Shown here: piece by piece, positions 1-57,768 of the stretch | How positions within the stretch are numbered: position 1 is the first letter of the stretch | Layout of the letters: each line of letters opens with the position of its first letter | DNA from: Thermoanaerobaculia bacterium | GTDB taxonomy: Bacteria > Acidobacteriota > Thermoanaerobaculia > Multivoradales > UBA5704 | Length of the DNA: 57,768 nucleotides | Assembly (NCBI GenBank): GCA_044226625.1 | Contig: JBGAGQ010000039.1 | Span: 1 to 57,768 of the forward strand | Direction: 5' to 3' | Position numbers and translations under genes: made by a program | Notes under the pieces: generated by a model | Database searches by the model: none | Told to the model about the DNA's origin: nothing | What the model saw: the letters and a program-made list of their open reading frames with translations, nothing else

Positions 1-797
1 GAGACGACGACCAGACGGCTCTGCATCTCCTCTCGCCAGACCAGGCAGTCGTAGAGCGACTTGCCCGCGGTGAGCAGCGGCGCGACGTCGATCACGTAAG
101 GCGAGAGGTGGAATACGCAGAAGCGCTCGGAGACACCGAAATCGTGGAGCACCGCCGGGCGGTCGAGCGGGATGCGGCGACGGAGCGCCAGCTGCCCGTC
201 TGGGGCGAAGCGGTAGAGGGTAACGCTCGGGTGCGCCCCGGCGAACGAGGCGCCGAAATGAATCAACTCACCGGTATGGGGATCGAGCTTCGGGTGCGCG
301 GCGAGCGGCGAAAGCGGGTTGAGCCGGCCGCCGAACGTGTACTCGGCGCGGGTCTCGAGCGTGTCGGGATCGAGGTCGTAGGGAAGCCCTTGCTCTCCGC
401 TCGCGATCAACCGCCCTTGCCAGGGAAAGACGCTGACGTTCGCGGGCGAGGCGAGCGCTACGCCGCGGATCAATCGATCGTTCGGGAATGCGGTGCCGAA
501 CGCGCGATAGAGCGCCCGCCCCTCCCCCTCCTCGTCCTGTCGCTTCGCGGTCGCCACGTAGCGCGCGGTGGCGCGAGGCGCCTCGTCTCCGCCGGCGAAT
601 CGGACCGCGATCACCCGTCCGTCTCCGTCGAGCCAATGCTGGTAGGCGACGCCTCCGCGGGCGAAGCTCGCCGGCCCGTTCGCGAGCCAGGTGCCGTGGA
701 GATAGCCCGGCAGCTCGCCTTCGACGCCAAGGGGGGCGGCATGAAGCTCCCCCGGCGCGTGGGCGAACGCGCGCTCGATTCCCGGTGCGAAGGTCAT
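1..797 (-). CDS. Carotenoid cleavage oxygenase / RPE65-family dioxygenase (3'-truncated at window edge)
   Basis: Not in the ORF track. My translation from ATG at 797 stays open to the window edge: MTFAPGIERAFAHAPGELHAAPLGVEGELPGYLHGTWLANGPA...YQHWLDGDG...SPANVSV...DLDPDTLET...LAAHPKLDPHTGELIHFG...VLHDFGVSERF. GxLP..GT..NGP, HWxDGDG, DPxTLET, AHPKxDP and HDF are hallmark CCO motifs. Confidence 0.9.
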   Translation of the reverse strand, partial: MTFAPGIERAFAHAPGELHAAPLGVEGELPGYLHGTWLANGPASFARGGVAYQHWLDGDGRVIAVRFAGGDEAPRATARYVATAKRQDEEGEGRALYRAFGTAFPNDRLIRGVALASPANVSVFPWQGRLIASGEQGLPYDLDPDTLETRAEYTFGGRLNPLSPLAAHPKLDPHTGELIHFGASFAGAHPSVTLYRFAPDGQLALRRRIPLDRPAVLHDFGVSERFCVFHLSPYVIDVAPLLTAGKSLYDCLVWREEMQSRLVVV

Positions 798-825
798 CGC
801 CCCATCTCTCTCAGGCGTCCGCCTC

Positions 826-2634
826 TCAGGCGACCGCGAGCTCCGGCGCGGCCGGCATCGGCTCCGACTTCATCTGGCGCTGATCGGGCGGCACCGGCGG
901 ACCGAGCGCGCGCCGGAGGCCCATCGGGCAGAAGCCCCAATCCATCTCGCCGGGGACGTCCTTCGTCTCCGCCCACACCCGCGCCAGCTCCTCCGGATCG
1001 AAGCGGAAGTCGTTCAGGTCCCAATGCTCGGCAAACGCCCGACTCTTGAGCACCTCCTCGGTGCCGAGCACCGTCGAGGCGACGTGAGCGATCGCGTGCC
1101 GCGCCTGCACCTCGAGCCGGGAGAGCGCGTAGTCGAGCCGGTCGCGCGCCTCTGCCGGGTGGAGGCCGATCAGGTAGAAGTAGTCCTGGGACTCCTTGAG
1201 CGGCCCGATCTCGGAGAACTCGAAGAATACCGGGGCGGAAGGCGGCGGAAGGTTCGCCGCGAACTTCCAGCGCTGGAAGTCGGCGAGGAACTTCTGGAGC
1301 GAGGCGTTCATCGGCCCGAGCTTCGAGAACCGGCGCATGAACATCGGCAAGAAGGTCAGGTTGGTGTACAGGTCGTTGATGAACGGGAAGACGTAGAAGA
1401 AGAAGTAGATCGCGAGCTCCCAGGAGTAACGGAGCGAGAACGCTTCCTGATCGCCGAGCGTGTTGTACGAGACCGCGAAGCTCGGCACGTACCCTTCATA
1501 GATCGCGCGCGCGAGCGTCTCGTAGAGGCGCGCCTTGGTGGTGAGCAGATCCTGGGTCGGCGTCTTCAGAATCGCGTCGGCGATCAGGGTGTTGTGGGTC
1601 GAGATCAGGTCGCCCCCCGGACTGTAGAGGGGATCCGAGAACCGCCCCGCCTCGCCCGCGAGCGCCCAGCGGTCGGGGGAGATCATCTGCTTGACGTCGA
1701 GCGAGAACGAAGTGAACCCCGAGTGGTCGAAATGCTTGCGATAGGGCAGATCGCGGGCGAACGCCGGGAACGTTCGGCAGACCCAGTCGATCAGTTTCTC
1801 CGCGGTGTTGACCTCCAGCCGGTCGACTTTTTCGACGTCGTAGACGAGGCCCAGGCTGGTCTTGCCATGGAGCGGGATGGTCCAGAACCAGTACCCGTCG
1901 CCGCAGAAGTGGTTGGTCGCGAGGAAGAACGGCATGTGGCCGGTCTTGCTCCGATCGGGGCGCTTGCGGATCTCGGGCGCGGAGAGGTCGGTGAGCTTCT
2001 CGGCGTCGAGCAGACCCTCGACCCAAACGAACGAGGTGCCATGGCGGATCGGGCTCTCGGTTCCGAGGCCGAGCTTCTTGGCGAGGAAACGCCAGCGGCC
2101 GGAGGCGTCGACCACCCATCGGGCGGTCCCGGAGACCGCCTCGCCTTGGGCGTCGACGAAACGGAACGCGTGGCGCCCGTCGACGTCTTCCGTCGCTTGG
2201 TTGAGATCGATCTCGAGCGACGAGATCGGCGCGGCGAAGGAGAAACGGGCGTCGGCGGAGCACGCCTCGAGCAGCCCTTCCTCGAAGACGTTGCGGTCGA
2301 GCTGGTAGGTCGCGATGTTCGAGATCTGCCGCAGATAAGACTGGCTGAACCCCTCGGCGCGATCCTCGAATCCCGGGGTCTTCCACCAGAAGCGCAGGTT
2401 GTACTTGAGGTAGTGCTTCCGTAGCAGATGCTCCTCCATCTCGAGCACCCGCGAGTAGTAATAGCCGCTCATCTGGACCGTCGCTTCCCCAACCTTCTGC
2501 TTCTTCGGCGGGATCTCGCGGCGATCGAGCAGGAGAACCGATTCGACCCCGCCGAGCAGGAGCTGACGGGCGAGCGAGAGGCCGGCGAGGCCGGCTCCTA
2601 GGATCAGGACGTCGCAGTCTTGGGTGCGTACCAT
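826..2634 (-). CDS. FAD-dependent halogenase-like protein (tryptophan halogenase superfamily), ~602 aa
   Basis: GAGLAG Rossmann motif, KVGEAT, YQLDR, VDASG, WxWxIP halogenase fingerprint (YWFWTIPL, ~1870-1890), GEAGRFSDPLYSPG. ATG 2634 with upstream AGGAG is preferred over the ORF-track start at 2703. Confidence 0.75.
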   Translation of the reverse strand: MVRTQDCDVLILGAGLAGLSLARQLLLGGVESVLLLDRREIPPKKQKVGEATVQMSGYYYSRVLEMEEHLLRKHYLKYNLRFWWKTPGFEDRAEGFSQSYLRQISNIATYQLDRNVFEEGLLEACSADARFSFAAPISSLEIDLNQATEDVDGRHAFRFVDAQGEAVSGTARWVVDASGRWRFLAKKLGLGTESPIRHGTSFVWVEGLLDAEKLTDLSAPEIRKRPDRSKTGHMPFFLATNHFCGDGYWFWTIPLHGKTSLGLVYDVEKVDRLEVNTAEKLIDWVCRTFPAFARDLPYRKHFDHSGFTSFSLDVKQMISPDRWALAGEAGRFSDPLYSPGGDLISTHNTLIADAILKTPTQDLLTTKARLYETLARAIYEGYVPSFAVSYNTLGDQEAFSLRYSWELAIYFFFYVFPFINDLYTNLTFLPMFMRRFSKLGPMNASLQKFLADFQRWKFAANLPPPSAPVFFEFSEIGPLKESQDYFYLIGLHPAEARDRLDYALSRLEVQARHAIAHVASTVLGTEEVLKSRAFAEHWDLNDFRFDPEELARVWAETKDVPGEMDWGFCPMGLRRALGPPVPPDQRQMKSEPMPAAPELAVA

Positions 2635-2709
2635 GGTGTGGCGTCTCCTCGCAGTATTCCGGTTACGAGCTTCCTCGAAAACGTCATGCCTACCGACTTC
2701 CAATAGATC

Positions 2710-3942
2710 TCATGGCGCGGCCAGCGCCACGGCGATCGCCGTTCCTTCGGCCGCAAACGCGGTCGCGAGGCCGAGCGCGCCGGGTTCGATCTCGATCGTC
2801 CGGGCGGCGCTCGAAAGGTCGAGCCCCACGGTGTCGTCGACCGACTCGAGCCCGGCGATGCCGGGCAGGCGGCCATCGCCGAGCGTCGCGATCAGGCTTA
2901 TGGCCTGGAACGGACCGGACGCGCCGAGCGCCTCTCCGGTCGTCGACTTGATTGCCGAGACGGGGACGGGACGCGAACCGGCCATTTCGAGACCGCACGC
3001 AATCCCGGACGCCTCGCGGCGATCGAGCTCGACCGCGCCGCTCGCGCCGGAGGCCACGCAGACGAGCCGCTCCGCGCCGCCTTCCGACAGCGCGGTCGCG
3101 ATAGCGCGGGCGAGCGCATTCCCCCGATCCGTGGCCTCCGCTGTTCCCGGGCGGGCGGGAGAAAAGGCGGCGCCGCTCGAGACGACGCGGGCGAGCACCT
3201 TGGCCCCGCGCTCGGCCGCGATCTCGGCCGCTTCGAGCACGAGCACGCCCGCCCCTTCGGCGGGCGCGAAGCCGTCGTGCCGAGCGTCGAACGGGATCGG
3301 GCGTCCCGGGTCGCCGCAGAGCCTTCCCGCCCGCGAATAGCCGAGCGCCGACTCGAAGCAGAGCTCCTCCACCCCAGCGGCGAGGACGACGTCGGTCTGG
3401 CCGCTCCGGATCAGATCAGCCGCATAGGCGATCGCCTGGAGGCCCGAGGCCTCGCCGCCCGCGAGCGTCGAGTTCACCCCGGTGAGCTTGTGCCAGATCG
3501 CCGCCTGGCCCGCCGCCGCGTTGATCACGCTGTTGGCGAAGTCGAACGGCGAGACGTAGTTCGGGCCGAGCTTCAGGCCGCGGCGGTCGAACTCGCTGAT
3601 CGTGTGCACGCTGCAATAGGTCGTACCGACGGCGAGCGAAAGCTCACGATCGCCGCGGCCCTCCTCGGTCCAACCGGAGTCCTCGAGCGCGCGCGAAACC
3701 GCGGAGATCAGCAGCCGCGACGTCCGGTCGAGCGGGCGCAAATTGCGGTCGCCCAGATAGAGCTCGGGCGAAAACGGGCGGATCTCGCCGCCGAATCGGG
3801 TCGACAGAACCGCCGGATCGAACAGCTCGATCGGTTTCAATGCGCTACGCCCCTCGAGCAGCGCCGCGACGAACGCCGCCGGATCGTCGCCTAGGGGCGA
3901 GATCACGCCGAGGCCGGTGACCACCACATCACGCGATGCCAC
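2710..3942 (-). CDS. Ketosynthase-like protein lacking catalytic residues (chain-length-factor-like partner)
   Basis: KS fold N-terminus (VVVTGLGVISPLG). The active-site TAC-AAG aligns to GGE-ASG (Cys to Glu), HGTGT is replaced by GASG and KSxxGH by KSTTGE. Overlaps the upstream KS gene by 14 bp. Confidence 0.85.
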   Translation of the reverse strand: MASRDVVVTGLGVISPLGDDPAAFVAALLEGRSALKPIELFDPAVLSTRFGGEIRPFSPELYLGDRNLRPLDRTSRLLISAVSRALEDSGWTEEGRGDRELSLAVGTTYCSVHTISEFDRRGLKLGPNYVSPFDFANSVINAAAGQAAIWHKLTGVNSTLAGGEASGLQAIAYAADLIRSGQTDVVLAAGVEELCFESALGYSRAGRLCGDPGRPIPFDARHDGFAPAEGAGVLVLEAAEIAAERGAKVLARVVSSGAAFSPARPGTAEATDRGNALARAIATALSEGGAERLVCVASGASGAVELDRREASGIACGLEMAGSRPVPVSAIKSTTGEALGASGPFQAISLIATLGDGRLPGIAGLESVDDTVGLDLSSAARTIEIEPGALGLATAFAAEGTAIAVALAAP

Positions 3943-5161
3943 GCGGCCTCCGGAAGAGTACCGACGCGTTGTTGCCGCCGAAGGCGTAGGCGTTGTTCAT
4001 GGCGATCTCGACCGGCATCCGCCGCGCTTCGTTCGGCACGCAGTCGAGGTCGCACTCCGGGTCGGGCTCGCCGTAGTTCATCGTCGGCGGCACCCACCCC
4101 TCATGGATCGCCAGGGCACAGACGGCCGCCTCGATCGCCGAGGCCGCCCCCATCGTGTGGCCGATCATCGACTTGATGGAGCTCACCGGCACCCGCGTGG
4201 GACGACCGAAGACGCGGTGGACGGCGAGGGTTTCGAGCTTGTCGTTGGTCGGCGTGCCGGTGCCGTGGGCGCTCACGTAGGACACCTCGTCGGCGGCGAT
4301 GCCGCTCGACCGGAGTGCGCGTTCCATGGCGCGCGCGGGGCCGACCCCTTCGGGATGCGCCGCGGTCATGTGGTGGGCGTCGCAGGAGAGGCCGTAACCG
4401 GCGACCTCGGCGTAGATCCGGGCCCCGCGCCGCACCGCGTCCTCGGTGCGTTCGAGCACCAGCACTCCCGCCCCCTCGCCGGGGATCATTCCCAGGCGCC
4501 CTTTGGCGAACGGCCGAACCACGTCCGGGGCGATCGCGCCCAGCTTGGCGAAGCCGGTGTAGGTGATGCGGGAAAACGAGTCCGCCCCGCCCGCTAGCAT
4601 GCGGTCGGCGCGACCGGAGCGGAGCACGTCGAACGCATGGCCGATCGCGTAGTTGCCCGCGGCGCAGGCGGTCGGGAGCATCTGGTTAGGCCCCTGGAAG
4701 CCGAGCTCGGCGGCGACGTTGGCGGCGATCAGATGGCAGGGGTAGCGGCCGGCGAGCTCGCCGCCGAGCTCCGCCAGCCGGTCGGAGAGCAGGAGATCGG
4801 ACAGGTGCTCGATCTCGAGCGGCTCGCCCGAGGTGGTGCCCATCGCGACGCCGAAGCGCTGCGCTTGATCCGGCGTGAGTCGATCCGCTTCGAGGTCCGC
4901 ATCGGCGAGGGCGAGGCGGGCGGCGGCGATCGCGAGCTGCGACGCTCGCCCCACCGCATCGATCGGGGTCCGGCGCAGCCAGGCCGCGGGATCGAAATCG
5001 AGCACTTCCGCCCCGAGGTGGGCGTTATGACGGGAGGTGTCGAACGACGACACCGGGCTGAAGCCGGATCGCCCGGCCAAGAGGCCGGGCCAGACCGTCT
5101 CGTGCCCGAGGCCGATCGGGGTCACCATCCCCAACCCGGTCACAGCGATCGAGTTCATCAC
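3929..5161 (-). CDS. Beta-ketoacyl-ACP synthase (FabF/KS-alpha-like), catalytic
   Basis: Intact Cys-His-His triad: TACAAG, SAHGTGT, KSMIGHTMGAA; C-terminal NAYAFGGNN. Confidence 0.92.
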   Translation of the reverse strand: MMNSIAVTGLGMVTPIGLGHETVWPGLLAGRSGFSPVSSFDTSRHNAHLGAEVLDFDPAAWLRRTPIDAVGRASQLAIAAARLALADADLEADRLTPDQAQRFGVAMGTTSGEPLEIEHLSDLLLSDRLAELGGELAGRYPCHLIAANVAAELGFQGPNQMLPTACAAGNYAIGHAFDVLRSGRADRMLAGGADSFSRITYTGFAKLGAIAPDVVRPFAKGRLGMIPGEGAGVLVLERTEDAVRRGARIYAEVAGYGLSCDAHHMTAAHPEGVGPARAMERALRSSGIAADEVSYVSAHGTGTPTNDKLETLAVHRVFGRPTRVPVSSIKSMIGHTMGAASAIEAAVCALAIHEGWVPPTMNYGEPDPECDLDCVPNEARRMPVEIAMNNAYAFGGNNASVLFRRPRGIA

Positions 5162-5181
5162 GAGAGCCTAGGGAGCTCCGT

Positions 5182-5445
5182 TCAGGCCGAAACCGGTGCG
5201 AGCTCGGCCAGGCGCGTTTCGACCAGGGAGACCATCTCCGGCAGCGTGCCGATCGACTTGTAACGGTCGTCGGGAAGGTTCAACTGGAAGGAGTAATCGA
5301 CGTCGACGCCGATCTCGAGCAGCGACAGCGAATCCAGCGCCAGGTCGTCGCGCAGCGAATCCTCGTCGCCGATCTTCTCCCGCTTCAACCCGGCGACGTT
5401 GGCGATGATGTCCTTGATCTTTTCGCGGATTTCGTTTCGATCCAT
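5182..5445 (-). CDS. Discrete acyl carrier protein
   Basis: 87 aa acidic protein with LALDSL phosphopantetheine motif; GGGAGG RBS upstream; adjacent to the KS genes. Confidence 0.92.
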   Translation of the reverse strand: MDRNEIREKIKDIIANVAGLKREKIGDEDSLRDDLALDSLSLLEIGVDVDYSFQLNLPDDRYKSIGTLPEMVSLVETRLAELAPVSA

Positions 5446-5499
5446 GGCCTACCTCCCGGTGTTGCCCGCCGCCCGGCGGATCTTGCTCGTCCTGCCGAT

Positions 5500-5580
5500 C
5501 GATCCTAGGCGCCCGAAGCCCGAAAGTGAATCTTTCTCAGCGTCGGAAGGTCCTTTGAAATAAGGACTTGCGCGTCTATC
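5500..5580 (-). promoter_or_regulatory. Probable promoter/operator region of the ACP-KS-CLF-halogenase-CCO operon
   Basis: AT-richer patch in the longest intergenic gap (5446-5734). Contains the inverted repeat GTCCTT-N6-AAGGAC at 5550-5567. No clear -35/-10 could be assigned. Confidence 0.35.
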
Positions 5581-5734
5581 GCCGACCGGATCGTCAGCTC
5601 GCCCAAGAGAGGCTCCGGAAGCGCCCGAAGCGTTACATCTCCCGTGTCCGGGAGGGCGAGAAGCGGGACCCGAGCCGCTCAGCGGCTCAGGGAAGGAATC
5701 CGGCGGAGGCCTCGGAAATGAAGCCGTCGCAGGC

Positions 5735-6616
5735 TCAGAGAAGGAGGATCAGGGCGACGCCGCCGGCCATCAGCAGGACCGCCAGCAGCTTTCTGGGTGT
5801 GAGCGGCTCGTGGAAGGCGAGGCGGCCGACGCCGAGCGCGAACAGGCTGCCGACCGTCCGCTTGAGCGTCTCGACGACGCTCACCCAGACCCATTGCAGA
5901 GCGGCGAGCTGCGCGCCGAGCGCCACGCCCGAAACGCCGAGCGCGGCGAGGAAGACGAGCGGCTTGCGCTTGACCTCGACCAGCCGATGCAGCTCTCTCC
6001 GCTGTGCGAGCAGCAGGAGCCCGCCGAGGGCGACGCCCGCGTTCATCACGAGAGCATGGAACGGCGGATGCGATCGGGTGACCGCAAGCTTGTCGAGCGG
6101 GATGGTGAGCGACCAGAAGAGCGCGGTGCCCGCCATCATCCGGAAGCTGCGGCGCGCGACGATCGCGCGCCAGCTCCACCCGCCCTCGCCGCTCGCGGTC
6201 TGCAGGACGAACGCCCCGCCGACCACGAGCGCGATGCCGCAGCCGTCGAGGAACGTCGGCCGCTCGCCGAGCAGGGGGATCGCGAGCAGGGCGGCGAACG
6301 CCGGGGTGAGCGAGAGGAGCGGCACGGCGACCGACAGCTCCCCCGTGCGCAACGCCTCCAGGTACATCAGGTTCGCCGCGACGTTGAGGGCGATCGAGGC
6401 GAGCGCCACCACCCAATAGCCGGGAGCGGCCGAGAAGCCCCCCTCGAGGGCCGCCCAGATCGCGAACGGCGGGATCGAGGCGAGACAGAGCAGGGCCATC
6501 AAGGGCAGCGGGCCGATCTCCCGCGCAAGCAGCTTGCGCAGCAGATCGAACCCCGCCCAGGAGACGGCGGAGAGCAGGACGAGGGCAAGCGGCCCGGCGG
6601 CGATCCCAGCGAACAT
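5735..6616 (-). CDS. EamA/DMT-family membrane transporter
   Basis: 293 aa, very hydrophobic, two-fold repeat with about 10 TM segments; typical DMT segments (AVPLLSLTPAF..LLGERP, ..FHEPLTPRKLLAVLLMAGG). Confidence 0.85.
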   Translation of the reverse strand: MFAGIAAGPLALVLLSAVSWAGFDLLRKLLAREIGPLPLMALLCLASIPPFAIWAALEGGFSAAPGYWVVALASIALNVAANLMYLEALRTGELSVAVPLLSLTPAFAALLAIPLLGERPTFLDGCGIALVVGGAFVLQTASGEGGWSWRAIVARRSFRMMAGTALFWSLTIPLDKLAVTRSHPPFHALVMNAGVALGGLLLLAQRRELHRLVEVKRKPLVFLAALGVSGVALGAQLAALQWVWVSVVETLKRTVGSLFALGVGRLAFHEPLTPRKLLAVLLMAGGVALILLL

Positions 6617-6696
6617 GTCGGTAGAGCGGGGCGCGCCCCGAGGCGCGCGACTCTACCGCGGAAACGGCGCCACGCCGCGCGGCCGGCGACTCGGTC

Positions 6697-7512
6697 CTAT
6701 CCCGGCTTTCGTGCCGTCACGGCGAAGAAGCGGTTCGGTTGGACCAGCCGTTCGGCGAGCTTGAGGCGCGCTTTTTCCGCCGCGTCGATCTCGGCCAGCT
6801 CGTGCAACCGGACCTCCTCGAACCCCGCCTGGGCGATCAGCTCCGGGAAACGGCGCCGGTTTCCGGGGGCGCGGAGCGGCAGGTGCTTTTCGAAGCTCCC
6901 GTCGTAGCCGCGGCGGAGCCGGCGCCGGGCCGCCCACGGGTTGCGCCGCGTGGCGAGCAGCAGGAGCAAGCTGCCCAGGAAGCGCTTCACGCGATAGGAC
7001 GGCGGGTCGTCGAACCAGTCGCCGTCGACCACGACGAGCAGTCCACCCGGGGCGAGCACGCGATACCAATCGGCGAGCGCCTTGTCGGGCTCCGGCAAGG
7101 TCCACAAGACGTTGCGGTTGATCACCCGATCGTAGGCACCGTCCGGTTCGGGACACCCTTCGGCGTCCGCGACCTCGAACTTCGCCTTGAGCCCGCGCTC
7201 ACCGGCGAGCTCGCGCGCCCGGTCGATCATGCCCGGCGACAGATCCAGCCCGCGAACGGAGTGGCCCAGCTCCGCGGCGAGCAGGGCGAGGAAGCCGGTC
7301 CCGGTCCCGACGTCGAGCACCCTCTGCGGCGCCGGCCCGAGCGCGCCCTCGAGGAAGGAGAGCCAGGCGCGGCGCTGGCGTTCGAGTGTGATGCCCTGGG
7401 CGCGCTCGAACCCGCGGCTTCGCTCGTCCCAGTAGCGGGCGAGCCTCGCCTTGAGGTCCGAGGTGTCGGGCCTAGCCGCGGGACCGGTCGATGCGGCCTG
7501 CTCCGCACTCAC
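6697..7512 (-). CDS. Class I SAM-dependent methyltransferase, ~271 aa
   Basis: VLDVGTGTG motif I, GLDLSPGM, ADAE, YDRVINRNVLWTL, LAPGG. Likely start is GTG 7512, a GTGA overlap with the upstream stop; the ORF-track extension to 8001 is out-of-frame overlap. Confidence 0.88.
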   Translation of the reverse strand: MSAEQAASTGPAARPDTSDLKARLARYWDERSRGFERAQGITLERQRRAWLSFLEGALGPAPQRVLDVGTGTGFLALLAAELGHSVRGLDLSPGMIDRARELAGERGLKAKFEVADAEGCPEPDGAYDRVINRNVLWTLPEPDKALADWYRVLAPGGLLVVVDGDWFDDPPSYRVKRFLGSLLLLLATRRNPWAARRRLRRGYDGSFEKHLPLRAPGNRRRFPELIAQAGFEEVRLHELAEIDAAEKARLKLAERLVQPNRFFAVTARKPG

Positions 7513-9110
7513 GCCGAAACCGCCCAGGCGCCGGCCTCGGTTTCTGCCTCCGTGAGCTCCGTGAGGGCCATCTCGCGATCGAGATAGGCCAGCAGCGGCT
7601 TGCGGTGGAGCGCCTCGTCGCGCCATTCGCCGAAAAGGTGCTCGAGCAGGTGGTGCTCGGAGATCTTCGTGCCGCCACGGTAGTGCCGGATCACCGGGTG
7701 GAGGAAGAAGCTCTCCTGCGCCCGGTCGGGATCGGGACGGCGCTCCACGCTGAAGGGGTCGCCGTCGGTCCTGCCGAACTCGAGCGTCACGACGAATTGA
7801 CTGGAGGCGGCGAGAGAGCCCTCCCGCAGGTAGTCGACCGGCATCTCCTCGAGCAGTCGGATCGGTCCCTCCCCCTCCGGCAGCACGAAAATCTCGCCGA
7901 GGTAGCCGAACATCTGCCAGAGCGCGGAGGTCCGGTTGATCCGCGCGAGGATCGCCTCGGCCAACCCCTCCGGCGTGGGTTCGACCTCCGGTCCGGGCCA
8001 CGCGGCGCCGTGGTAGCGCTCCTCAAGGATCCGATGGAGGGCACGGCAGTTGTAGCGGAACCCGTGGATGAAACCGGACGTGATCTTCTTGAAGTCGCGC
8101 ATCTGCATCAGCGTGCCCGCGATGTAGAGGCCCGGCACGTTCGTCGACTCCCAAGCGCTGGTCTGGGCGGGGAATCGATCGGCGATCGCGAGCTCCGGCC
8201 GGCAAGATTCGTCGAAGATCGAGGCATCGAAGCGGAATCCGGTGCAGACGATCACCCGGTCGTAGAGGAGCGCCTCCTGCTCCTCGTGGGCATGGCTGTA
8301 GGTGACCTTGACCTCGAAGCGGCCGTCGTCGCGCCGGGAGATGCGATCGATGACGCAGTCGAGCACAGCGTTCTGCGACTTGAGCTGATAGGTGTCGAGC
8401 ACGTTGTTGTTGACCGCCCGAAGATGCCCGACGTGATGGCTGCGCCACGCGAACTGCACCGGCCGGGGGCTCGCGATGTGGAGGATCGCCGCCCGCGAGA
8501 CCAGGTGGTCCGCGGTCTCGAAACCGGAGTTTCCCTTGCCGATGATCAACACGCGCTGGTCGCGGAACTCGTCGCGGTCGACCGAGACGTCGACGTAGCT
8601 GTCGGCCAGCTCAATGCCCGGGATCTCGGGGACGAACGCCCGCGACACCCCGGTCGCGACGACCAACCGCTCCACCGAGTAGCGCTTCCCCCCCTCGACC
8701 TCGACCTCGAACCGGTCCGGCCGAGAAATCCTTCGTACGCGGGATCCGAAGCGGACGCGCAGAGCGAACTGGGCCGCGAACTCTTCGAGGTACCGCACCA
8801 TGACGTCGGCGTGGGGGAAGAAGTCGAGGCTGTAGTTCTTGAACAGCATCTCGGGATCGTCGGAGAGCAGAGAGTTCCAATCGAAACGGAGATTGACTTC
8901 AGGATCGTCGCAGCCGGTGAACACCTTGTTGTTCGAGATCAGCTGCCGATGGCGCGGGAAGCGCCGGAAGAAGGCGCCGGCTCCCGAAGCCGCCTCGAGG
9001 ATCAAATAGTCGCGCCCCGCGCGCTCGAGGAAATACCCCAACTGCAGCCCGGCGGGTCCGGCTCCGACGATCAACGTCTCTACCGTTTCGACTTCTGCTC
9101 TTTCGGTCAT
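7509..9110 (-). CDS. FAD/NAD(P)H-dependent oxidoreductase, FMO-like fold (FOXRED2-like), ~533 aa
   Basis: Two Rossmann motifs (IVGAGPAG; IIGKGNSG), ATG and CTGF motifs, FPRHRQLISNNK and SGFIHGFRY segments that I recognise from FOXRED2-like flavoproteins. ATG 9110 has a GGAG RBS. Confidence 0.75.
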   Translation of the reverse strand: MTERAEVETVETLIVGAGPAGLQLGYFLERAGRDYLILEAASGAGAFFRRFPRHRQLISNNKVFTGCDDPEVNLRFDWNSLLSDDPEMLFKNYSLDFFPHADVMVRYLEEFAAQFALRVRFGSRVRRISRPDRFEVEVEGGKRYSVERLVVATGVSRAFVPEIPGIELADSYVDVSVDRDEFRDQRVLIIGKGNSGFETADHLVSRAAILHIASPRPVQFAWRSHHVGHLRAVNNNVLDTYQLKSQNAVLDCVIDRISRRDDGRFEVKVTYSHAHEEQEALLYDRVIVCTGFRFDASIFDESCRPELAIADRFPAQTSAWESTNVPGLYIAGTLMQMRDFKKITSGFIHGFRYNCRALHRILEERYHGAAWPGPEVEPTPEGLAEAILARINRTSALWQMFGYLGEIFVLPEGEGPIRLLEEMPVDYLREGSLAASSQFVVTLEFGRTDGDPFSVERRPDPDRAQESFFLHPVIRHYRGGTKISEHHLLEHLFGEWRDEALHRKPLLAYLDREMALTELTEAETEAGAWAVSA

Positions 9111-9129
9111 CGCAATTCTCCGAGAACCA

Positions 9130-10500
9130 TCAGTTGGCAAGGGACAGCCGCTCCTCGCGAGCGAGGACTTCGAGATGGGAGGTGACCAACGAGCGGACCT
9201 CGGCTCCGCCGAGGCGCTGGCGGACCTGAGGTATTCCCATTAGTCGATCGACGAGGCCGCGCTGCCGCTTGTCGACGGCCAGGGCCTCGGCGTAAGGAAC
9301 TTGGGTGAACGAGATCAACGAATAGAGCGAACGGTAACGTTCCGGATGTGCCTCTTCGAGCCAACGTTCGATCTCTTTGCGCAGCAGGAATTCGGTCGTT
9401 CCGAGCAGATCGCGAAGCTCGTGGAAATGCTCGAGCGCGAGCTCGGCGATCGCGTCCGCGTTGGGCTTCCTTCGCCGCTGGTATTCGGCGAACGCCCATC
9501 GCCAATCGCCCTTGGATTGAGCGACGCAATCCGCGAGCACGGAGCAGTCTTCGAAGCCGCAGTTCGCGCCTTGGCCGTAGGACGGCACGATCGCGTGGGC
9601 CGCGTCGCCGATCAGGGCCACCTTGTCCTCCCAGATCCAGGGCGCGCAGCGGACGGTCACCATCGTCGTCTCGCTGCGGAAGAAGAAGTCCTCGACCAGG
9701 GTGGGAAGCAGCGGCAGCGCGTCCGGGAACGAGCTCTCGAACAGCCGGATCACGGCCTCCGGGCTGTCGATCGACTCGAAGGAAACCTCCCCCTCGAACG
9801 GCATGTGGAGCGAGACGGTGAAGCTCCCGTCGCGATTGGGAAAGCCGATCAACATATAGCGTCCCCGTGGCCAGACGTGGATCGCGTTGCCGTCGATCCG
9901 CCAGGCTCCATCGGGCGCCGCGGGCAGCCGCAGCTCGCGATACCCCTGGTCGAGGAACTCCTGCCGGTAGTCGAAGCGGGGCACCATCTGCATCCGCAGG
10001 CGGACCATCGAGCGCGCGCCGTCGGCTCCGAGCAAGCGGTTTCCGATCCGCCGCACCACCTCGCCGTTGGCCCGCTCGAAAGTGGCGCCCGGAGCGTCGA
10101 GATCGACCTCGAGGCAGCGCTCTTCGAACCGCGCCTCGACCCGGCCGCGAGCGAGCACGTGGTCGATCAAAACGGCGTTCAGCTCGTTGCGGGACACCGA
10201 CCAGATGGCGCTGCCGTGGTTGTCGTAGGGCTGACGGGTGGTACTGCCATCGATGCCGTGGACGATCCGTCCTCGGCACGGCACGGCGATCGCGCGCACT
10301 CGACCGGCCGCCCCGATCCGTTCGAGGGCGGCGAAGCCCCGGTCGCAGATGGTCAAATTGATCGAGCGCCCTCCCGCGGCGCGTGGGCTGCGTGGGTCGG
10401 GATGGCGGTCGCAAACCTCCACCTCGTGGCCGAGGTCCGCGAGGAACCCCGCCACCACGGACCCGACTAGGCCGGAACCAATGACCAGGACTTTGTCCAA
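9130..10500 (-). CDS. kmo: Kynurenine 3-monooxygenase-like FAD monooxygenase
   Basis: IGSGLVG, GRSINL, GADGARS, HVWPRG, LIGDAAHAIVPSYGQGANCGFED, RKPNADAIAELA, YSLISF match the KMO family. TTG start with AGGAGG RBS. Confidence 0.82.
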   Translation of the reverse strand: MDKVLVIGSGLVGSVVAGFLADLGHEVEVCDRHPDPRSPRAAGGRSINLTICDRGFAALERIGAAGRVRAIAVPCRGRIVHGIDGSTTRQPYDNHGSAIWSVSRNELNAVLIDHVLARGRVEARFEERCLEVDLDAPGATFERANGEVVRRIGNRLLGADGARSMVRLRMQMVPRFDYRQEFLDQGYRELRLPAAPDGAWRIDGNAIHVWPRGRYMLIGFPNRDGSFTVSLHMPFEGEVSFESIDSPEAVIRLFESSFPDALPLLPTLVEDFFFRSETTMVTVRCAPWIWEDKVALIGDAAHAIVPSYGQGANCGFEDCSVLADCVAQSKGDWRWAFAEYQRRRKPNADAIAELALEHFHELRDLLGTTEFLLRKEIERWLEEAHPERYRSLYSLISFTQVPYAEALAVDKRQRGLVDRLMGIPQVRQRLGGAEVRSLVTSHLEVLAREERLSLAN

Positions 10501-10504
10501 CGAG

Positions 10505-11986
10505 CTAGCCTCCTTTTCCTGACTGAGCGTTGCGGCGGAAATCCACGACGTCGAGCGGTCGGTCCGGCTGGCGGCTTCCCTCGGCGATCACCCGCGCGAT
10601 CTCCCGGATGACGGCGTTGCCCTCGTCCGCGGTCAGCAGGTCGGGGCCGTAGCCAAGGTCCAGCCTGAGCCCACCGGGCGCATCGCGGGCGTAGAGCGTG
10701 AGGTCGAAATCGGTGCCGAGCTCGGTGGTCGCGAGCGGCAGGAAGGAGACGCCGGCCGAGGTCGTCGGCTCGGCGTGTCCCGCACCTCCGGAGGGAACGT
10801 TGAGCATCACCCGCACCCAGGGGGTGCGCCAGGGCTCCGCGGCCGGCTCGATCGCGCGGCCGAGCCGCTCGAATGGCACCTCGGCGTGCGCGAACGCCGC
10901 GAGCGCCGCGTCGCGGGCGCGGACCACCGCGGCGCGCAACGTCGTCCCCGGGTCGAGCGGAATGCGCAGGATGACCAGATTCAAGAACAGGCCGACCGTC
11001 TGCGCGAGCTCCGGCCGCGCGCGCGACGAGAACGGCGTCGCGATCGCCACCTCACCCGCACCCAGACCGCCCATGACCGCCCGCAGCGCGGCGAGCACGA
11101 GCTGGAACAGCGTGGCGCGCTCGCCCTGGACGAATGCGCGCGCCTCGACGCTGGTCATCGGTCCGAGCGTGAACGACGCGTTTCCCGCCGGCAGCCCCGC
11201 GCGCCGTGGCATGACGGTGCCGTCGAACGGGAGGCCCGCGAGCTCGCGCCGCCACCAGGAGATTTCGGACCCGTAGCCCTCCGGTCCGGACGCCTCGGCG
11301 CGCCCGTGCTCCCAGGCGGCGAAATCCGACATCTGGCGCGGCGGTGGCGCGAGACCCGGCGCCCGGCCCGACGCGAGGTCGCCGTAGAGCGCCGCGAGGT
11401 CGCGGGCACAGAGCGCGAGCGACCAGCCGTCGAGGCAGATGTGATGGGCTCCGAGCAGCAGCACGTGCTCGAAGCGCGAGCGGTGGACGAGCGCGGCGCG
11501 AGCGACCGGGCCCCGCTGGAGGTCGAACGGCGCGGCTCCGAAGGAGCGCGACACTCGGCCGCGGTCCTCGTCGAAGCGCGCGGCGGCAAGAGCCGAGAGA
11601 TCCACGAGGGGCAGCGGGTCGGCGACCGGCTCGGGCTCGATCATGGCACTCGGTACGCCATCGACCGCGGGGAAGCAGGTCCGCAGCGCCTCGTGCCGCG
11701 CGATCAGTGCGCCGAAGGCGGCGGCCAGCGCCGCGGGGAGCAGAGGGCCGGAAAGCCCGAGCGAGTGCAGGACGTTGTAGGCGGGCCGATCCGGAAACTC
11801 GCGCGCGTGATGCCACAGGCGCTCCTGGGCGAACGAGGGACGGGGCGCTTCCGCCTCCGGCCGGCGAGGAACCGAGGCGAGCTTCTCCTCGTCAGGCCGA
11901 CTGGAGGCGGCCTGGAGGCGCTTCGCGAGCAGCGCCCGCTGCGCGGGCGACAGGCGGTCGCGGCGGGAGGCAAGGTCCGAGGTCAT
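10505..11986 (-). CDS. Stand-alone NRPS condensation domain protein (putative chain release)
   Basis: PSFAQERLW, RHEALRT, intact HHICLDGWS, VGLFLN, HAEVPFE; no A or T domain; ATGA-coupled to the upstream methyltransferase. Confidence 0.9.
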   Translation of the reverse strand: MTSDLASRRDRLSPAQRALLAKRLQAASSRPDEEKLASVPRRPEAEAPRPSFAQERLWHHAREFPDRPAYNVLHSLGLSGPLLPAALAAAFGALIARHEALRTCFPAVDGVPSAMIEPEPVADPLPLVDLSALAAARFDEDRGRVSRSFGAAPFDLQRGPVARAALVHRSRFEHVLLLGAHHICLDGWSLALCARDLAALYGDLASGRAPGLAPPPRQMSDFAAWEHGRAEASGPEGYGSEISWWRRELAGLPFDGTVMPRRAGLPAGNASFTLGPMTSVEARAFVQGERATLFQLVLAALRAVMGGLGAGEVAIATPFSSRARPELAQTVGLFLNLVILRIPLDPGTTLRAAVVRARDAALAAFAHAEVPFERLGRAIEPAAEPWRTPWVRVMLNVPSGGAGHAEPTTSAGVSFLPLATTELGTDFDLTLYARDAPGGLRLDLGYGPDLLTADEGNAVIREIARVIAEGSRQPDRPLDVVDFRRNAQSGKGG

Positions 11987-13286
11987 GGCCGGAACGAATC
12001 GCTCTCCCGAAGATCGGCGCGCGCGATCATCACGTCGACGCCGAGCGTCCAGGCGGCGCCGCCCGGAGCGGTGAACGTGGCGAAATCCCCGAAGCCCGAC
12101 GCGAGGAGCTCGCGCCCCCAGTCGGCCGCGGGAAGGAGCGGGTGGAGCGGCCGAAGCCCGGAGTCCTCGAAGCTGTCGAAGCCGGGCAGGAAGCCCATCG
12201 AGAAGTGGTACTTCCTCTGGAACCGCACCTCTTCGAGCAGGAGGAGGACGCCGCCCGGGGCGAGCAGTCGGCGCACCCGGCGCAGGGTGTCTTCGACCCG
12301 CCTCGTCGCGTGCAGCACGTGCGCCGCGATCAACCAGTCAAAGCCGCCGGGCGGGAAACCCTGCTCGTCCGGCTCGCGTTCCAGATCGAGCTCGCGCGAG
12401 GCGACGAAGCCGAACTCGGCGTATTTCCGCCGGCCGAGGTCGGTGAAGAACTTCGAGACGTCGGTGAACAGAAAGAGGCTCCGGTCCGCCGGCAAGAGCG
12501 GCAGCAGCGAGGAGGTCGTCCCGCCCGTCCCCGCGCCGACCTCGATCAGCCGGAGCCGGCGATCCTCCGGCAGCGCCGCCGCCTGCTCCGCGAGCACCGC
12601 GCTCGCGATGCCGTTGCAGTAGCGGAAGATCGGCAGCTCGCGATAGCTCGTCTCGACCGACTGCGAGGAGCCGCCCGGCAGGTAGAACTCGAGCGGATGG
12701 GTCCGCCCGTCGAGCACCTTGGCGAGGTTCTCGGCGTAATAGGTCCGGTGCTCGGGAGACAAGAGCGCGGCGGCCTCGGGGCCGGGGATCGGCGCGGGCG
12801 AGGCGAACCGTTCTCCCCTGCGCTCGAGGAGCCCCGCCTCCGCCAGGGTGTCGAGCCACCGGTTGAGCACCTTGCGGTGCTTGGGCAGCACCCCGTGGTC
12901 GCGGATCAGATCGTCGGCGGAATGCTCCTCCCCCGCGGCCTGGAACAGGCCGAGCCCCGCGAGGCCGCAGGCGACGATCGCCGCGGCCTGGGCGTCGAGC
13001 GACGCCTCGCGCGCGGCGTCCGCGACCAGGTCGGGCAGCTCGGCGAGCTCCGACGCGGCCCGCTCCCCCGCGGCGACCAGCCGCTGCCAGAGCTGGCCCG
13101 AGACGGGAGCGACGCCCGGGGAGCCGCCGAACAGGATGGGCCGCAGGTCGACGGCCTCCTCGGCTTCGACCGGCGGCGGCGGGGCGGGCACCGCCTCGGC
13201 CTCGACGGTGAGCCCGCGCAGGCGGCGCTCGAGCAGCGCGCGCTTCTCGGGCGACAGGCGCGAGCGACGCTCATCCAACCCCGCGC

Positions 13287-13290
<4 letters not shown>
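11983..13290 (-). CDS. Stand-alone PKS/NRPS-type SAM-dependent (C-)methyltransferase with N-terminal docking-like helix
   Basis: LIEVGAGTGGTT, FTDVS, LDLE, AAHVLHAT, LAPGGVLLL resemble methyltransferase domains normally embedded in PKS/NRPS. GTGA-coupled to the last megasynthase. Confidence 0.85.
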
Positions 13291-19703
<6,413 letters not shown>

Positions 19704-19708
19704 GGCTC

Positions 19709-22700
19709 TTACCCGGCTCCCGATTCCATTCGTTCGTTGGTTTGCGCCCCGCGCTCGGGCCGTCCCCGCCGCCGCGCCGCCGCCGCGCGCCGTTCGAGCC
19801 CGCGATCGCGCCCGCGCGCCGCCGCCTCGATCCCGTCGCCCATCGGCCCCTCTTCCCCGCCCGCCAGTGCCCCCTCGAGATTCGCCCCGGACTCCGACCC
19901 GGCACCAAGAGATCGGGCGAGGGAGCGGATCGTCGGATGGGCGAACAGGGCAACCAGCGGAACGTCGCGCTCGAGCTCAACGCGCAGCCGCTGATGGACC
20001 TTCACCGCGAGCAGCGAATGGCCGCCCGAGTCGAAGAAGTTGTCGTCGACCCCCACCCGTTCGACTCCGAGCGCCGCGCACCAGATCGCCGCGATGCGTC
20101 GCTCGAGGGCGGTGCGCGGCTCCTCGAACGCCACGTCGCCGCTCCAGGCCGCCCGCTCGGGGGCCGGCAGCGCCCCGCGGTCGATCTTGCCGTTGCGGTT
20201 CCTCGGCAAGGCGGGCAGGGCGACGAAAGCCCACGGCACCATGTGAGAAGGGAGCTTCGCGCGCAGGTGATCGCGCAACGCTTCGACACTCGGCGCGCTC
20301 TCCGAAATCGCCGCAAGCGCTCCATTCGACGAGCCCGACGTGTTCGCGGCCGGAACCCAATAGGCGACCAGCTTGCGGTCGCCGTCTTCCCCTTCCTTGG
20401 GTTGTGCGTCTCGCGGAGCGGATCGCGCCACCACCACGGATTCGGCGACCCCGGGATGCGATCCGAGCGCAGCCTCGATCTCCGCGAGCTCGATACGGAA
20501 GCCGCGGATCTTGACCTGGAAGTCGCCTCGGCCGAGATAGAAGAGCTCGCCGTCCGCCACCGCGCGGACGAGGTCGCCGGTGCGGTAGGTCCGGCCGCCG
20601 GGGCGCTCGGACCAAGGATCCGGCACGAAGCGCTCCGCCGTGAGGTCGGGGCGCCGCAGATAACCCCGGGCCACCCCGTCGCCGCCGATCATCAGCTCGC
20701 CGAGCGCGCGCGTGGGCGAGGCGTCGCCGAACCAACCGCCGAGCGCCGGCCCCGTCTCCGCCACCGTGAGATCGGTGTTTGCGACGGGACGGCCGATCGC
20801 GACCTCACGCGAACGGATTCGCGCGAGCGAGGAGTAGATCGTCGTCTCGGTCGGTCCGTAGAGATTCCAGACCCGATCCGCTCGTGCGATCAGCTCGACG
20901 GCGAGGGCGGGAGGCAACGCCTCGCCGGTCGAGCGGGCGTCGCGCAGCGCCCCCTCCTCGCGGCTCCATCCCGAGTCGATCAGGATGCGCCAGGTCCCCG
21001 GCGTGGCCTGCATGACCGTCGTACCGGTCTCGAGCAGGCGAGCGAGCAGCCGGCCGCCATCCGCCGCCTCGGCCCGGTCGACCAACTCGAGACGCGCGCC
21101 GACGATCAGCGGCAGGAGCATCTCGACGGACGCGATGTCGAACCAAAGACCGGTCACGCCGAGCAGGACGTCGCGCTCCGAAAGACCCGGCCGCTCGCGA
21201 ATCGAGGCGAGCAGGTTCGCGAGCGACCGCGCGGTCACCGCCACCCCTTTGGGCGTCCCCGTCGAACCCGACGTGTAGAGCACGTAACCGATCCGCTCGG
21301 ACGGGAAGGGATCGATCCCGTCGATCTCATCGGTCCGAGCGACCGTTCCGCGCCAACCGTCGAACCGGTCGAGCGCGAGCACCGGAACGCCTTCGATCGG
21401 CGCCGCGACGAAGCCGGTCGCGGTGACGACAACGTTTGGGCGAGCGTCCCGGAGCAGGAATGCCAGCCGTTCGGCCGGCGTGGTCGGATCGAGGGGGAGA
21501 TAGGCGCCGCCCGCGCGCTGGATCGCGAGCAACCCGACGAGCTGCGCCGGGGTGCGTGGCAGCGAGATGCCGACGATCGAATCGACGCCCACTCCGTACC
21601 GTTCGCCGAGATGGCGACCGAGCAGCCGGCTCCGGCGATCGAGCTCGCCGAAGCTCAGATGCTCGCCGCCCGCGTGGACGGCGATCGCGTCCGGCATGTG
21701 ACGAGAAGTCTCCGCGATCGAATCGAGGACGGACCAGGTCACTCCGCGCGCGACGTCGTTCGCCTCGATGCGCACCTGGTGCCGCTCGGCGGGAGAGAGA
21801 AGAGAAAGGCGCGAGAGCGGAACCTCCTCTTCCCGCGCGGCGCTCCCGAGAAGGCGTTCGAATCGATCGAGGAGCGAGAGGGCCGTCGCCGGATCGAACA
21901 GGTCGACGTTCCATTCGACCGTGGCGATCGTCCCGGCGGTCGTGGCGTTCCCTCCGCTCCGGAGCGCAAGCGTCAGATCGAACTTGGCGGTTCGGGCCTC
22001 GGCGGCGATGGGCGCGATGCGCAGCGCCGCGGAACCGCCTCGCTCCCCGACCTCGCCTCCGAGCGTCCCGGCCTCGAACGAGAGCAGGGTCTGAAAGAGC
22101 GGCGAGGTCGAAAGATCGCGCGTCGGCGCGAGCCGTTCGACCAGCTTCTCGAACGGTATCGCCGCGTGCGAGAACGCGCCGAGCGAGGCCGCGCGCACTC
22201 GCTCGAGCAAGCCGCCGAAGGTGGGATCGCCCGCGAGGTCGACCGGCAGCGCGAGGGTGTTGGCGAAGAAACCGATCAACCCGAGCAGCTCGGGACGCGG
22301 GCGGTTCGCGATCGGCGAGCCCACGACGACGAGGCCTTGACCGGAGGCCCGGCCGAGCAGCGTTCCCCAGGCGGCGAGCGCGACCATGTACGGAGTCGCC
22401 GCGTGCTTGCGCGCGAGATCGGCGAGGAGCTCCGGCCGGCGAAGGGCCCGAACCCGCTGATCGCCGCGGAACGTCTGGAGCCGCGGGCGCGGCCGGTCGG
22501 TCGGCAGATCGAGCCTCGGCGGCGCCGCGGCGAGCAGCGAGCGCCACCAATCGACCTCGCGCTCGAGCGCCTGCCCGGAGAGGAGCCGCCTCTGCCAGAC
22601 CGCGTAATCGGGGTACTGGACCGGGAGCGGCGTCAGGCTCGCCGGCCGGCGCTCGGCGGCCGCTCGGTAAAGCGCGGACAGCTCCCGCTCGAGCACTCGC

Positions 22701-25700
22701 ATCGAGGAGCCGTCGGCGATCGAGTGATGGAGGGTAAGGATCAGATCGTGCGCCTCGGTTTGCGCCACCGCGCCGCTCGGCCGCGCGATCAGCAGGGCGC
22801 GGAAGAGCGGGCCGTCCGCGAGATCGAAGGGGCGGCGCACCTCGCGATCCGCGAGAGGGCGCGCCACGGACGTGCTCACAGCTCCCGCAAGGGCAGCGAG
22901 ATCGATCAGCGGTGGACGCACGGACTTCGGCTCGTCGATCGCCTGGTACGGCTCCTCGCGGTCGAGCCGGAACGACGTGCGCAGGACCTCATGACGCCGG
23001 AGGAGCGCGGAGAGCGCGGCGGCGAGTGCCGATCGATCGAGCGGTCCCGCCAACCGCAAAGCGGCGGGCAGGTTGTAAGCGGCGCGCCCGTCCGCGTCGG
23101 GCTCCAGACGATCGAGGAACCAGAGCCGCAGCTGACCGAACGAGAGCGGCGGGCGGAAATCGTCGTTCCGTTCCAAGCGCTCCACCGCGGGCGGCGGGGG
23201 AACGCCATCTCCCGCGCGTGTGGTCTCCTCGACGCGGCGCGCGAGCCCGGCGACGGTCGGCGCCTCGAACAGCGCGCGCACCGGCAACTCCACACCGCAC
23301 GCGTCGCCCAGGCGCGCGAGAACCTGGGCCGCGAGGAGAGAGTGCCCGCCCAACGAGAAGAAGTCGTCGCCTGGACCGATCGCCCGGTCCGCGGGGAGGC
23401 CGAGCGTCTCGGCCCAGAGACCCGCGATCAGCTCTTCGAGCGGAGTGAGCGCAGGGCCCTCGGAGCTCCCTGCCGCCGGTGGCGGCTCGACCACGATGGC
23501 GGCGAGGGCGCGGCGATCGACCTTGCCGTTCGCGGTCCGCGGCAAGGCGGTAAGCTCGTGCCAGAGCGTGGGGATGAAATGGGCCGGGAGCTTCGCGCCG
23601 AGCGCCGCCCGCCACCGTTCGACGGGCGGCTCGGTCGCGGCCTTCTCGGTGGCCGCGTCGCGCACGACGAACGCGACGAGCCGGGTCCGATCGGCCGATC
23701 CGAGCACGGCGGCCTCGACGATCCCGGGCAAGGTCCGCAGCGCCTCCTCCACCTCCCCCACTTCGATGCGGAAACCTCGGATTTTGACCTGCCCGTCGAT
23801 CCGGCCGAGAAATTCGATCTCGCCGTCGGTGCGGAACCGGGCGAGATCGCCGGTGCGATAGACGCGGCCGCCGCGCGGTTCGGCGCCGAACGGGTCGGGC
23901 AGGAAGCGCTCCGCGGTGAGGTCGGGGCGGCCGTAATAGCCGCGCGCGAGCCCCGCGCCCGCCAGGAACAGCTCGCCCGGTACGCCGATCGGGAGGGGCG
24001 CGTACCCGTCGAGGATCCTCGCGCGCGAGCCGGCGACCGGCCGGCCGACGGTCGGCGCGCCGAGCCCGGCGGGCACCCGGACGCCGGTCGAATAGGTCGT
24101 GTCCTCGGACGGCCCGTAGAGGTTCCAGACCTCGTCGCACCGCCACCGTTGACGCACCGCCTCGACGAGGGCGCGCGACAGCGGCTCGCCCGCCACGCAG
24201 ACCGCGCGAAGCGCCGGGGGCGCCGCGCCGCGCACCAGCTCGGCGAGCGCCGAGGGGACCGTGTTGACCAGGGTGACATCGCCGAAAGCGGGCAGACCGC
24301 GGAGCGCGAGCGCGTCCTCGGCGAGGACCACCGCTCCGCCGACCGAGAGCGGCACGAAGATCTCGAAGACCGAAAGGTCGAAGGCGATCGAGGTCGCGGC
24401 GAGGACCCGAGAGAGCTGTTCCGCGGAGAACGTCCGCTCCGCCCAGGAGAGAAGCTCGCCTGCGCTTCGGTGCTCGATCGCGACGCCTTTCGGCCGCCCG
24501 GTCGAGCCGGAGGTGTAGATCAGATAGGCGATTCCGTCGGGATCGATCGCCCTGCCCAGCGCAACGCCGTCCGGCCGCTCCGCGGCGAGGTCGACGAGCC
24601 GCACGCCCGGCGCGAGCGCCGCGATCCGGCCGTGGGAGTCGGCATCGACCAGGACCACTCCGACCCGGGCGTCGGCGAGCATGTAGGCGAGCCGCTCGTC
24701 GGGATACGAGGGGTCGAGCGGCAGGTAGGCCGCCCCCGCCTCGAGGATCGCAAGCATGCCGGCGATCAGGTGCGGCGTGCGCCGGGCCGAGATCCCGACC
24801 ACCTGCTCGGCGCCGACGGCGTGCTCGCGGCGAAGCCAATCCGCGAGACCGCCGACGCGCCGCGCGAGATCCCGATAGGTCGTCCGCCCCTCGCCGAAGA
24901 TCAGCGCGACCGCTTGCGGTGTCCGTGCCGCCTGGCAGTAGAAGCGTCCGGGCAGTGTCGCGAGAGCGCCCCGCCCGATCTCCCCTTCCCACTCGACGAG
25001 CACCTGATGCCGCTCGGCGGCGGAGAGCAGCGAGAGATCGGACAGCCGACTCTCCCCGCGTTCCACCGCGGAGGCGAGCAACCGAAGCCACTGCCCCACT
25101 GAACGCGCGATCCTGTGCGCGTCGAACAGATCGGTCGCGTATTCGATCCCGCCTTCGAGGCGCGAGCCCGCGTCGTCGATCGTCAGCGTCCAATCGAACA
25201 TCGCGCGGCCGGCGTCGATCGAGAGCGGCTCTACGCCGGGAGCGGAGGACGCCGCTTCCCCGGAGACGCCGACGGGCGAGCCCGATCGGTCGGCTCCCTG
25301 ATAGGCGAACAGGACCTGGAACAGCGGCGAGCGGGAGAGGTCGCGCTCCGGGGAGAGCGCCGAGATCAATCGTTCGAACGGTACGTTCGCCGCTCCGAAC
25401 GCGGCGATCGCTTCCTCGCGCACGCGGTCGAGCAGCTGGTCGAAACGCGGATCGCCCGCGAGGTCGAGGCGCATGACGATCGTATTGACGAACAGCCCGA
25501 TCATCCCCTCCGTCTCGACGCGGTCGCGGCGCGCGATCGGCGAACCGATCGCGAAATCGATCCGGCCGGTCAGGCGGCCGATCAGGGCCGAGAACGCCGC
25601 GAGCAGAAGCATGAACGGTGTGGCGCCGGACCGCTTTGCGGCGCCGCGCATCGCCAGGCCGAGCTCCGCGGGAATCTGGAACGGCACGAACGCGCCGCGG

Positions 25701-28700
25701 AAAGTCTGCGCGTCGGGGCGCGGCCGGTCGGCTGGTAGGTCGAGCGGCGCGGGCAGGGGGCGGAACCGCGCGAGTCGACGCTCGAGCGCCTCGGTCAGCC
25801 GGCCTCCAGAGGCCATTTCCTCCCGCTCGCGTCGCGCGTGCTCGCCATAGCTGAGCGGCAACGGCGGCAACGGCGACGGCCTGCCCGCGGCGAACGCCGC
25901 GTAGAGGCGGCCGACCTCCGCTTGGATCACGCGCATCGAGCCGCCGTCCGAGATCACGTGGTGGAGCGCGAACCCGAGAATCCGCTCGGTCTGCGAACAC
26001 CGCAGAAGCAGGGCGCGAAAAGCGGGGCGCCGCTCGAGTTCGAACGGCAATCGGCCGAACGCCTCGGCGATCGCCGCCGCGCGCACCGCGGCGAGCCCGC
26101 ACGGGAGGCGCGAGAGGTCGACGATGGGCAGAGCGAAACCGGCCGGCGCGGCGGCGACCCGCTGGACGGGCCGGCCTCCTTCGCTCGGGAAGGTGGTCCG
26201 CAGAACCGCGTGGCGACGAACCAGCTCGGCGAGCGCCGCCCGGAGCACCCGTTCGTCGACCGCGCCGCTCCAGCGCACGGCTCCGGGCATGTTGTACGCC
26301 GCCCGCTCCGGCTCCAACCGGTCGATGAACCATAGCCGCTCCTGGGCGAACGAGAGAGGAAAGTCGCCGACGTCTCCTCCAGCTTCGCGCTCGGACTCGG
26401 ACGCGGCGGGCGACTCGGCCCCTCCCCTTCGCTCCTCGGCGATCCGGCGCGCCAGCCGGGCGATCGTCGGCGCCTCGAACAGGGCGGCGAGCGGCAACTC
26501 GGCCGCGAGGTCGCGGCGGATGCGCGCGATCACCCGAAGCGCGAGCAGGGAGTGTCCGCCCAGCTCGTTGAAATCGTCGTGGACGCCGATCGGCGCCAGC
26601 CCGAGGACCTCCTCCCAGATCGCGGCGAGCTCCCGCTCCGCCTCGTCGCGCGGCGCGAGGTACGGCGAGGCGAGGGCGGGGCGCGCGTGGGCGACGGCAG
26701 CGCTCGGAGCGCGACGGCCGGGCCCGTCTCGGCGCTCGTCCGGGACCGCTCCGGCGTCCTCGGCCGCGGGACGGAAGCGGGCGCGCAAGCCGGCGAGATC
26801 GCGGGTCGAGACGACGACCCGTGGCCGGCCGCTCGCCAGCGCGTGGTCGAACGCGGCGAGCCCTTCCGCGGGGTCGAGGCCCTCGATCGGGGCACCGCTC
26901 TCCGCGGCGGAACGGGCGGCCATTCCGATCTCTCGCCAGGCGTCCCAATCGATTGCCAAAAACCGTCCGCCCCGGGCCGCCTCGGATTCGGCGAACGCGT
27001 CCAGGACCGCGTTGGCGGCGGCGTAGTCGGCCTGCCCGATCCCACCGAAAAGAGAGGCAAGGGAGGAGAAGACGACGAACCGGTCGAGCGGAGGCAGGTG
27101 CGCCGTCGCCTCCCGCAGGGCGAGCACGCCGAGTACCTTCGGCGCGAGCACGGCCTCCGCCTCGGCGCGCGAGCGAAGCTGGAGCAGACCGCTTCCCGGA
27201 ATGCCCGCCGCGTGGATCACCGCATGCAGCGCTCCGAACCGTTCGAGCGTGCGCTCGACCAACCAGCGGGCCGCGGCGGGATCGGAGACGTCGGCCGCGA
27301 GCCGCAGCGGATCCGCCTCGTGGGGGATGCCGTCGAGCGGGCCGGAATGGAGCGTGCGCCCGACCAGGACAAGCCGCGCGCCGCGGGTCCGCGCGAGGTG
27401 CCCGGCGACCGCGAGGCCGATGCCGCTCATTCCACCGGTGATCAGGACGACGCTCCCCTCGGGAAGCCCGGCCCCGGACGCGGCGCCCTCCGCCAGGCGC
27501 TCGAACGCGCGGACGAACCGCCGGCCGCCGCGGAGGGCGACGAGCGATCGATCGAGGCCGGGATCGGCCCCGATCGGAGCCTCGCGGTCGAGCTCGGCGA
27601 GAAGGTTCCGGGCGATCCGATCGGGATCTCCCGTCGAGACGTCGAACGCCCGTGCGGCCGATCCTGCCGATTCCAAGGGCAGCGCCCGCACCGGCCCGAG
27701 CAGCGCCGCCTTCGCCGGCTCGACCGACGCCTCCCCCGCGACGTCGCAAAGGCTGTCGGCGACCACGGTCAGATCAAGGGGGACCCCTCGCTCGCCGTAG
27801 CGCCGAATGACGGATGCCAGCTGATGGAACGACCGCTCGAGTGAAGCGGCAGCCGGCTCCGCGGTCCCCCCGGTGACGTTCGAAAGATCGATCACGCGCA
27901 CCGGCAACTTGAGCGCCGGGATCTCGTCCAACGACCGGGCGCCGACTACGCGATCGCCGCGATCTCGAAGAAGCGCTTCCAATCGATGGCCGAGCCCCAT
28001 CCGGTCGTCGCCGAGCAGCAGCCATTCGCGCGAGGGCCGCCCCCCGGCGGCTTGCGGCTCCGGGGGGAGCTCGCGCCAGACCGGTACGCTCAACCACTCC
28101 CCCTCCGGCAGGCGGTCCAGCTTGGGATTCCTCTTCGCCGTGGCGCCTGCGGAGGCTCCCGAAGCATTGGGAGCCATCGACGCGGGATCGATCCAATAGC
28201 GCCTGCGCTCGAAGGGATAGGTCGGCAGCACCACCTTCGATCGGCCGGGGCCGGCGGACTTTTCGACCTCGGCGTCGACGCCCGCGAGCCAAAGCCGCCC
28301 GAGCGCTCCGAGCAGCGCCTCGGGCTCGGCGCTCGGATCCTCGGCTTCGCCGAGGCTCGCTACGACAGGAACCACCGGACCTCCAGCCGCGGCGGTCCGC
28401 CGCCGCGCGAGCGTCGCGAGAGCCCGCCCCGGACCGACTTCGAGCAGGGCGTACCGCGCCTCGCTCAGCAGAACCCCGAGCCCCTCGGAAAATCGCACCG
28501 GCTCGCGCAGGTGGCGCAGCCAATAGCCCGGATCGGTCGCCTCGGCAGGCGAGATCCAGCCTCCGGTGAGGTTCGAGAGGAAGGGGATCCGCGGCGCCCG
28601 GAACATCACCGAGCGGAGGGCCTCGGCGAACGGCTCGATCGCCGGCTCCATCGCCCGCGAATGGAAGGCATGCGAGGTGCGCAGGAGCCGCCCGTCGATC

Positions 28701-31700
28701 CCCCGCTCGGCGAGGCGGCGAGCGAGATCCTCGATCTCCTCCCGGGTTCCGGAGACGACGGACAGCTCGGGAGCGTTCGACGCCGCGAAGTCGAGCCCGG
28801 TTCCGGCGATCAGCCCGCGGGTCTCCGTCTCGGCGAGCGGCACGGCGAGCATCGCTCCAGCGGGAAGCCCGCCCATCAATCGGCCACGGATGGCGATCAG
28901 GCGGCCGGCGTCTTCGAGGGAGAGCACTCCGGCGAGATGTGCCGCCACGTACTCGCCGACCGAGTGGCCGAGGAGCGCCGCGGGACGCACACCCCAGAAT
29001 TCCCAGAGTCTGGCGAGCGCCATTTCGAGCGCAAACAGGGCCGGTTGTGCGAGCGCCGTGTCGCGGACCTCGTCTCCCGCCGGCTCTCGTCCGCTCGGGA
29101 CCAGCCCGAGCGCATCGACGAGACCGCGCGGCGCCGCGAGATGGGGATCGATCGCCGACGCGCACTCGTCGAACGCGGCGCGGAAGACCGGCTCCGCGGC
29201 GTAGAGGCCCGCCCCCATCGCGACCCTTTGCGAGCCCTGGCCCGACAGGAGGAACGCGACGGCGCGGCGGGTCTCGTCGCCATCGCCGAACCGCATCCGC
29301 TCGGGATCGCGCCTCCGGAGCGCCATGGCCGCGTCCGCCGTCGACCGGGCGACGAGCACGGCTCGTCGCCCGAAGCGCTTGCGCCCCGCGGCGAGCGTTC
29401 GGGCGACCGCGGCGAGCTCCGGTGCCAGCGTCTCGCCGCGCCCGTCGAGACGATCGGCGAGCCGCCCGGCGAGATCGTCGAGCGCCGTTTCGCTGCGGGC
29501 CGAGAGGACGAGCAGCTGCGCCGGCCGCGTGGCGGGCCCCGATTCGGACCGCCGCGGCGCCTCTTCGAGCACCACGTGGACGTTCGTGCCGCCGATCCCG
29601 AACGAGCTCACCCCCGCGAAGCGCGCGCCCCGGCCGCGTGGCCAGGCGGTCCTCTCGGCCGCCACCTTGAACGGTGTCTCCGCCCAGTCGATGCGCGGGT
29701 TCGGGCTCGAAAAATGGAGCGAAGGCGGGATTTCTTCCCGCTCGAGCGCGAGCGCCGCCTTGATCAATCCCGCGACGCCGGCCGCCGCGTCCAGATGGCC
29801 CAGATTGCTCTTGATCGATCCGATCGGGATCGCCCCGGGGGGGATCCCGCTCCCGCCGCCGGCCGGGCCGAACGACGCGTAGGCGCGGCCGAGCGCCGCG
29901 ATCTCGATCGGATCGCCGAGAGGGGTGGCAGTGCCGTGGGCTTCGACATAGCCGAGCCAGCCTGGCTCGACCGCCGCGTCCCGGAGCGCCGCCGCGATCG
30001 CGGCGGCTTGCCCCTCGACGCCCGGCGCCGTGTAGCCGACCTTCGCCGCGCCGTCGTTGTTGATCGCGCTGCCGCGGACGACCGCGACGATCGGGTCGCC
30101 GTCTCGCAGCGCGTCGGCCAGCCGCTTGAGCACCACGAACCCGACGCCGCTCCCCGACACGGTTCCAGCCGCCGCCGCGTCGAACGGCCGGCATCGGCCG
30201 TCCGGCGAGAGGATGCCCCCCTGCTGATGGAGATACCCCTCGACCTGCGGCACCGCGATCGAGGAGCCGCCCGCGAGCGCGAGGTCGCACTCGCCGTCGC
30301 GCAGCGAGCGGCAGGCGAGATGCACGGCGACGAGCGACGTCGAGCAGGCGGTCTGCACCGCGAGGCTCGGCCCCTTGAGGTCGAGCAGATACGAGGCGCG
30401 CGTCGCGAGGAAGTCCTTGTCGGAAGCGAGGTGCGCCTGGGCGAGCCCTCCAGCAAGGAGCGCGCGCGGATTGCCGAGCACGTTGCGCAGCAGGTAGGTG
30501 CTCGCGCTGGTGCCCGCGAACACGCCGATCGGCCCACCGCGCGAGGGATCGCGCCCGGCTCGCTCCAGGGCTTCCCAGGCGACCTCGAGGAACAGCCGGT
30601 GCTGCGGGTCGAGCAGCTCGGCCTCCCGGGGCCCCAGGCCGAAGAACGCGGCGTCGAAAAGGTCGACGCCGTCGAGCGCGCCGCGCGCCCGCACGTAGTC
30701 GGCCCGTTCGATCAATCCTTTCGGATGCCCAGCGGCGATCAGCTCCTCTTCGGTGAACTCGCGGATCGAATCGCGGCCCGCGAGGAGGTTCCGCCACAGC
30801 TCTTCGACGTCGGCGGCTCCGGGGAAACGCCCGGCGACGGCGACGATGGCGATCGCGCGATCCGCGATTCGTTCCCGAGGCGCGACCGGCGCGGCCTTCG
30901 GGGCGCCGCTCGAGAGCGGCTCGCGCGACGCGCCCAGCCAGCCCGCGAGCGAGGCGACGGTCGGATGCGCGAACAGATCGACGATCGGCAGCTCGCGGCC
31001 GAGCAGCTTCTTGAGCCGGCCGTGGACGCGCACCAGCAACATCGAATGGCCGCCGAGGTCGAAAAAGTTGTCGTCGGCGCCGACCCGGTCGCGGCCGAGC
31101 ACGTCGCGCCAGATTTCGGCGATGGCGCCTTCGAGCCCGGCCTGGGGCGGACGAAACGGCCGCCGCGCCGCGCTTTCGAGATCGTCCGCGGAGGGATCGG
31201 GAAGCGCCCGCCCGTCGACCTTTCCGCTCGCGTTGCGAGGCAGCTCGGCGAGCGCGGAGAACGCCGCGGGAACGAGGTGCGCCGGCAGGCCGGCCGCGAG
31301 GAACGACCGGATCTCGGCCGCCGCCCCTTCCCAGTCCGGGGCGAACCAGGCGACCAGCTCCGACTCGCCGCCGCGCTCCCGCGCCGCGGCGTACGCCTCG
31401 CGCACCCGCGGATGGCGCGCGATCGCCGCTTCGACCTCCCCGAGCTCGATCCGAAATCCCCGGACCTTGACCTGCCGGTCGACCCGGCCGAGAAACTCGA
31501 CGGCGGCGTCGGCGAGCCACCGGACCAGATCGCCGGTCCGATAGAGCCGCGAGCCGGCCCGATCGTCGTCCGCCTGCGAACCCGCGAAGGGATTCGGCAC
31601 GAACCGATCGGCGGTGATCTCGGGGCCGGCGAGGTAACCCCGCGCGAGCCCGCCTCCCCCGCCGGAGATCGCCGGGAGGCAGCCGACGAACAGCTCACCG

Positions 31701-34300
31701 GGAACACCGATCGGCACCGTCCGGAGACGCGCGTCGAGGACGTAGAGCTTTTTGCCTGCGGCGGGACGGCCGATCGGCACCGCGGTCGCCCCGGGCCGCG
31801 GCACGACCGTCCAGGTCGCGGCGTCGATCGCCACCTCGGTGGGACCGTAGATGTTCTGTAGCGCGGCGAAGGGAAAGCGTGCGCCGAACCGCGCCGCGAG
31901 TTCGGGCGGCAGCGCCTCGCCGCCGGCGAACAGAAGGCGCAGGCCGCCGCACGCCTCGAGCCCGTCCTGGTCGAGGAACGCGCGCAGCATGGACGGCGCG
32001 AGATCGGTGATCGTCCCGCGCTCCGCCCCGAGCCGGCGGGTGAAGGCCGCGAAGTCCTGCCGCTCGCCCGGCGGCAGGAGAGCCAGCCGCGCGCCTGACA
32101 GCAGGGCGCCGAAGATCTGCCAGATGGACGGGTCGAAGGTGATCGAGATGTTCTGGAGGACCACGTCGCCCGGCCCCGGTGAGAAGCGCTTGAGGCGCCA
32201 GAGCAGTGTGGCGCACGCCGCGCGATGCGACACCATCACGCCTTTCGGCCGGCCGGTGGAACCCGAGGTGTAGATCACGTAGGCCAGCCGGTCGGAGAGC
32301 GCCGACGGCCGGAGTCCCAGAGCCGCGCCGGACGTTTCGAGACCCCGGTCCGAAAGGGTCAACACCCGCTCGGCGCCCGCCTCGCCGAACAGCCGGGCGA
32401 AGCGCTCGCCATCTTCCGGGTCGACGAGCGCGAGCGCGACGTCGGCGTCGCGCAAGGTCCAGGCGAGCCGTTCGTCCGGCGCTTCCGGATCCAACGGAAG
32501 GTAAGCGGCGTCGGCGCCGAGCGTGCCGAGGATCGCGGCGATCAGCGCCGGGGAACGACGCAAGGCGATCGCGACCGTCCGCTCGGGGGTGAAATCGCAT
32601 CGCGCCCGCAGCCGGTGGCTCACCGCGTCGGCTCGCGCGGCGAGCTCGCCGTAGGTCCAGACGGTACCGTCGCAGGAAACCGCCGGCCGCGCCGGCCCCG
32701 CGGCGACCGCGGCGGCAAACAGCGAGTCCAACCGCGGCTCGACGGCCGGATGCCCTTCGGCCCATCCCCCGGAGTTCCACTCGCAAAGCGTCTGATGGCG
32801 CTCCGGCCGGGAGAGCAGCGGCAGGGACGAGACGGTCAGCTCGGGATCGTCGACCGCCCCTCGAGCCAGCGATTCGAACCGGGCGAGCCAACGGCGAGCG
32901 GTCGCCCCGTCGAACAGGTCCGTGGCGTATTCGAGCGCGAGGCGGAACCCGCCCTCGGCGGGAACGGCGGAGAGCGTGAGGTCGAACCGCGCCGAGCCGC
33001 CCGGCACGGCGACCGGTGCGATCGCGAGCCCTCCCGGCCGCGCGGCGCCGGTCGAGCCCGCGGGAGCCGCCGCCTCGACCACCAGCATCGCCTGGAAGAT
33101 GGGCGTCCGATCGAGCGTCCGCTCCGGATGCAGGGCCTCGACGAGGCGTTCGAACGGCAGGTCTTGATGCGCCTGGGCCGCGAGCGCGGCCGTTCGCACG
33201 CGAGCGAGCAGGTCCGCGGTCGACGGGTCGCCCGAGAGCTCGACTCGCAGCACCAGGGTGTTGGCGAAGAACCCGATCAGGTTCGCGACTTCGGGGCGCT
33301 GCCGGTTCGCGATCGGCGTGCCGAGCAGGACGTCGTCGAGCGAGGCGCCGGGGTCGGCATGGCGCCTTAGCGCGAGCCCGAACAGAGCCCCCAGAAGCAT
33401 GAAAGGCGTCGCCTGCGCGCGGCGCCCGAGCGCCGAGAGCGCCGCCGAAAGCGGCGCGGAAAGCACTGTCGCGGCGAGCCCGCCGCGGAAGCTGGGGACG
33501 GCAGGACGCGGCCGGTCGGCCGGCAGGTCGAGAACGAGCGGGGCTCCCGCCAGCCGTTGACGCCACTCCTCCAGCTCCTGGTCCAGAGCGCCCGCCGCCG
33601 CGCGCTCGCGCTGCCAGGCCGCGTAGTCCACGTAGCGGATCGGCAGGTCGGCCAGCTCCGCCGCCGCCCCCGAGGTCTCGGCGCGATAGAGAGCGGACAG
33701 CTCGCGCACCAAGAGGTCCATCGACCAGCCGTCGGCGACGACGTGATGCACTGCGAGCAACAGCGCCTCGCTCGCCCGGGCCAACCGGAGGCGCGAAGCG
33801 CGGAACAGCGGTCCCACCACCAAATCGAACGGCCGCGCCGACTCGCGGGCGAACAGCCGCCGGAGCGTCCGCTCGCGAGCCCCTTCGGGAAGCGCGGAAA
33901 GATCGGCGAGCAGTGGTGCGCTCGCGCGCACGGAGCCGTCCGGCGCCAGCCTCTGGACCGGGGTCTCCTCGCCGTCCTCGCGCGCGATCGTCGCAAACGT
34001 GGCACCGAGCACCCCCTGTCGCGCAACGAGAGCGGAGAGCGCGCGGTCGAGGGCCGCGGGATCGAGCCCGCCGTCGAGGCGCACTGCCGCACGCAGGTTG
34101 TAGGCGGCCGCGCCAGGGCTCAAACGGTCGAGGAACCAGAGGCGCTCCTGGCCGAAGGACAGCGGGTAGGACTCCGCATCCGGCCGGCGCGGAATCGTCT
34201 CGCGCGTCGCCTCCGAAAGGCCCTGCCGCTCGCGCAGTGCGCGCAGCAGCGCGAGGCGGTCGACGGAGAGCTCGAAGCGGCTACCTCGCGCACCGGTCAA
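19709..34300 (-). CDS. Hybrid NRPS/PKS (~4863 aa): C-A(X2)-PCP-KS-AT(malonyl)-KR-ACP-C-A(Ala)-PCP-C-A(X3)-PCP
   Basis: Likely start TTG 34300 (TTGA overlap with the upstream stop, GAGGGGG RBS). C motifs HHVVADG, HHVISDG, HHSIADG. A codes read as DPWDFGIIDK, DLFNCALTYK (Ala-like), DIVQRTLIYK. KS QTACSTS; AT GHSVG/HAFH; KR GGMSGIG and YAAANA; no DH or ER motif seen. Confidence 0.92.
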   Translation of the reverse strand: MTGARGSRFELSVDRLALLRALRERQGLSEATRETIPRRPDAESYPLSFGQERLWFLDRLSPGAAAYNLRAAVRLDGGLDPAALDRALSALVARQGVLGATFATIAREDGEETPVQRLAPDGSVRASAPLLADLSALPEGARERTLRRLFARESARPFDLVVGPLFRASRLRLARASEALLLAVHHVVADGWSMDLLVRELSALYRAETSGAAAELADLPIRYVDYAAWQRERAAAGALDQELEEWRQRLAGAPLVLDLPADRPRPAVPSFRGGLAATVLSAPLSAALSALGRRAQATPFMLLGALFGLALRRHADPGASLDDVLLGTPIANRQRPEVANLIGFFANTLVLRVELSGDPSTADLLARVRTAALAAQAHQDLPFERLVEALHPERTLDRTPIFQAMLVVEAAAPAGSTGAARPGGLAIAPVAVPGGSARFDLTLSAVPAEGGFRLALEYATDLFDGATARRWLARFESLARGAVDDPELTVSSLPLLSRPERHQTLCEWNSGGWAEGHPAVEPRLDSLFAAAVAAGPARPAVSCDGTVWTYGELAARADAVSHRLRARCDFTPERTVAIALRRSPALIAAILGTLGADAAYLPLDPEAPDERLAWTLRDADVALALVDPEDGERFARLFGEAGAERVLTLSDRGLETSGAALGLRPSALSDRLAYVIYTSGSTGRPKGVMVSHRAACATLLWRLKRFSPGPGDVVLQNISITFDPSIWQIFGALLSGARLALLPPGERQDFAAFTRRLGAERGTITDLAPSMLRAFLDQDGLEACGGLRLLFAGGEALPPELAARFGARFPFAALQNIYGPTEVAIDAATWTVVPRPGATAVPIGRPAAGKKLYVLDARLRTVPIGVPGELFVGCLPAISGGGGGLARGYLAGPEITADRFVPNPFAGSQADDDRAGSRLYRTGDLVRWLADAAVEFLGRVDRQVKVRGFRIELGEVEAAIARHPRVREAYAAARERGGESELVAWFAPDWEGAAAEIRSFLAAGLPAHLVPAAFSALAELPRNASGKVDGRALPDPSADDLESAARRPFRPPQAGLEGAIAEIWRDVLGRDRVGADDNFFDLGGHSMLLVRVHGRLKKLLGRELPIVDLFAHPTVASLAGWLGASREPLSSGAPKAAPVAPRERIADRAIAIVAVAGRFPGAADVEELWRNLLAGRDSIREFTEEELIAAGHPKGLIERADYVRARGALDGVDLFDAAFFGLGPREAELLDPQHRLFLEVAWEALERAGRDPSRGGPIGVFAGTSASTYLLRNVLGNPRALLAGGLAQAHLASDKDFLATRASYLLDLKGPSLAVQTACSTSLVAVHLACRSLRDGECDLALAGGSSIAVPQVEGYLHQQGGILSPDGRCRPFDAAAAGTVSGSGVGFVVLKRLADALRDGDPIVAVVRGSAINNDGAAKVGYTAPGVEGQAAAIAAALRDAAVEPGWLGYVEAHGTATPLGDPIEIAALGRAYASFGPAGGGSGIPPGAIPIGSIKSNLGHLDAAAGVAGLIKAALALEREEIPPSLHFSSPNPRIDWAETPFKVAAERTAWPRGRGARFAGVSSFGIGGTNVHVVLEEAPRRSESGPATRPAQLLVLSARSETALDDLAGRLADRLDGRGETLAPELAAVARTLAAGRKRFGRRAVLVARSTADAAMALRRRDPERMRFGDGDETRRAVAFLLSGQGSQRVAMGAGLYAAEPVFRAAFDECASAIDPHLAAPRGLVDALGLVPSGREPAGDEVRDTALAQPALFALEMALARLWEFWGVRPAALLGHSVGEYVAAHLAGVLSLEDAGRLIAIRGRLMGGLPAGAMLAVPLAETETRGLIAGTGLDFAASNAPELSVVSGTREEIEDLARRLAERGIDGRLLRTSHAFHSRAMEPAIEPFAEALRSVMFRAPRIPFLSNLTGGWISPAEATDPGYWLRHLREPVRFSEGLGVLLSEARYALLEVGPGRALATLARRRTAAAGGPVVPVVASLGEAEDPSAEPEALLGALGRLWLAGVDAEVEKSAGPGRSKVVLPTYPFERRRYWIDPASMAPNASGASAGATAKRNPKLDRLPEGEWLSVPVWRELPPEPQAAGGRPSREWLLLGDDRMGLGHRLEALLRDRGDRVVGARSLDEIPALKLPVRVIDLSNVTGGTAEPAAASLERSFHQLASVIRRYGERGVPLDLTVVADSLCDVAGEASVEPAKAALLGPVRALPLESAGSAARAFDVSTGDPDRIARNLLAELDREAPIGADPGLDRSLVALRGGRRFVRAFERLAEGAASGAGLPEGSVVLITGGMSGIGLAVAGHLARTRGARLVLVGRTLHSGPLDGIPHEADPLRLAADVSDPAAARWLVERTLERFGALHAVIHAAGIPGSGLLQLRSRAEAEAVLAPKVLGVLALREATAHLPPLDRFVVFSSLASLFGGIGQADYAAANAVLDAFAESEAARGGRFLAIDWDAWREIGMAARSAAESGAPIEGLDPAEGLAAFDHALASGRPRVVVSTRDLAGLRARFRPAAEDAGAVPDERRDGPGRRAPSAAVAHARPALASPYLAPRDEAERELAAIWEEVLGLAPIGVHDDFNELGGHSLLALRVIARIRRDLAAELPLAALFEAPTIARLARRIAEERRGGAESPAASESEREAGGDVGDFPLSFAQERLWFIDRLEPERAAYNMPGAVRWSGAVDERVLRAALAELVRRHAVLRTTFPSEGGRPVQRVAAAPAGFALPIVDLSRLPCGLAAVRAAAIAEAFGRLPFELERRPAFRALLLRCSQTERILGFALHHVISDGGSMRVIQAEVGRLYAAFAAGRPSPLPPLPLSYGEHARREREEMASGGRLTEALERRLARFRPLPAPLDLPADRPRPDAQTFRGAFVPFQIPAELGLAMRGAAKRSGATPFMLLLAAFSALIGRLTGRIDFAIGSPIARRDRVETEGMIGLFVNTIVMRLDLAGDPRFDQLLDRVREEAIAAFGAANVPFERLISALSPERDLSRSPLFQVLFAYQGADRSGSPVGVSGEAASSAPGVEPLSIDAGRAMFDWTLTIDDAGSRLEGGIEYATDLFDAHRIARSVGQWLRLLASAVERGESRLSDLSLLSAAERHQVLVEWEGEIGRGALATLPGRFYCQAARTPQAVALIFGEGRTTYRDLARRVGGLADWLRREHAVGAEQVVGISARRTPHLIAGMLAILEAGAAYLPLDPSYPDERLAYMLADARVGVVLVDADSHGRIAALAPGVRLVDLAAERPDGVALGRAIDPDGIAYLIYTSGSTGRPKGVAIEHRSAGELLSWAERTFSAEQLSRVLAATSIAFDLSVFEIFVPLSVGGAVVLAEDALALRGLPAFGDVTLVNTVPSALAELVRGAAPPALRAVCVAGEPLSRALVEAVRQRWRCDEVWNLYGPSEDTTYSTGVRVPAGLGAPTVGRPVAGSRARILDGYAPLPIGVPGELFLAGAGLARGYYGRPDLTAERFLPDPFGAEPRGGRVYRTGDLARFRTDGEIEFLGRIDGQVKIRGFRIEVGEVEEALRTLPGIVEAAVLGSADRTRLVAFVVRDAATEKAATEPPVERWRAALGAKLPAHFIPTLWHELTALPRTANGKVDRRALAAIVVEPPPAAGSSEGPALTPLEELIAGLWAETLGLPADRAIGPGDDFFSLGGHSLLAAQVLARLGDACGVELPVRALFEAPTVAGLARRVEETTRAGDGVPPPPAVERLERNDDFRPPLSFGQLRLWFLDRLEPDADGRAAYNLPAALRLAGPLDRSALAAALSALLRRHEVLRTSFRLDREEPYQAIDEPKSVRPPLIDLAALAGAVSTSVARPLADREVRRPFDLADGPLFRALLIARPSGAVAQTEAHDLILTLHHSIADGSSMRVLERELSALYRAAAERRPASLTPLPVQYPDYAVWQRRLLSGQALEREVDWWRSLLAAAPPRLDLPTDRPRPRLQTFRGDQRVRALRRPELLADLARKHAATPYMVALAAWGTLLGRASGQGLVVVGSPIANRPRPELLGLIGFFANTLALPVDLAGDPTFGGLLERVRAASLGAFSHAAIPFEKLVERLAPTRDLSTSPLFQTLLSFEAGTLGGEVGERGGSAALRIAPIAAEARTAKFDLTLALRSGGNATTAGTIATVEWNVDLFDPATALSLLDRFERLLGSAAREEEVPLSRLSLLSPAERHQVRIEANDVARGVTWSVLDSIAETSRHMPDAIAVHAGGEHLSFGELDRRSRLLGRHLGERYGVGVDSIVGISLPRTPAQLVGLLAIQRAGGAYLPLDPTTPAERLAFLLRDARPNVVVTATGFVAAPIEGVPVLALDRFDGWRGTVARTDEIDGIDPFPSERIGYVLYTSGSTGTPKGVAVTARSLANLLASIRERPGLSERDVLLGVTGLWFDIASVEMLLPLIVGARLELVDRAEAADGGRLLARLLETGTTVMQATPGTWRILIDSGWSREEGALRDARSTGEALPPALAVELIARADRVWNLYGPTETTIYSSLARIRSREVAIGRPVANTDLTVAETGPALGGWFGDASPTRALGELMIGGDGVARGYLRRPDLTAERFVPDPWSERPGGRTYRTGDLVRAVADGELFYLGRGDFQVKIRGFRIELAEIEAALGSHPGVAESVVVARSAPRDAQPKEGEDGDRKLVAYWVPAANTSGSSNGALAAISESAPSVEALRDHLRAKLPSHMVPWAFVALPALPRNRNGKIDRGALPAPERAAWSGDVAFEEPRTALERRIAAIWCAALGVERVGVDDNFFDSGGHSLLAVKVHQRLRVELERDVPLVALFAHPTIRSLARSLGAGSESGANLEGALAGGEEGPMGDGIEAAARGRDRGLERRAAAARRRGRPERGAQTNERMESGAG

Positions 34301-37300
34301 GCGGCGGCCCCCTCTTCGGTTTCCTCGATCTCGCCGATTCGATGGAGCTCCCGCTCCGCGTCGAGCGGGACCGGCGCGCGCAGCTCGTATTCGGTCAGGA
34401 GCGCCGCCACGTCCTCGTCCGACATGTGTGCGAGGTCGAGCGCCAGCGCGGCCGCCCGCTCCAGCTCGCGCGGCGCCGCAGATTCGGCCACCAGGGCGGC
34501 GGCGAGGCCACCCACCGTCGGACGCTCGAACAGGCGCGCCAGGGGAACCTCGATCCCGAGCCCTTCGGATAGGCGCGCCGCGGCGCGCGTCGCAAGCAGC
34601 GAGTGGCCGCCGAGGTCGAAAAAGCTCTCGCGCACCCCCAGCCGCTCGAGACCCAACAGCTCGGCATAGACCGCCGCGATCAGCTCCTCCAGGGAGGTCG
34701 AAGGAGGCTCGTATTCCACCCCCGCCCCGGCGCGAGCGCCGGAGGCGGCGCCGATCGCCGAGAGCGCCCGGCGGTCCGCCTTGCCGCTCGGGGAGAGCGG
34801 CAGCTCGTCGAGCCAGACGAACCGCGCGGGCAGCAGCGGCTCGGGCAGCGTGCGCGAGAGAGCCGCGCGGAGAGCGCGAGCCTCCGGCCGCGCGCCTCCG
34901 GAGGCGACCAGGAAAGCGGTTAGGCGCGTCTCGGTCCCTTCCGCCAGAACGACCGCCTGGGCCACCTCGGGCAGCGCGCCGAGCGCCGCCTCGATCTCGC
35001 CGAGCTCGATCCTCACGCCGCGGACCTTCACTTGGTGGTCGATGCGGCCGAGATACTCGATCGCGCCGTCGGCCCGCCGACGTGCGAGGTCGCCGGTGCG
35101 GTAGAGCCGTGCGCCCACGGAGCCGCTCAGCGCGTCGGGCACGAAGCGCTCCGCGGTGAGGTCCGGCCGGCGTAGATAGCCCCGGCCGAGCCCCACGCCG
35201 CCGATCAGCAGCTCGCCCGGGCTGCCCGGAGGGACCAGATCCCCTCGGGCGTCGACCAGATGGATCGCGAGCCGAGAGATCGGCCGTCCGATCGGCACCG
35301 AGACCTCCCCCGGTCGGCAGGGGTGAAAGGTCACGTCGACCGCCGCTTCGGTCGGCCCGTAGAGGTTGTGCAGCTCCGCGCGGCGCGCACTGAGTGAAGA
35401 GTCGGCAACCTGGTGGAAACGGCGCGCGAGGTCGGGTCCCAGAGCCTCGCCGCTCGCGATCACGCGGCGGAGGCTTCCGGCGTGCGAGGCGGCGTCCCGC
35501 TCGTCGAGGAAGGCGCGCAGCATCGACGGTACGAAGTGGATCGTCGTCACGCCCTCTTCCGCGATGAACCGCGCGAGGCCCGCCGGGTCGCGATGCAGAC
35601 CGGGCGCGGCAAGCGCCATCCGCGCCCCCTGGCGGAGCGGCCAGAAGAACTCCCAGACCGAGACGTCGAAGCTCGCCGGGGTCTTCTGCGCGACGACGTC
35701 TTCCTGCGTGAGGGGATACGCCGCCTGCATCCAGAGGAGGCGGTTGTCGATCGCGCCGTGGGAGTTCATCGCTCCCTTCGGCCGGCCGGTCGATCCGGAG
35801 GTAAAGATCGCGTACGCCAGCCGGTCCGGCGCGATCTCGAATTCGAACCGTGGCGCGGCTCCCGATGCGACCGCTTCTCCTCGCTCGATCGCGAGGTCCT
35901 CCGCCCAGACGGCGGGGACGCCGCCAAGGGGCAGCGTTTCGGCGCGGGAACGCGTGGTGATCACCGCGATCGGCCGCGCGTCCTCGAGCATCCAGGCCTG
36001 GCGTTCGCGCGGATAGTCCGGGTCGATCGGCACGTACGCGGCCCCGGCGCGCACCACCGCGAGGAGAGCCGTCGGCAGCTCGAGCGATCGCTCCAGCGCG
36101 ACCGCGACGAGCGGCTCCTCGGCCATCGCGCCTTCGGACAGCTCGCGGATGCGGCCGGCAAGGCGGGCCGACAGGCGATCGAGCGCGCCGTAGGTGAGAT
36201 GGCTCCCGCCGCAGGAGAGCGCCACCGCGTCGGGGCGCATCGCCGTCGCGCGAAGGATGGGACCGTGGAGCGAAACGGGCGCCGCAGCTTCTGAGCCCGC
36301 AATCGCGGTCGAGTTCCACTCATGGACGGTCTGATGCCGCTCGGGCGCCGAAAGGAGGTCGACCTCGAACGGCGAGCGTATGGGCGCTTCGGCCACGCAC
36401 GCGACGAGCGTCGCGAACCGCGCGGCGAGGTGCAGGACGGTCGCCGGATCGAACAGCTCCGGGTCGTATTCGAAGAGCCCGGCGATGCCCTCGTCCGACT
36501 CGCTCAAGGAGAGGATCAGGTCGAAGCGGGCGGCACCCCGGGCAACCTCGATCGGCGCGCCGAAGGCGGAAGACCCCGAACGCGCACCGAGCACCCACTC
36601 CCCCTCCACCGCACCCTCCACCTGCATTTGGAACATCACCTGGAACAACGGATGGACCGCGAGGTCGCGCTCCGGCCGTAACTCTTCGACCAGGCGCTCG
36701 AACGGCAGGTCCTGGTGGTCGAAAGCGTCGAGCGCGGTCGACCGTGCGCGAGTGAGGAGATCGGCGAAGCTCTCCCTTCCGGCGAAGCTTGAGCGCAGCA
36801 CCAGGGTGTTGGCGAAGAAGCCGATCATCGGCTCGAGCTCGCGCCGGGTCCGTCCGGCGCTCGGCGTGCCGAGGGCAAAATCGTTCTGTCCCGAAACCCG
36901 AGCGAGCAGCGCCCCGAAAGCCGCGAACAGCGCCATGAACGGGGTGGCTCCGGAACGGCGCGAGAGCGCGCGAAGAGCCGACGCCGCCGGCCGCGGAAGC
37001 GCAACCCGCGCGGCGCCGGCCTGCTGTCTGCGGGCCGTCGTGCGGCGCGGCCGATCGAACGGCAGCGCGAGAGCCGCGGGTAGACCTTCCAACCGCTCGC
37101 GCCAGTGAGCCAGAAGCGCGTCGAGCGCCGCGCCGGAGACGAGATCGCGCTGCCAAAGGGAGAAATCGGCGTATTGCACCGGGAGGGGCGGCAGCGCGGG
37201 TCTCGTCCCCGTGCCCAGCGCGCGGGCGATCTCGGCGAGGTCGCGGAGCGCGATCTGGATCGACCAGCCGTCTGCCACCGTGTGGTGGAAGACCAACAGC

Positions 37301-40300
37301 AGGTCCTGCTGGGATGGTAGGTCCACCGCGAGCGCCCGAAACAGCGGCCCGGCGGCCAGGTCGAACGGCGCGCGAGCGACGAGAGCAAGGATCCGCCGCC
37401 CCTCGGCCGCACGCCGCGGCTCGGCGAGCCCGCGAAGGTCCGCGACTACAAGCGGCCGGGCGAGGCGGGCCGACACCTCCTGCCAGGCCTCCCCCGAAGC
37501 GCTGGGAAGCGAGGTGCGAAGTACCTCGTGGCGATCGGCGAGCGCGGCGACCGCGGCGCGGATCCGGCCCGCCGGGACGGCTCGGGCCAAGCGCACGCCG
37601 AACGGCAAGTTGTAAGCCGCGCCCGCGAGACCGAGCCGGTCGAGCAGCCAGAGGCGCTGCTGCGAGAACGACAGCGGCGGACGCTCGGCCGCAGGCGATC
37701 GCGGCTGGAGAACGGGAGCTGAGGCGCCCAAACCAGCGCCACGAAGCTCGGCGACCGTCTCGGCGAGCCCAGCGGGGCTGGGACGCTCGAACATTCGGAC
37801 CAGCGGCACCTCGACACCGAACGCTTCGGCGATGCGCACCATCGCCCGGGTGGCGAGCAGCGAATGACCACCGAGGTCGAAGAAGCTCCGGTCTCTCCCC
37901 ACCCGGTCCCGACCGAGGACCTCGGCAAAGATCGTCGCGATCAACTCCTCGGCGGTGGATCGGGGCGCGTCGTCCTCCGTTCCGCCCCCGTCCGACGCCG
38001 GCACGGGGAGCGCCCGCCGATCGACCTTGCCGTTCGGCGTGAGCGGGAACGCGTCGAGCCCCACGAAGGCCTGCGGGATCATCGAATCGGGCAGCGTTCG
38101 AGCGAGCAACGCGCGCAGCGAGGCGCCCTCGGCGGCGGCGACTGCCGCTTCCGGCACCAGATAGCCCACGAGAACCTTCGCCTCCCCTTCGCCGCGCACG
38201 GCGGCGACCGCCTGGCGCACCCCGGGCAAGGCGCCCAAGGCGGCCTCGACCTCCCCCAGCTCGATCCGATAGCCACGCACCTTGACCTGGGAATCAATCC
38301 GACCGAGGAACTCCACGGTGCCGTCGGGGCGGAAACGGGCGAGATCGCCCGTTCGATAGGCACGACCGCCTCGCTCGGCCGGGACGAATCGCCCCGCCGT
38401 GAGGTCGGGGCGGCCCAGGTAGCCGCGCGCCACGCCGTCGCCGCCGATCCAGAGCTCCCCCGCGACGCCGATCGGCGCGAGTTCCCCGGCTCGATCGACG
38501 ATCGAAAGCCGAGTGTTCGCGATCGGACGGCCGATCGAGCCGCCCGGTCCCGCGACCGCGGCGACGGCGGACCAGATCGTCGTCTCGGTCGGTCCGTAGA
38601 GGTTGAAGACCGACCGCGAGCGCGCGCGGAGATCGACCGCCAGCCGATCGGGAAGCGCCTCGCCGCCGACCAGAACCCGGATCTCGGCCTCGCCGCCCGA
38701 CCAACCGGCGTCGATCAGTAGCCGCCAGGTCGCCGGGGTCCCTTGGAGCGCCCCGGCTCCGGATTCCTCCAGCCGACACAGGAGACGCCGGCCGTCCGCC
38801 GCCTCCGCCCGTGTCGCCAGCTCGACCCGGCCGCCGGCCGAAAGCGTGAGCCAGAGCTCCAATCCCGCGATGTCGAACGACAGCGAGGTGACGGCGAGCA
38901 GCGAGCCGTCCGGTCCGAGCCCCGGGTGCTCTTCCATCGACGCGATGAAATTCGCGAGGGCGCCATGCGGAACCGCCACCCCTTTCGGACGTCCCGTGGA
39001 GCCCGAGGTGTAGATTACGTAGGCGAGCTGGATGGTGTCCGGTTGCCACGAAGCGGGAAGGCCGGCGTCGACGACCGTGGCCTCGTCGATCGGTAGGACG
39101 GCGACTCCCTCGGGCACGGCTCCCATCGGCAAGGGCACACCATCGCCGAGAAGGATCTTCGTTCCCGAGTCGCCGAGCATCAACGCGAGCCGATCGACCG
39201 GGTAGGTCCGATCGAGAGGAAGGTAGGCGCCCCCGGCGTACCAGATCCCGAGCAGGCCCACGACCATGGATGGAGTCCGCTCTGCCGCCAGGGCGACCAC
39301 GGTCTCATCGCCGACCCCGTGCCGCATCCGCAGGCGCTCGGCCAGCCGTAGAGCCCTGCGATCGAGCTCGCCGTAGGAGAGGTGCACTCCCTCCCCGTGC
39401 ACGGCCACGGCATCGGGACGTGAGCCCGCCTGGCCAGCGATCCGGCCCGGGACCGAATCCGGCGGCGCGGGCTTCGCGCTGTCCGAGATCTCGATCGCGA
39501 CTTGATGCCGCTCGGCGGAAGACAGAAGTGGAAGCTCCACCACCGGACGATCGGGCTCGGCGAGCGCCGCGAGGAGAAGGCGCTTCCAGGCCTCGAGCAT
39601 CCGCTCCGCGGTCGCGGGATCGAACAGATCGGTGTCGAAACCGAGCAGCAGCCCTAGACCGTCGCGATCTCCGAGATCGACCGCTCCGAGCGACAGCTCG
39701 AATCGGGCGACCGGGGTCGCGAGCGGGCGGAGCGCGAGCCGCAACCCGTCCGGATCCGCCGGCCCTTCCCGCTCGGCCGCGGCGATCTCGAGCTGGACCA
39801 TCGCCTGGAAAACCGGCGTCCGCGCGAGATCGCGCTCGGGCTCGAGCGCCTCGACCACGCGGTCGAACGGCAGGTCGGAATGGGCGTAAGCGCCGAGCGC
39901 GGACGAGCGGACGCGCGCGAGCAACCCGTTCCAACCGAGGCTCCGCGGTCCGTCGGTCGCGCCATCGACCTCGATCACGACGGTGTTGACGAACAGGCCG
40001 ATCAACGGCTCCAGCTCGGCCCGATCGCGTCCAGAGATCGGGGTGCCGAGGGCCACCCGCGCCTGGCCGCTCCAGCGGGAAAGGAGCGCGCCGAACGCCG
40101 CGGCCACGGCCATGAAAAGCGTCGCCTGCGCGGTGCGCGCGCCCGAGACGAGTCGCCCGCGCTCCTCCCGGGAGAGGCGTCCCGTCCGTACGTCGCCACG
40201 GTGGCGGGCCACGCGAGGCCGCGGCCGGTCGGTCGGCAGGTCGAGCGGAGGCCGGCCGGCGAGCCGCTCGCGCCACCATTCGATCTCGGCCCGGCTCGCG

Positions 40301-43300
40301 TCTTCCGAGAGGAGCGCGCGCTGCCAGACGGAATAGTCCGCGTATTGGATCGGGAGAGGAGCGGGCACGGCCCTCGAATCGCCGCGCGAGGCCGCGTAGT
40401 AGGCCGCGAGGTCGCGCAGGAGCACGCCATGCGAGCCGCCGTCGGTCGCGATGTGGTGGATCGCGAGGAGCAACGCGAAATCCGTTTCGGCGAGGCGGAA
40501 GAGGACCGCTCGGAATACCGGCCCGCGCGCGAGGTCGAACGGCGCGACCGCCACCCGGCGCGCCGCCCGATCGAGCGCTCGTTCGCTCCGTTCCGCCGCG
40601 CCCAAAGCCGAGAGGTCGACCTCCGGCAGACGCGCCCCGGGACCTTCGTGCCGCGCGGCGATCCGCTGCTCCGGCCCGTCCGGAGTCTCCGGATAGCGGG
40701 TGCGCAGGATCTCGTGACGGGCCGCGACACAGGCCAGGGCCGCGGCGAGCGCCGCGGGCTCCAGGCGCCCCGCGAGGCGCGCGAGCAACGGCACGTTGTA
40801 GGCGGGAGATCCGGGCTCCAGCCGGTCGAGGAACCAGAGGCGTTCCTGGGCGAACGAGAGAGGGAGCCGTCCGTCACGCGATGCGCGCGTGAGTGCCGGC
40901 GATGCGATCCCTTGCGAACCGTGCCGGCTCCGGTCGATCGCCTCCGCCATCGCCGCGAGCTTCGGATGGGCGAAGATTTCCGGCAGCGCCAGATCCGCCC
41001 CGAACAGCGCCCGGATCCGGCCCGACATGCGGGTCGCGAGCAGCGAATGGCCGCCGAGGTCGAAAAAGCTTTGCCCGCGGCCAATCTCGCCTGTCCCGAG
41101 CAGATCGCTCCAGAGGACTGCGAGCAGCTCCTCGGTCGGCGTCCGTGGCCGGTCGCTTTCGGCCCCCTCTTCCGCAACCCGCGCGACCTCCGGCCGCGGC
41201 AACGCGCGGCGATCGAGCTTGCCGTTAGGGGAGAGCGGAAACTCGGGAAGGATCACCCAATCGGAGGGCACCATGTACTCGGGAAGGCGGGCGGCGAGCG
41301 CCTCCCTCGCCCGGTCGCGCAACCTGAGCCGCTCCCCGGTGTCCTCCGCCGCGTCGGCATCGCGCGGTACGACGTAGGCTGCGAGCCGCGCGCCTCCGTC
41401 CGCGCCCCGCGCCGCCACGACCACCGAGGCCGCCACCTCGGGGAGCGCACCCAAGGCCGCCTCGATTTCGCCGAGCTCGATGCGGAGGCCCCGGATCTTC
41501 ACCTGATGATCGAGGCGGCCGAGGAACTCGATCGCGCCGTCGTCCCGACGGCGTGCGAGGTCGCCGGTCCGATAGAGCCGCGCGCCGGGACCAAGCCCGG
41601 CGAACGGATCGGGCACGAAACGCAGCGCCGTGAGGTCGGGCCGGTTCGTGTAGCCGCGGCCGACGCCGACGCCGCCGATGTAGAGCTCGCCCGGTGTGCC
41701 CGGCGGGGCCGGCGCTCCGTGCACGTCGAGCAAATGGATCGTCAGATTGGCGATCGGCCGGCCGATCGGAACGATCGAAGCGCCGGGGCGGCATTCGTGG
41801 GCGGTCACGTCCACCGCCGCCTCGGTGGGACCGTAGAGATTGTGCAGCTCGGCCGCGGGGAAGCGGTCGAAGAACCGATCGACGGTTTCCGGCGGCAACG
41901 CCTCGCCGCTCGCTATCGCGCGCCGAAGCGACCGCCACGCCGTGCCGTTCGCGCCGGGGGCGTCCAAGAACGCGGAGAGCATCGAGGGGACGAAATGCAG
42001 CGTCGTCACCTGCTCCTCGGCGAGCCACCTCGCGAGCCAGGAAGCGTCGCGATGCCCCTCGGGCTTCGCCACCGCGAGGCGCGCTCCCTCGATCAACGGC
42101 CAGAAGAACTCCCACACCGAAACGTCGAAGCTCGTGGGCGTCTTCTGCGCCACCGTGTCCGAGAAATCGAGGGGGTAGGCCCGCTGCATCCACAGCAGAC
42201 GGTTCTCGATCGCCGCGTGCGCGTTGCCCGCGCCCTTGGGTCGGCCGGTCGATCCCGAGGTGTAGATCACGTAGGCGAGCGAACGGGGATCGATCGCGGG
42301 AAGCACCTCTGTGCCTCGTTCGGTCGATTCGATCGCCTCGGTCCGCGCACTTTCCGAATCGACGAGGATCGTCTCGAATCGCCCCGCCGGAAGCTCGGCG
42401 GCCAGCGCCTCCGTGGTGATCACCGCGTCGGGCGCGGCGTCTTCGAGCATCCAAGCGCGCCGCGCCTCCGGGTAGTCGGGATCGATCGGCACGTAAGCCG
42501 CTCCGGCCCGCAGCACGGCGAAGAGCGAGAGGGGCAAGTCGAGCGACCGTGGCAGGAGGACGACCACCCGCCGTTCGGCCGAACCGCGAGACCGATCGGA
42601 ACCGCCGCGCCACGACCGGCGGATCCGCAGCGCCCGCCGCCGCGACGCCCGCTCCATCTCGCCGTAACTCAGGTGCTCGGTCGGTCCGCCGTCTCCGAAG
42701 CTCAGGGCGATCGCGTCGGGATGGCTCGCCGCGCGCTCGACGATCCGGTCCGGGATCGGCCGGCTCGGCCCGAAATCGACCGCCGTCCGGTTGTCGAGCG
42801 CGAGCTGTCTCCATTCGCTTTCAGAGAGAAGAGGGTCTTCGTCGTATCGGGCTCCGGGCTCCGCCACCATCGCCGAGAAGGCCGCCATCATCCTCCGGCC
42901 GAGCGTCTCCACCTGATCGCGCCCGAGGCGCCGGGCGTCGTACTCGAACGTCACGTGGACGCCGCGATCGAGATGCCCCGGGGTGAAGACCACCTGAAGG
43001 GGATAGTTCGTCCCCTCGCGGCCGGCGAAGCCGAGGACCTCGACACGGCCGCCGCGCAGCAGGTCTTCGATGACGTGAAAGTGGATGTAGTTGAACAGCA
43101 CCTCGAACAGCGCGCCCCCGCGCCTCTGCTGCAGGTCGGCGAGCGGGAAGCGGCGGAACTGGAGCAGCTCGCGCTCCGCCTCGAACGCCTCCTCGATCAG
43201 GCCGCGCCAGGTCCCACCGGCGAGCAGGAGCCGAAGCGGCAGCGAGTTGAGGAAGAGACCGCGGATCTCTTCCGCCTCGTCGACCTCGGGACGGCCGTTC

Positions 43301-46300
43301 GAAACCATTCCGGTGACCACGTCGGGGGTGCCGCCGACGATCGAGAGCACGCGCAGGTGGGCGGCGAGCGCCAGGCTCTTCAAAGGCACCGCCGATTCGC
43401 GGGCGAGCCGGCGCAGACCGGTCGAAAGCTTCTCGGGCGCCGGCACCATCACCCGCCGCATCCGCGGACCGTCCTCGCTCCGATCGAGGTCGGCGGGCGC
43501 CGACGGAAGCGCGAGCAGCGTCGCGCCGTCGAGCTGGCGCGCCCAGAACTCTCGCCCGACCCGGGACTCCGCCGCCGCCCGCTCGAGCGCGACGAACTGG
43601 CGGAACGTCGCCTTCGGCGGCCCGGCGATCGGCGGCACGGACCGGCCCTCGGTTGGAGGCGCTCCCTGAGCCGAGAGTCGAGCGAAATAGCGCTCGAAGA
43701 CCTCGGCGAGCGTGGTGTGCAGGCTCCAGCCGTCGAAGATCGCGTGGTTCTCGGTCACCGTGAGCTGCGCCCGCTCGTTCGGTCCGCTGCCGAGCCGATG
43801 GATGAAAAAGCGCAGCTGGGGCGCCCGGGTAAGGTCGAATAGCCGGCGCTTCTCCGCCCCCACGTAGCGCGCGATCTCTTCGTCCTGACGCGCCGTGTCG
43901 ATCCCGCGGAGGTCCGCCACCCGCAGCGGCAGATCGGCGGCCGCGTGGACGATCTGGAGCGGCTCGGAAAAACCTTCGAGATGGAACGACGTGCGCATCG
44001 CCGGATGGCGCGAGCCGACATCGGCGAGCGACCGGGCGAGCAGCTCGGGCTCGAGCTCCAACTGAAGCAACCAGCTGTCGACGTTGTGGTAGGGCGGCTC
44101 CTCGGCCGCGAGCCGCATATGGAGCAGCATGCCCGCTTGCAACCGGGCGAGCGGATAGGCGTCCTCGGCATCGGCGGCAATCTCGCGCACCCTCGCCCGA
44201 TCGACTTCGGACAACAACCCGAACGGCCCCGGGTCGGCCCCCGCCGCGCGCTCTTCGAGCGCTGCCTCTCCCTCGTGTGCCTCTCCCGCGTCGGCCGCAT
44301 ATGCCGCCAGCTCGGCGAGCGTGCGCAAACGGAACAGGTCCTGGAGCTCGAAGCGCACGCCGCGGGCGCGCGCGAGGGCGAGCACTTCGAGGCTGCGAAT
44401 CGAATCGCCGCCTAGGGCGAAGAAGTTGGCGTCGCGACCTACCCGCGGCAGGTCGAGCACCTTCTCCCAGATCGCGGCGAGCATCTCCTCCTCCGCGGTC
44501 CGCGGCGCGTCCTCTCCGGCTCGGCTCGTCTCACCGACGTCGCTCGACGACGGGTCCGGAAGGGCCTTTCGGTCGACCTTGCCGTGGGCGGTGAGGGGGA
44601 TCCGATCGACCCGCACGAATCTCGCGGGGACCATGTGCTCGGGGAGCCTCTCCCGCAGATGCTCGCGAAGGTCCGCTCGGTTGGGGGCCTCCCCTTCTCC
44701 GATCGGAGCCCAGTAGGCGACGAGCATCTCCTGGTGGAGGATCACCTCCGCTTCGCGGACCCCTGGATGGCGCCCGAGCGCGGCTGCGATCTCCCCCGGC
44801 TCGATGCGGAAACCGCGCACCTTAACCTGGAAGTCGGCGCGGCCGAGGTGCTCGACCTCTCCCGAAGGGAGATAACGACCGAGGTCGCCCGAGCGATAGA
44901 GACGGCTCCCGAAGTCTCCGAACGGATCGGGGACGAAGCGGGCCGCCGTGAGCTCGGGACGGCCGAGATAGCCGAGCGCCGCCCCGGCACCGCCGACGCA
45001 GATCTCACCGGGCACGCCGATCGGCGCGAGCTGGCCCCGCCGGTCGAGCACGCGAAGGGAGAGGTCCGGGATAGGAACGCCTATCGGGCTGCCGACCCGC
45101 GGGGCGAGGTCCCGCGACGTCACCGCGCGATAGGTCACGTGGACCGTCGTCTCGGTGATGCCGTACATGTTGACCATGCGCGGCCGGGCGTCGCCGTGGC
45201 GCGCGAACCAGCCTGCGAGCGACGAGACCTCGAGCCCTTCGCCGCCGAAGATCACCGTTCGGAGCGCGGGTAGCGCTCCTTTGGACGCCAACGCCGCGTC
45301 GAGCGGGCGGAACGCCGACGGCGTCTGGTTGAGCACCGTGGTCGCGGCGTCCGCGAGCAGGTCGGCGAACGCCTCGGGCGAGCGGCTGGTCCAGTAGGGA
45401 ACGACGGTCAGACGCCCCCCGGCGAGCAACGCTCCCCAAATCTCCCAGACCGAGAAGTCGAACGCGTAGGAGTGGAACAGCGTCCAGGCGTCATCGACGC
45501 CGAAGCGGAACCAACGGTCGGTCGCGGAGAAGAGCCGCGCCACCTGCCCATGGGTGACCACCACCCCTTTCGGCCGGCCGGTTGAGCCCGAGGTGTAGAT
45601 CACATAGGCCGGCAGCTCCGGCGGAATGTCGCGCGGTCTTCCGCCGGGTTCGGCTCCCGGCACGAGAAGATCCTCGACGGGGAGGACCCGGCCTCCGGAC
45701 GCTTCGGCCCAGGGCGCCAGGCGATCTCTTTCCCCGGCCCCCGCGACCACCCTCGAGACTCCGCTGTCGTCGAGAAGGAACCCGAGCCGCTCGGCAGGAT
45801 AGGCGGGATCGAGCGGGAGATAGGCGGCGCCCACGGCCAGCGTGCCGAGGATCGAGACGATCATCTCCGGCGACCGATCGAGGCAGAGGCCGACTCGATC
45901 GCCGGCAATGACGCTGGCCCGCTCCAACGAGGCGGCGAGCAAGCGGGCACGGCGAAGCAGCGCGCCATACGAAACGTGCGCGCTGCCGTGGTCGATCGCG
46001 ATCGCGTCCGGCCGGGCTTCGGCCTGTTCCGAGAAGCGCCCGAAGAGCGAGAAGACCGGCGAGACGCTTCGTCGGTCGCCTCGATCGATCAGCTCCCTCT
46101 CTTCTTCGGTGGCGAGCATCCGAAGCTCCGCGACCGGCGCTCCGGGGTCGGCGATCAGCGCGGCGAGGAGGGTCGAGAAGTTCGCCGCGAGGCGCTCGAT
46201 CGTCGACTTTTCGAACAGGTCGGAACGAAACTCGAAGCCGCCGCGAACCCCGTCTCCCATCTCCGCCAGCTGGACCGAGAGATCGAACTTTGCCGTATCG

Positions 46301-47571
46301 GAGCCGATCGCGGGCGCCCTGCCCTCGGTCGCCTCCGCCCCTCGCGAGGCCTCGTCGAGGAGCCCGGTGGAGCCCCGGCTCTGGAGGCCGAGCACCACCT
46401 GGCAGAGCGGCTGGCGAGATGGCTCGCGCTCAGGGCGCAGCTCCTCCACCAGCTTCTCGAACGGCAGGTCCTGGTGGTCGAACGCGGCGAAGGTCCGCGT
46501 GCGGACGCGGTCCAGCAGCACGCGGCCCGAAGGGCTTCCCGAAAGCTCTACGCGCAGCGGCAGGGTGTTGACGAAGAAGCCGATCAGCCCTTCGACTTCG
46601 GTCCGATTGCGGTTCGCGATCGGCGAGCCGACCAGCAGATCCTCCTGATCGGCGTAGCGCGATAGGAGCGTGCCGAAACCGGCGAGAAGAACCATGAACA
46701 GGGTCGCACCGCGCTCCCGCGCGAGCGCCCGCGCACCGGTGATGAGGTCCCGTTCGAGCCGCACCCGATAGACCGCGCCGCGGAAGCTCTGGACCGCAGG
46801 GCGCGGTCGATCGGCCGGCAGCTCCAGGACGGTCGGCGAGCCTTCCAGCTCGCCGCGCCACCAGCCGAGCTCCGACGCCAACCGCTCGCCCGCCAGGTGG
46901 TTCCGCTGCCAGAGCGCGAAATCCGGATACTGAATCGGCAGAGGGGGCAAGAGAGAGGAGATCCGCCGCGAATCGGCGACTGACCGGGCCTCGCGATAGA
47001 ACGCCAAAAGCTCGCGCCGCAGCACGTCGAGCGACCAGCCGTCGGCGACGATGTGGTGGATCGCGACGACCAGCAGCTTGCCGTCTCGCCTCGTCACGGC
47101 GAGCGCCCGCACGAGCGGCCCCCGGCCGAGATCGAACGGCCGCCTCAGGAGGGCTCCCGCGATCCGGCCCGCGTCCCTCGTCGCCGGCTCGCCCACCGCC
47201 GAGAGGTCGACCCGCGGCAGCGGCACCATGAGCCGCTGCGCCACGACCTGCACGGCCCGTCCCGCGATCTCGGCAAACGTCGTCCGCAGCGCCTCGTGGC
47301 GCGCGACGACGGCGTTCAGCGCCCGTTCGAGCGCCCGCAGGTCCGTCGATTCCGGAAGCGGAACCGTGAGGTGGAGGTGGTAGGCGGCGTTGCCGGGCTG
47401 CCAGCGATCGAGGAAGAAGAGCCTCTGCTGTGCGAACGAAAGGGGCGTCTCAGCCCCCGCCGGCCGCGGCTCGATCCGGGCCGGTGGGCTCCCTTCCCCA
47501 TCATCGAGGAGCCCCTCGTCCTCTAGAAGCTGCGAGAGCAGCTCGAGGCGCGCCTGTTCCGACGCGCTCAA
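34297..47571 (-). CDS. Tetramodular NRPS: C-A(Thr)-PCP-C(modAA)-A(Ser)-PCP-C-A(Gly)-PCP-C-A(Ser)-PCP
   Basis: A codes read as DFWNIGMVHK (Thr), DVWHISLVDK (Ser, twice), DILQLGLIWK (Gly). PCP motifs GGDS, GGHS x3. TTG start overlapping the upstream TGA. Confidence 0.94.
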   Translation of the reverse strand: MSASEQARLELLSQLLEDEGLLDDGEGSPPARIEPRPAGAETPLSFAQQRLFFLDRWQPGNAAYHLHLTVPLPESTDLRALERALNAVVARHEALRTTFAEIAGRAVQVVAQRLMVPLPRVDLSAVGEPATRDAGRIAGALLRRPFDLGRGPLVRALAVTRRDGKLLVVAIHHIVADGWSLDVLRRELLAFYREARSVADSRRISSLLPPLPIQYPDFALWQRNHLAGERLASELGWWRGELEGSPTVLELPADRPRPAVQSFRGAVYRVRLERDLITGARALARERGATLFMVLLAGFGTLLSRYADQEDLLVGSPIANRNRTEVEGLIGFFVNTLPLRVELSGSPSGRVLLDRVRTRTFAAFDHQDLPFEKLVEELRPEREPSRQPLCQVVLGLQSRGSTGLLDEASRGAEATEGRAPAIGSDTAKFDLSVQLAEMGDGVRGGFEFRSDLFEKSTIERLAANFSTLLAALIADPGAPVAELRMLATEEERELIDRGDRRSVSPVFSLFGRFSEQAEARPDAIAIDHGSAHVSYGALLRRARLLAASLERASVIAGDRVGLCLDRSPEMIVSILGTLAVGAAYLPLDPAYPAERLGFLLDDSGVSRVVAGAGERDRLAPWAEASGGRVLPVEDLLVPGAEPGGRPRDIPPELPAYVIYTSGSTGRPKGVVVTHGQVARLFSATDRWFRFGVDDAWTLFHSYAFDFSVWEIWGALLAGGRLTVVPYWTSRSPEAFADLLADAATTVLNQTPSAFRPLDAALASKGALPALRTVIFGGEGLEVSSLAGWFARHGDARPRMVNMYGITETTVHVTYRAVTSRDLAPRVGSPIGVPIPDLSLRVLDRRGQLAPIGVPGEICVGGAGAALGYLGRPELTAARFVPDPFGDFGSRLYRSGDLGRYLPSGEVEHLGRADFQVKVRGFRIEPGEIAAALGRHPGVREAEVILHQEMLVAYWAPIGEGEAPNRADLREHLRERLPEHMVPARFVRVDRIPLTAHGKVDRKALPDPSSSDVGETSRAGEDAPRTAEEEMLAAIWEKVLDLPRVGRDANFFALGGDSIRSLEVLALARARGVRFELQDLFRLRTLAELAAYAADAGEAHEGEAALEERAAGADPGPFGLLSEVDRARVREIAADAEDAYPLARLQAGMLLHMRLAAEEPPYHNVDSWLLQLELEPELLARSLADVGSRHPAMRTSFHLEGFSEPLQIVHAAADLPLRVADLRGIDTARQDEEIARYVGAEKRRLFDLTRAPQLRFFIHRLGSGPNERAQLTVTENHAIFDGWSLHTTLAEVFERYFARLSAQGAPPTEGRSVPPIAGPPKATFRQFVALERAAAESRVGREFWARQLDGATLLALPSAPADLDRSEDGPRMRRVMVPAPEKLSTGLRRLARESAVPLKSLALAAHLRVLSIVGGTPDVVTGMVSNGRPEVDEAEEIRGLFLNSLPLRLLLAGGTWRGLIEEAFEAERELLQFRRFPLADLQQRRGGALFEVLFNYIHFHVIEDLLRGGRVEVLGFAGREGTNYPLQVVFTPGHLDRGVHVTFEYDARRLGRDQVETLGRRMMAAFSAMVAEPGARYDEDPLLSESEWRQLALDNRTAVDFGPSRPIPDRIVERAASHPDAIALSFGDGGPTEHLSYGEMERASRRRALRIRRSWRGGSDRSRGSAERRVVVLLPRSLDLPLSLFAVLRAGAAYVPIDPDYPEARRAWMLEDAAPDAVITTEALAAELPAGRFETILVDSESARTEAIESTERGTEVLPAIDPRSLAYVIYTSGSTGRPKGAGNAHAAIENRLLWMQRAYPLDFSDTVAQKTPTSFDVSVWEFFWPLIEGARLAVAKPEGHRDASWLARWLAEEQVTTLHFVPSMLSAFLDAPGANGTAWRSLRRAIASGEALPPETVDRFFDRFPAAELHNLYGPTEAAVDVTAHECRPGASIVPIGRPIANLTIHLLDVHGAPAPPGTPGELYIGGVGVGRGYTNRPDLTALRFVPDPFAGLGPGARLYRTGDLARRRDDGAIEFLGRLDHQVKIRGLRIELGEIEAALGALPEVAASVVVAARGADGGARLAAYVVPRDADAAEDTGERLRLRDRAREALAARLPEYMVPSDWVILPEFPLSPNGKLDRRALPRPEVARVAEEGAESDRPRTPTEELLAVLWSDLLGTGEIGRGQSFFDLGGHSLLATRMSGRIRALFGADLALPEIFAHPKLAAMAEAIDRSRHGSQGIASPALTRASRDGRLPLSFAQERLWFLDRLEPGSPAYNVPLLARLAGRLEPAALAAALACVAARHEILRTRYPETPDGPEQRIAARHEGPGARLPEVDLSALGAAERSERALDRAARRVAVAPFDLARGPVFRAVLFRLAETDFALLLAIHHIATDGGSHGVLLRDLAAYYAASRGDSRAVPAPLPIQYADYSVWQRALLSEDASRAEIEWWRERLAGRPPLDLPTDRPRPRVARHRGDVRTGRLSREERGRLVSGARTAQATLFMAVAAAFGALLSRWSGQARVALGTPISGRDRAELEPLIGLFVNTVVIEVDGATDGPRSLGWNGLLARVRSSALGAYAHSDLPFDRVVEALEPERDLARTPVFQAMVQLEIAAAEREGPADPDGLRLALRPLATPVARFELSLGAVDLGDRDGLGLLLGFDTDLFDPATAERMLEAWKRLLLAALAEPDRPVVELPLLSSAERHQVAIEISDSAKPAPPDSVPGRIAGQAGSRPDAVAVHGEGVHLSYGELDRRALRLAERLRMRHGVGDETVVALAAERTPSMVVGLLGIWYAGGAYLPLDRTYPVDRLALMLGDSGTKILLGDGVPLPMGAVPEGVAVLPIDEATVVDAGLPASWQPDTIQLAYVIYTSGSTGRPKGVAVPHGALANFIASMEEHPGLGPDGSLLAVTSLSFDIAGLELWLTLSAGGRVELATRAEAADGRRLLCRLEESGAGALQGTPATWRLLIDAGWSGGEAEIRVLVGGEALPDRLAVDLRARSRSVFNLYGPTETTIWSAVAAVAGPGGSIGRPIANTRLSIVDRAGELAPIGVAGELWIGGDGVARGYLGRPDLTAGRFVPAERGGRAYRTGDLARFRPDGTVEFLGRIDSQVKVRGYRIELGEVEAALGALPGVRQAVAAVRGEGEAKVLVGYLVPEAAVAAAEGASLRALLARTLPDSMIPQAFVGLDAFPLTPNGKVDRRALPVPASDGGGTEDDAPRSTAEELIATIFAEVLGRDRVGRDRSFFDLGGHSLLATRAMVRIAEAFGVEVPLVRMFERPSPAGLAETVAELRGAGLGASAPVLQPRSPAAERPPLSFSQQRLWLLDRLGLAGAAYNLPFGVRLARAVPAGRIRAAVAALADRHEVLRTSLPSASGEAWQEVSARLARPLVVADLRGLAEPRRAAEGRRILALVARAPFDLAAGPLFRALAVDLPSQQDLLLVFHHTVADGWSIQIALRDLAEIARALGTGTRPALPPLPVQYADFSLWQRDLVSGAALDALLAHWRERLEGLPAALALPFDRPRRTTARRQQAGAARVALPRPAASALRALSRRSGATPFMALFAAFGALLARVSGQNDFALGTPSAGRTRRELEPMIGFFANTLVLRSSFAGRESFADLLTRARSTALDAFDHQDLPFERLVEELRPERDLAVHPLFQVMFQMQVEGAVEGEWVLGARSGSSAFGAPIEVARGAARFDLILSLSESDEGIAGLFEYDPELFDPATVLHLAARFATLVACVAEAPIRSPFEVDLLSAPERHQTVHEWNSTAIAGSEAAAPVSLHGPILRATAMRPDAVALSCGGSHLTYGALDRLSARLAGRIRELSEGAMAEEPLVAVALERSLELPTALLAVVRAGAAYVPIDPDYPRERQAWMLEDARPIAVITTRSRAETLPLGGVPAVWAEDLAIERGEAVASGAAPRFEFEIAPDRLAYAIFTSGSTGRPKGAMNSHGAIDNRLLWMQAAYPLTQEDVVAQKTPASFDVSVWEFFWPLRQGARMALAAPGLHRDPAGLARFIAEEGVTTIHFVPSMLRAFLDERDAASHAGSLRRVIASGEALGPDLARRFHQVADSSLSARRAELHNLYGPTEAAVDVTFHPCRPGEVSVPIGRPISRLAIHLVDARGDLVPPGSPGELLIGGVGLGRGYLRRPDLTAERFVPDALSGSVGARLYRTGDLARRRADGAIEYLGRIDHQVKVRGVRIELGEIEAALGALPEVAQAVVLAEGTETRLTAFLVASGGARPEARALRAALSRTLPEPLLPARFVWLDELPLSPSGKADRRALSAIGAASGARAGAGVEYEPPSTSLEELIAAVYAELLGLERLGVRESFFDLGGHSLLATRAAARLSEGLGIEVPLARLFERPTVGGLAAALVAESAAPRELERAAALALDLAHMSDEDVAALLTEYELRAPVPLDAERELHRIGEIEETEEGAAA
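42870..44170 (-). other. Putative dehydrating modAA-clade condensation domain (approximate bounds)
   Basis: DAYPLARLQAGML start, ENHAIFDGWS active site and LFNYIHFHV segment, unlike the LSFxQxRLW/HHxxxDG pattern of the other C domains. The upstream PCP is GGDS and no E domain precedes it. Confidence 0.72.
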
Positions 47572-50500
47572 GGCTCGCTCACCTCGCCGACGATCGCCGG
47601 CGTCGTTTCATCAGCGTCTCCCCCTTCGCCGCGGACTCGCCGCCGCTCCAGCCGCTCGCGCACCCCTTCGTCGGGCAGGCTCTCGACGCTCAGGTAGAGG
47701 CTCGCGATCTTGCGGGCGCGGCCGGGACGGCCCTCACGGCTTTCGACCAACCGGGCAAGGCTTTCGACCGTCGTTCCGCCGAAGAAATCGCGTAGCGGCA
47801 GCTCGATCCGGAACACCTTCGAGATCCGCGAAACGATGCGCGTGGCGAGCAGCGAGTGGCCTCCGAGGTCGAAGAAGTCCTCGTCGATGCCCACCTTTTC
47901 GAGGCCGAGCACCTCGGCCCAGAGACCCGCGAGGACCTCCTCGACGGGATCGCGTGGTTGCGAGAACGCGCGGTCGTCGCGCAGACTCTCGGGCTCCGGC
48001 AGCGCGCGGCGATCGATCTTGCCGCTCGGGCTCTTCGGCCATCGCGCGACCGAAACGAACGCGGCGGGCACCATGTGCTCCGGAAGCCGTCCGAGAAGGA
48101 ACCGGCGAAGGTCTCCGATCGGCTTCGCCTCGGTCGCCCCGCTCTGTTGGATCGCGTCGATCCCGTTCGCTTCGGGCTCGACCGTGACCGGCCGGTACCA
48201 GGCGGTCAGGCGCCGACCGACGCCGGGGGTCTCGCGCGCCAGGACGATCGCCTCGGCGACCTGCGGATGGGCCGCGAGCGCCGCCTCGATCTCGCCCGGC
48301 TCGATCCGGAAGCCGCGGATCTTTACCTGCCCGTCGAGCCGTCCCAGGTAGTCGAACGAACCGTCGCCGCGCCGGAACACCCGGTCGCCGGTCCGGTAGA
48401 GCCGAGCCCCCGGCTCTCCCCAGGGATCCGGGCGGAAGCGCTCCGCGGTCAGGTCCGGCCGAGAGAAATAGCCGCGCGCGAGCAGGCCGCCGATCGCGAG
48501 CTCGCCCTGACCGCCGAGCGGCACCAGGTCGCCCTTCGAATCGACCGTGTAGGCCGTTCGCCGAGGCAGCGGCCGGCCGATCGAGACGTGGCCCGAGCCC
48601 GGCAGCGGCCCGACGGCCAAAGGATGTGCGGTCGCCGCGACCACCCCCTCGGTCGGCCCGTAGGCGTTCCAGGCCGACAAGGGAGCCGGCGAAGCCGCGA
48701 GCCGCGCGCGGAATCGCGCCGCCGCCTGGACCGTCATCGCCTCGCCGCCGGCATAGAGCATCCGCAACCGGGAAGGAAGCGGCTCGATCGACTCGGTCCA
48801 TTCCGCCCAAAGCGGCGTGGGAAGCGTCGCGCAGGTGATCCGCAGCCGATCGAGCCACGACGAAAGCTCGAGGGGCCGCGGCGGCTCCGGGCCGCGGACG
48901 ACGAGCGTCGCCCCCGCTGCGAGCGCCATGCCGACCTGATCGACCGCGAGATCAAAGCTCATCGCGCCGAGCAGCACCACGCGGTCGTCGGGACCCAGGC
49001 GGTAGAAGTCCGCCGCCGAGATGAAGTGGCCCGCGGCGTGGCGATGGCTCACCGCGACCCCTTTCGGCGTCCCGGTCGAGCCCGAGGTGTAGATCAGGTA
49101 GGCGAGGTTTTCCGGCAAGGGAGCGACCGGCTCGCCGTGCTCGGCGGGGCCGCCCTCCCCCGCGGGCAGGCCGGCGGAGTCGAGCAGTAAGACCGGCAGC
49201 TCGCCGAGCGCCACGGACTCGGGGATCGAGCCGGTCCGGGCGATCAGAACCGAGGCCCCGGATTCCCGCACCAGCAGCGCCCGCCGCGCCAAGGGAAGCT
49301 CGGGATCGATCGGCAGATAGCAAGCGCCCGCGCGCCAGATCGCGTACATCGCGAGCGCGCGATCGACCGACCAGTCGAGGGATACCGCGACCACGCGCTC
49401 CGGCCCGGCCCCAAGGGCGGCGAGCCGCCGCGCGATCGAGCTCGCCCGGAGGTCGACCTCGGCCCAAGTGAGCGCGCGACCCGTCTCGTGCTCCGATTCG
49501 AGCGCCGCCGCAGCCGGCCGCTCGCGCGCATGGCGGGCGAGGAGGGCGTCGAGCGTGCTCGGCGGAAGCCCTCGTTCCCCGTCGTTCCATTCGACGCTCA
49601 GCTGGTGGCGTTCGGCGAGGGTGAGGAGCGAAAGCGCGGCGAGGTCCGCCCCGGGGTCGGCGAGCGCCGCGGCGAGCAGCGCTTCGACCCGGCTCGCAAG
49701 TCGAGCCGCGGTTGCGGGATCGAAGAGCGCGGCCGAGTACTCGAGCCCTCCGGAAATGCCGGCCGGCGCATCGGAAAGCGCGAGCGTGAGGTCGAACTTC
49801 GCGGTGGTCCCGGTACCGGCCGCGCCGCCGGGCCAGGGGGCGACGGCGAGATCCGGCAGACCGGGGGCTTCGCTCTGCGGCTGGAGCGTGTAGAGGACCT
49901 GGACCAGCGGTGGCCTGGAAGGATCGCGCTCGGGCTTGAGCTCCTCGACCAGCTTCTCGAACGGCAGATCCTGATGGGCCGCCGCGTCGAGCACGCATTC
50001 GCGGGCGGCGGCGATCGCCGAGCGGAGGCTCGCGCCGGAAGCGAGGCCGCCGCGCAGCACCAGGGTGTTGGCGAAGAACCCGATCAGCCCTTCGACCTCC
50101 ACCCGCTCGCGATTCGCCACCGGCGATCCGACCAGCACCTCGTCTCGCCCGGCGAGACGGCAGAGCAGCGCCTGGAACACCGCGAGCCCGACCATGTAGA
50201 GCGTGGCGCTCTCGCGCCGCGCGAGAGCCCGCAGGTCGCGGGAGAGGTCGGAACCAAGGCGAACCGGGCGCGTACCGCCGCGGAAGCTCTGGTACGGCGG
50301 TCGCGGCCGGTCCGCGGGCAAGTCGAGCGCCGTCGGTACGCCCTCGAGCCGCCGCCGCCAGTATTCGACCTGCCTTTCGAGCACCTCGCCCGAGAGCCAC
50401 TCGCGCTGCCAGATCGCGAAGTCCGCGTATTGGATCGGCAGCTCCGGCAGCGGTGAAGGTCCGCGCTCGCGCGCCGCGCCGTAGAGGAGGGACAGCTCGC

Positions 50501-53500
50501 GCAGCAGGACGCCGCGCGACCAGGCGTCCGAAGCGACGTGGTGCTGGGTGAGCAGCCCGATGTTCGTCTCGGCTCCGAGCGCAAGGAGCGAGAAGCGCAC
50601 GACCGGGCCGGCCGCGAGGTTGAACGGCCGCATCGCCTCGGCCGCCGTGAGCCGCCGCGCCTCGGCTTCACGCATGGAATCGGGGAGCGCTCGAAGGTCG
50701 GCGAACGGCAAACCGCTTCGAGATTCCCCTCCGGCACCGACCGGCGCGATCCGTTCGATCGGCTCGCCGTCCACCTCGGGGAAGCGGGTGCGCAGCACCT
50801 CGTGTCGGCGGACGATCTCGCGCAGCGCTCCGGCGAGCGCGGCGACGTCGAGCGCGCCATCCAGGCGGAGCGCCAACGGCAAGTTGTAAGCGGAGCTGTC
50901 GGGTTCGAAGCGGTGAAGGAACCAGAGCCGCTGCTGGGCGAACGAGACCGGAGCGTCTCCCCCGAGATCCCCCCGCCGGCCGGCGACGATCGGCGGCGAC
51001 GACGAGGCGCCCGCGGAGCGCCGCGCCTCGATCTCGCGAGCGAGCCTCGCGATCGTCGGATGCTCGAAGACCGCGCGCACGGGGAGGTCGATGCCAAGCG
51101 CACCGCGCACCCGCGCGACCACCCGCGTCGCCAGGAGCGAGTGGCCGCCGAGCGCGAAGAAGTCGTCTTCGGCCGCGATTCCAGTCAACGGTGTCGGCAC
51201 AGTTGCCGCAGTCGGGACGGGGGCGCCGATTTCCGGCCGGCCGAGGACCTCGGACCAGATCGCTTCCAGGATCTGCTCCGTCGGAGTCCGTGGCGCCCGG
51301 CCCCCCGACGGCGAGGAGCGCGTCGGCTCCGGCAGAGCCGAGCGGTCGATCTTCCCGCTCGGGAGCCGCGGCATCTCCGGCAGCTCCATCCAGGCTGCGG
51401 GAAGCATCGTCTCCGGGAGCCGCTCCGCGAGGAACCTTTCGAGCTCTTCGCTCGCGGTGCTCGCGCCTTCCTTCGCCACCCAATAGGCGGCGAGCAGCGC
51501 CCCGTGCGGGCCGCTCCCGCGCAGCGCGACGGCCGCCTGCATCACCGCGGGATGGGTCGCGAGAACGGCCTCGATCTCGCCGACCTCGATCCGCACGCCG
51601 CGGACCTTCACCTGGCCGTCGATCCGGCCGAGGTACTCGATCTCGCCATCGGCGAGGAGCCGCGCGAGATCGCCGGTCCGGTAGGCGCGCGCTCCGGTCT
51701 CCCCGGTCGCCGCCGGAACGAAGCGCTCCGCGGTTAGGTCCGGCCGGTGGAGATACCCCGAGGCGAGGTGGATCCCGGAGATCCGCAGCTCCCCGGGGAC
51801 GCCGATCGGAGCGGGCTCTCCGCCCAGCTCACGGAGCGACTCTGCGATCGAGAGATGGACGCGCGACAGCGGCCGCCCGAGCGGCACGTTCGCCCGCTCC
51901 CCCCAACCCGACCGGAGCGCGGCGCTCGCTCCGACGCGTGGGAAGGAAGCGACGTCGATCGCCGCCTCGGTGGGGCCGTAGAGGTTCGCGAGCGCGGCGC
52001 CCGGAAGCAGCGCGGTCGCGCGCCGGACGGTCTCGACCGGCAGCGCCTCTCCCCCGGCGAACAGACGCTCGAGCGTCCGGCACGAGGCCACCTCCGGCTC
52101 TTCCAGGAATGCCTGGAGCATCGACGGGACGAGCTGCAGGACCGTCGCCGCATGCTCGATGACCGCGCCGACCAGATAGCCGCTGTCGCGATGTCCACCC
52201 GGCCGCGCGACGATCAGACGCGCGCCGCAGTGGAGCGGAAGGAAGATCTCCCAGATCGAGGCGTCGAACGCGAGCGGCGTCTTGTAGAGCACCCGATCGT
52301 CGGCGTCGAGCGGATGGTCGGTCGCCATCCAGACCACCCGGTTGACGATCGCCCGGTGCGGCACGACGACTCCCTTCGGCCGCCCCGTGGAACCGGAGGT
52401 GTAGATCACGTACGCCGGGGCCGACGCCGGCAGCGAATCGCCGCCCGCTCGATGCCCCTGCTCCGCCGCGAGGGTCGACAGGTCGATCCGGAGAGCGGCC
52501 AGGGGTGCCGATGCGGGCTCCTCGTCGTCCCCTCCTCTCCCTCCGAGCACAGCCCACACCTGCGCGTCCTCGAGCATGTATCGACGACGCTCGGCCGGAA
52601 GATCGGGATCGACTGGCACATAGGCCGCGCCCGCGGCCAAGATGCCGAGCAAGCCGACGACCTGATCGAGCGACCGGTCGATCGAGAGAGCGACCCGGTC
52701 ACCCGGCCGCACGCCGAGCCGACGGAGGCCCGCGGCGACGGCGCGCGCCCGGACGGCGAGCTCCGCGTAGCTGATGAGCCCCGCCGCCGATTCGATGGCC
52801 GGACGCTCCGGCGTCCGCTCCGCCTGCCGGAAGAAGAGATCGTGGAGCAGGAGCTCGCCGGCATCGGGGCCCGGCCGGTCGTTCCATTCGACCGCGAGCT
52901 GGTGGCGTTCGGCCGGCGCGAGCGCGTCGAGCTCCGCGATCGGCGTGGTCGGGCGCTCGAGCATCGCGGCGACCAGGCGCGGGATGCGCAACGCGAGCCG
53001 CGCCGTGGTCGCCGGATCGAAGAGGTGCCGGTCGTATTCGATCCCGCCGACCAGGCCGCCCGAGGCGCCGCTCCGCTCGGACAGGGTGAGCGAGAGATCG
53101 AACTTTCCGAGGGCGTCCCATGGGCGCCACATCGAGAGCGAGAGGCCTGGCAGCTCGGTGCCTTCGGGCGGCTCCTCGGCCGCGTTCTGGAGCGTGAAGC
53201 TCACCTGGAACAGCGGTGCGGTCGCGAGGTCGCGCGACGGCGCGAGCGCCTCGACGACCTTCTCGAACGGCATCTCCTGGTGTGCGAACGCATCGATCGC
53301 GACGGCGCGGGCCTGGCCGAGCAGCTCGCGCCAGGAGGGCGAAGCGCCGAGTTCGAGCCGGAGCACCAGGGTGTTCACGAAGAGGCCGATCAGCGGTTCG
53401 ACCTCCGCGCGATGGCGACCCGCGACGAACGTGCCGAGCGAGAGATCCGCTTGGCCGGTCCACCGAAGGAGCGACGCGAAGAACGCCGCGGCAAGCCCCA

Positions 53501-56500
53501 TGAACGACGTGGCTCCCGCGTCGCGGCACTCCGCCGCGAGCGCGCTCGCGAGCCGGGCTGGCAGATCCACCGGCCGGCGAGCCCCGGCGACCGGCCGCGC
53601 GGACCGCCGCGGCCGATCGGTCGGCAGGGCCATCGGCGGCGCTCCCGCCAACCGTTCGCGCCAGTACGAGATCTCCCGACTCGTTCGATCCCGGGTCAGG
53701 CGCTCGCGTTGCCAGAGCGCGAAGTCGGCGTATTGCAAGCCGGGAGCCGGTAGGTCCGGGCAACGCCCCGCGGCGAGCGCGGCATAGGCCGGCAGCATCT
53801 CGCGCACCAGAACACCGAGCGACCAGCCGTCCGCGGCGATGTGATGTAACCGCAAGAGCAGCGCGTGCTCGTTCGCGGCCAGCCGAACCAGCAACGCCGA
53901 GGCGACCGGTCCGCGGGCGAGATCGAAGCCGCGCCGCGCCTCGGTCGCGACGGCACGGCGCGCGAGGTCCTCGGCACGATCCGCAGAGACGCGCGACAGG
54001 TCGACGACCGCGAACGGGAACGGCGCCGGCGGGCCGATCCGCTGCACCGGCCGCCCGTCGACTTCGACGAACGTCGTGCGTAGGACGAGGTGACGTTCGG
54101 CAACCCGAGTCAGCGCGCCGCGCAACGCCCGCGCGTCGAGCGCCCCCGTCAACCGCAGCGCAAGCGGCATGTTGTAGGTGGGACTTCCCGGCATCAGACG
54201 ATCGAGGAACCAGAGCCGTTCCTGCGCGAACGAGAGCGGCGCTTCGGGCGATCGTTCCCCGGGGACCGCGATCCACGCGCTCCGGGCCGGAATCGGACGT
54301 TCGCGCACCCGTCCGGGCGGCGTCTCGTAACCGAGGCGCGCCGCGGTCTCCCAGGTCGGCTCTCCGAAGGCGGCGTCGTCCAGCTCGGACCGCCAGCGCT
54401 CGGCGACCCCCGCTTGCACACCACCGTGTCCCAGGAACTTGACGTCGCCCAACATCCGCGAGGCCGCGTGCGGTCCGTCGGTCATCCGCCGAGACGAGCG
54501 ATCCTCGTAGGGCGCCGCCATCGCGGGCTCGAACGGCAGCCCGAGGAATTCGCAAGCTTCAGCGAGCACCCGCTCCGGCTCGCGGACCAGCTCTTCGAAG
54601 ACCACCCGATGGTGCCGCTCCTCCGGAACGCCGCCCAGGAAATCCAGGATGTTGCGATGGCTCGCGGTCCAGATCAGCTCGGCCAGCTCGCGTCGGGCGA
54701 AGGAATGCGGGCGGCGGAAGAAAATCTGATCGAGCTTCGCCTCCTCGAACGAGCGGATCATCCCTCCGGGATGGCGGACCAGATGGAGATAGCGCGCGCC
54801 CTCGAACTCCTCCTCGGCGCGGCGGAGCACCCGGGGATCGAGGGCGTACGAAGGGGTCTTGTCGACCAGCATCCGCTCGCCCAGATCCCTGGCGAGCAGG
54901 CCGTAGAAGCGACGGGTCGAGAGGTCGCGCGCCTCGAAGCCGGCGACCAGCTCGCGCGCCTCTTCGACTGTCGCACCTCGGATCTCCATCACGGCGCGGA
55001 TCACCCCTTCGAGCCAGAAGCTGTCGCGTCCCGAGAACGCCGCGCGGCGCTCGCCGAGGGTTTGGAACGAAAGCAGCTCCAGCTCGGGCGGCGCGAACAG
55101 CGCCGGATGACCCGCGAGCATCACCCGCAGGAGCGTCGTGCCCGAACGCGGCGGCGAGAGGACGAACAGCACCGGCGGGTTCTTGGCCGCCTCGCGGTCC
55201 ACGGTCGACGGAGGGCCGAGCGGCCGGACGAGTGCCGCGAGCGCCGCGAGCTTCGACTTGTCGATCCCGGGCTCGATGGCTCCTCGACCGAAGGAATCGG
55301 AACCGCCCGCTCCTCGCGCGGCGAGGAGGCGCCGCGCCGCCCGCGGGTGCTCCGCCTCGACGTAGCGCGCGAGCGCCTCGATCGTGGGGTGGTCGAAGAT
55401 CACGACGACCTGAACGATCTCGCCCAGGTCCTGCTGCAGGCGGTTCACCAGCATCGCCCCACGGATCGAGTTGCCGCCCGACTCGAAAAAGTCGTCCTCG
55501 GCCCCGACGCTTTCCGAGGGCAACGCCAAAACCTCCGACCAGATCGCGGCGATCCACGACTCCAGCTCGTTCCGCGGTGCGATCCGCGCTCGCGCCGTCG
55601 ATGGCTCACGCTCCGGCGCCGGCAGGGCGCGACGGTCCACCTTGCCGTGCGACGTGAGAGGAAGCGACGGCAGCTCCACCAGCGCCGTCGGCACCATGTA
55701 GTCGGGCAGACGCGAGCCGAGATACGTACGCACCTCCGCGAGCGACGGCACCGACTCGCCCACCGCGTAGGCGACCAATCGCGCATCCTCGCCCTGCGAT
55801 TCGCCGCGCAGGACCACGACGCACTCGCGCACGCCCGGGTGTGATGCCACCGCCGCCTCGATCTCTCCCAGCTCGATCCGGAAGCCGCGCACCTTCACTT
55901 GGGTATCGATCCGACCGAGGTACTCGAGGTCGCCGTCCGGCAGCCGCCTTCCTAGGTCGCCCGAACGGTAGCGCCGCGCTCCCGGCACCGGGCTCCCGGG
56001 ATCGGGCACGAAACGCGCCGCCGTCAGGTCCGGACGGCCGAGATAGCCGATCGCTAGGCCCGCGCCTCCCACCAGGATCTCCCCCGCCACCCCCAACGGC
56101 GCGGGGTCCACCCCGTTCCAGAGGTCGACCGCCTGCGCCGAGAGGTCCGGAATCGCGCGACCGATGACGCTCCCCCGCGCCGTGTCCGCCGAGCGGATCG
56201 GCCGGTACGTCACGTGCACCGTCGTCTCGGTGATGCCGTACATGTTCACCAGCGTCGGTTGGCGGTCGCCGTGACGCGCGAACCAAGGGCGCAGGCTCGA
56301 CAGCTCCAACGCCTCGCCGCCGAACACCACCGTCCGGAGCGCCAGATCCGAAGCTGCCGCTGGGCCTTCGATCGCCTGGAAAGCGCGGAACGCCGACGGC
56401 GTCTGGTTCAGCACCGTCACCCGTTCCTCGGCGAGCAGACGCAGCAGCTCCGACGGGGTCCTGCTCACCCAATACGGCACGATCGTGAGCCGCCCACCGA

Positions 56501-57768
56501 GGAGCAGCGGCCCCCACAGCTCCCAGACCGAGAAGTCGAAGGCGTAGGAGTGGAACAGCGTCCAGACGTCGGAATGCTCGAAGCCGAACCACTCTTCCGT
56601 CGCGTCGAACAGGCGGGCGACGTTCGCATGGGTCACCACCACGCCCTTCGGCCGGCCCGTCGAGCCCGAGGTGTAGATCACGTACGCCGGCAGCTCGGGC
56701 GCGATGTCCAACGCACCTTCGAGGAGACCAGCCGCGGGAGTCGGCTCGACCGCATCGGTCGCGTCAGCGAGCAGAACGCGGACGCTGCTGTCCGGCAGGG
56801 CTGAAACCGTCGCGGATTCGGCGAGCACGAGGCGCACGCCGCTGTCCGCGAGGAGATAGGAGAGCCGCTCCGCCGGATAGTGCGGATCGAGCGGCACGTA
56901 CGCCGCCCCGGTGTTCAGGATTCCGAGCAGCGCCGAGACCATCTCGATCGAGCGCTCCGTACACAGACCGACCCGATCGCCCACGGCGACGCCAGCCGCG
57001 GCCAGACGCCGCCCGATCCCGCGGGCCCGCCGCGCCAGCTCCCCGTAGGTGATCGATCGATCCCCGAGGCTCACCGCGATCGCGTCCGGCCGGCGCGCCG
57101 CCTGCTCGGCGAATCGAGTCGTCAGCGCCACCGTCGGCCGGGGTCGCTCCGGCGTACCCCAGGTCGAGATCAGCTCGTCCCGCTCACCGTCCGACAGGAG
57201 CGGCAGCTCGGCGAGCGGCGTCTCCGGTGCGGCCACCGCGAACGCCAACAGCCGCCGCCAATGCTCCGCCCAACGCTCGAGCGTCGAGCCGTCGAACAGG
57301 TCGAGGCTGTAGCGGAAGACGCCCGAGATGCCCCCCGGTCCCTCGCTCAGGTTCGCCACCAGATCGAACTTCGAGGTCGCCCCTTCGGGAGCCGCGGCGC
57401 TCAACTCGAGCCCCGGAAGCGAGAGCACTTCGGAGCGCGCGTTCTGCAGCTGGAACATCACCTGGAACAGCGGCGAGCGCGACAGGTCCCGCTCCGGCTG
57501 CACCTCCTCGACCACCCGCTCGAACGGAACCTCCTGGTGCGCGAACGCCCCCAGCGCCACCTCCCGAGCGAGACCGAGGTGCGCCGCGACGTCCGTTTGA
57601 GCCGACAGGCGAGTGCGGAGCACGAGGGTATTGACGAAGAAGCCGATCAGCGGCTCGAGCTCGCGCCGGCTCCGGCCCGCGACGGTCGTGCCGATCGCGA
57701 CGTCCCCTTCGCCGGAGATCCGCGCGAGCAGCGCCTGGAAGCTCGCGAGCAGCGCCATATAGCGCGTG
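47568..57768 (-). CDS. NRPS, 5'-truncated: (C)-A(Thr)-PCP-Sulfotransferase-C-A(Gln)-PCP-C-A(X1)-PCP
   Basis: The frame is open to the window edge in mid-C domain, so the track start at 57758 is internal. A codes read as DFWNVGMVHK (Thr), DAWQFGLIDK (Gln), DLDTYGAVAK (unknown). PCPs GGNS, GGHS, GGHS. C motifs HHIAADG and HHVASDA. Confidence 0.94.
   Translation of the reverse strand, partial: [3399 protein letters not shown]
54325..55185 (-). other. Embedded PAPS-dependent sulfotransferase domain (approximate bounds)
   Basis: [30 protein letters not shown] (5'-PSB loop), [20 protein letters not shown] (3'-PB), [11 protein letters not shown]; closely resembles CurM/Ols-type ST motifs. Confidence 0.9.

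Follow-up and report, generated by a model that had tools for sequence, protein, structure and literature searches.

Positions 6697-57768 of the window, by which we mean the whole stretch of DNA that was analysed (57,768 nt), probably make up most of a single hybrid NRPS-PKS cluster, namely its downstream portion, a reading in which we include the pathway proposed below and a start of the line on a second contig (C98). Sequence analysis confirmed that the window holds a real, uncharacterised assembly line for a long peptide-polyketide, and the product structure given here is the colinear prediction from that line. The source is a metagenome-assembled genome (MAG) of an uncultured soil bacterium of the Thermoanaerobaculia (Acidobacteriota), and the window is a complete contig. 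Two congeners carry partial orthologous lines, and the G007 genome has orthologues of the end of gene B and of genes C, D, E, F, G and I at 68-86% identity. No characterised relative turned up, the relatives found being MAG or metagenome proteins, and a literature search found no description matching this cluster.

Nine genes were delimited across this interval by open reading frame layout and Pfam, all on the minus strand. Gene A (47568-57767, 3399 aa, truncated 5' at the contig edge) has the domain order [C half]-A-PCP-ST-C-A-PCP-C-A-PCP, with ST denoting a sulfotransferase domain; gene B (34297-47571, 4424 aa) has four C-A-PCP modules; gene C (19709-34300, 4863 aa) is C-A-PCP-KS-AT-KR-ACP-C-A-PCP-C-A-PCP; and gene D (13287-19703, 2138 aa) is KS-AT-ACP-Cy-A-PCP. 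These are followed by a free-standing PKS-type C-methyltransferase (gene E, 11983-13290, 435 aa), a free-standing condensation domain (gene F, 10505-11986, 493 aa), an FAD monooxygenase (gene G, 9130-10500), a flavin-containing monooxygenase (Pyr_redox_3; gene H, 7509-9140), whose membership of the cluster is doubtful, and a class I SAM methyltransferase (gene I, 6697-7512, 271 aa with the GTG at 7512 as start codon). As described in an earlier note on this DNA, most of these genes are coupled by NTGA overlaps, which were present at 5 of the 8 junctions (A/B and B/C TTGA, D/E and H/I GTGA, E/F ATGA), and the C/D and F/G junctions are spacers of 4-5 nt.

Genes A-I together encode 11 A domains, 11 C or Cy domains plus one cut C, 11 PCPs, two KS-AT modules and one sulfotransferase domain, so the count by Pfam and domain map agrees with the 11 NRPS and two PKS modules proposed earlier. 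C, A and PCP recur in module order, as in a modular NRPS, and the domain calls, whose Pfam E-values lie between 1e-26 and 0, are not due to chance. The active-site motifs of the C, Cy and KS domains are intact, with variant C motifs in A_C3 (HHxxxDA) and B_C2 (NHxxxDG). The line had also been described as lacking a thioesterase (TE) and as having its loading end beyond the right edge of the window. Pfam scans of A-I detected neither a thioesterase nor a reductase domain, and no inter-domain gap in these genes is long enough to hide one; at the right edge the contig ends with gene A starting inside a C domain.

Specificity codes were read from our own alignment of the A domains and not from a predictor program. 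In order, they are DFWNVGMVHK (Thr type), DAWQFGLIDK (Gln type) and DLDTYGAVAK (X1) in gene A; Thr, Ser, Gly and Ser types in gene B; DPWDFGIIDK (X2), DLFNCALTYK (Ala type) and DIVQRTLIYK (X3) in gene C; and DLWNMSMIWK (Cys type) in gene D. Gln, Ser, Gly, Ala and Cys are the substrates that we take the respective codes to denote, and the X1, X2 and X3 codes (3 of 11) matched no nameable substrate. All four A domains extracted from G007 (Ser, Ala, X3 and Cys) have codes identical to those of the window. Domains and codes together reproduced the colinear order proposed earlier, Thr(+ST)-Gln-X1-Thr(+dehydrating-type C)-Ser-Gly-Ser-X2(+malonate, KR)-Ala-X3(+malonate, keto)-Cys(Cy), in which the in-line ST that comes after a Thr-type module in gene A supports the tentatively sulfated Thr at the start, and matching code types bear out Gln, Ser-Gly-Ser, Ala and Cys. 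The Thr code is printed in a paper on a Planktothrix synthetase (PMC2533009).

After the first Thr the line would add Gln, then X1, and then a second Thr (module B1), which the next C domain along (42748-44271, minus strand) would convert to Dhb by dehydration, followed by Ser-Gly-Ser. The best matches of this divergent C domain, which sits after the gene B Thr module, are McyA (8jbr, E = 6.1e-92) and AmbE (7r9x, E = 1.7e-51); it groups with these "modified amino acid" (modAA) C domains, which supports conversion of the B1 Thr to Dhb, as had been predicted. It resembles the McyA and AmbE domains in best match and in having a Thr module before it, but differs from them in that the first His of HHxxxDG is Asn (NHxxxDG in the alignment). 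Across related loci, 20 of the 23 modAA-type C domains whose upstream A domain could be scored sit after Thr or Ser, a count that is biased by the picking of loci through an ST or a Thr-ST module.

Both PKS modules have the make-up of cis-AT type I modules, each combining a Cys-His-His KS and an ACP with an AT on the same polypeptide. GHSxGE and HAFH AT motifs are visible in the alignment of both. The gene C module (26441-30856, minus strand) is KS-AT-KR-ACP and follows X2, and the gene D module is KS-AT-ACP, without a KR, and follows X3; Pfam and domain map thus uphold the hydroxy and keto units assigned to these two positions. Malonate would extend X2, and reduction would then give a gamma-amino-beta-hydroxy unit; Ala would be added next, and X3, likewise extended by malonate, would keep the beta-keto form. 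Of the statine proposed earlier, the gamma-amino-beta-hydroxy unit derived from X2 stands, but the X2 code is not Leu-like, so we call the predicted unit statine-type. The Cy domain of gene D carries DxxxxD and is paired with a Cys-type A domain, in agreement with the proposed thiazoline; here Cys would be condensed and cyclised.

The earlier note had also raised a possible methylation of that thiazoline, which the relationships of gene E make less fitting. Gene E matches the CurJ C-methyltransferase (5thy, E = 2.5e-49), with residues 75-422 of the query aligned to 37-399 of the chain over both lid and Rossmann parts, and also matches the C-methyltransferases of DisA, AprA (MT2), PsoF and the citrinin PKS; some 70 free-standing relatives, annotated no further than as methyltransferases, were found in Thermoanaerobaculia MAGs. 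Since E is of the CurJ PKS type, and a beta-keto substrate for it exists because the gene D module has no KR, the final beta-keto unit, at its alpha carbon, is a likelier site of methylation than the thiazoline. E would act in trans, being a separate gene and not embedded in a PKS module as in CurJ, and an N-terminal docking-like peptide resembling LSxxxxALLxxxL is common to E, F, B and C. The handover from PKS to Cy resembles that of yersiniabactin HMWP1, with a KS-AT-...-ACP-Cy-...-PCP order passing a polyketide to a cyclising Cys module and a C-methylated ketide unit in both; it differs in that KR and TE are both missing here, the module contains an A domain of its own, and the C-methyltransferase, with its docking-like N terminus, is encoded separately and not embedded.

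At the end of the line, gene F has an intact HHxxxDG and the N-terminal docking-like peptide, in keeping with the free C domain noted previously for this TE-less line, and is a candidate release catalyst. F would dock on D and hand the chain over to a soluble nucleophile, for which G and I may supply an amine or amino acid; that the product carries a terminal amine we can only infer. Free-standing C domains of the VibH type condense a thioester with a soluble amine, and F resembles them in its free-standing state, with an intact active site and a place at the end of a TE-less line, whereas its closest relatives are ordinary elongation C domains (best PDB matches teixobactin Txo1 and Txo2). F has orthologues in G007 (68%), G005 (48%), G008 (46%) and G021 (41%). 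Gene G is, by full-length match (residues 3-421), a homologue of kynurenine 3-monooxygenase (KMO, 6lkd, E = 1.1e-78), and also matches the VioC model below the model cut-off; it has an orthologue in the G007 cluster (80%), and that of I (77%) lies at the end of this cluster.

A competing view, to which we give a little less than even weight, is that no external amine is captured: F would instead hydrolyse the chain off, or close a macrocycle with an internal Ser, Thr or amine as nucleophile, or would serve an aminoacyl-PCP encoded elsewhere in the genome. The elongation-type character of F is consistent with this, the peptide offers several hydroxyl nucleophiles, and no amine-forming enzyme such as a decarboxylase was found in the window. 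Against it, no stand-alone A-PCP was found in the window either, and in G007 the E and F genes are again paired and immediately followed by G and I, a conservation which suggests that F, G and I act together. Gene H is probably a neighbour gene and not a core member, so that all nine genes of the proposed set are present but H probably does not belong to its core: no H orthologue passed the filter on the orthologous G007 contig, the orthologue in G004 (76%) adjoins an EamA block with no NRPS nearby, and H has a GC content of 64% against 71-73% in its flanks.

The upstream partner of the window is likely C98, to judge from how the two contig ends compare. On C98 a P450-FAAL fusion and a MacB permease gene, both conserved in G002, are divergent from a gene whose product opens with KS-AT-ACP-Gly-Gly-Tyr-like(+ST)-C. 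The end of C98 and the start of the window meet at the same C-domain position (27 of 30 nt match, and the three differences are synonymous), and no contig end in the genome other than that of C98 breaks off within the N half of a C domain. A single G007 C domain matches the C98 end in its N half (76%) and the window start in its C half (76%), and a G002 homologue follows C98 at about 75% identity through KS-AT-ACP-Gly-Gly and gene A at 67-70% thereafter. The last three of these points weigh against C98 being a separate paralogous line like that on contig C109, with the window line starting on sequence missing from the bin, a reading that we regard as unlikely. In its favour, C109 has the same Gly-Gly-Tyr-like(+ST) architecture with ST modules 74-80% identical, and there the ST module is followed by Gln and not by a second ST module; moreover, the 30 nt that the ends share carry three mismatches, and there is no exact k-1 overlap, though 76 of 266 contig ends in the assembly have one. 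Given the missing overlap, the three mismatches and the extra Thr modules that G007 has at the place of this junction, one or more modules may intervene between C98 and the window, or the contigs may be unjoined. With C98 as the upstream partner, the line would start at its KS-AT-ACP-Gly-Gly-Tyr-like(+ST)-C, and the complete product would comprise about 14 residues, two of them sulfated, in an N-acylated peptide-polyketide. It counts against this start that the first KS on C98 is a condensing KS with no ACP ahead of it.

The ST domain itself (54525-55175, minus strand; gene A residues 865-1081) follows the PCP of the Thr module and precedes the C domain of the module after it. It matches PF13469 (E = 1.8e-26) and, over the whole domain, the ST of CurM (4gbm, E = 1.3e-67), as well as that of OLS (4gox, E = 5.5e-63); with this homology and its PAPS-binding loops, it is by sequence a CurM/OLS-family sulfotransferase. 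The motifs PRSG(T/S)T, PPELELL and RHP are invariant in 8 of 8 aligned ST relatives, among which the His of the CurM PPELHLL is in every case Glu. Modules of the form A-PCP-ST-C are abundant in this clade, with at least 595 stretches. The loci counted were picked through an ST or a Thr-ST module and give biased counts. Among 69 A domains examined ahead of an ST, 39 were Thr-type, 20 Ser-type, 8 Tyr-like and 2 other. For 108 ST domains in 154 loci, the next domain, readable for 76 and not for 32, was an ordinary C in all 76 and a modAA-type C in none. A quickly built tree of 90 STs showed the phylogeny following the class of the upstream A domain, with one change for the Tyr-like set and seven each for Thr and Ser, as against shuffled means of 28 and 21.

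Module A1 would load Thr, and the ST would O-sulfate the PCP-bound residue with PAPS to give a sulfate ester that is kept. The STs of CurM and OLS act on carrier-bound beta-hydroxy thioesters, and the sulfate is eliminated. By analogy, the domain could be an activating ST that sulfates the Thr or Ser beta-hydroxyl solely to make a leaving group, lost to give Dhb or Dha or displaced intramolecularly to give an oxazoline or aziridine, so that the mature product would bear no sulfate there. These nearest solved relatives speak for such a role, as do the beta-hydroxy amino acids (Thr or Ser) predicted for 59 of the 69 upstream A domains and the parallel between PCP-ST-C here and ACP-ST-TE there, the ST in each case directly following a carrier domain in a megasynthase. 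We nevertheless consider it improbable, since 8 of the 69 modules are Tyr-like, with STs forming one group and a phenol sulfate that could not be eliminated, a modAA-type C would already serve to dehydrate another Thr in the same line, the domain after the ST is an ordinary C wherever readable, the CurM His is replaced, and the single documented NRPS-integrated ST retains its sulfate (PMC2533009). In CurM and OLS a TE follows the ST and the sulfate is removed by decarboxylative elimination, whereas here a C domain follows, and the ST sits in elongation modules of an NRPS, with Thr, Ser or Tyr-like residues as their substrates.

Retention of the sulfate is thus favoured over its use as a leaving group. 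The documented precedent is the Planktothrix oci cyanopeptolin synthetase, in which an ST is likewise built into an NRPS and the sulfate remains in the product (PMC2533009); we liken the two by architecture and not by sequence. The OciA ST acts on a glyceric acid starter at the loading end, whereas the STs described here follow amino-acid modules, number up to several per line and occur in Acidobacteriota. The unusual part of the present line is this built-in sulfate-adding domain, which is common in this group and unstudied.

Domain layout was determined from Pfam scans together with a domain map seeded with the window's own domains. The window is one full contig (C28) of a 6.6 Mb source genome in 133 contigs (G000; completeness 97.9%, contamination 5.5%), and positions 6697-57767 are filled by nine long minus-strand ORFs, with a GC content over the cluster of 70-74%. 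Four are synthetases: gene A ((C half)-A-PCP-ST-C-A-PCP-C-A-PCP, where ST is a sulfotransferase domain), gene B (four C-A-PCP modules), gene C (C-A-PCP-KS-AT-KR-ACP-C-A-PCP-C-A-PCP) and gene D (KS-AT-ACP-Cy-A-PCP, where Cy is a heterocyclisation domain). The others, also on the minus strand, are E (methyltransferase), F (free C domain), G (FAD monooxygenase), H (flavin monooxygenase) and I (methyltransferase). The earlier note had described 11 NRPS and 2 PKS modules without a TE, in genes mostly coupled by NTGA overlaps; Pfam scans and domain map returned the same module count, and NTGA overlaps were present at 5 of the 8 gene junctions. Pfam scans detected no TE or reductase domain in the cluster genes, and the inter-domain gaps are too small to conceal one: a search of these gaps for hidden E, TE, R, Ox and MT domains returned none, the longest (~330 aa) being the structural half of the KR. 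In the C-domain alignment, a weak test, the second His motif that marks dual E/C domains was not seen. The analysis confirmed that the cluster is a real orphan NRPS-PKS system, familiar in its general type, for which the earlier colinear reading holds with small corrections; its variant features, as predicted from sequence, would be an in-line amino-acid ST module, a docking trans C-methyltransferase and, in place of a TE, chain release through a docking free C domain.

Left of the cluster (window 1-6616) lie genes for an EamA transporter, a free ACP, a KS, a KS-like (CLF-like) protein, an FAD enzyme and a dioxygenase of RPE65 type. This block runs on into contig C1 (G000:C1 97302-99758), with which the left window end overlaps exactly over 140 nt, and stays together in three congener genomes (G001, G002 and G004; 68-89% identity), where no NRPS domains were found beside it in the 20 kb covered. 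Since the block recurs without an adjacent NRPS, the left limit of 6697 proposed earlier is right, and a role for these genes in starter supply was rejected as unsupported. The block, with its halogenase-like FAD member and RPE65/lignostilbene-type dioxygenase, appears to be a small type II-like lipid or polyene pathway in its own right. The KS-like gene is present in all five congeners and E in only two of the five, the E query having returned no orthologue in G001, G002 or G004. Membership of H (7509-9140) in the proposed nine-gene cluster is doubtful because its GC content is 64% (71-73% in its flanks), it had no match above the filter (E 1e-20, identity >50%) on the orthologous contig of congener G007, and its orthologue in G004 (76%) adjoins the EamA block; its other matches are weak only, and it may be a neighbouring gene that has been relocated. 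In G004, a stand-alone ST-like ORF recovered by an ST-seed match (L181 9097-10152, G004:C13) separates the H orthologue from EamA and lies on the opposite strand.

The loading end had been placed beyond the right edge, as borne out by gene A beginning at position 246 inside a C domain at the end of a complete contig. Contig C98 of the same genome stops at C-domain position 254 and, of all contig ends with NRPS/PKS matches, its end alone falls within the N half of such a domain. It encodes KS-AT-ACP-C-A(Gly)-PCP-C-A(Gly)-PCP-C-A(DASTVAAVCK, Tyr-like)-PCP-ST-C, and its end and the window start share a 30-nt overlap (27 identical, 3 synonymous differences). One G007 C domain matches the C98 end over its N-terminal half (76%) and the window start over its C-terminal half (76%). 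A G002 homologue is ~75% identical to C98 through KS-AT-ACP-Gly-Gly and, past that point, 38-60% identical to C98 and 67-70% to gene A. Divergent from the C98 synthetase are genes for a MacB permease and a P450 fused to an FAAL-like adenylating enzyme, which flank the G002 homologue too (70-72% identity); the fusion gene continues into contig C81 via an exact 140-nt overlap and is directly followed by one for a CAP12/Pycsar-type TIR-domain protein (G000:C81 2813-3808, L182). C98 is thus the likely upstream partner on these sequence comparisons, with extra modules allowed between the contigs. Counting against a direct junction of C98 and the window are the lack of an exact k-1 overlap (76 of 266 contig ends have one), additional Thr modules at the junction place in G007 and the similarity of the C98 ST module to that of the paralogous C109 line (74-80% identity). 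No exact-overlap partner for the right window end or the end of C98 was found among G000 contig ends, and the matches listed from the metagenome scan included no orthologue bridging the junction above 59% identity. The end of the cut C domain (window 57168-57295) is 89% identical over 128 nt to G000:C38 43605-43732, on an otherwise non-NRPS contig.

Ten code positions were read from conserved anchors in an alignment of the 11 window A domains and three from C98; substrate names other than Thr follow the published code and are not predictor output. By gene and module, the codes are A1, DFWNVGMVHK (Thr type); A2, DAWQFGLIDK (Gln type); A3, DLDTYGAVAK (X1); B1, DFWNIGMVHK (Thr type); B2 and B4, both DVWHISLVDK (Ser type); B3, DILQLGLIWK (Gly type); C1, DPWDFGIIDK (X2); C2, DLFNCALTYK (Ala type); C3, DIVQRTLIYK (X3); and D1, DLWNMSMIWK (Cys type), X1 to X3 matching no nameable code. 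They reproduce the colinear residue order proposed earlier, and were identical in 4 of 4 extractable G007 orthologues (Ser, Ala, X3, Cys); the B1 code is printed as a Thr code in PMC2533009. The C domain after B1 is divergent in the alignment (NHxxxDG active site) and best resembles, among solved structures, McyA (6e-92) and AmbE (2e-51), both of the "modified amino acid" dehydrating type (modAA), which backs the predicted formation of Dhb from the second Thr module. The two KS domains of the window retain Cys-His-His, and HAFH is visible in each AT; KSQ-type loading was ruled out, the active-site Cys being kept in 5 of 5 KS domains (two in the window, and those of C98, C109 and G002). As a KR is present in the first PKS module only, X2 would be extended to a gamma-amino-beta-hydroxy unit and X3 to a gamma-amino-beta-keto unit. 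The Cy domain of D carries the DxxxxD motif. The cluster yields a concrete prediction, open to synthesis or expression: an N-acyl, sulfated peptide-polyketide with Dhb, a statine-type unit and a thiazoline.

E matches the CurJ C-MT across lid and core (2.5e-49), and further matches were DisA, AprA MT2, PsoF and citrinin-PKS C-MTs, making the beta-ketoacyl-ACP of D its likely natural substrate. The methyl tentatively put on the thiazoline is therefore more likely carried by the final ketide, at its alpha carbon. E-like free methyltransferases make up ~70 clusters, none named functionally beyond "methyltransferase". F has an intact HHxxxDG and resembles ordinary elongation C domains; the N termini of E and F share an "LS....ALL...L"-type peptide with subunits B and C, which suggests that both dock on the assembly line. 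E and F occupy different frames, and the MT-C fusion seemingly present in G005 and G008 was accordingly rejected as an artefact that stop-free frames produce in high-GC DNA. I has only generic class I methyltransferase matches, ruling out a SibL-like assignment. G is a kynurenine 3-monooxygenase homologue (1e-78); a tryptophan 2,3-dioxygenase gene is located elsewhere in the genome (G000:C133 83706-84497), ~1.6 kb from a further NRPS line whose C-A modules start at 86081, which hints at a kynurenine-containing peptide from that line.

Over its full length, the ST domain (window 54525-55175) is homologous to the CurM ST (4gbm, E 1.3e-67) and to an olefin-synthase ST (4gox), with the PRSG(T/S)T and RHP loops conserved. 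The following counts are indicative only, the loci having been picked via ST or the Thr-ST module and C domains typed with two window seeds. The A domain preceding the ST was of Thr type in 39, Ser in 20, Tyr-like in 8 and other in 2 of 69 cases (68 from 75 genome loci, plus C109). Among 108 ST domains in 154 loci, the next domain was an ordinary C in 76 and a modAA C in none, with nothing readable after 29 and the ORF ending at 3; conversely, 23 modAA C domains with a scorable upstream A followed Thr (18), Ser (2) or other codes (3), and never an ST. A quick tree built from 90 ST domains placed the 9 Tyr-associated STs together (1 change, SH-aLRT 93), and in it the Ser and Thr sets required 7 changes each (shuffle means 21 and 28; 0 of 500 shuffles as low), a clustering signal inflated by kinship of whole modules. 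In our reading, the ST fits the hydroxyl-bearing residue that its module loads and is an alternative to dehydration, not a step towards it. The integrated ST of the oci synthetase, whose sulfate is retained in the product according to PMC2533009, provides a precedent. Together, counts, tree and precedent incline us to a sulfate kept as a stable ester over activation followed by elimination. The rival, in which a CurM-like ST sulfates carrier-bound Ser/Thr as a leaving group for a dehydroamino acid, aziridine or oxazoline, is unlikely. The literature consulted places integrated ST domains only in CurM-type PKSs and cyanobacterial cyanopeptolin synthetases, with none for amino-acid modules or Acidobacteria. 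A more far-reaching reading, also unlikely, is that A-PCP-ST-C represents a hitherto undescribed NRPS tailoring device with hundreds of occurrences in uncultured soil Acidobacteriota, the ST being an activating enzyme in the boldest form of this reading.

In species-representative genomes the ST query matched at least 595 stretches; the Thr-ST module query matched at least 509 metagenome stretches, a count that takes in plain A-module relatives too (best identity 59% among matches listed). Among the matches listed from species-representative genomes, whose titles denote MAGs, 71 of 75 loci are labelled Thermoanaerobaculia, Thermoanaerobaculum, Holophagales or Acidobacteriota, three Chloroflexota or Herpetosiphonaceae and one "uncultured bacterium". 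G007 holds B(end)-C-D-E-F-G-I orthologues at 68-86% identity, and G005 orthologues of E and F. Separately, G005:C520 (L019-L022) carries a single 14,512-aa frame free of stops, which spans 13 C-A-PCP modules and 2 ST domains; two more synthetase genes follow, one with a third ST. NRPS/PKS domains lie on many G000 contigs, at least 16 with C-A pairs; the paralogous line (G000:C109 1-30000; L008, L009) has a C-A-PCP gene, then KS-AT-ACP-Gly-Gly-Tyr-like(+ST)-Gln-Tyr-like onwards.

Thermoanaerobaculia are abundant, uncultured soil bacteria, and we know of no natural products from them. Three parts of the cluster are simple to test in vitro: the on-line ST, the docking trans C-methyltransferase and the docking free C domain for release. 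On-line O-sulfated Ser, Thr or Tyr would be a new handle for NRPS engineering. An activating ST, if true, would be a second, sulfation-elimination route to dehydroamino acids in nonribosomal peptides, paralleling the phosphorylation and glutamylation routes of lanthipeptides; the milder form, in which the sulfate is kept, points to poly-O-sulfated nonribosomal peptides as a large, still hidden family. Its wide recurrence makes the ST module worth an experiment, and settling its role would annotate a whole class of orphan clusters.
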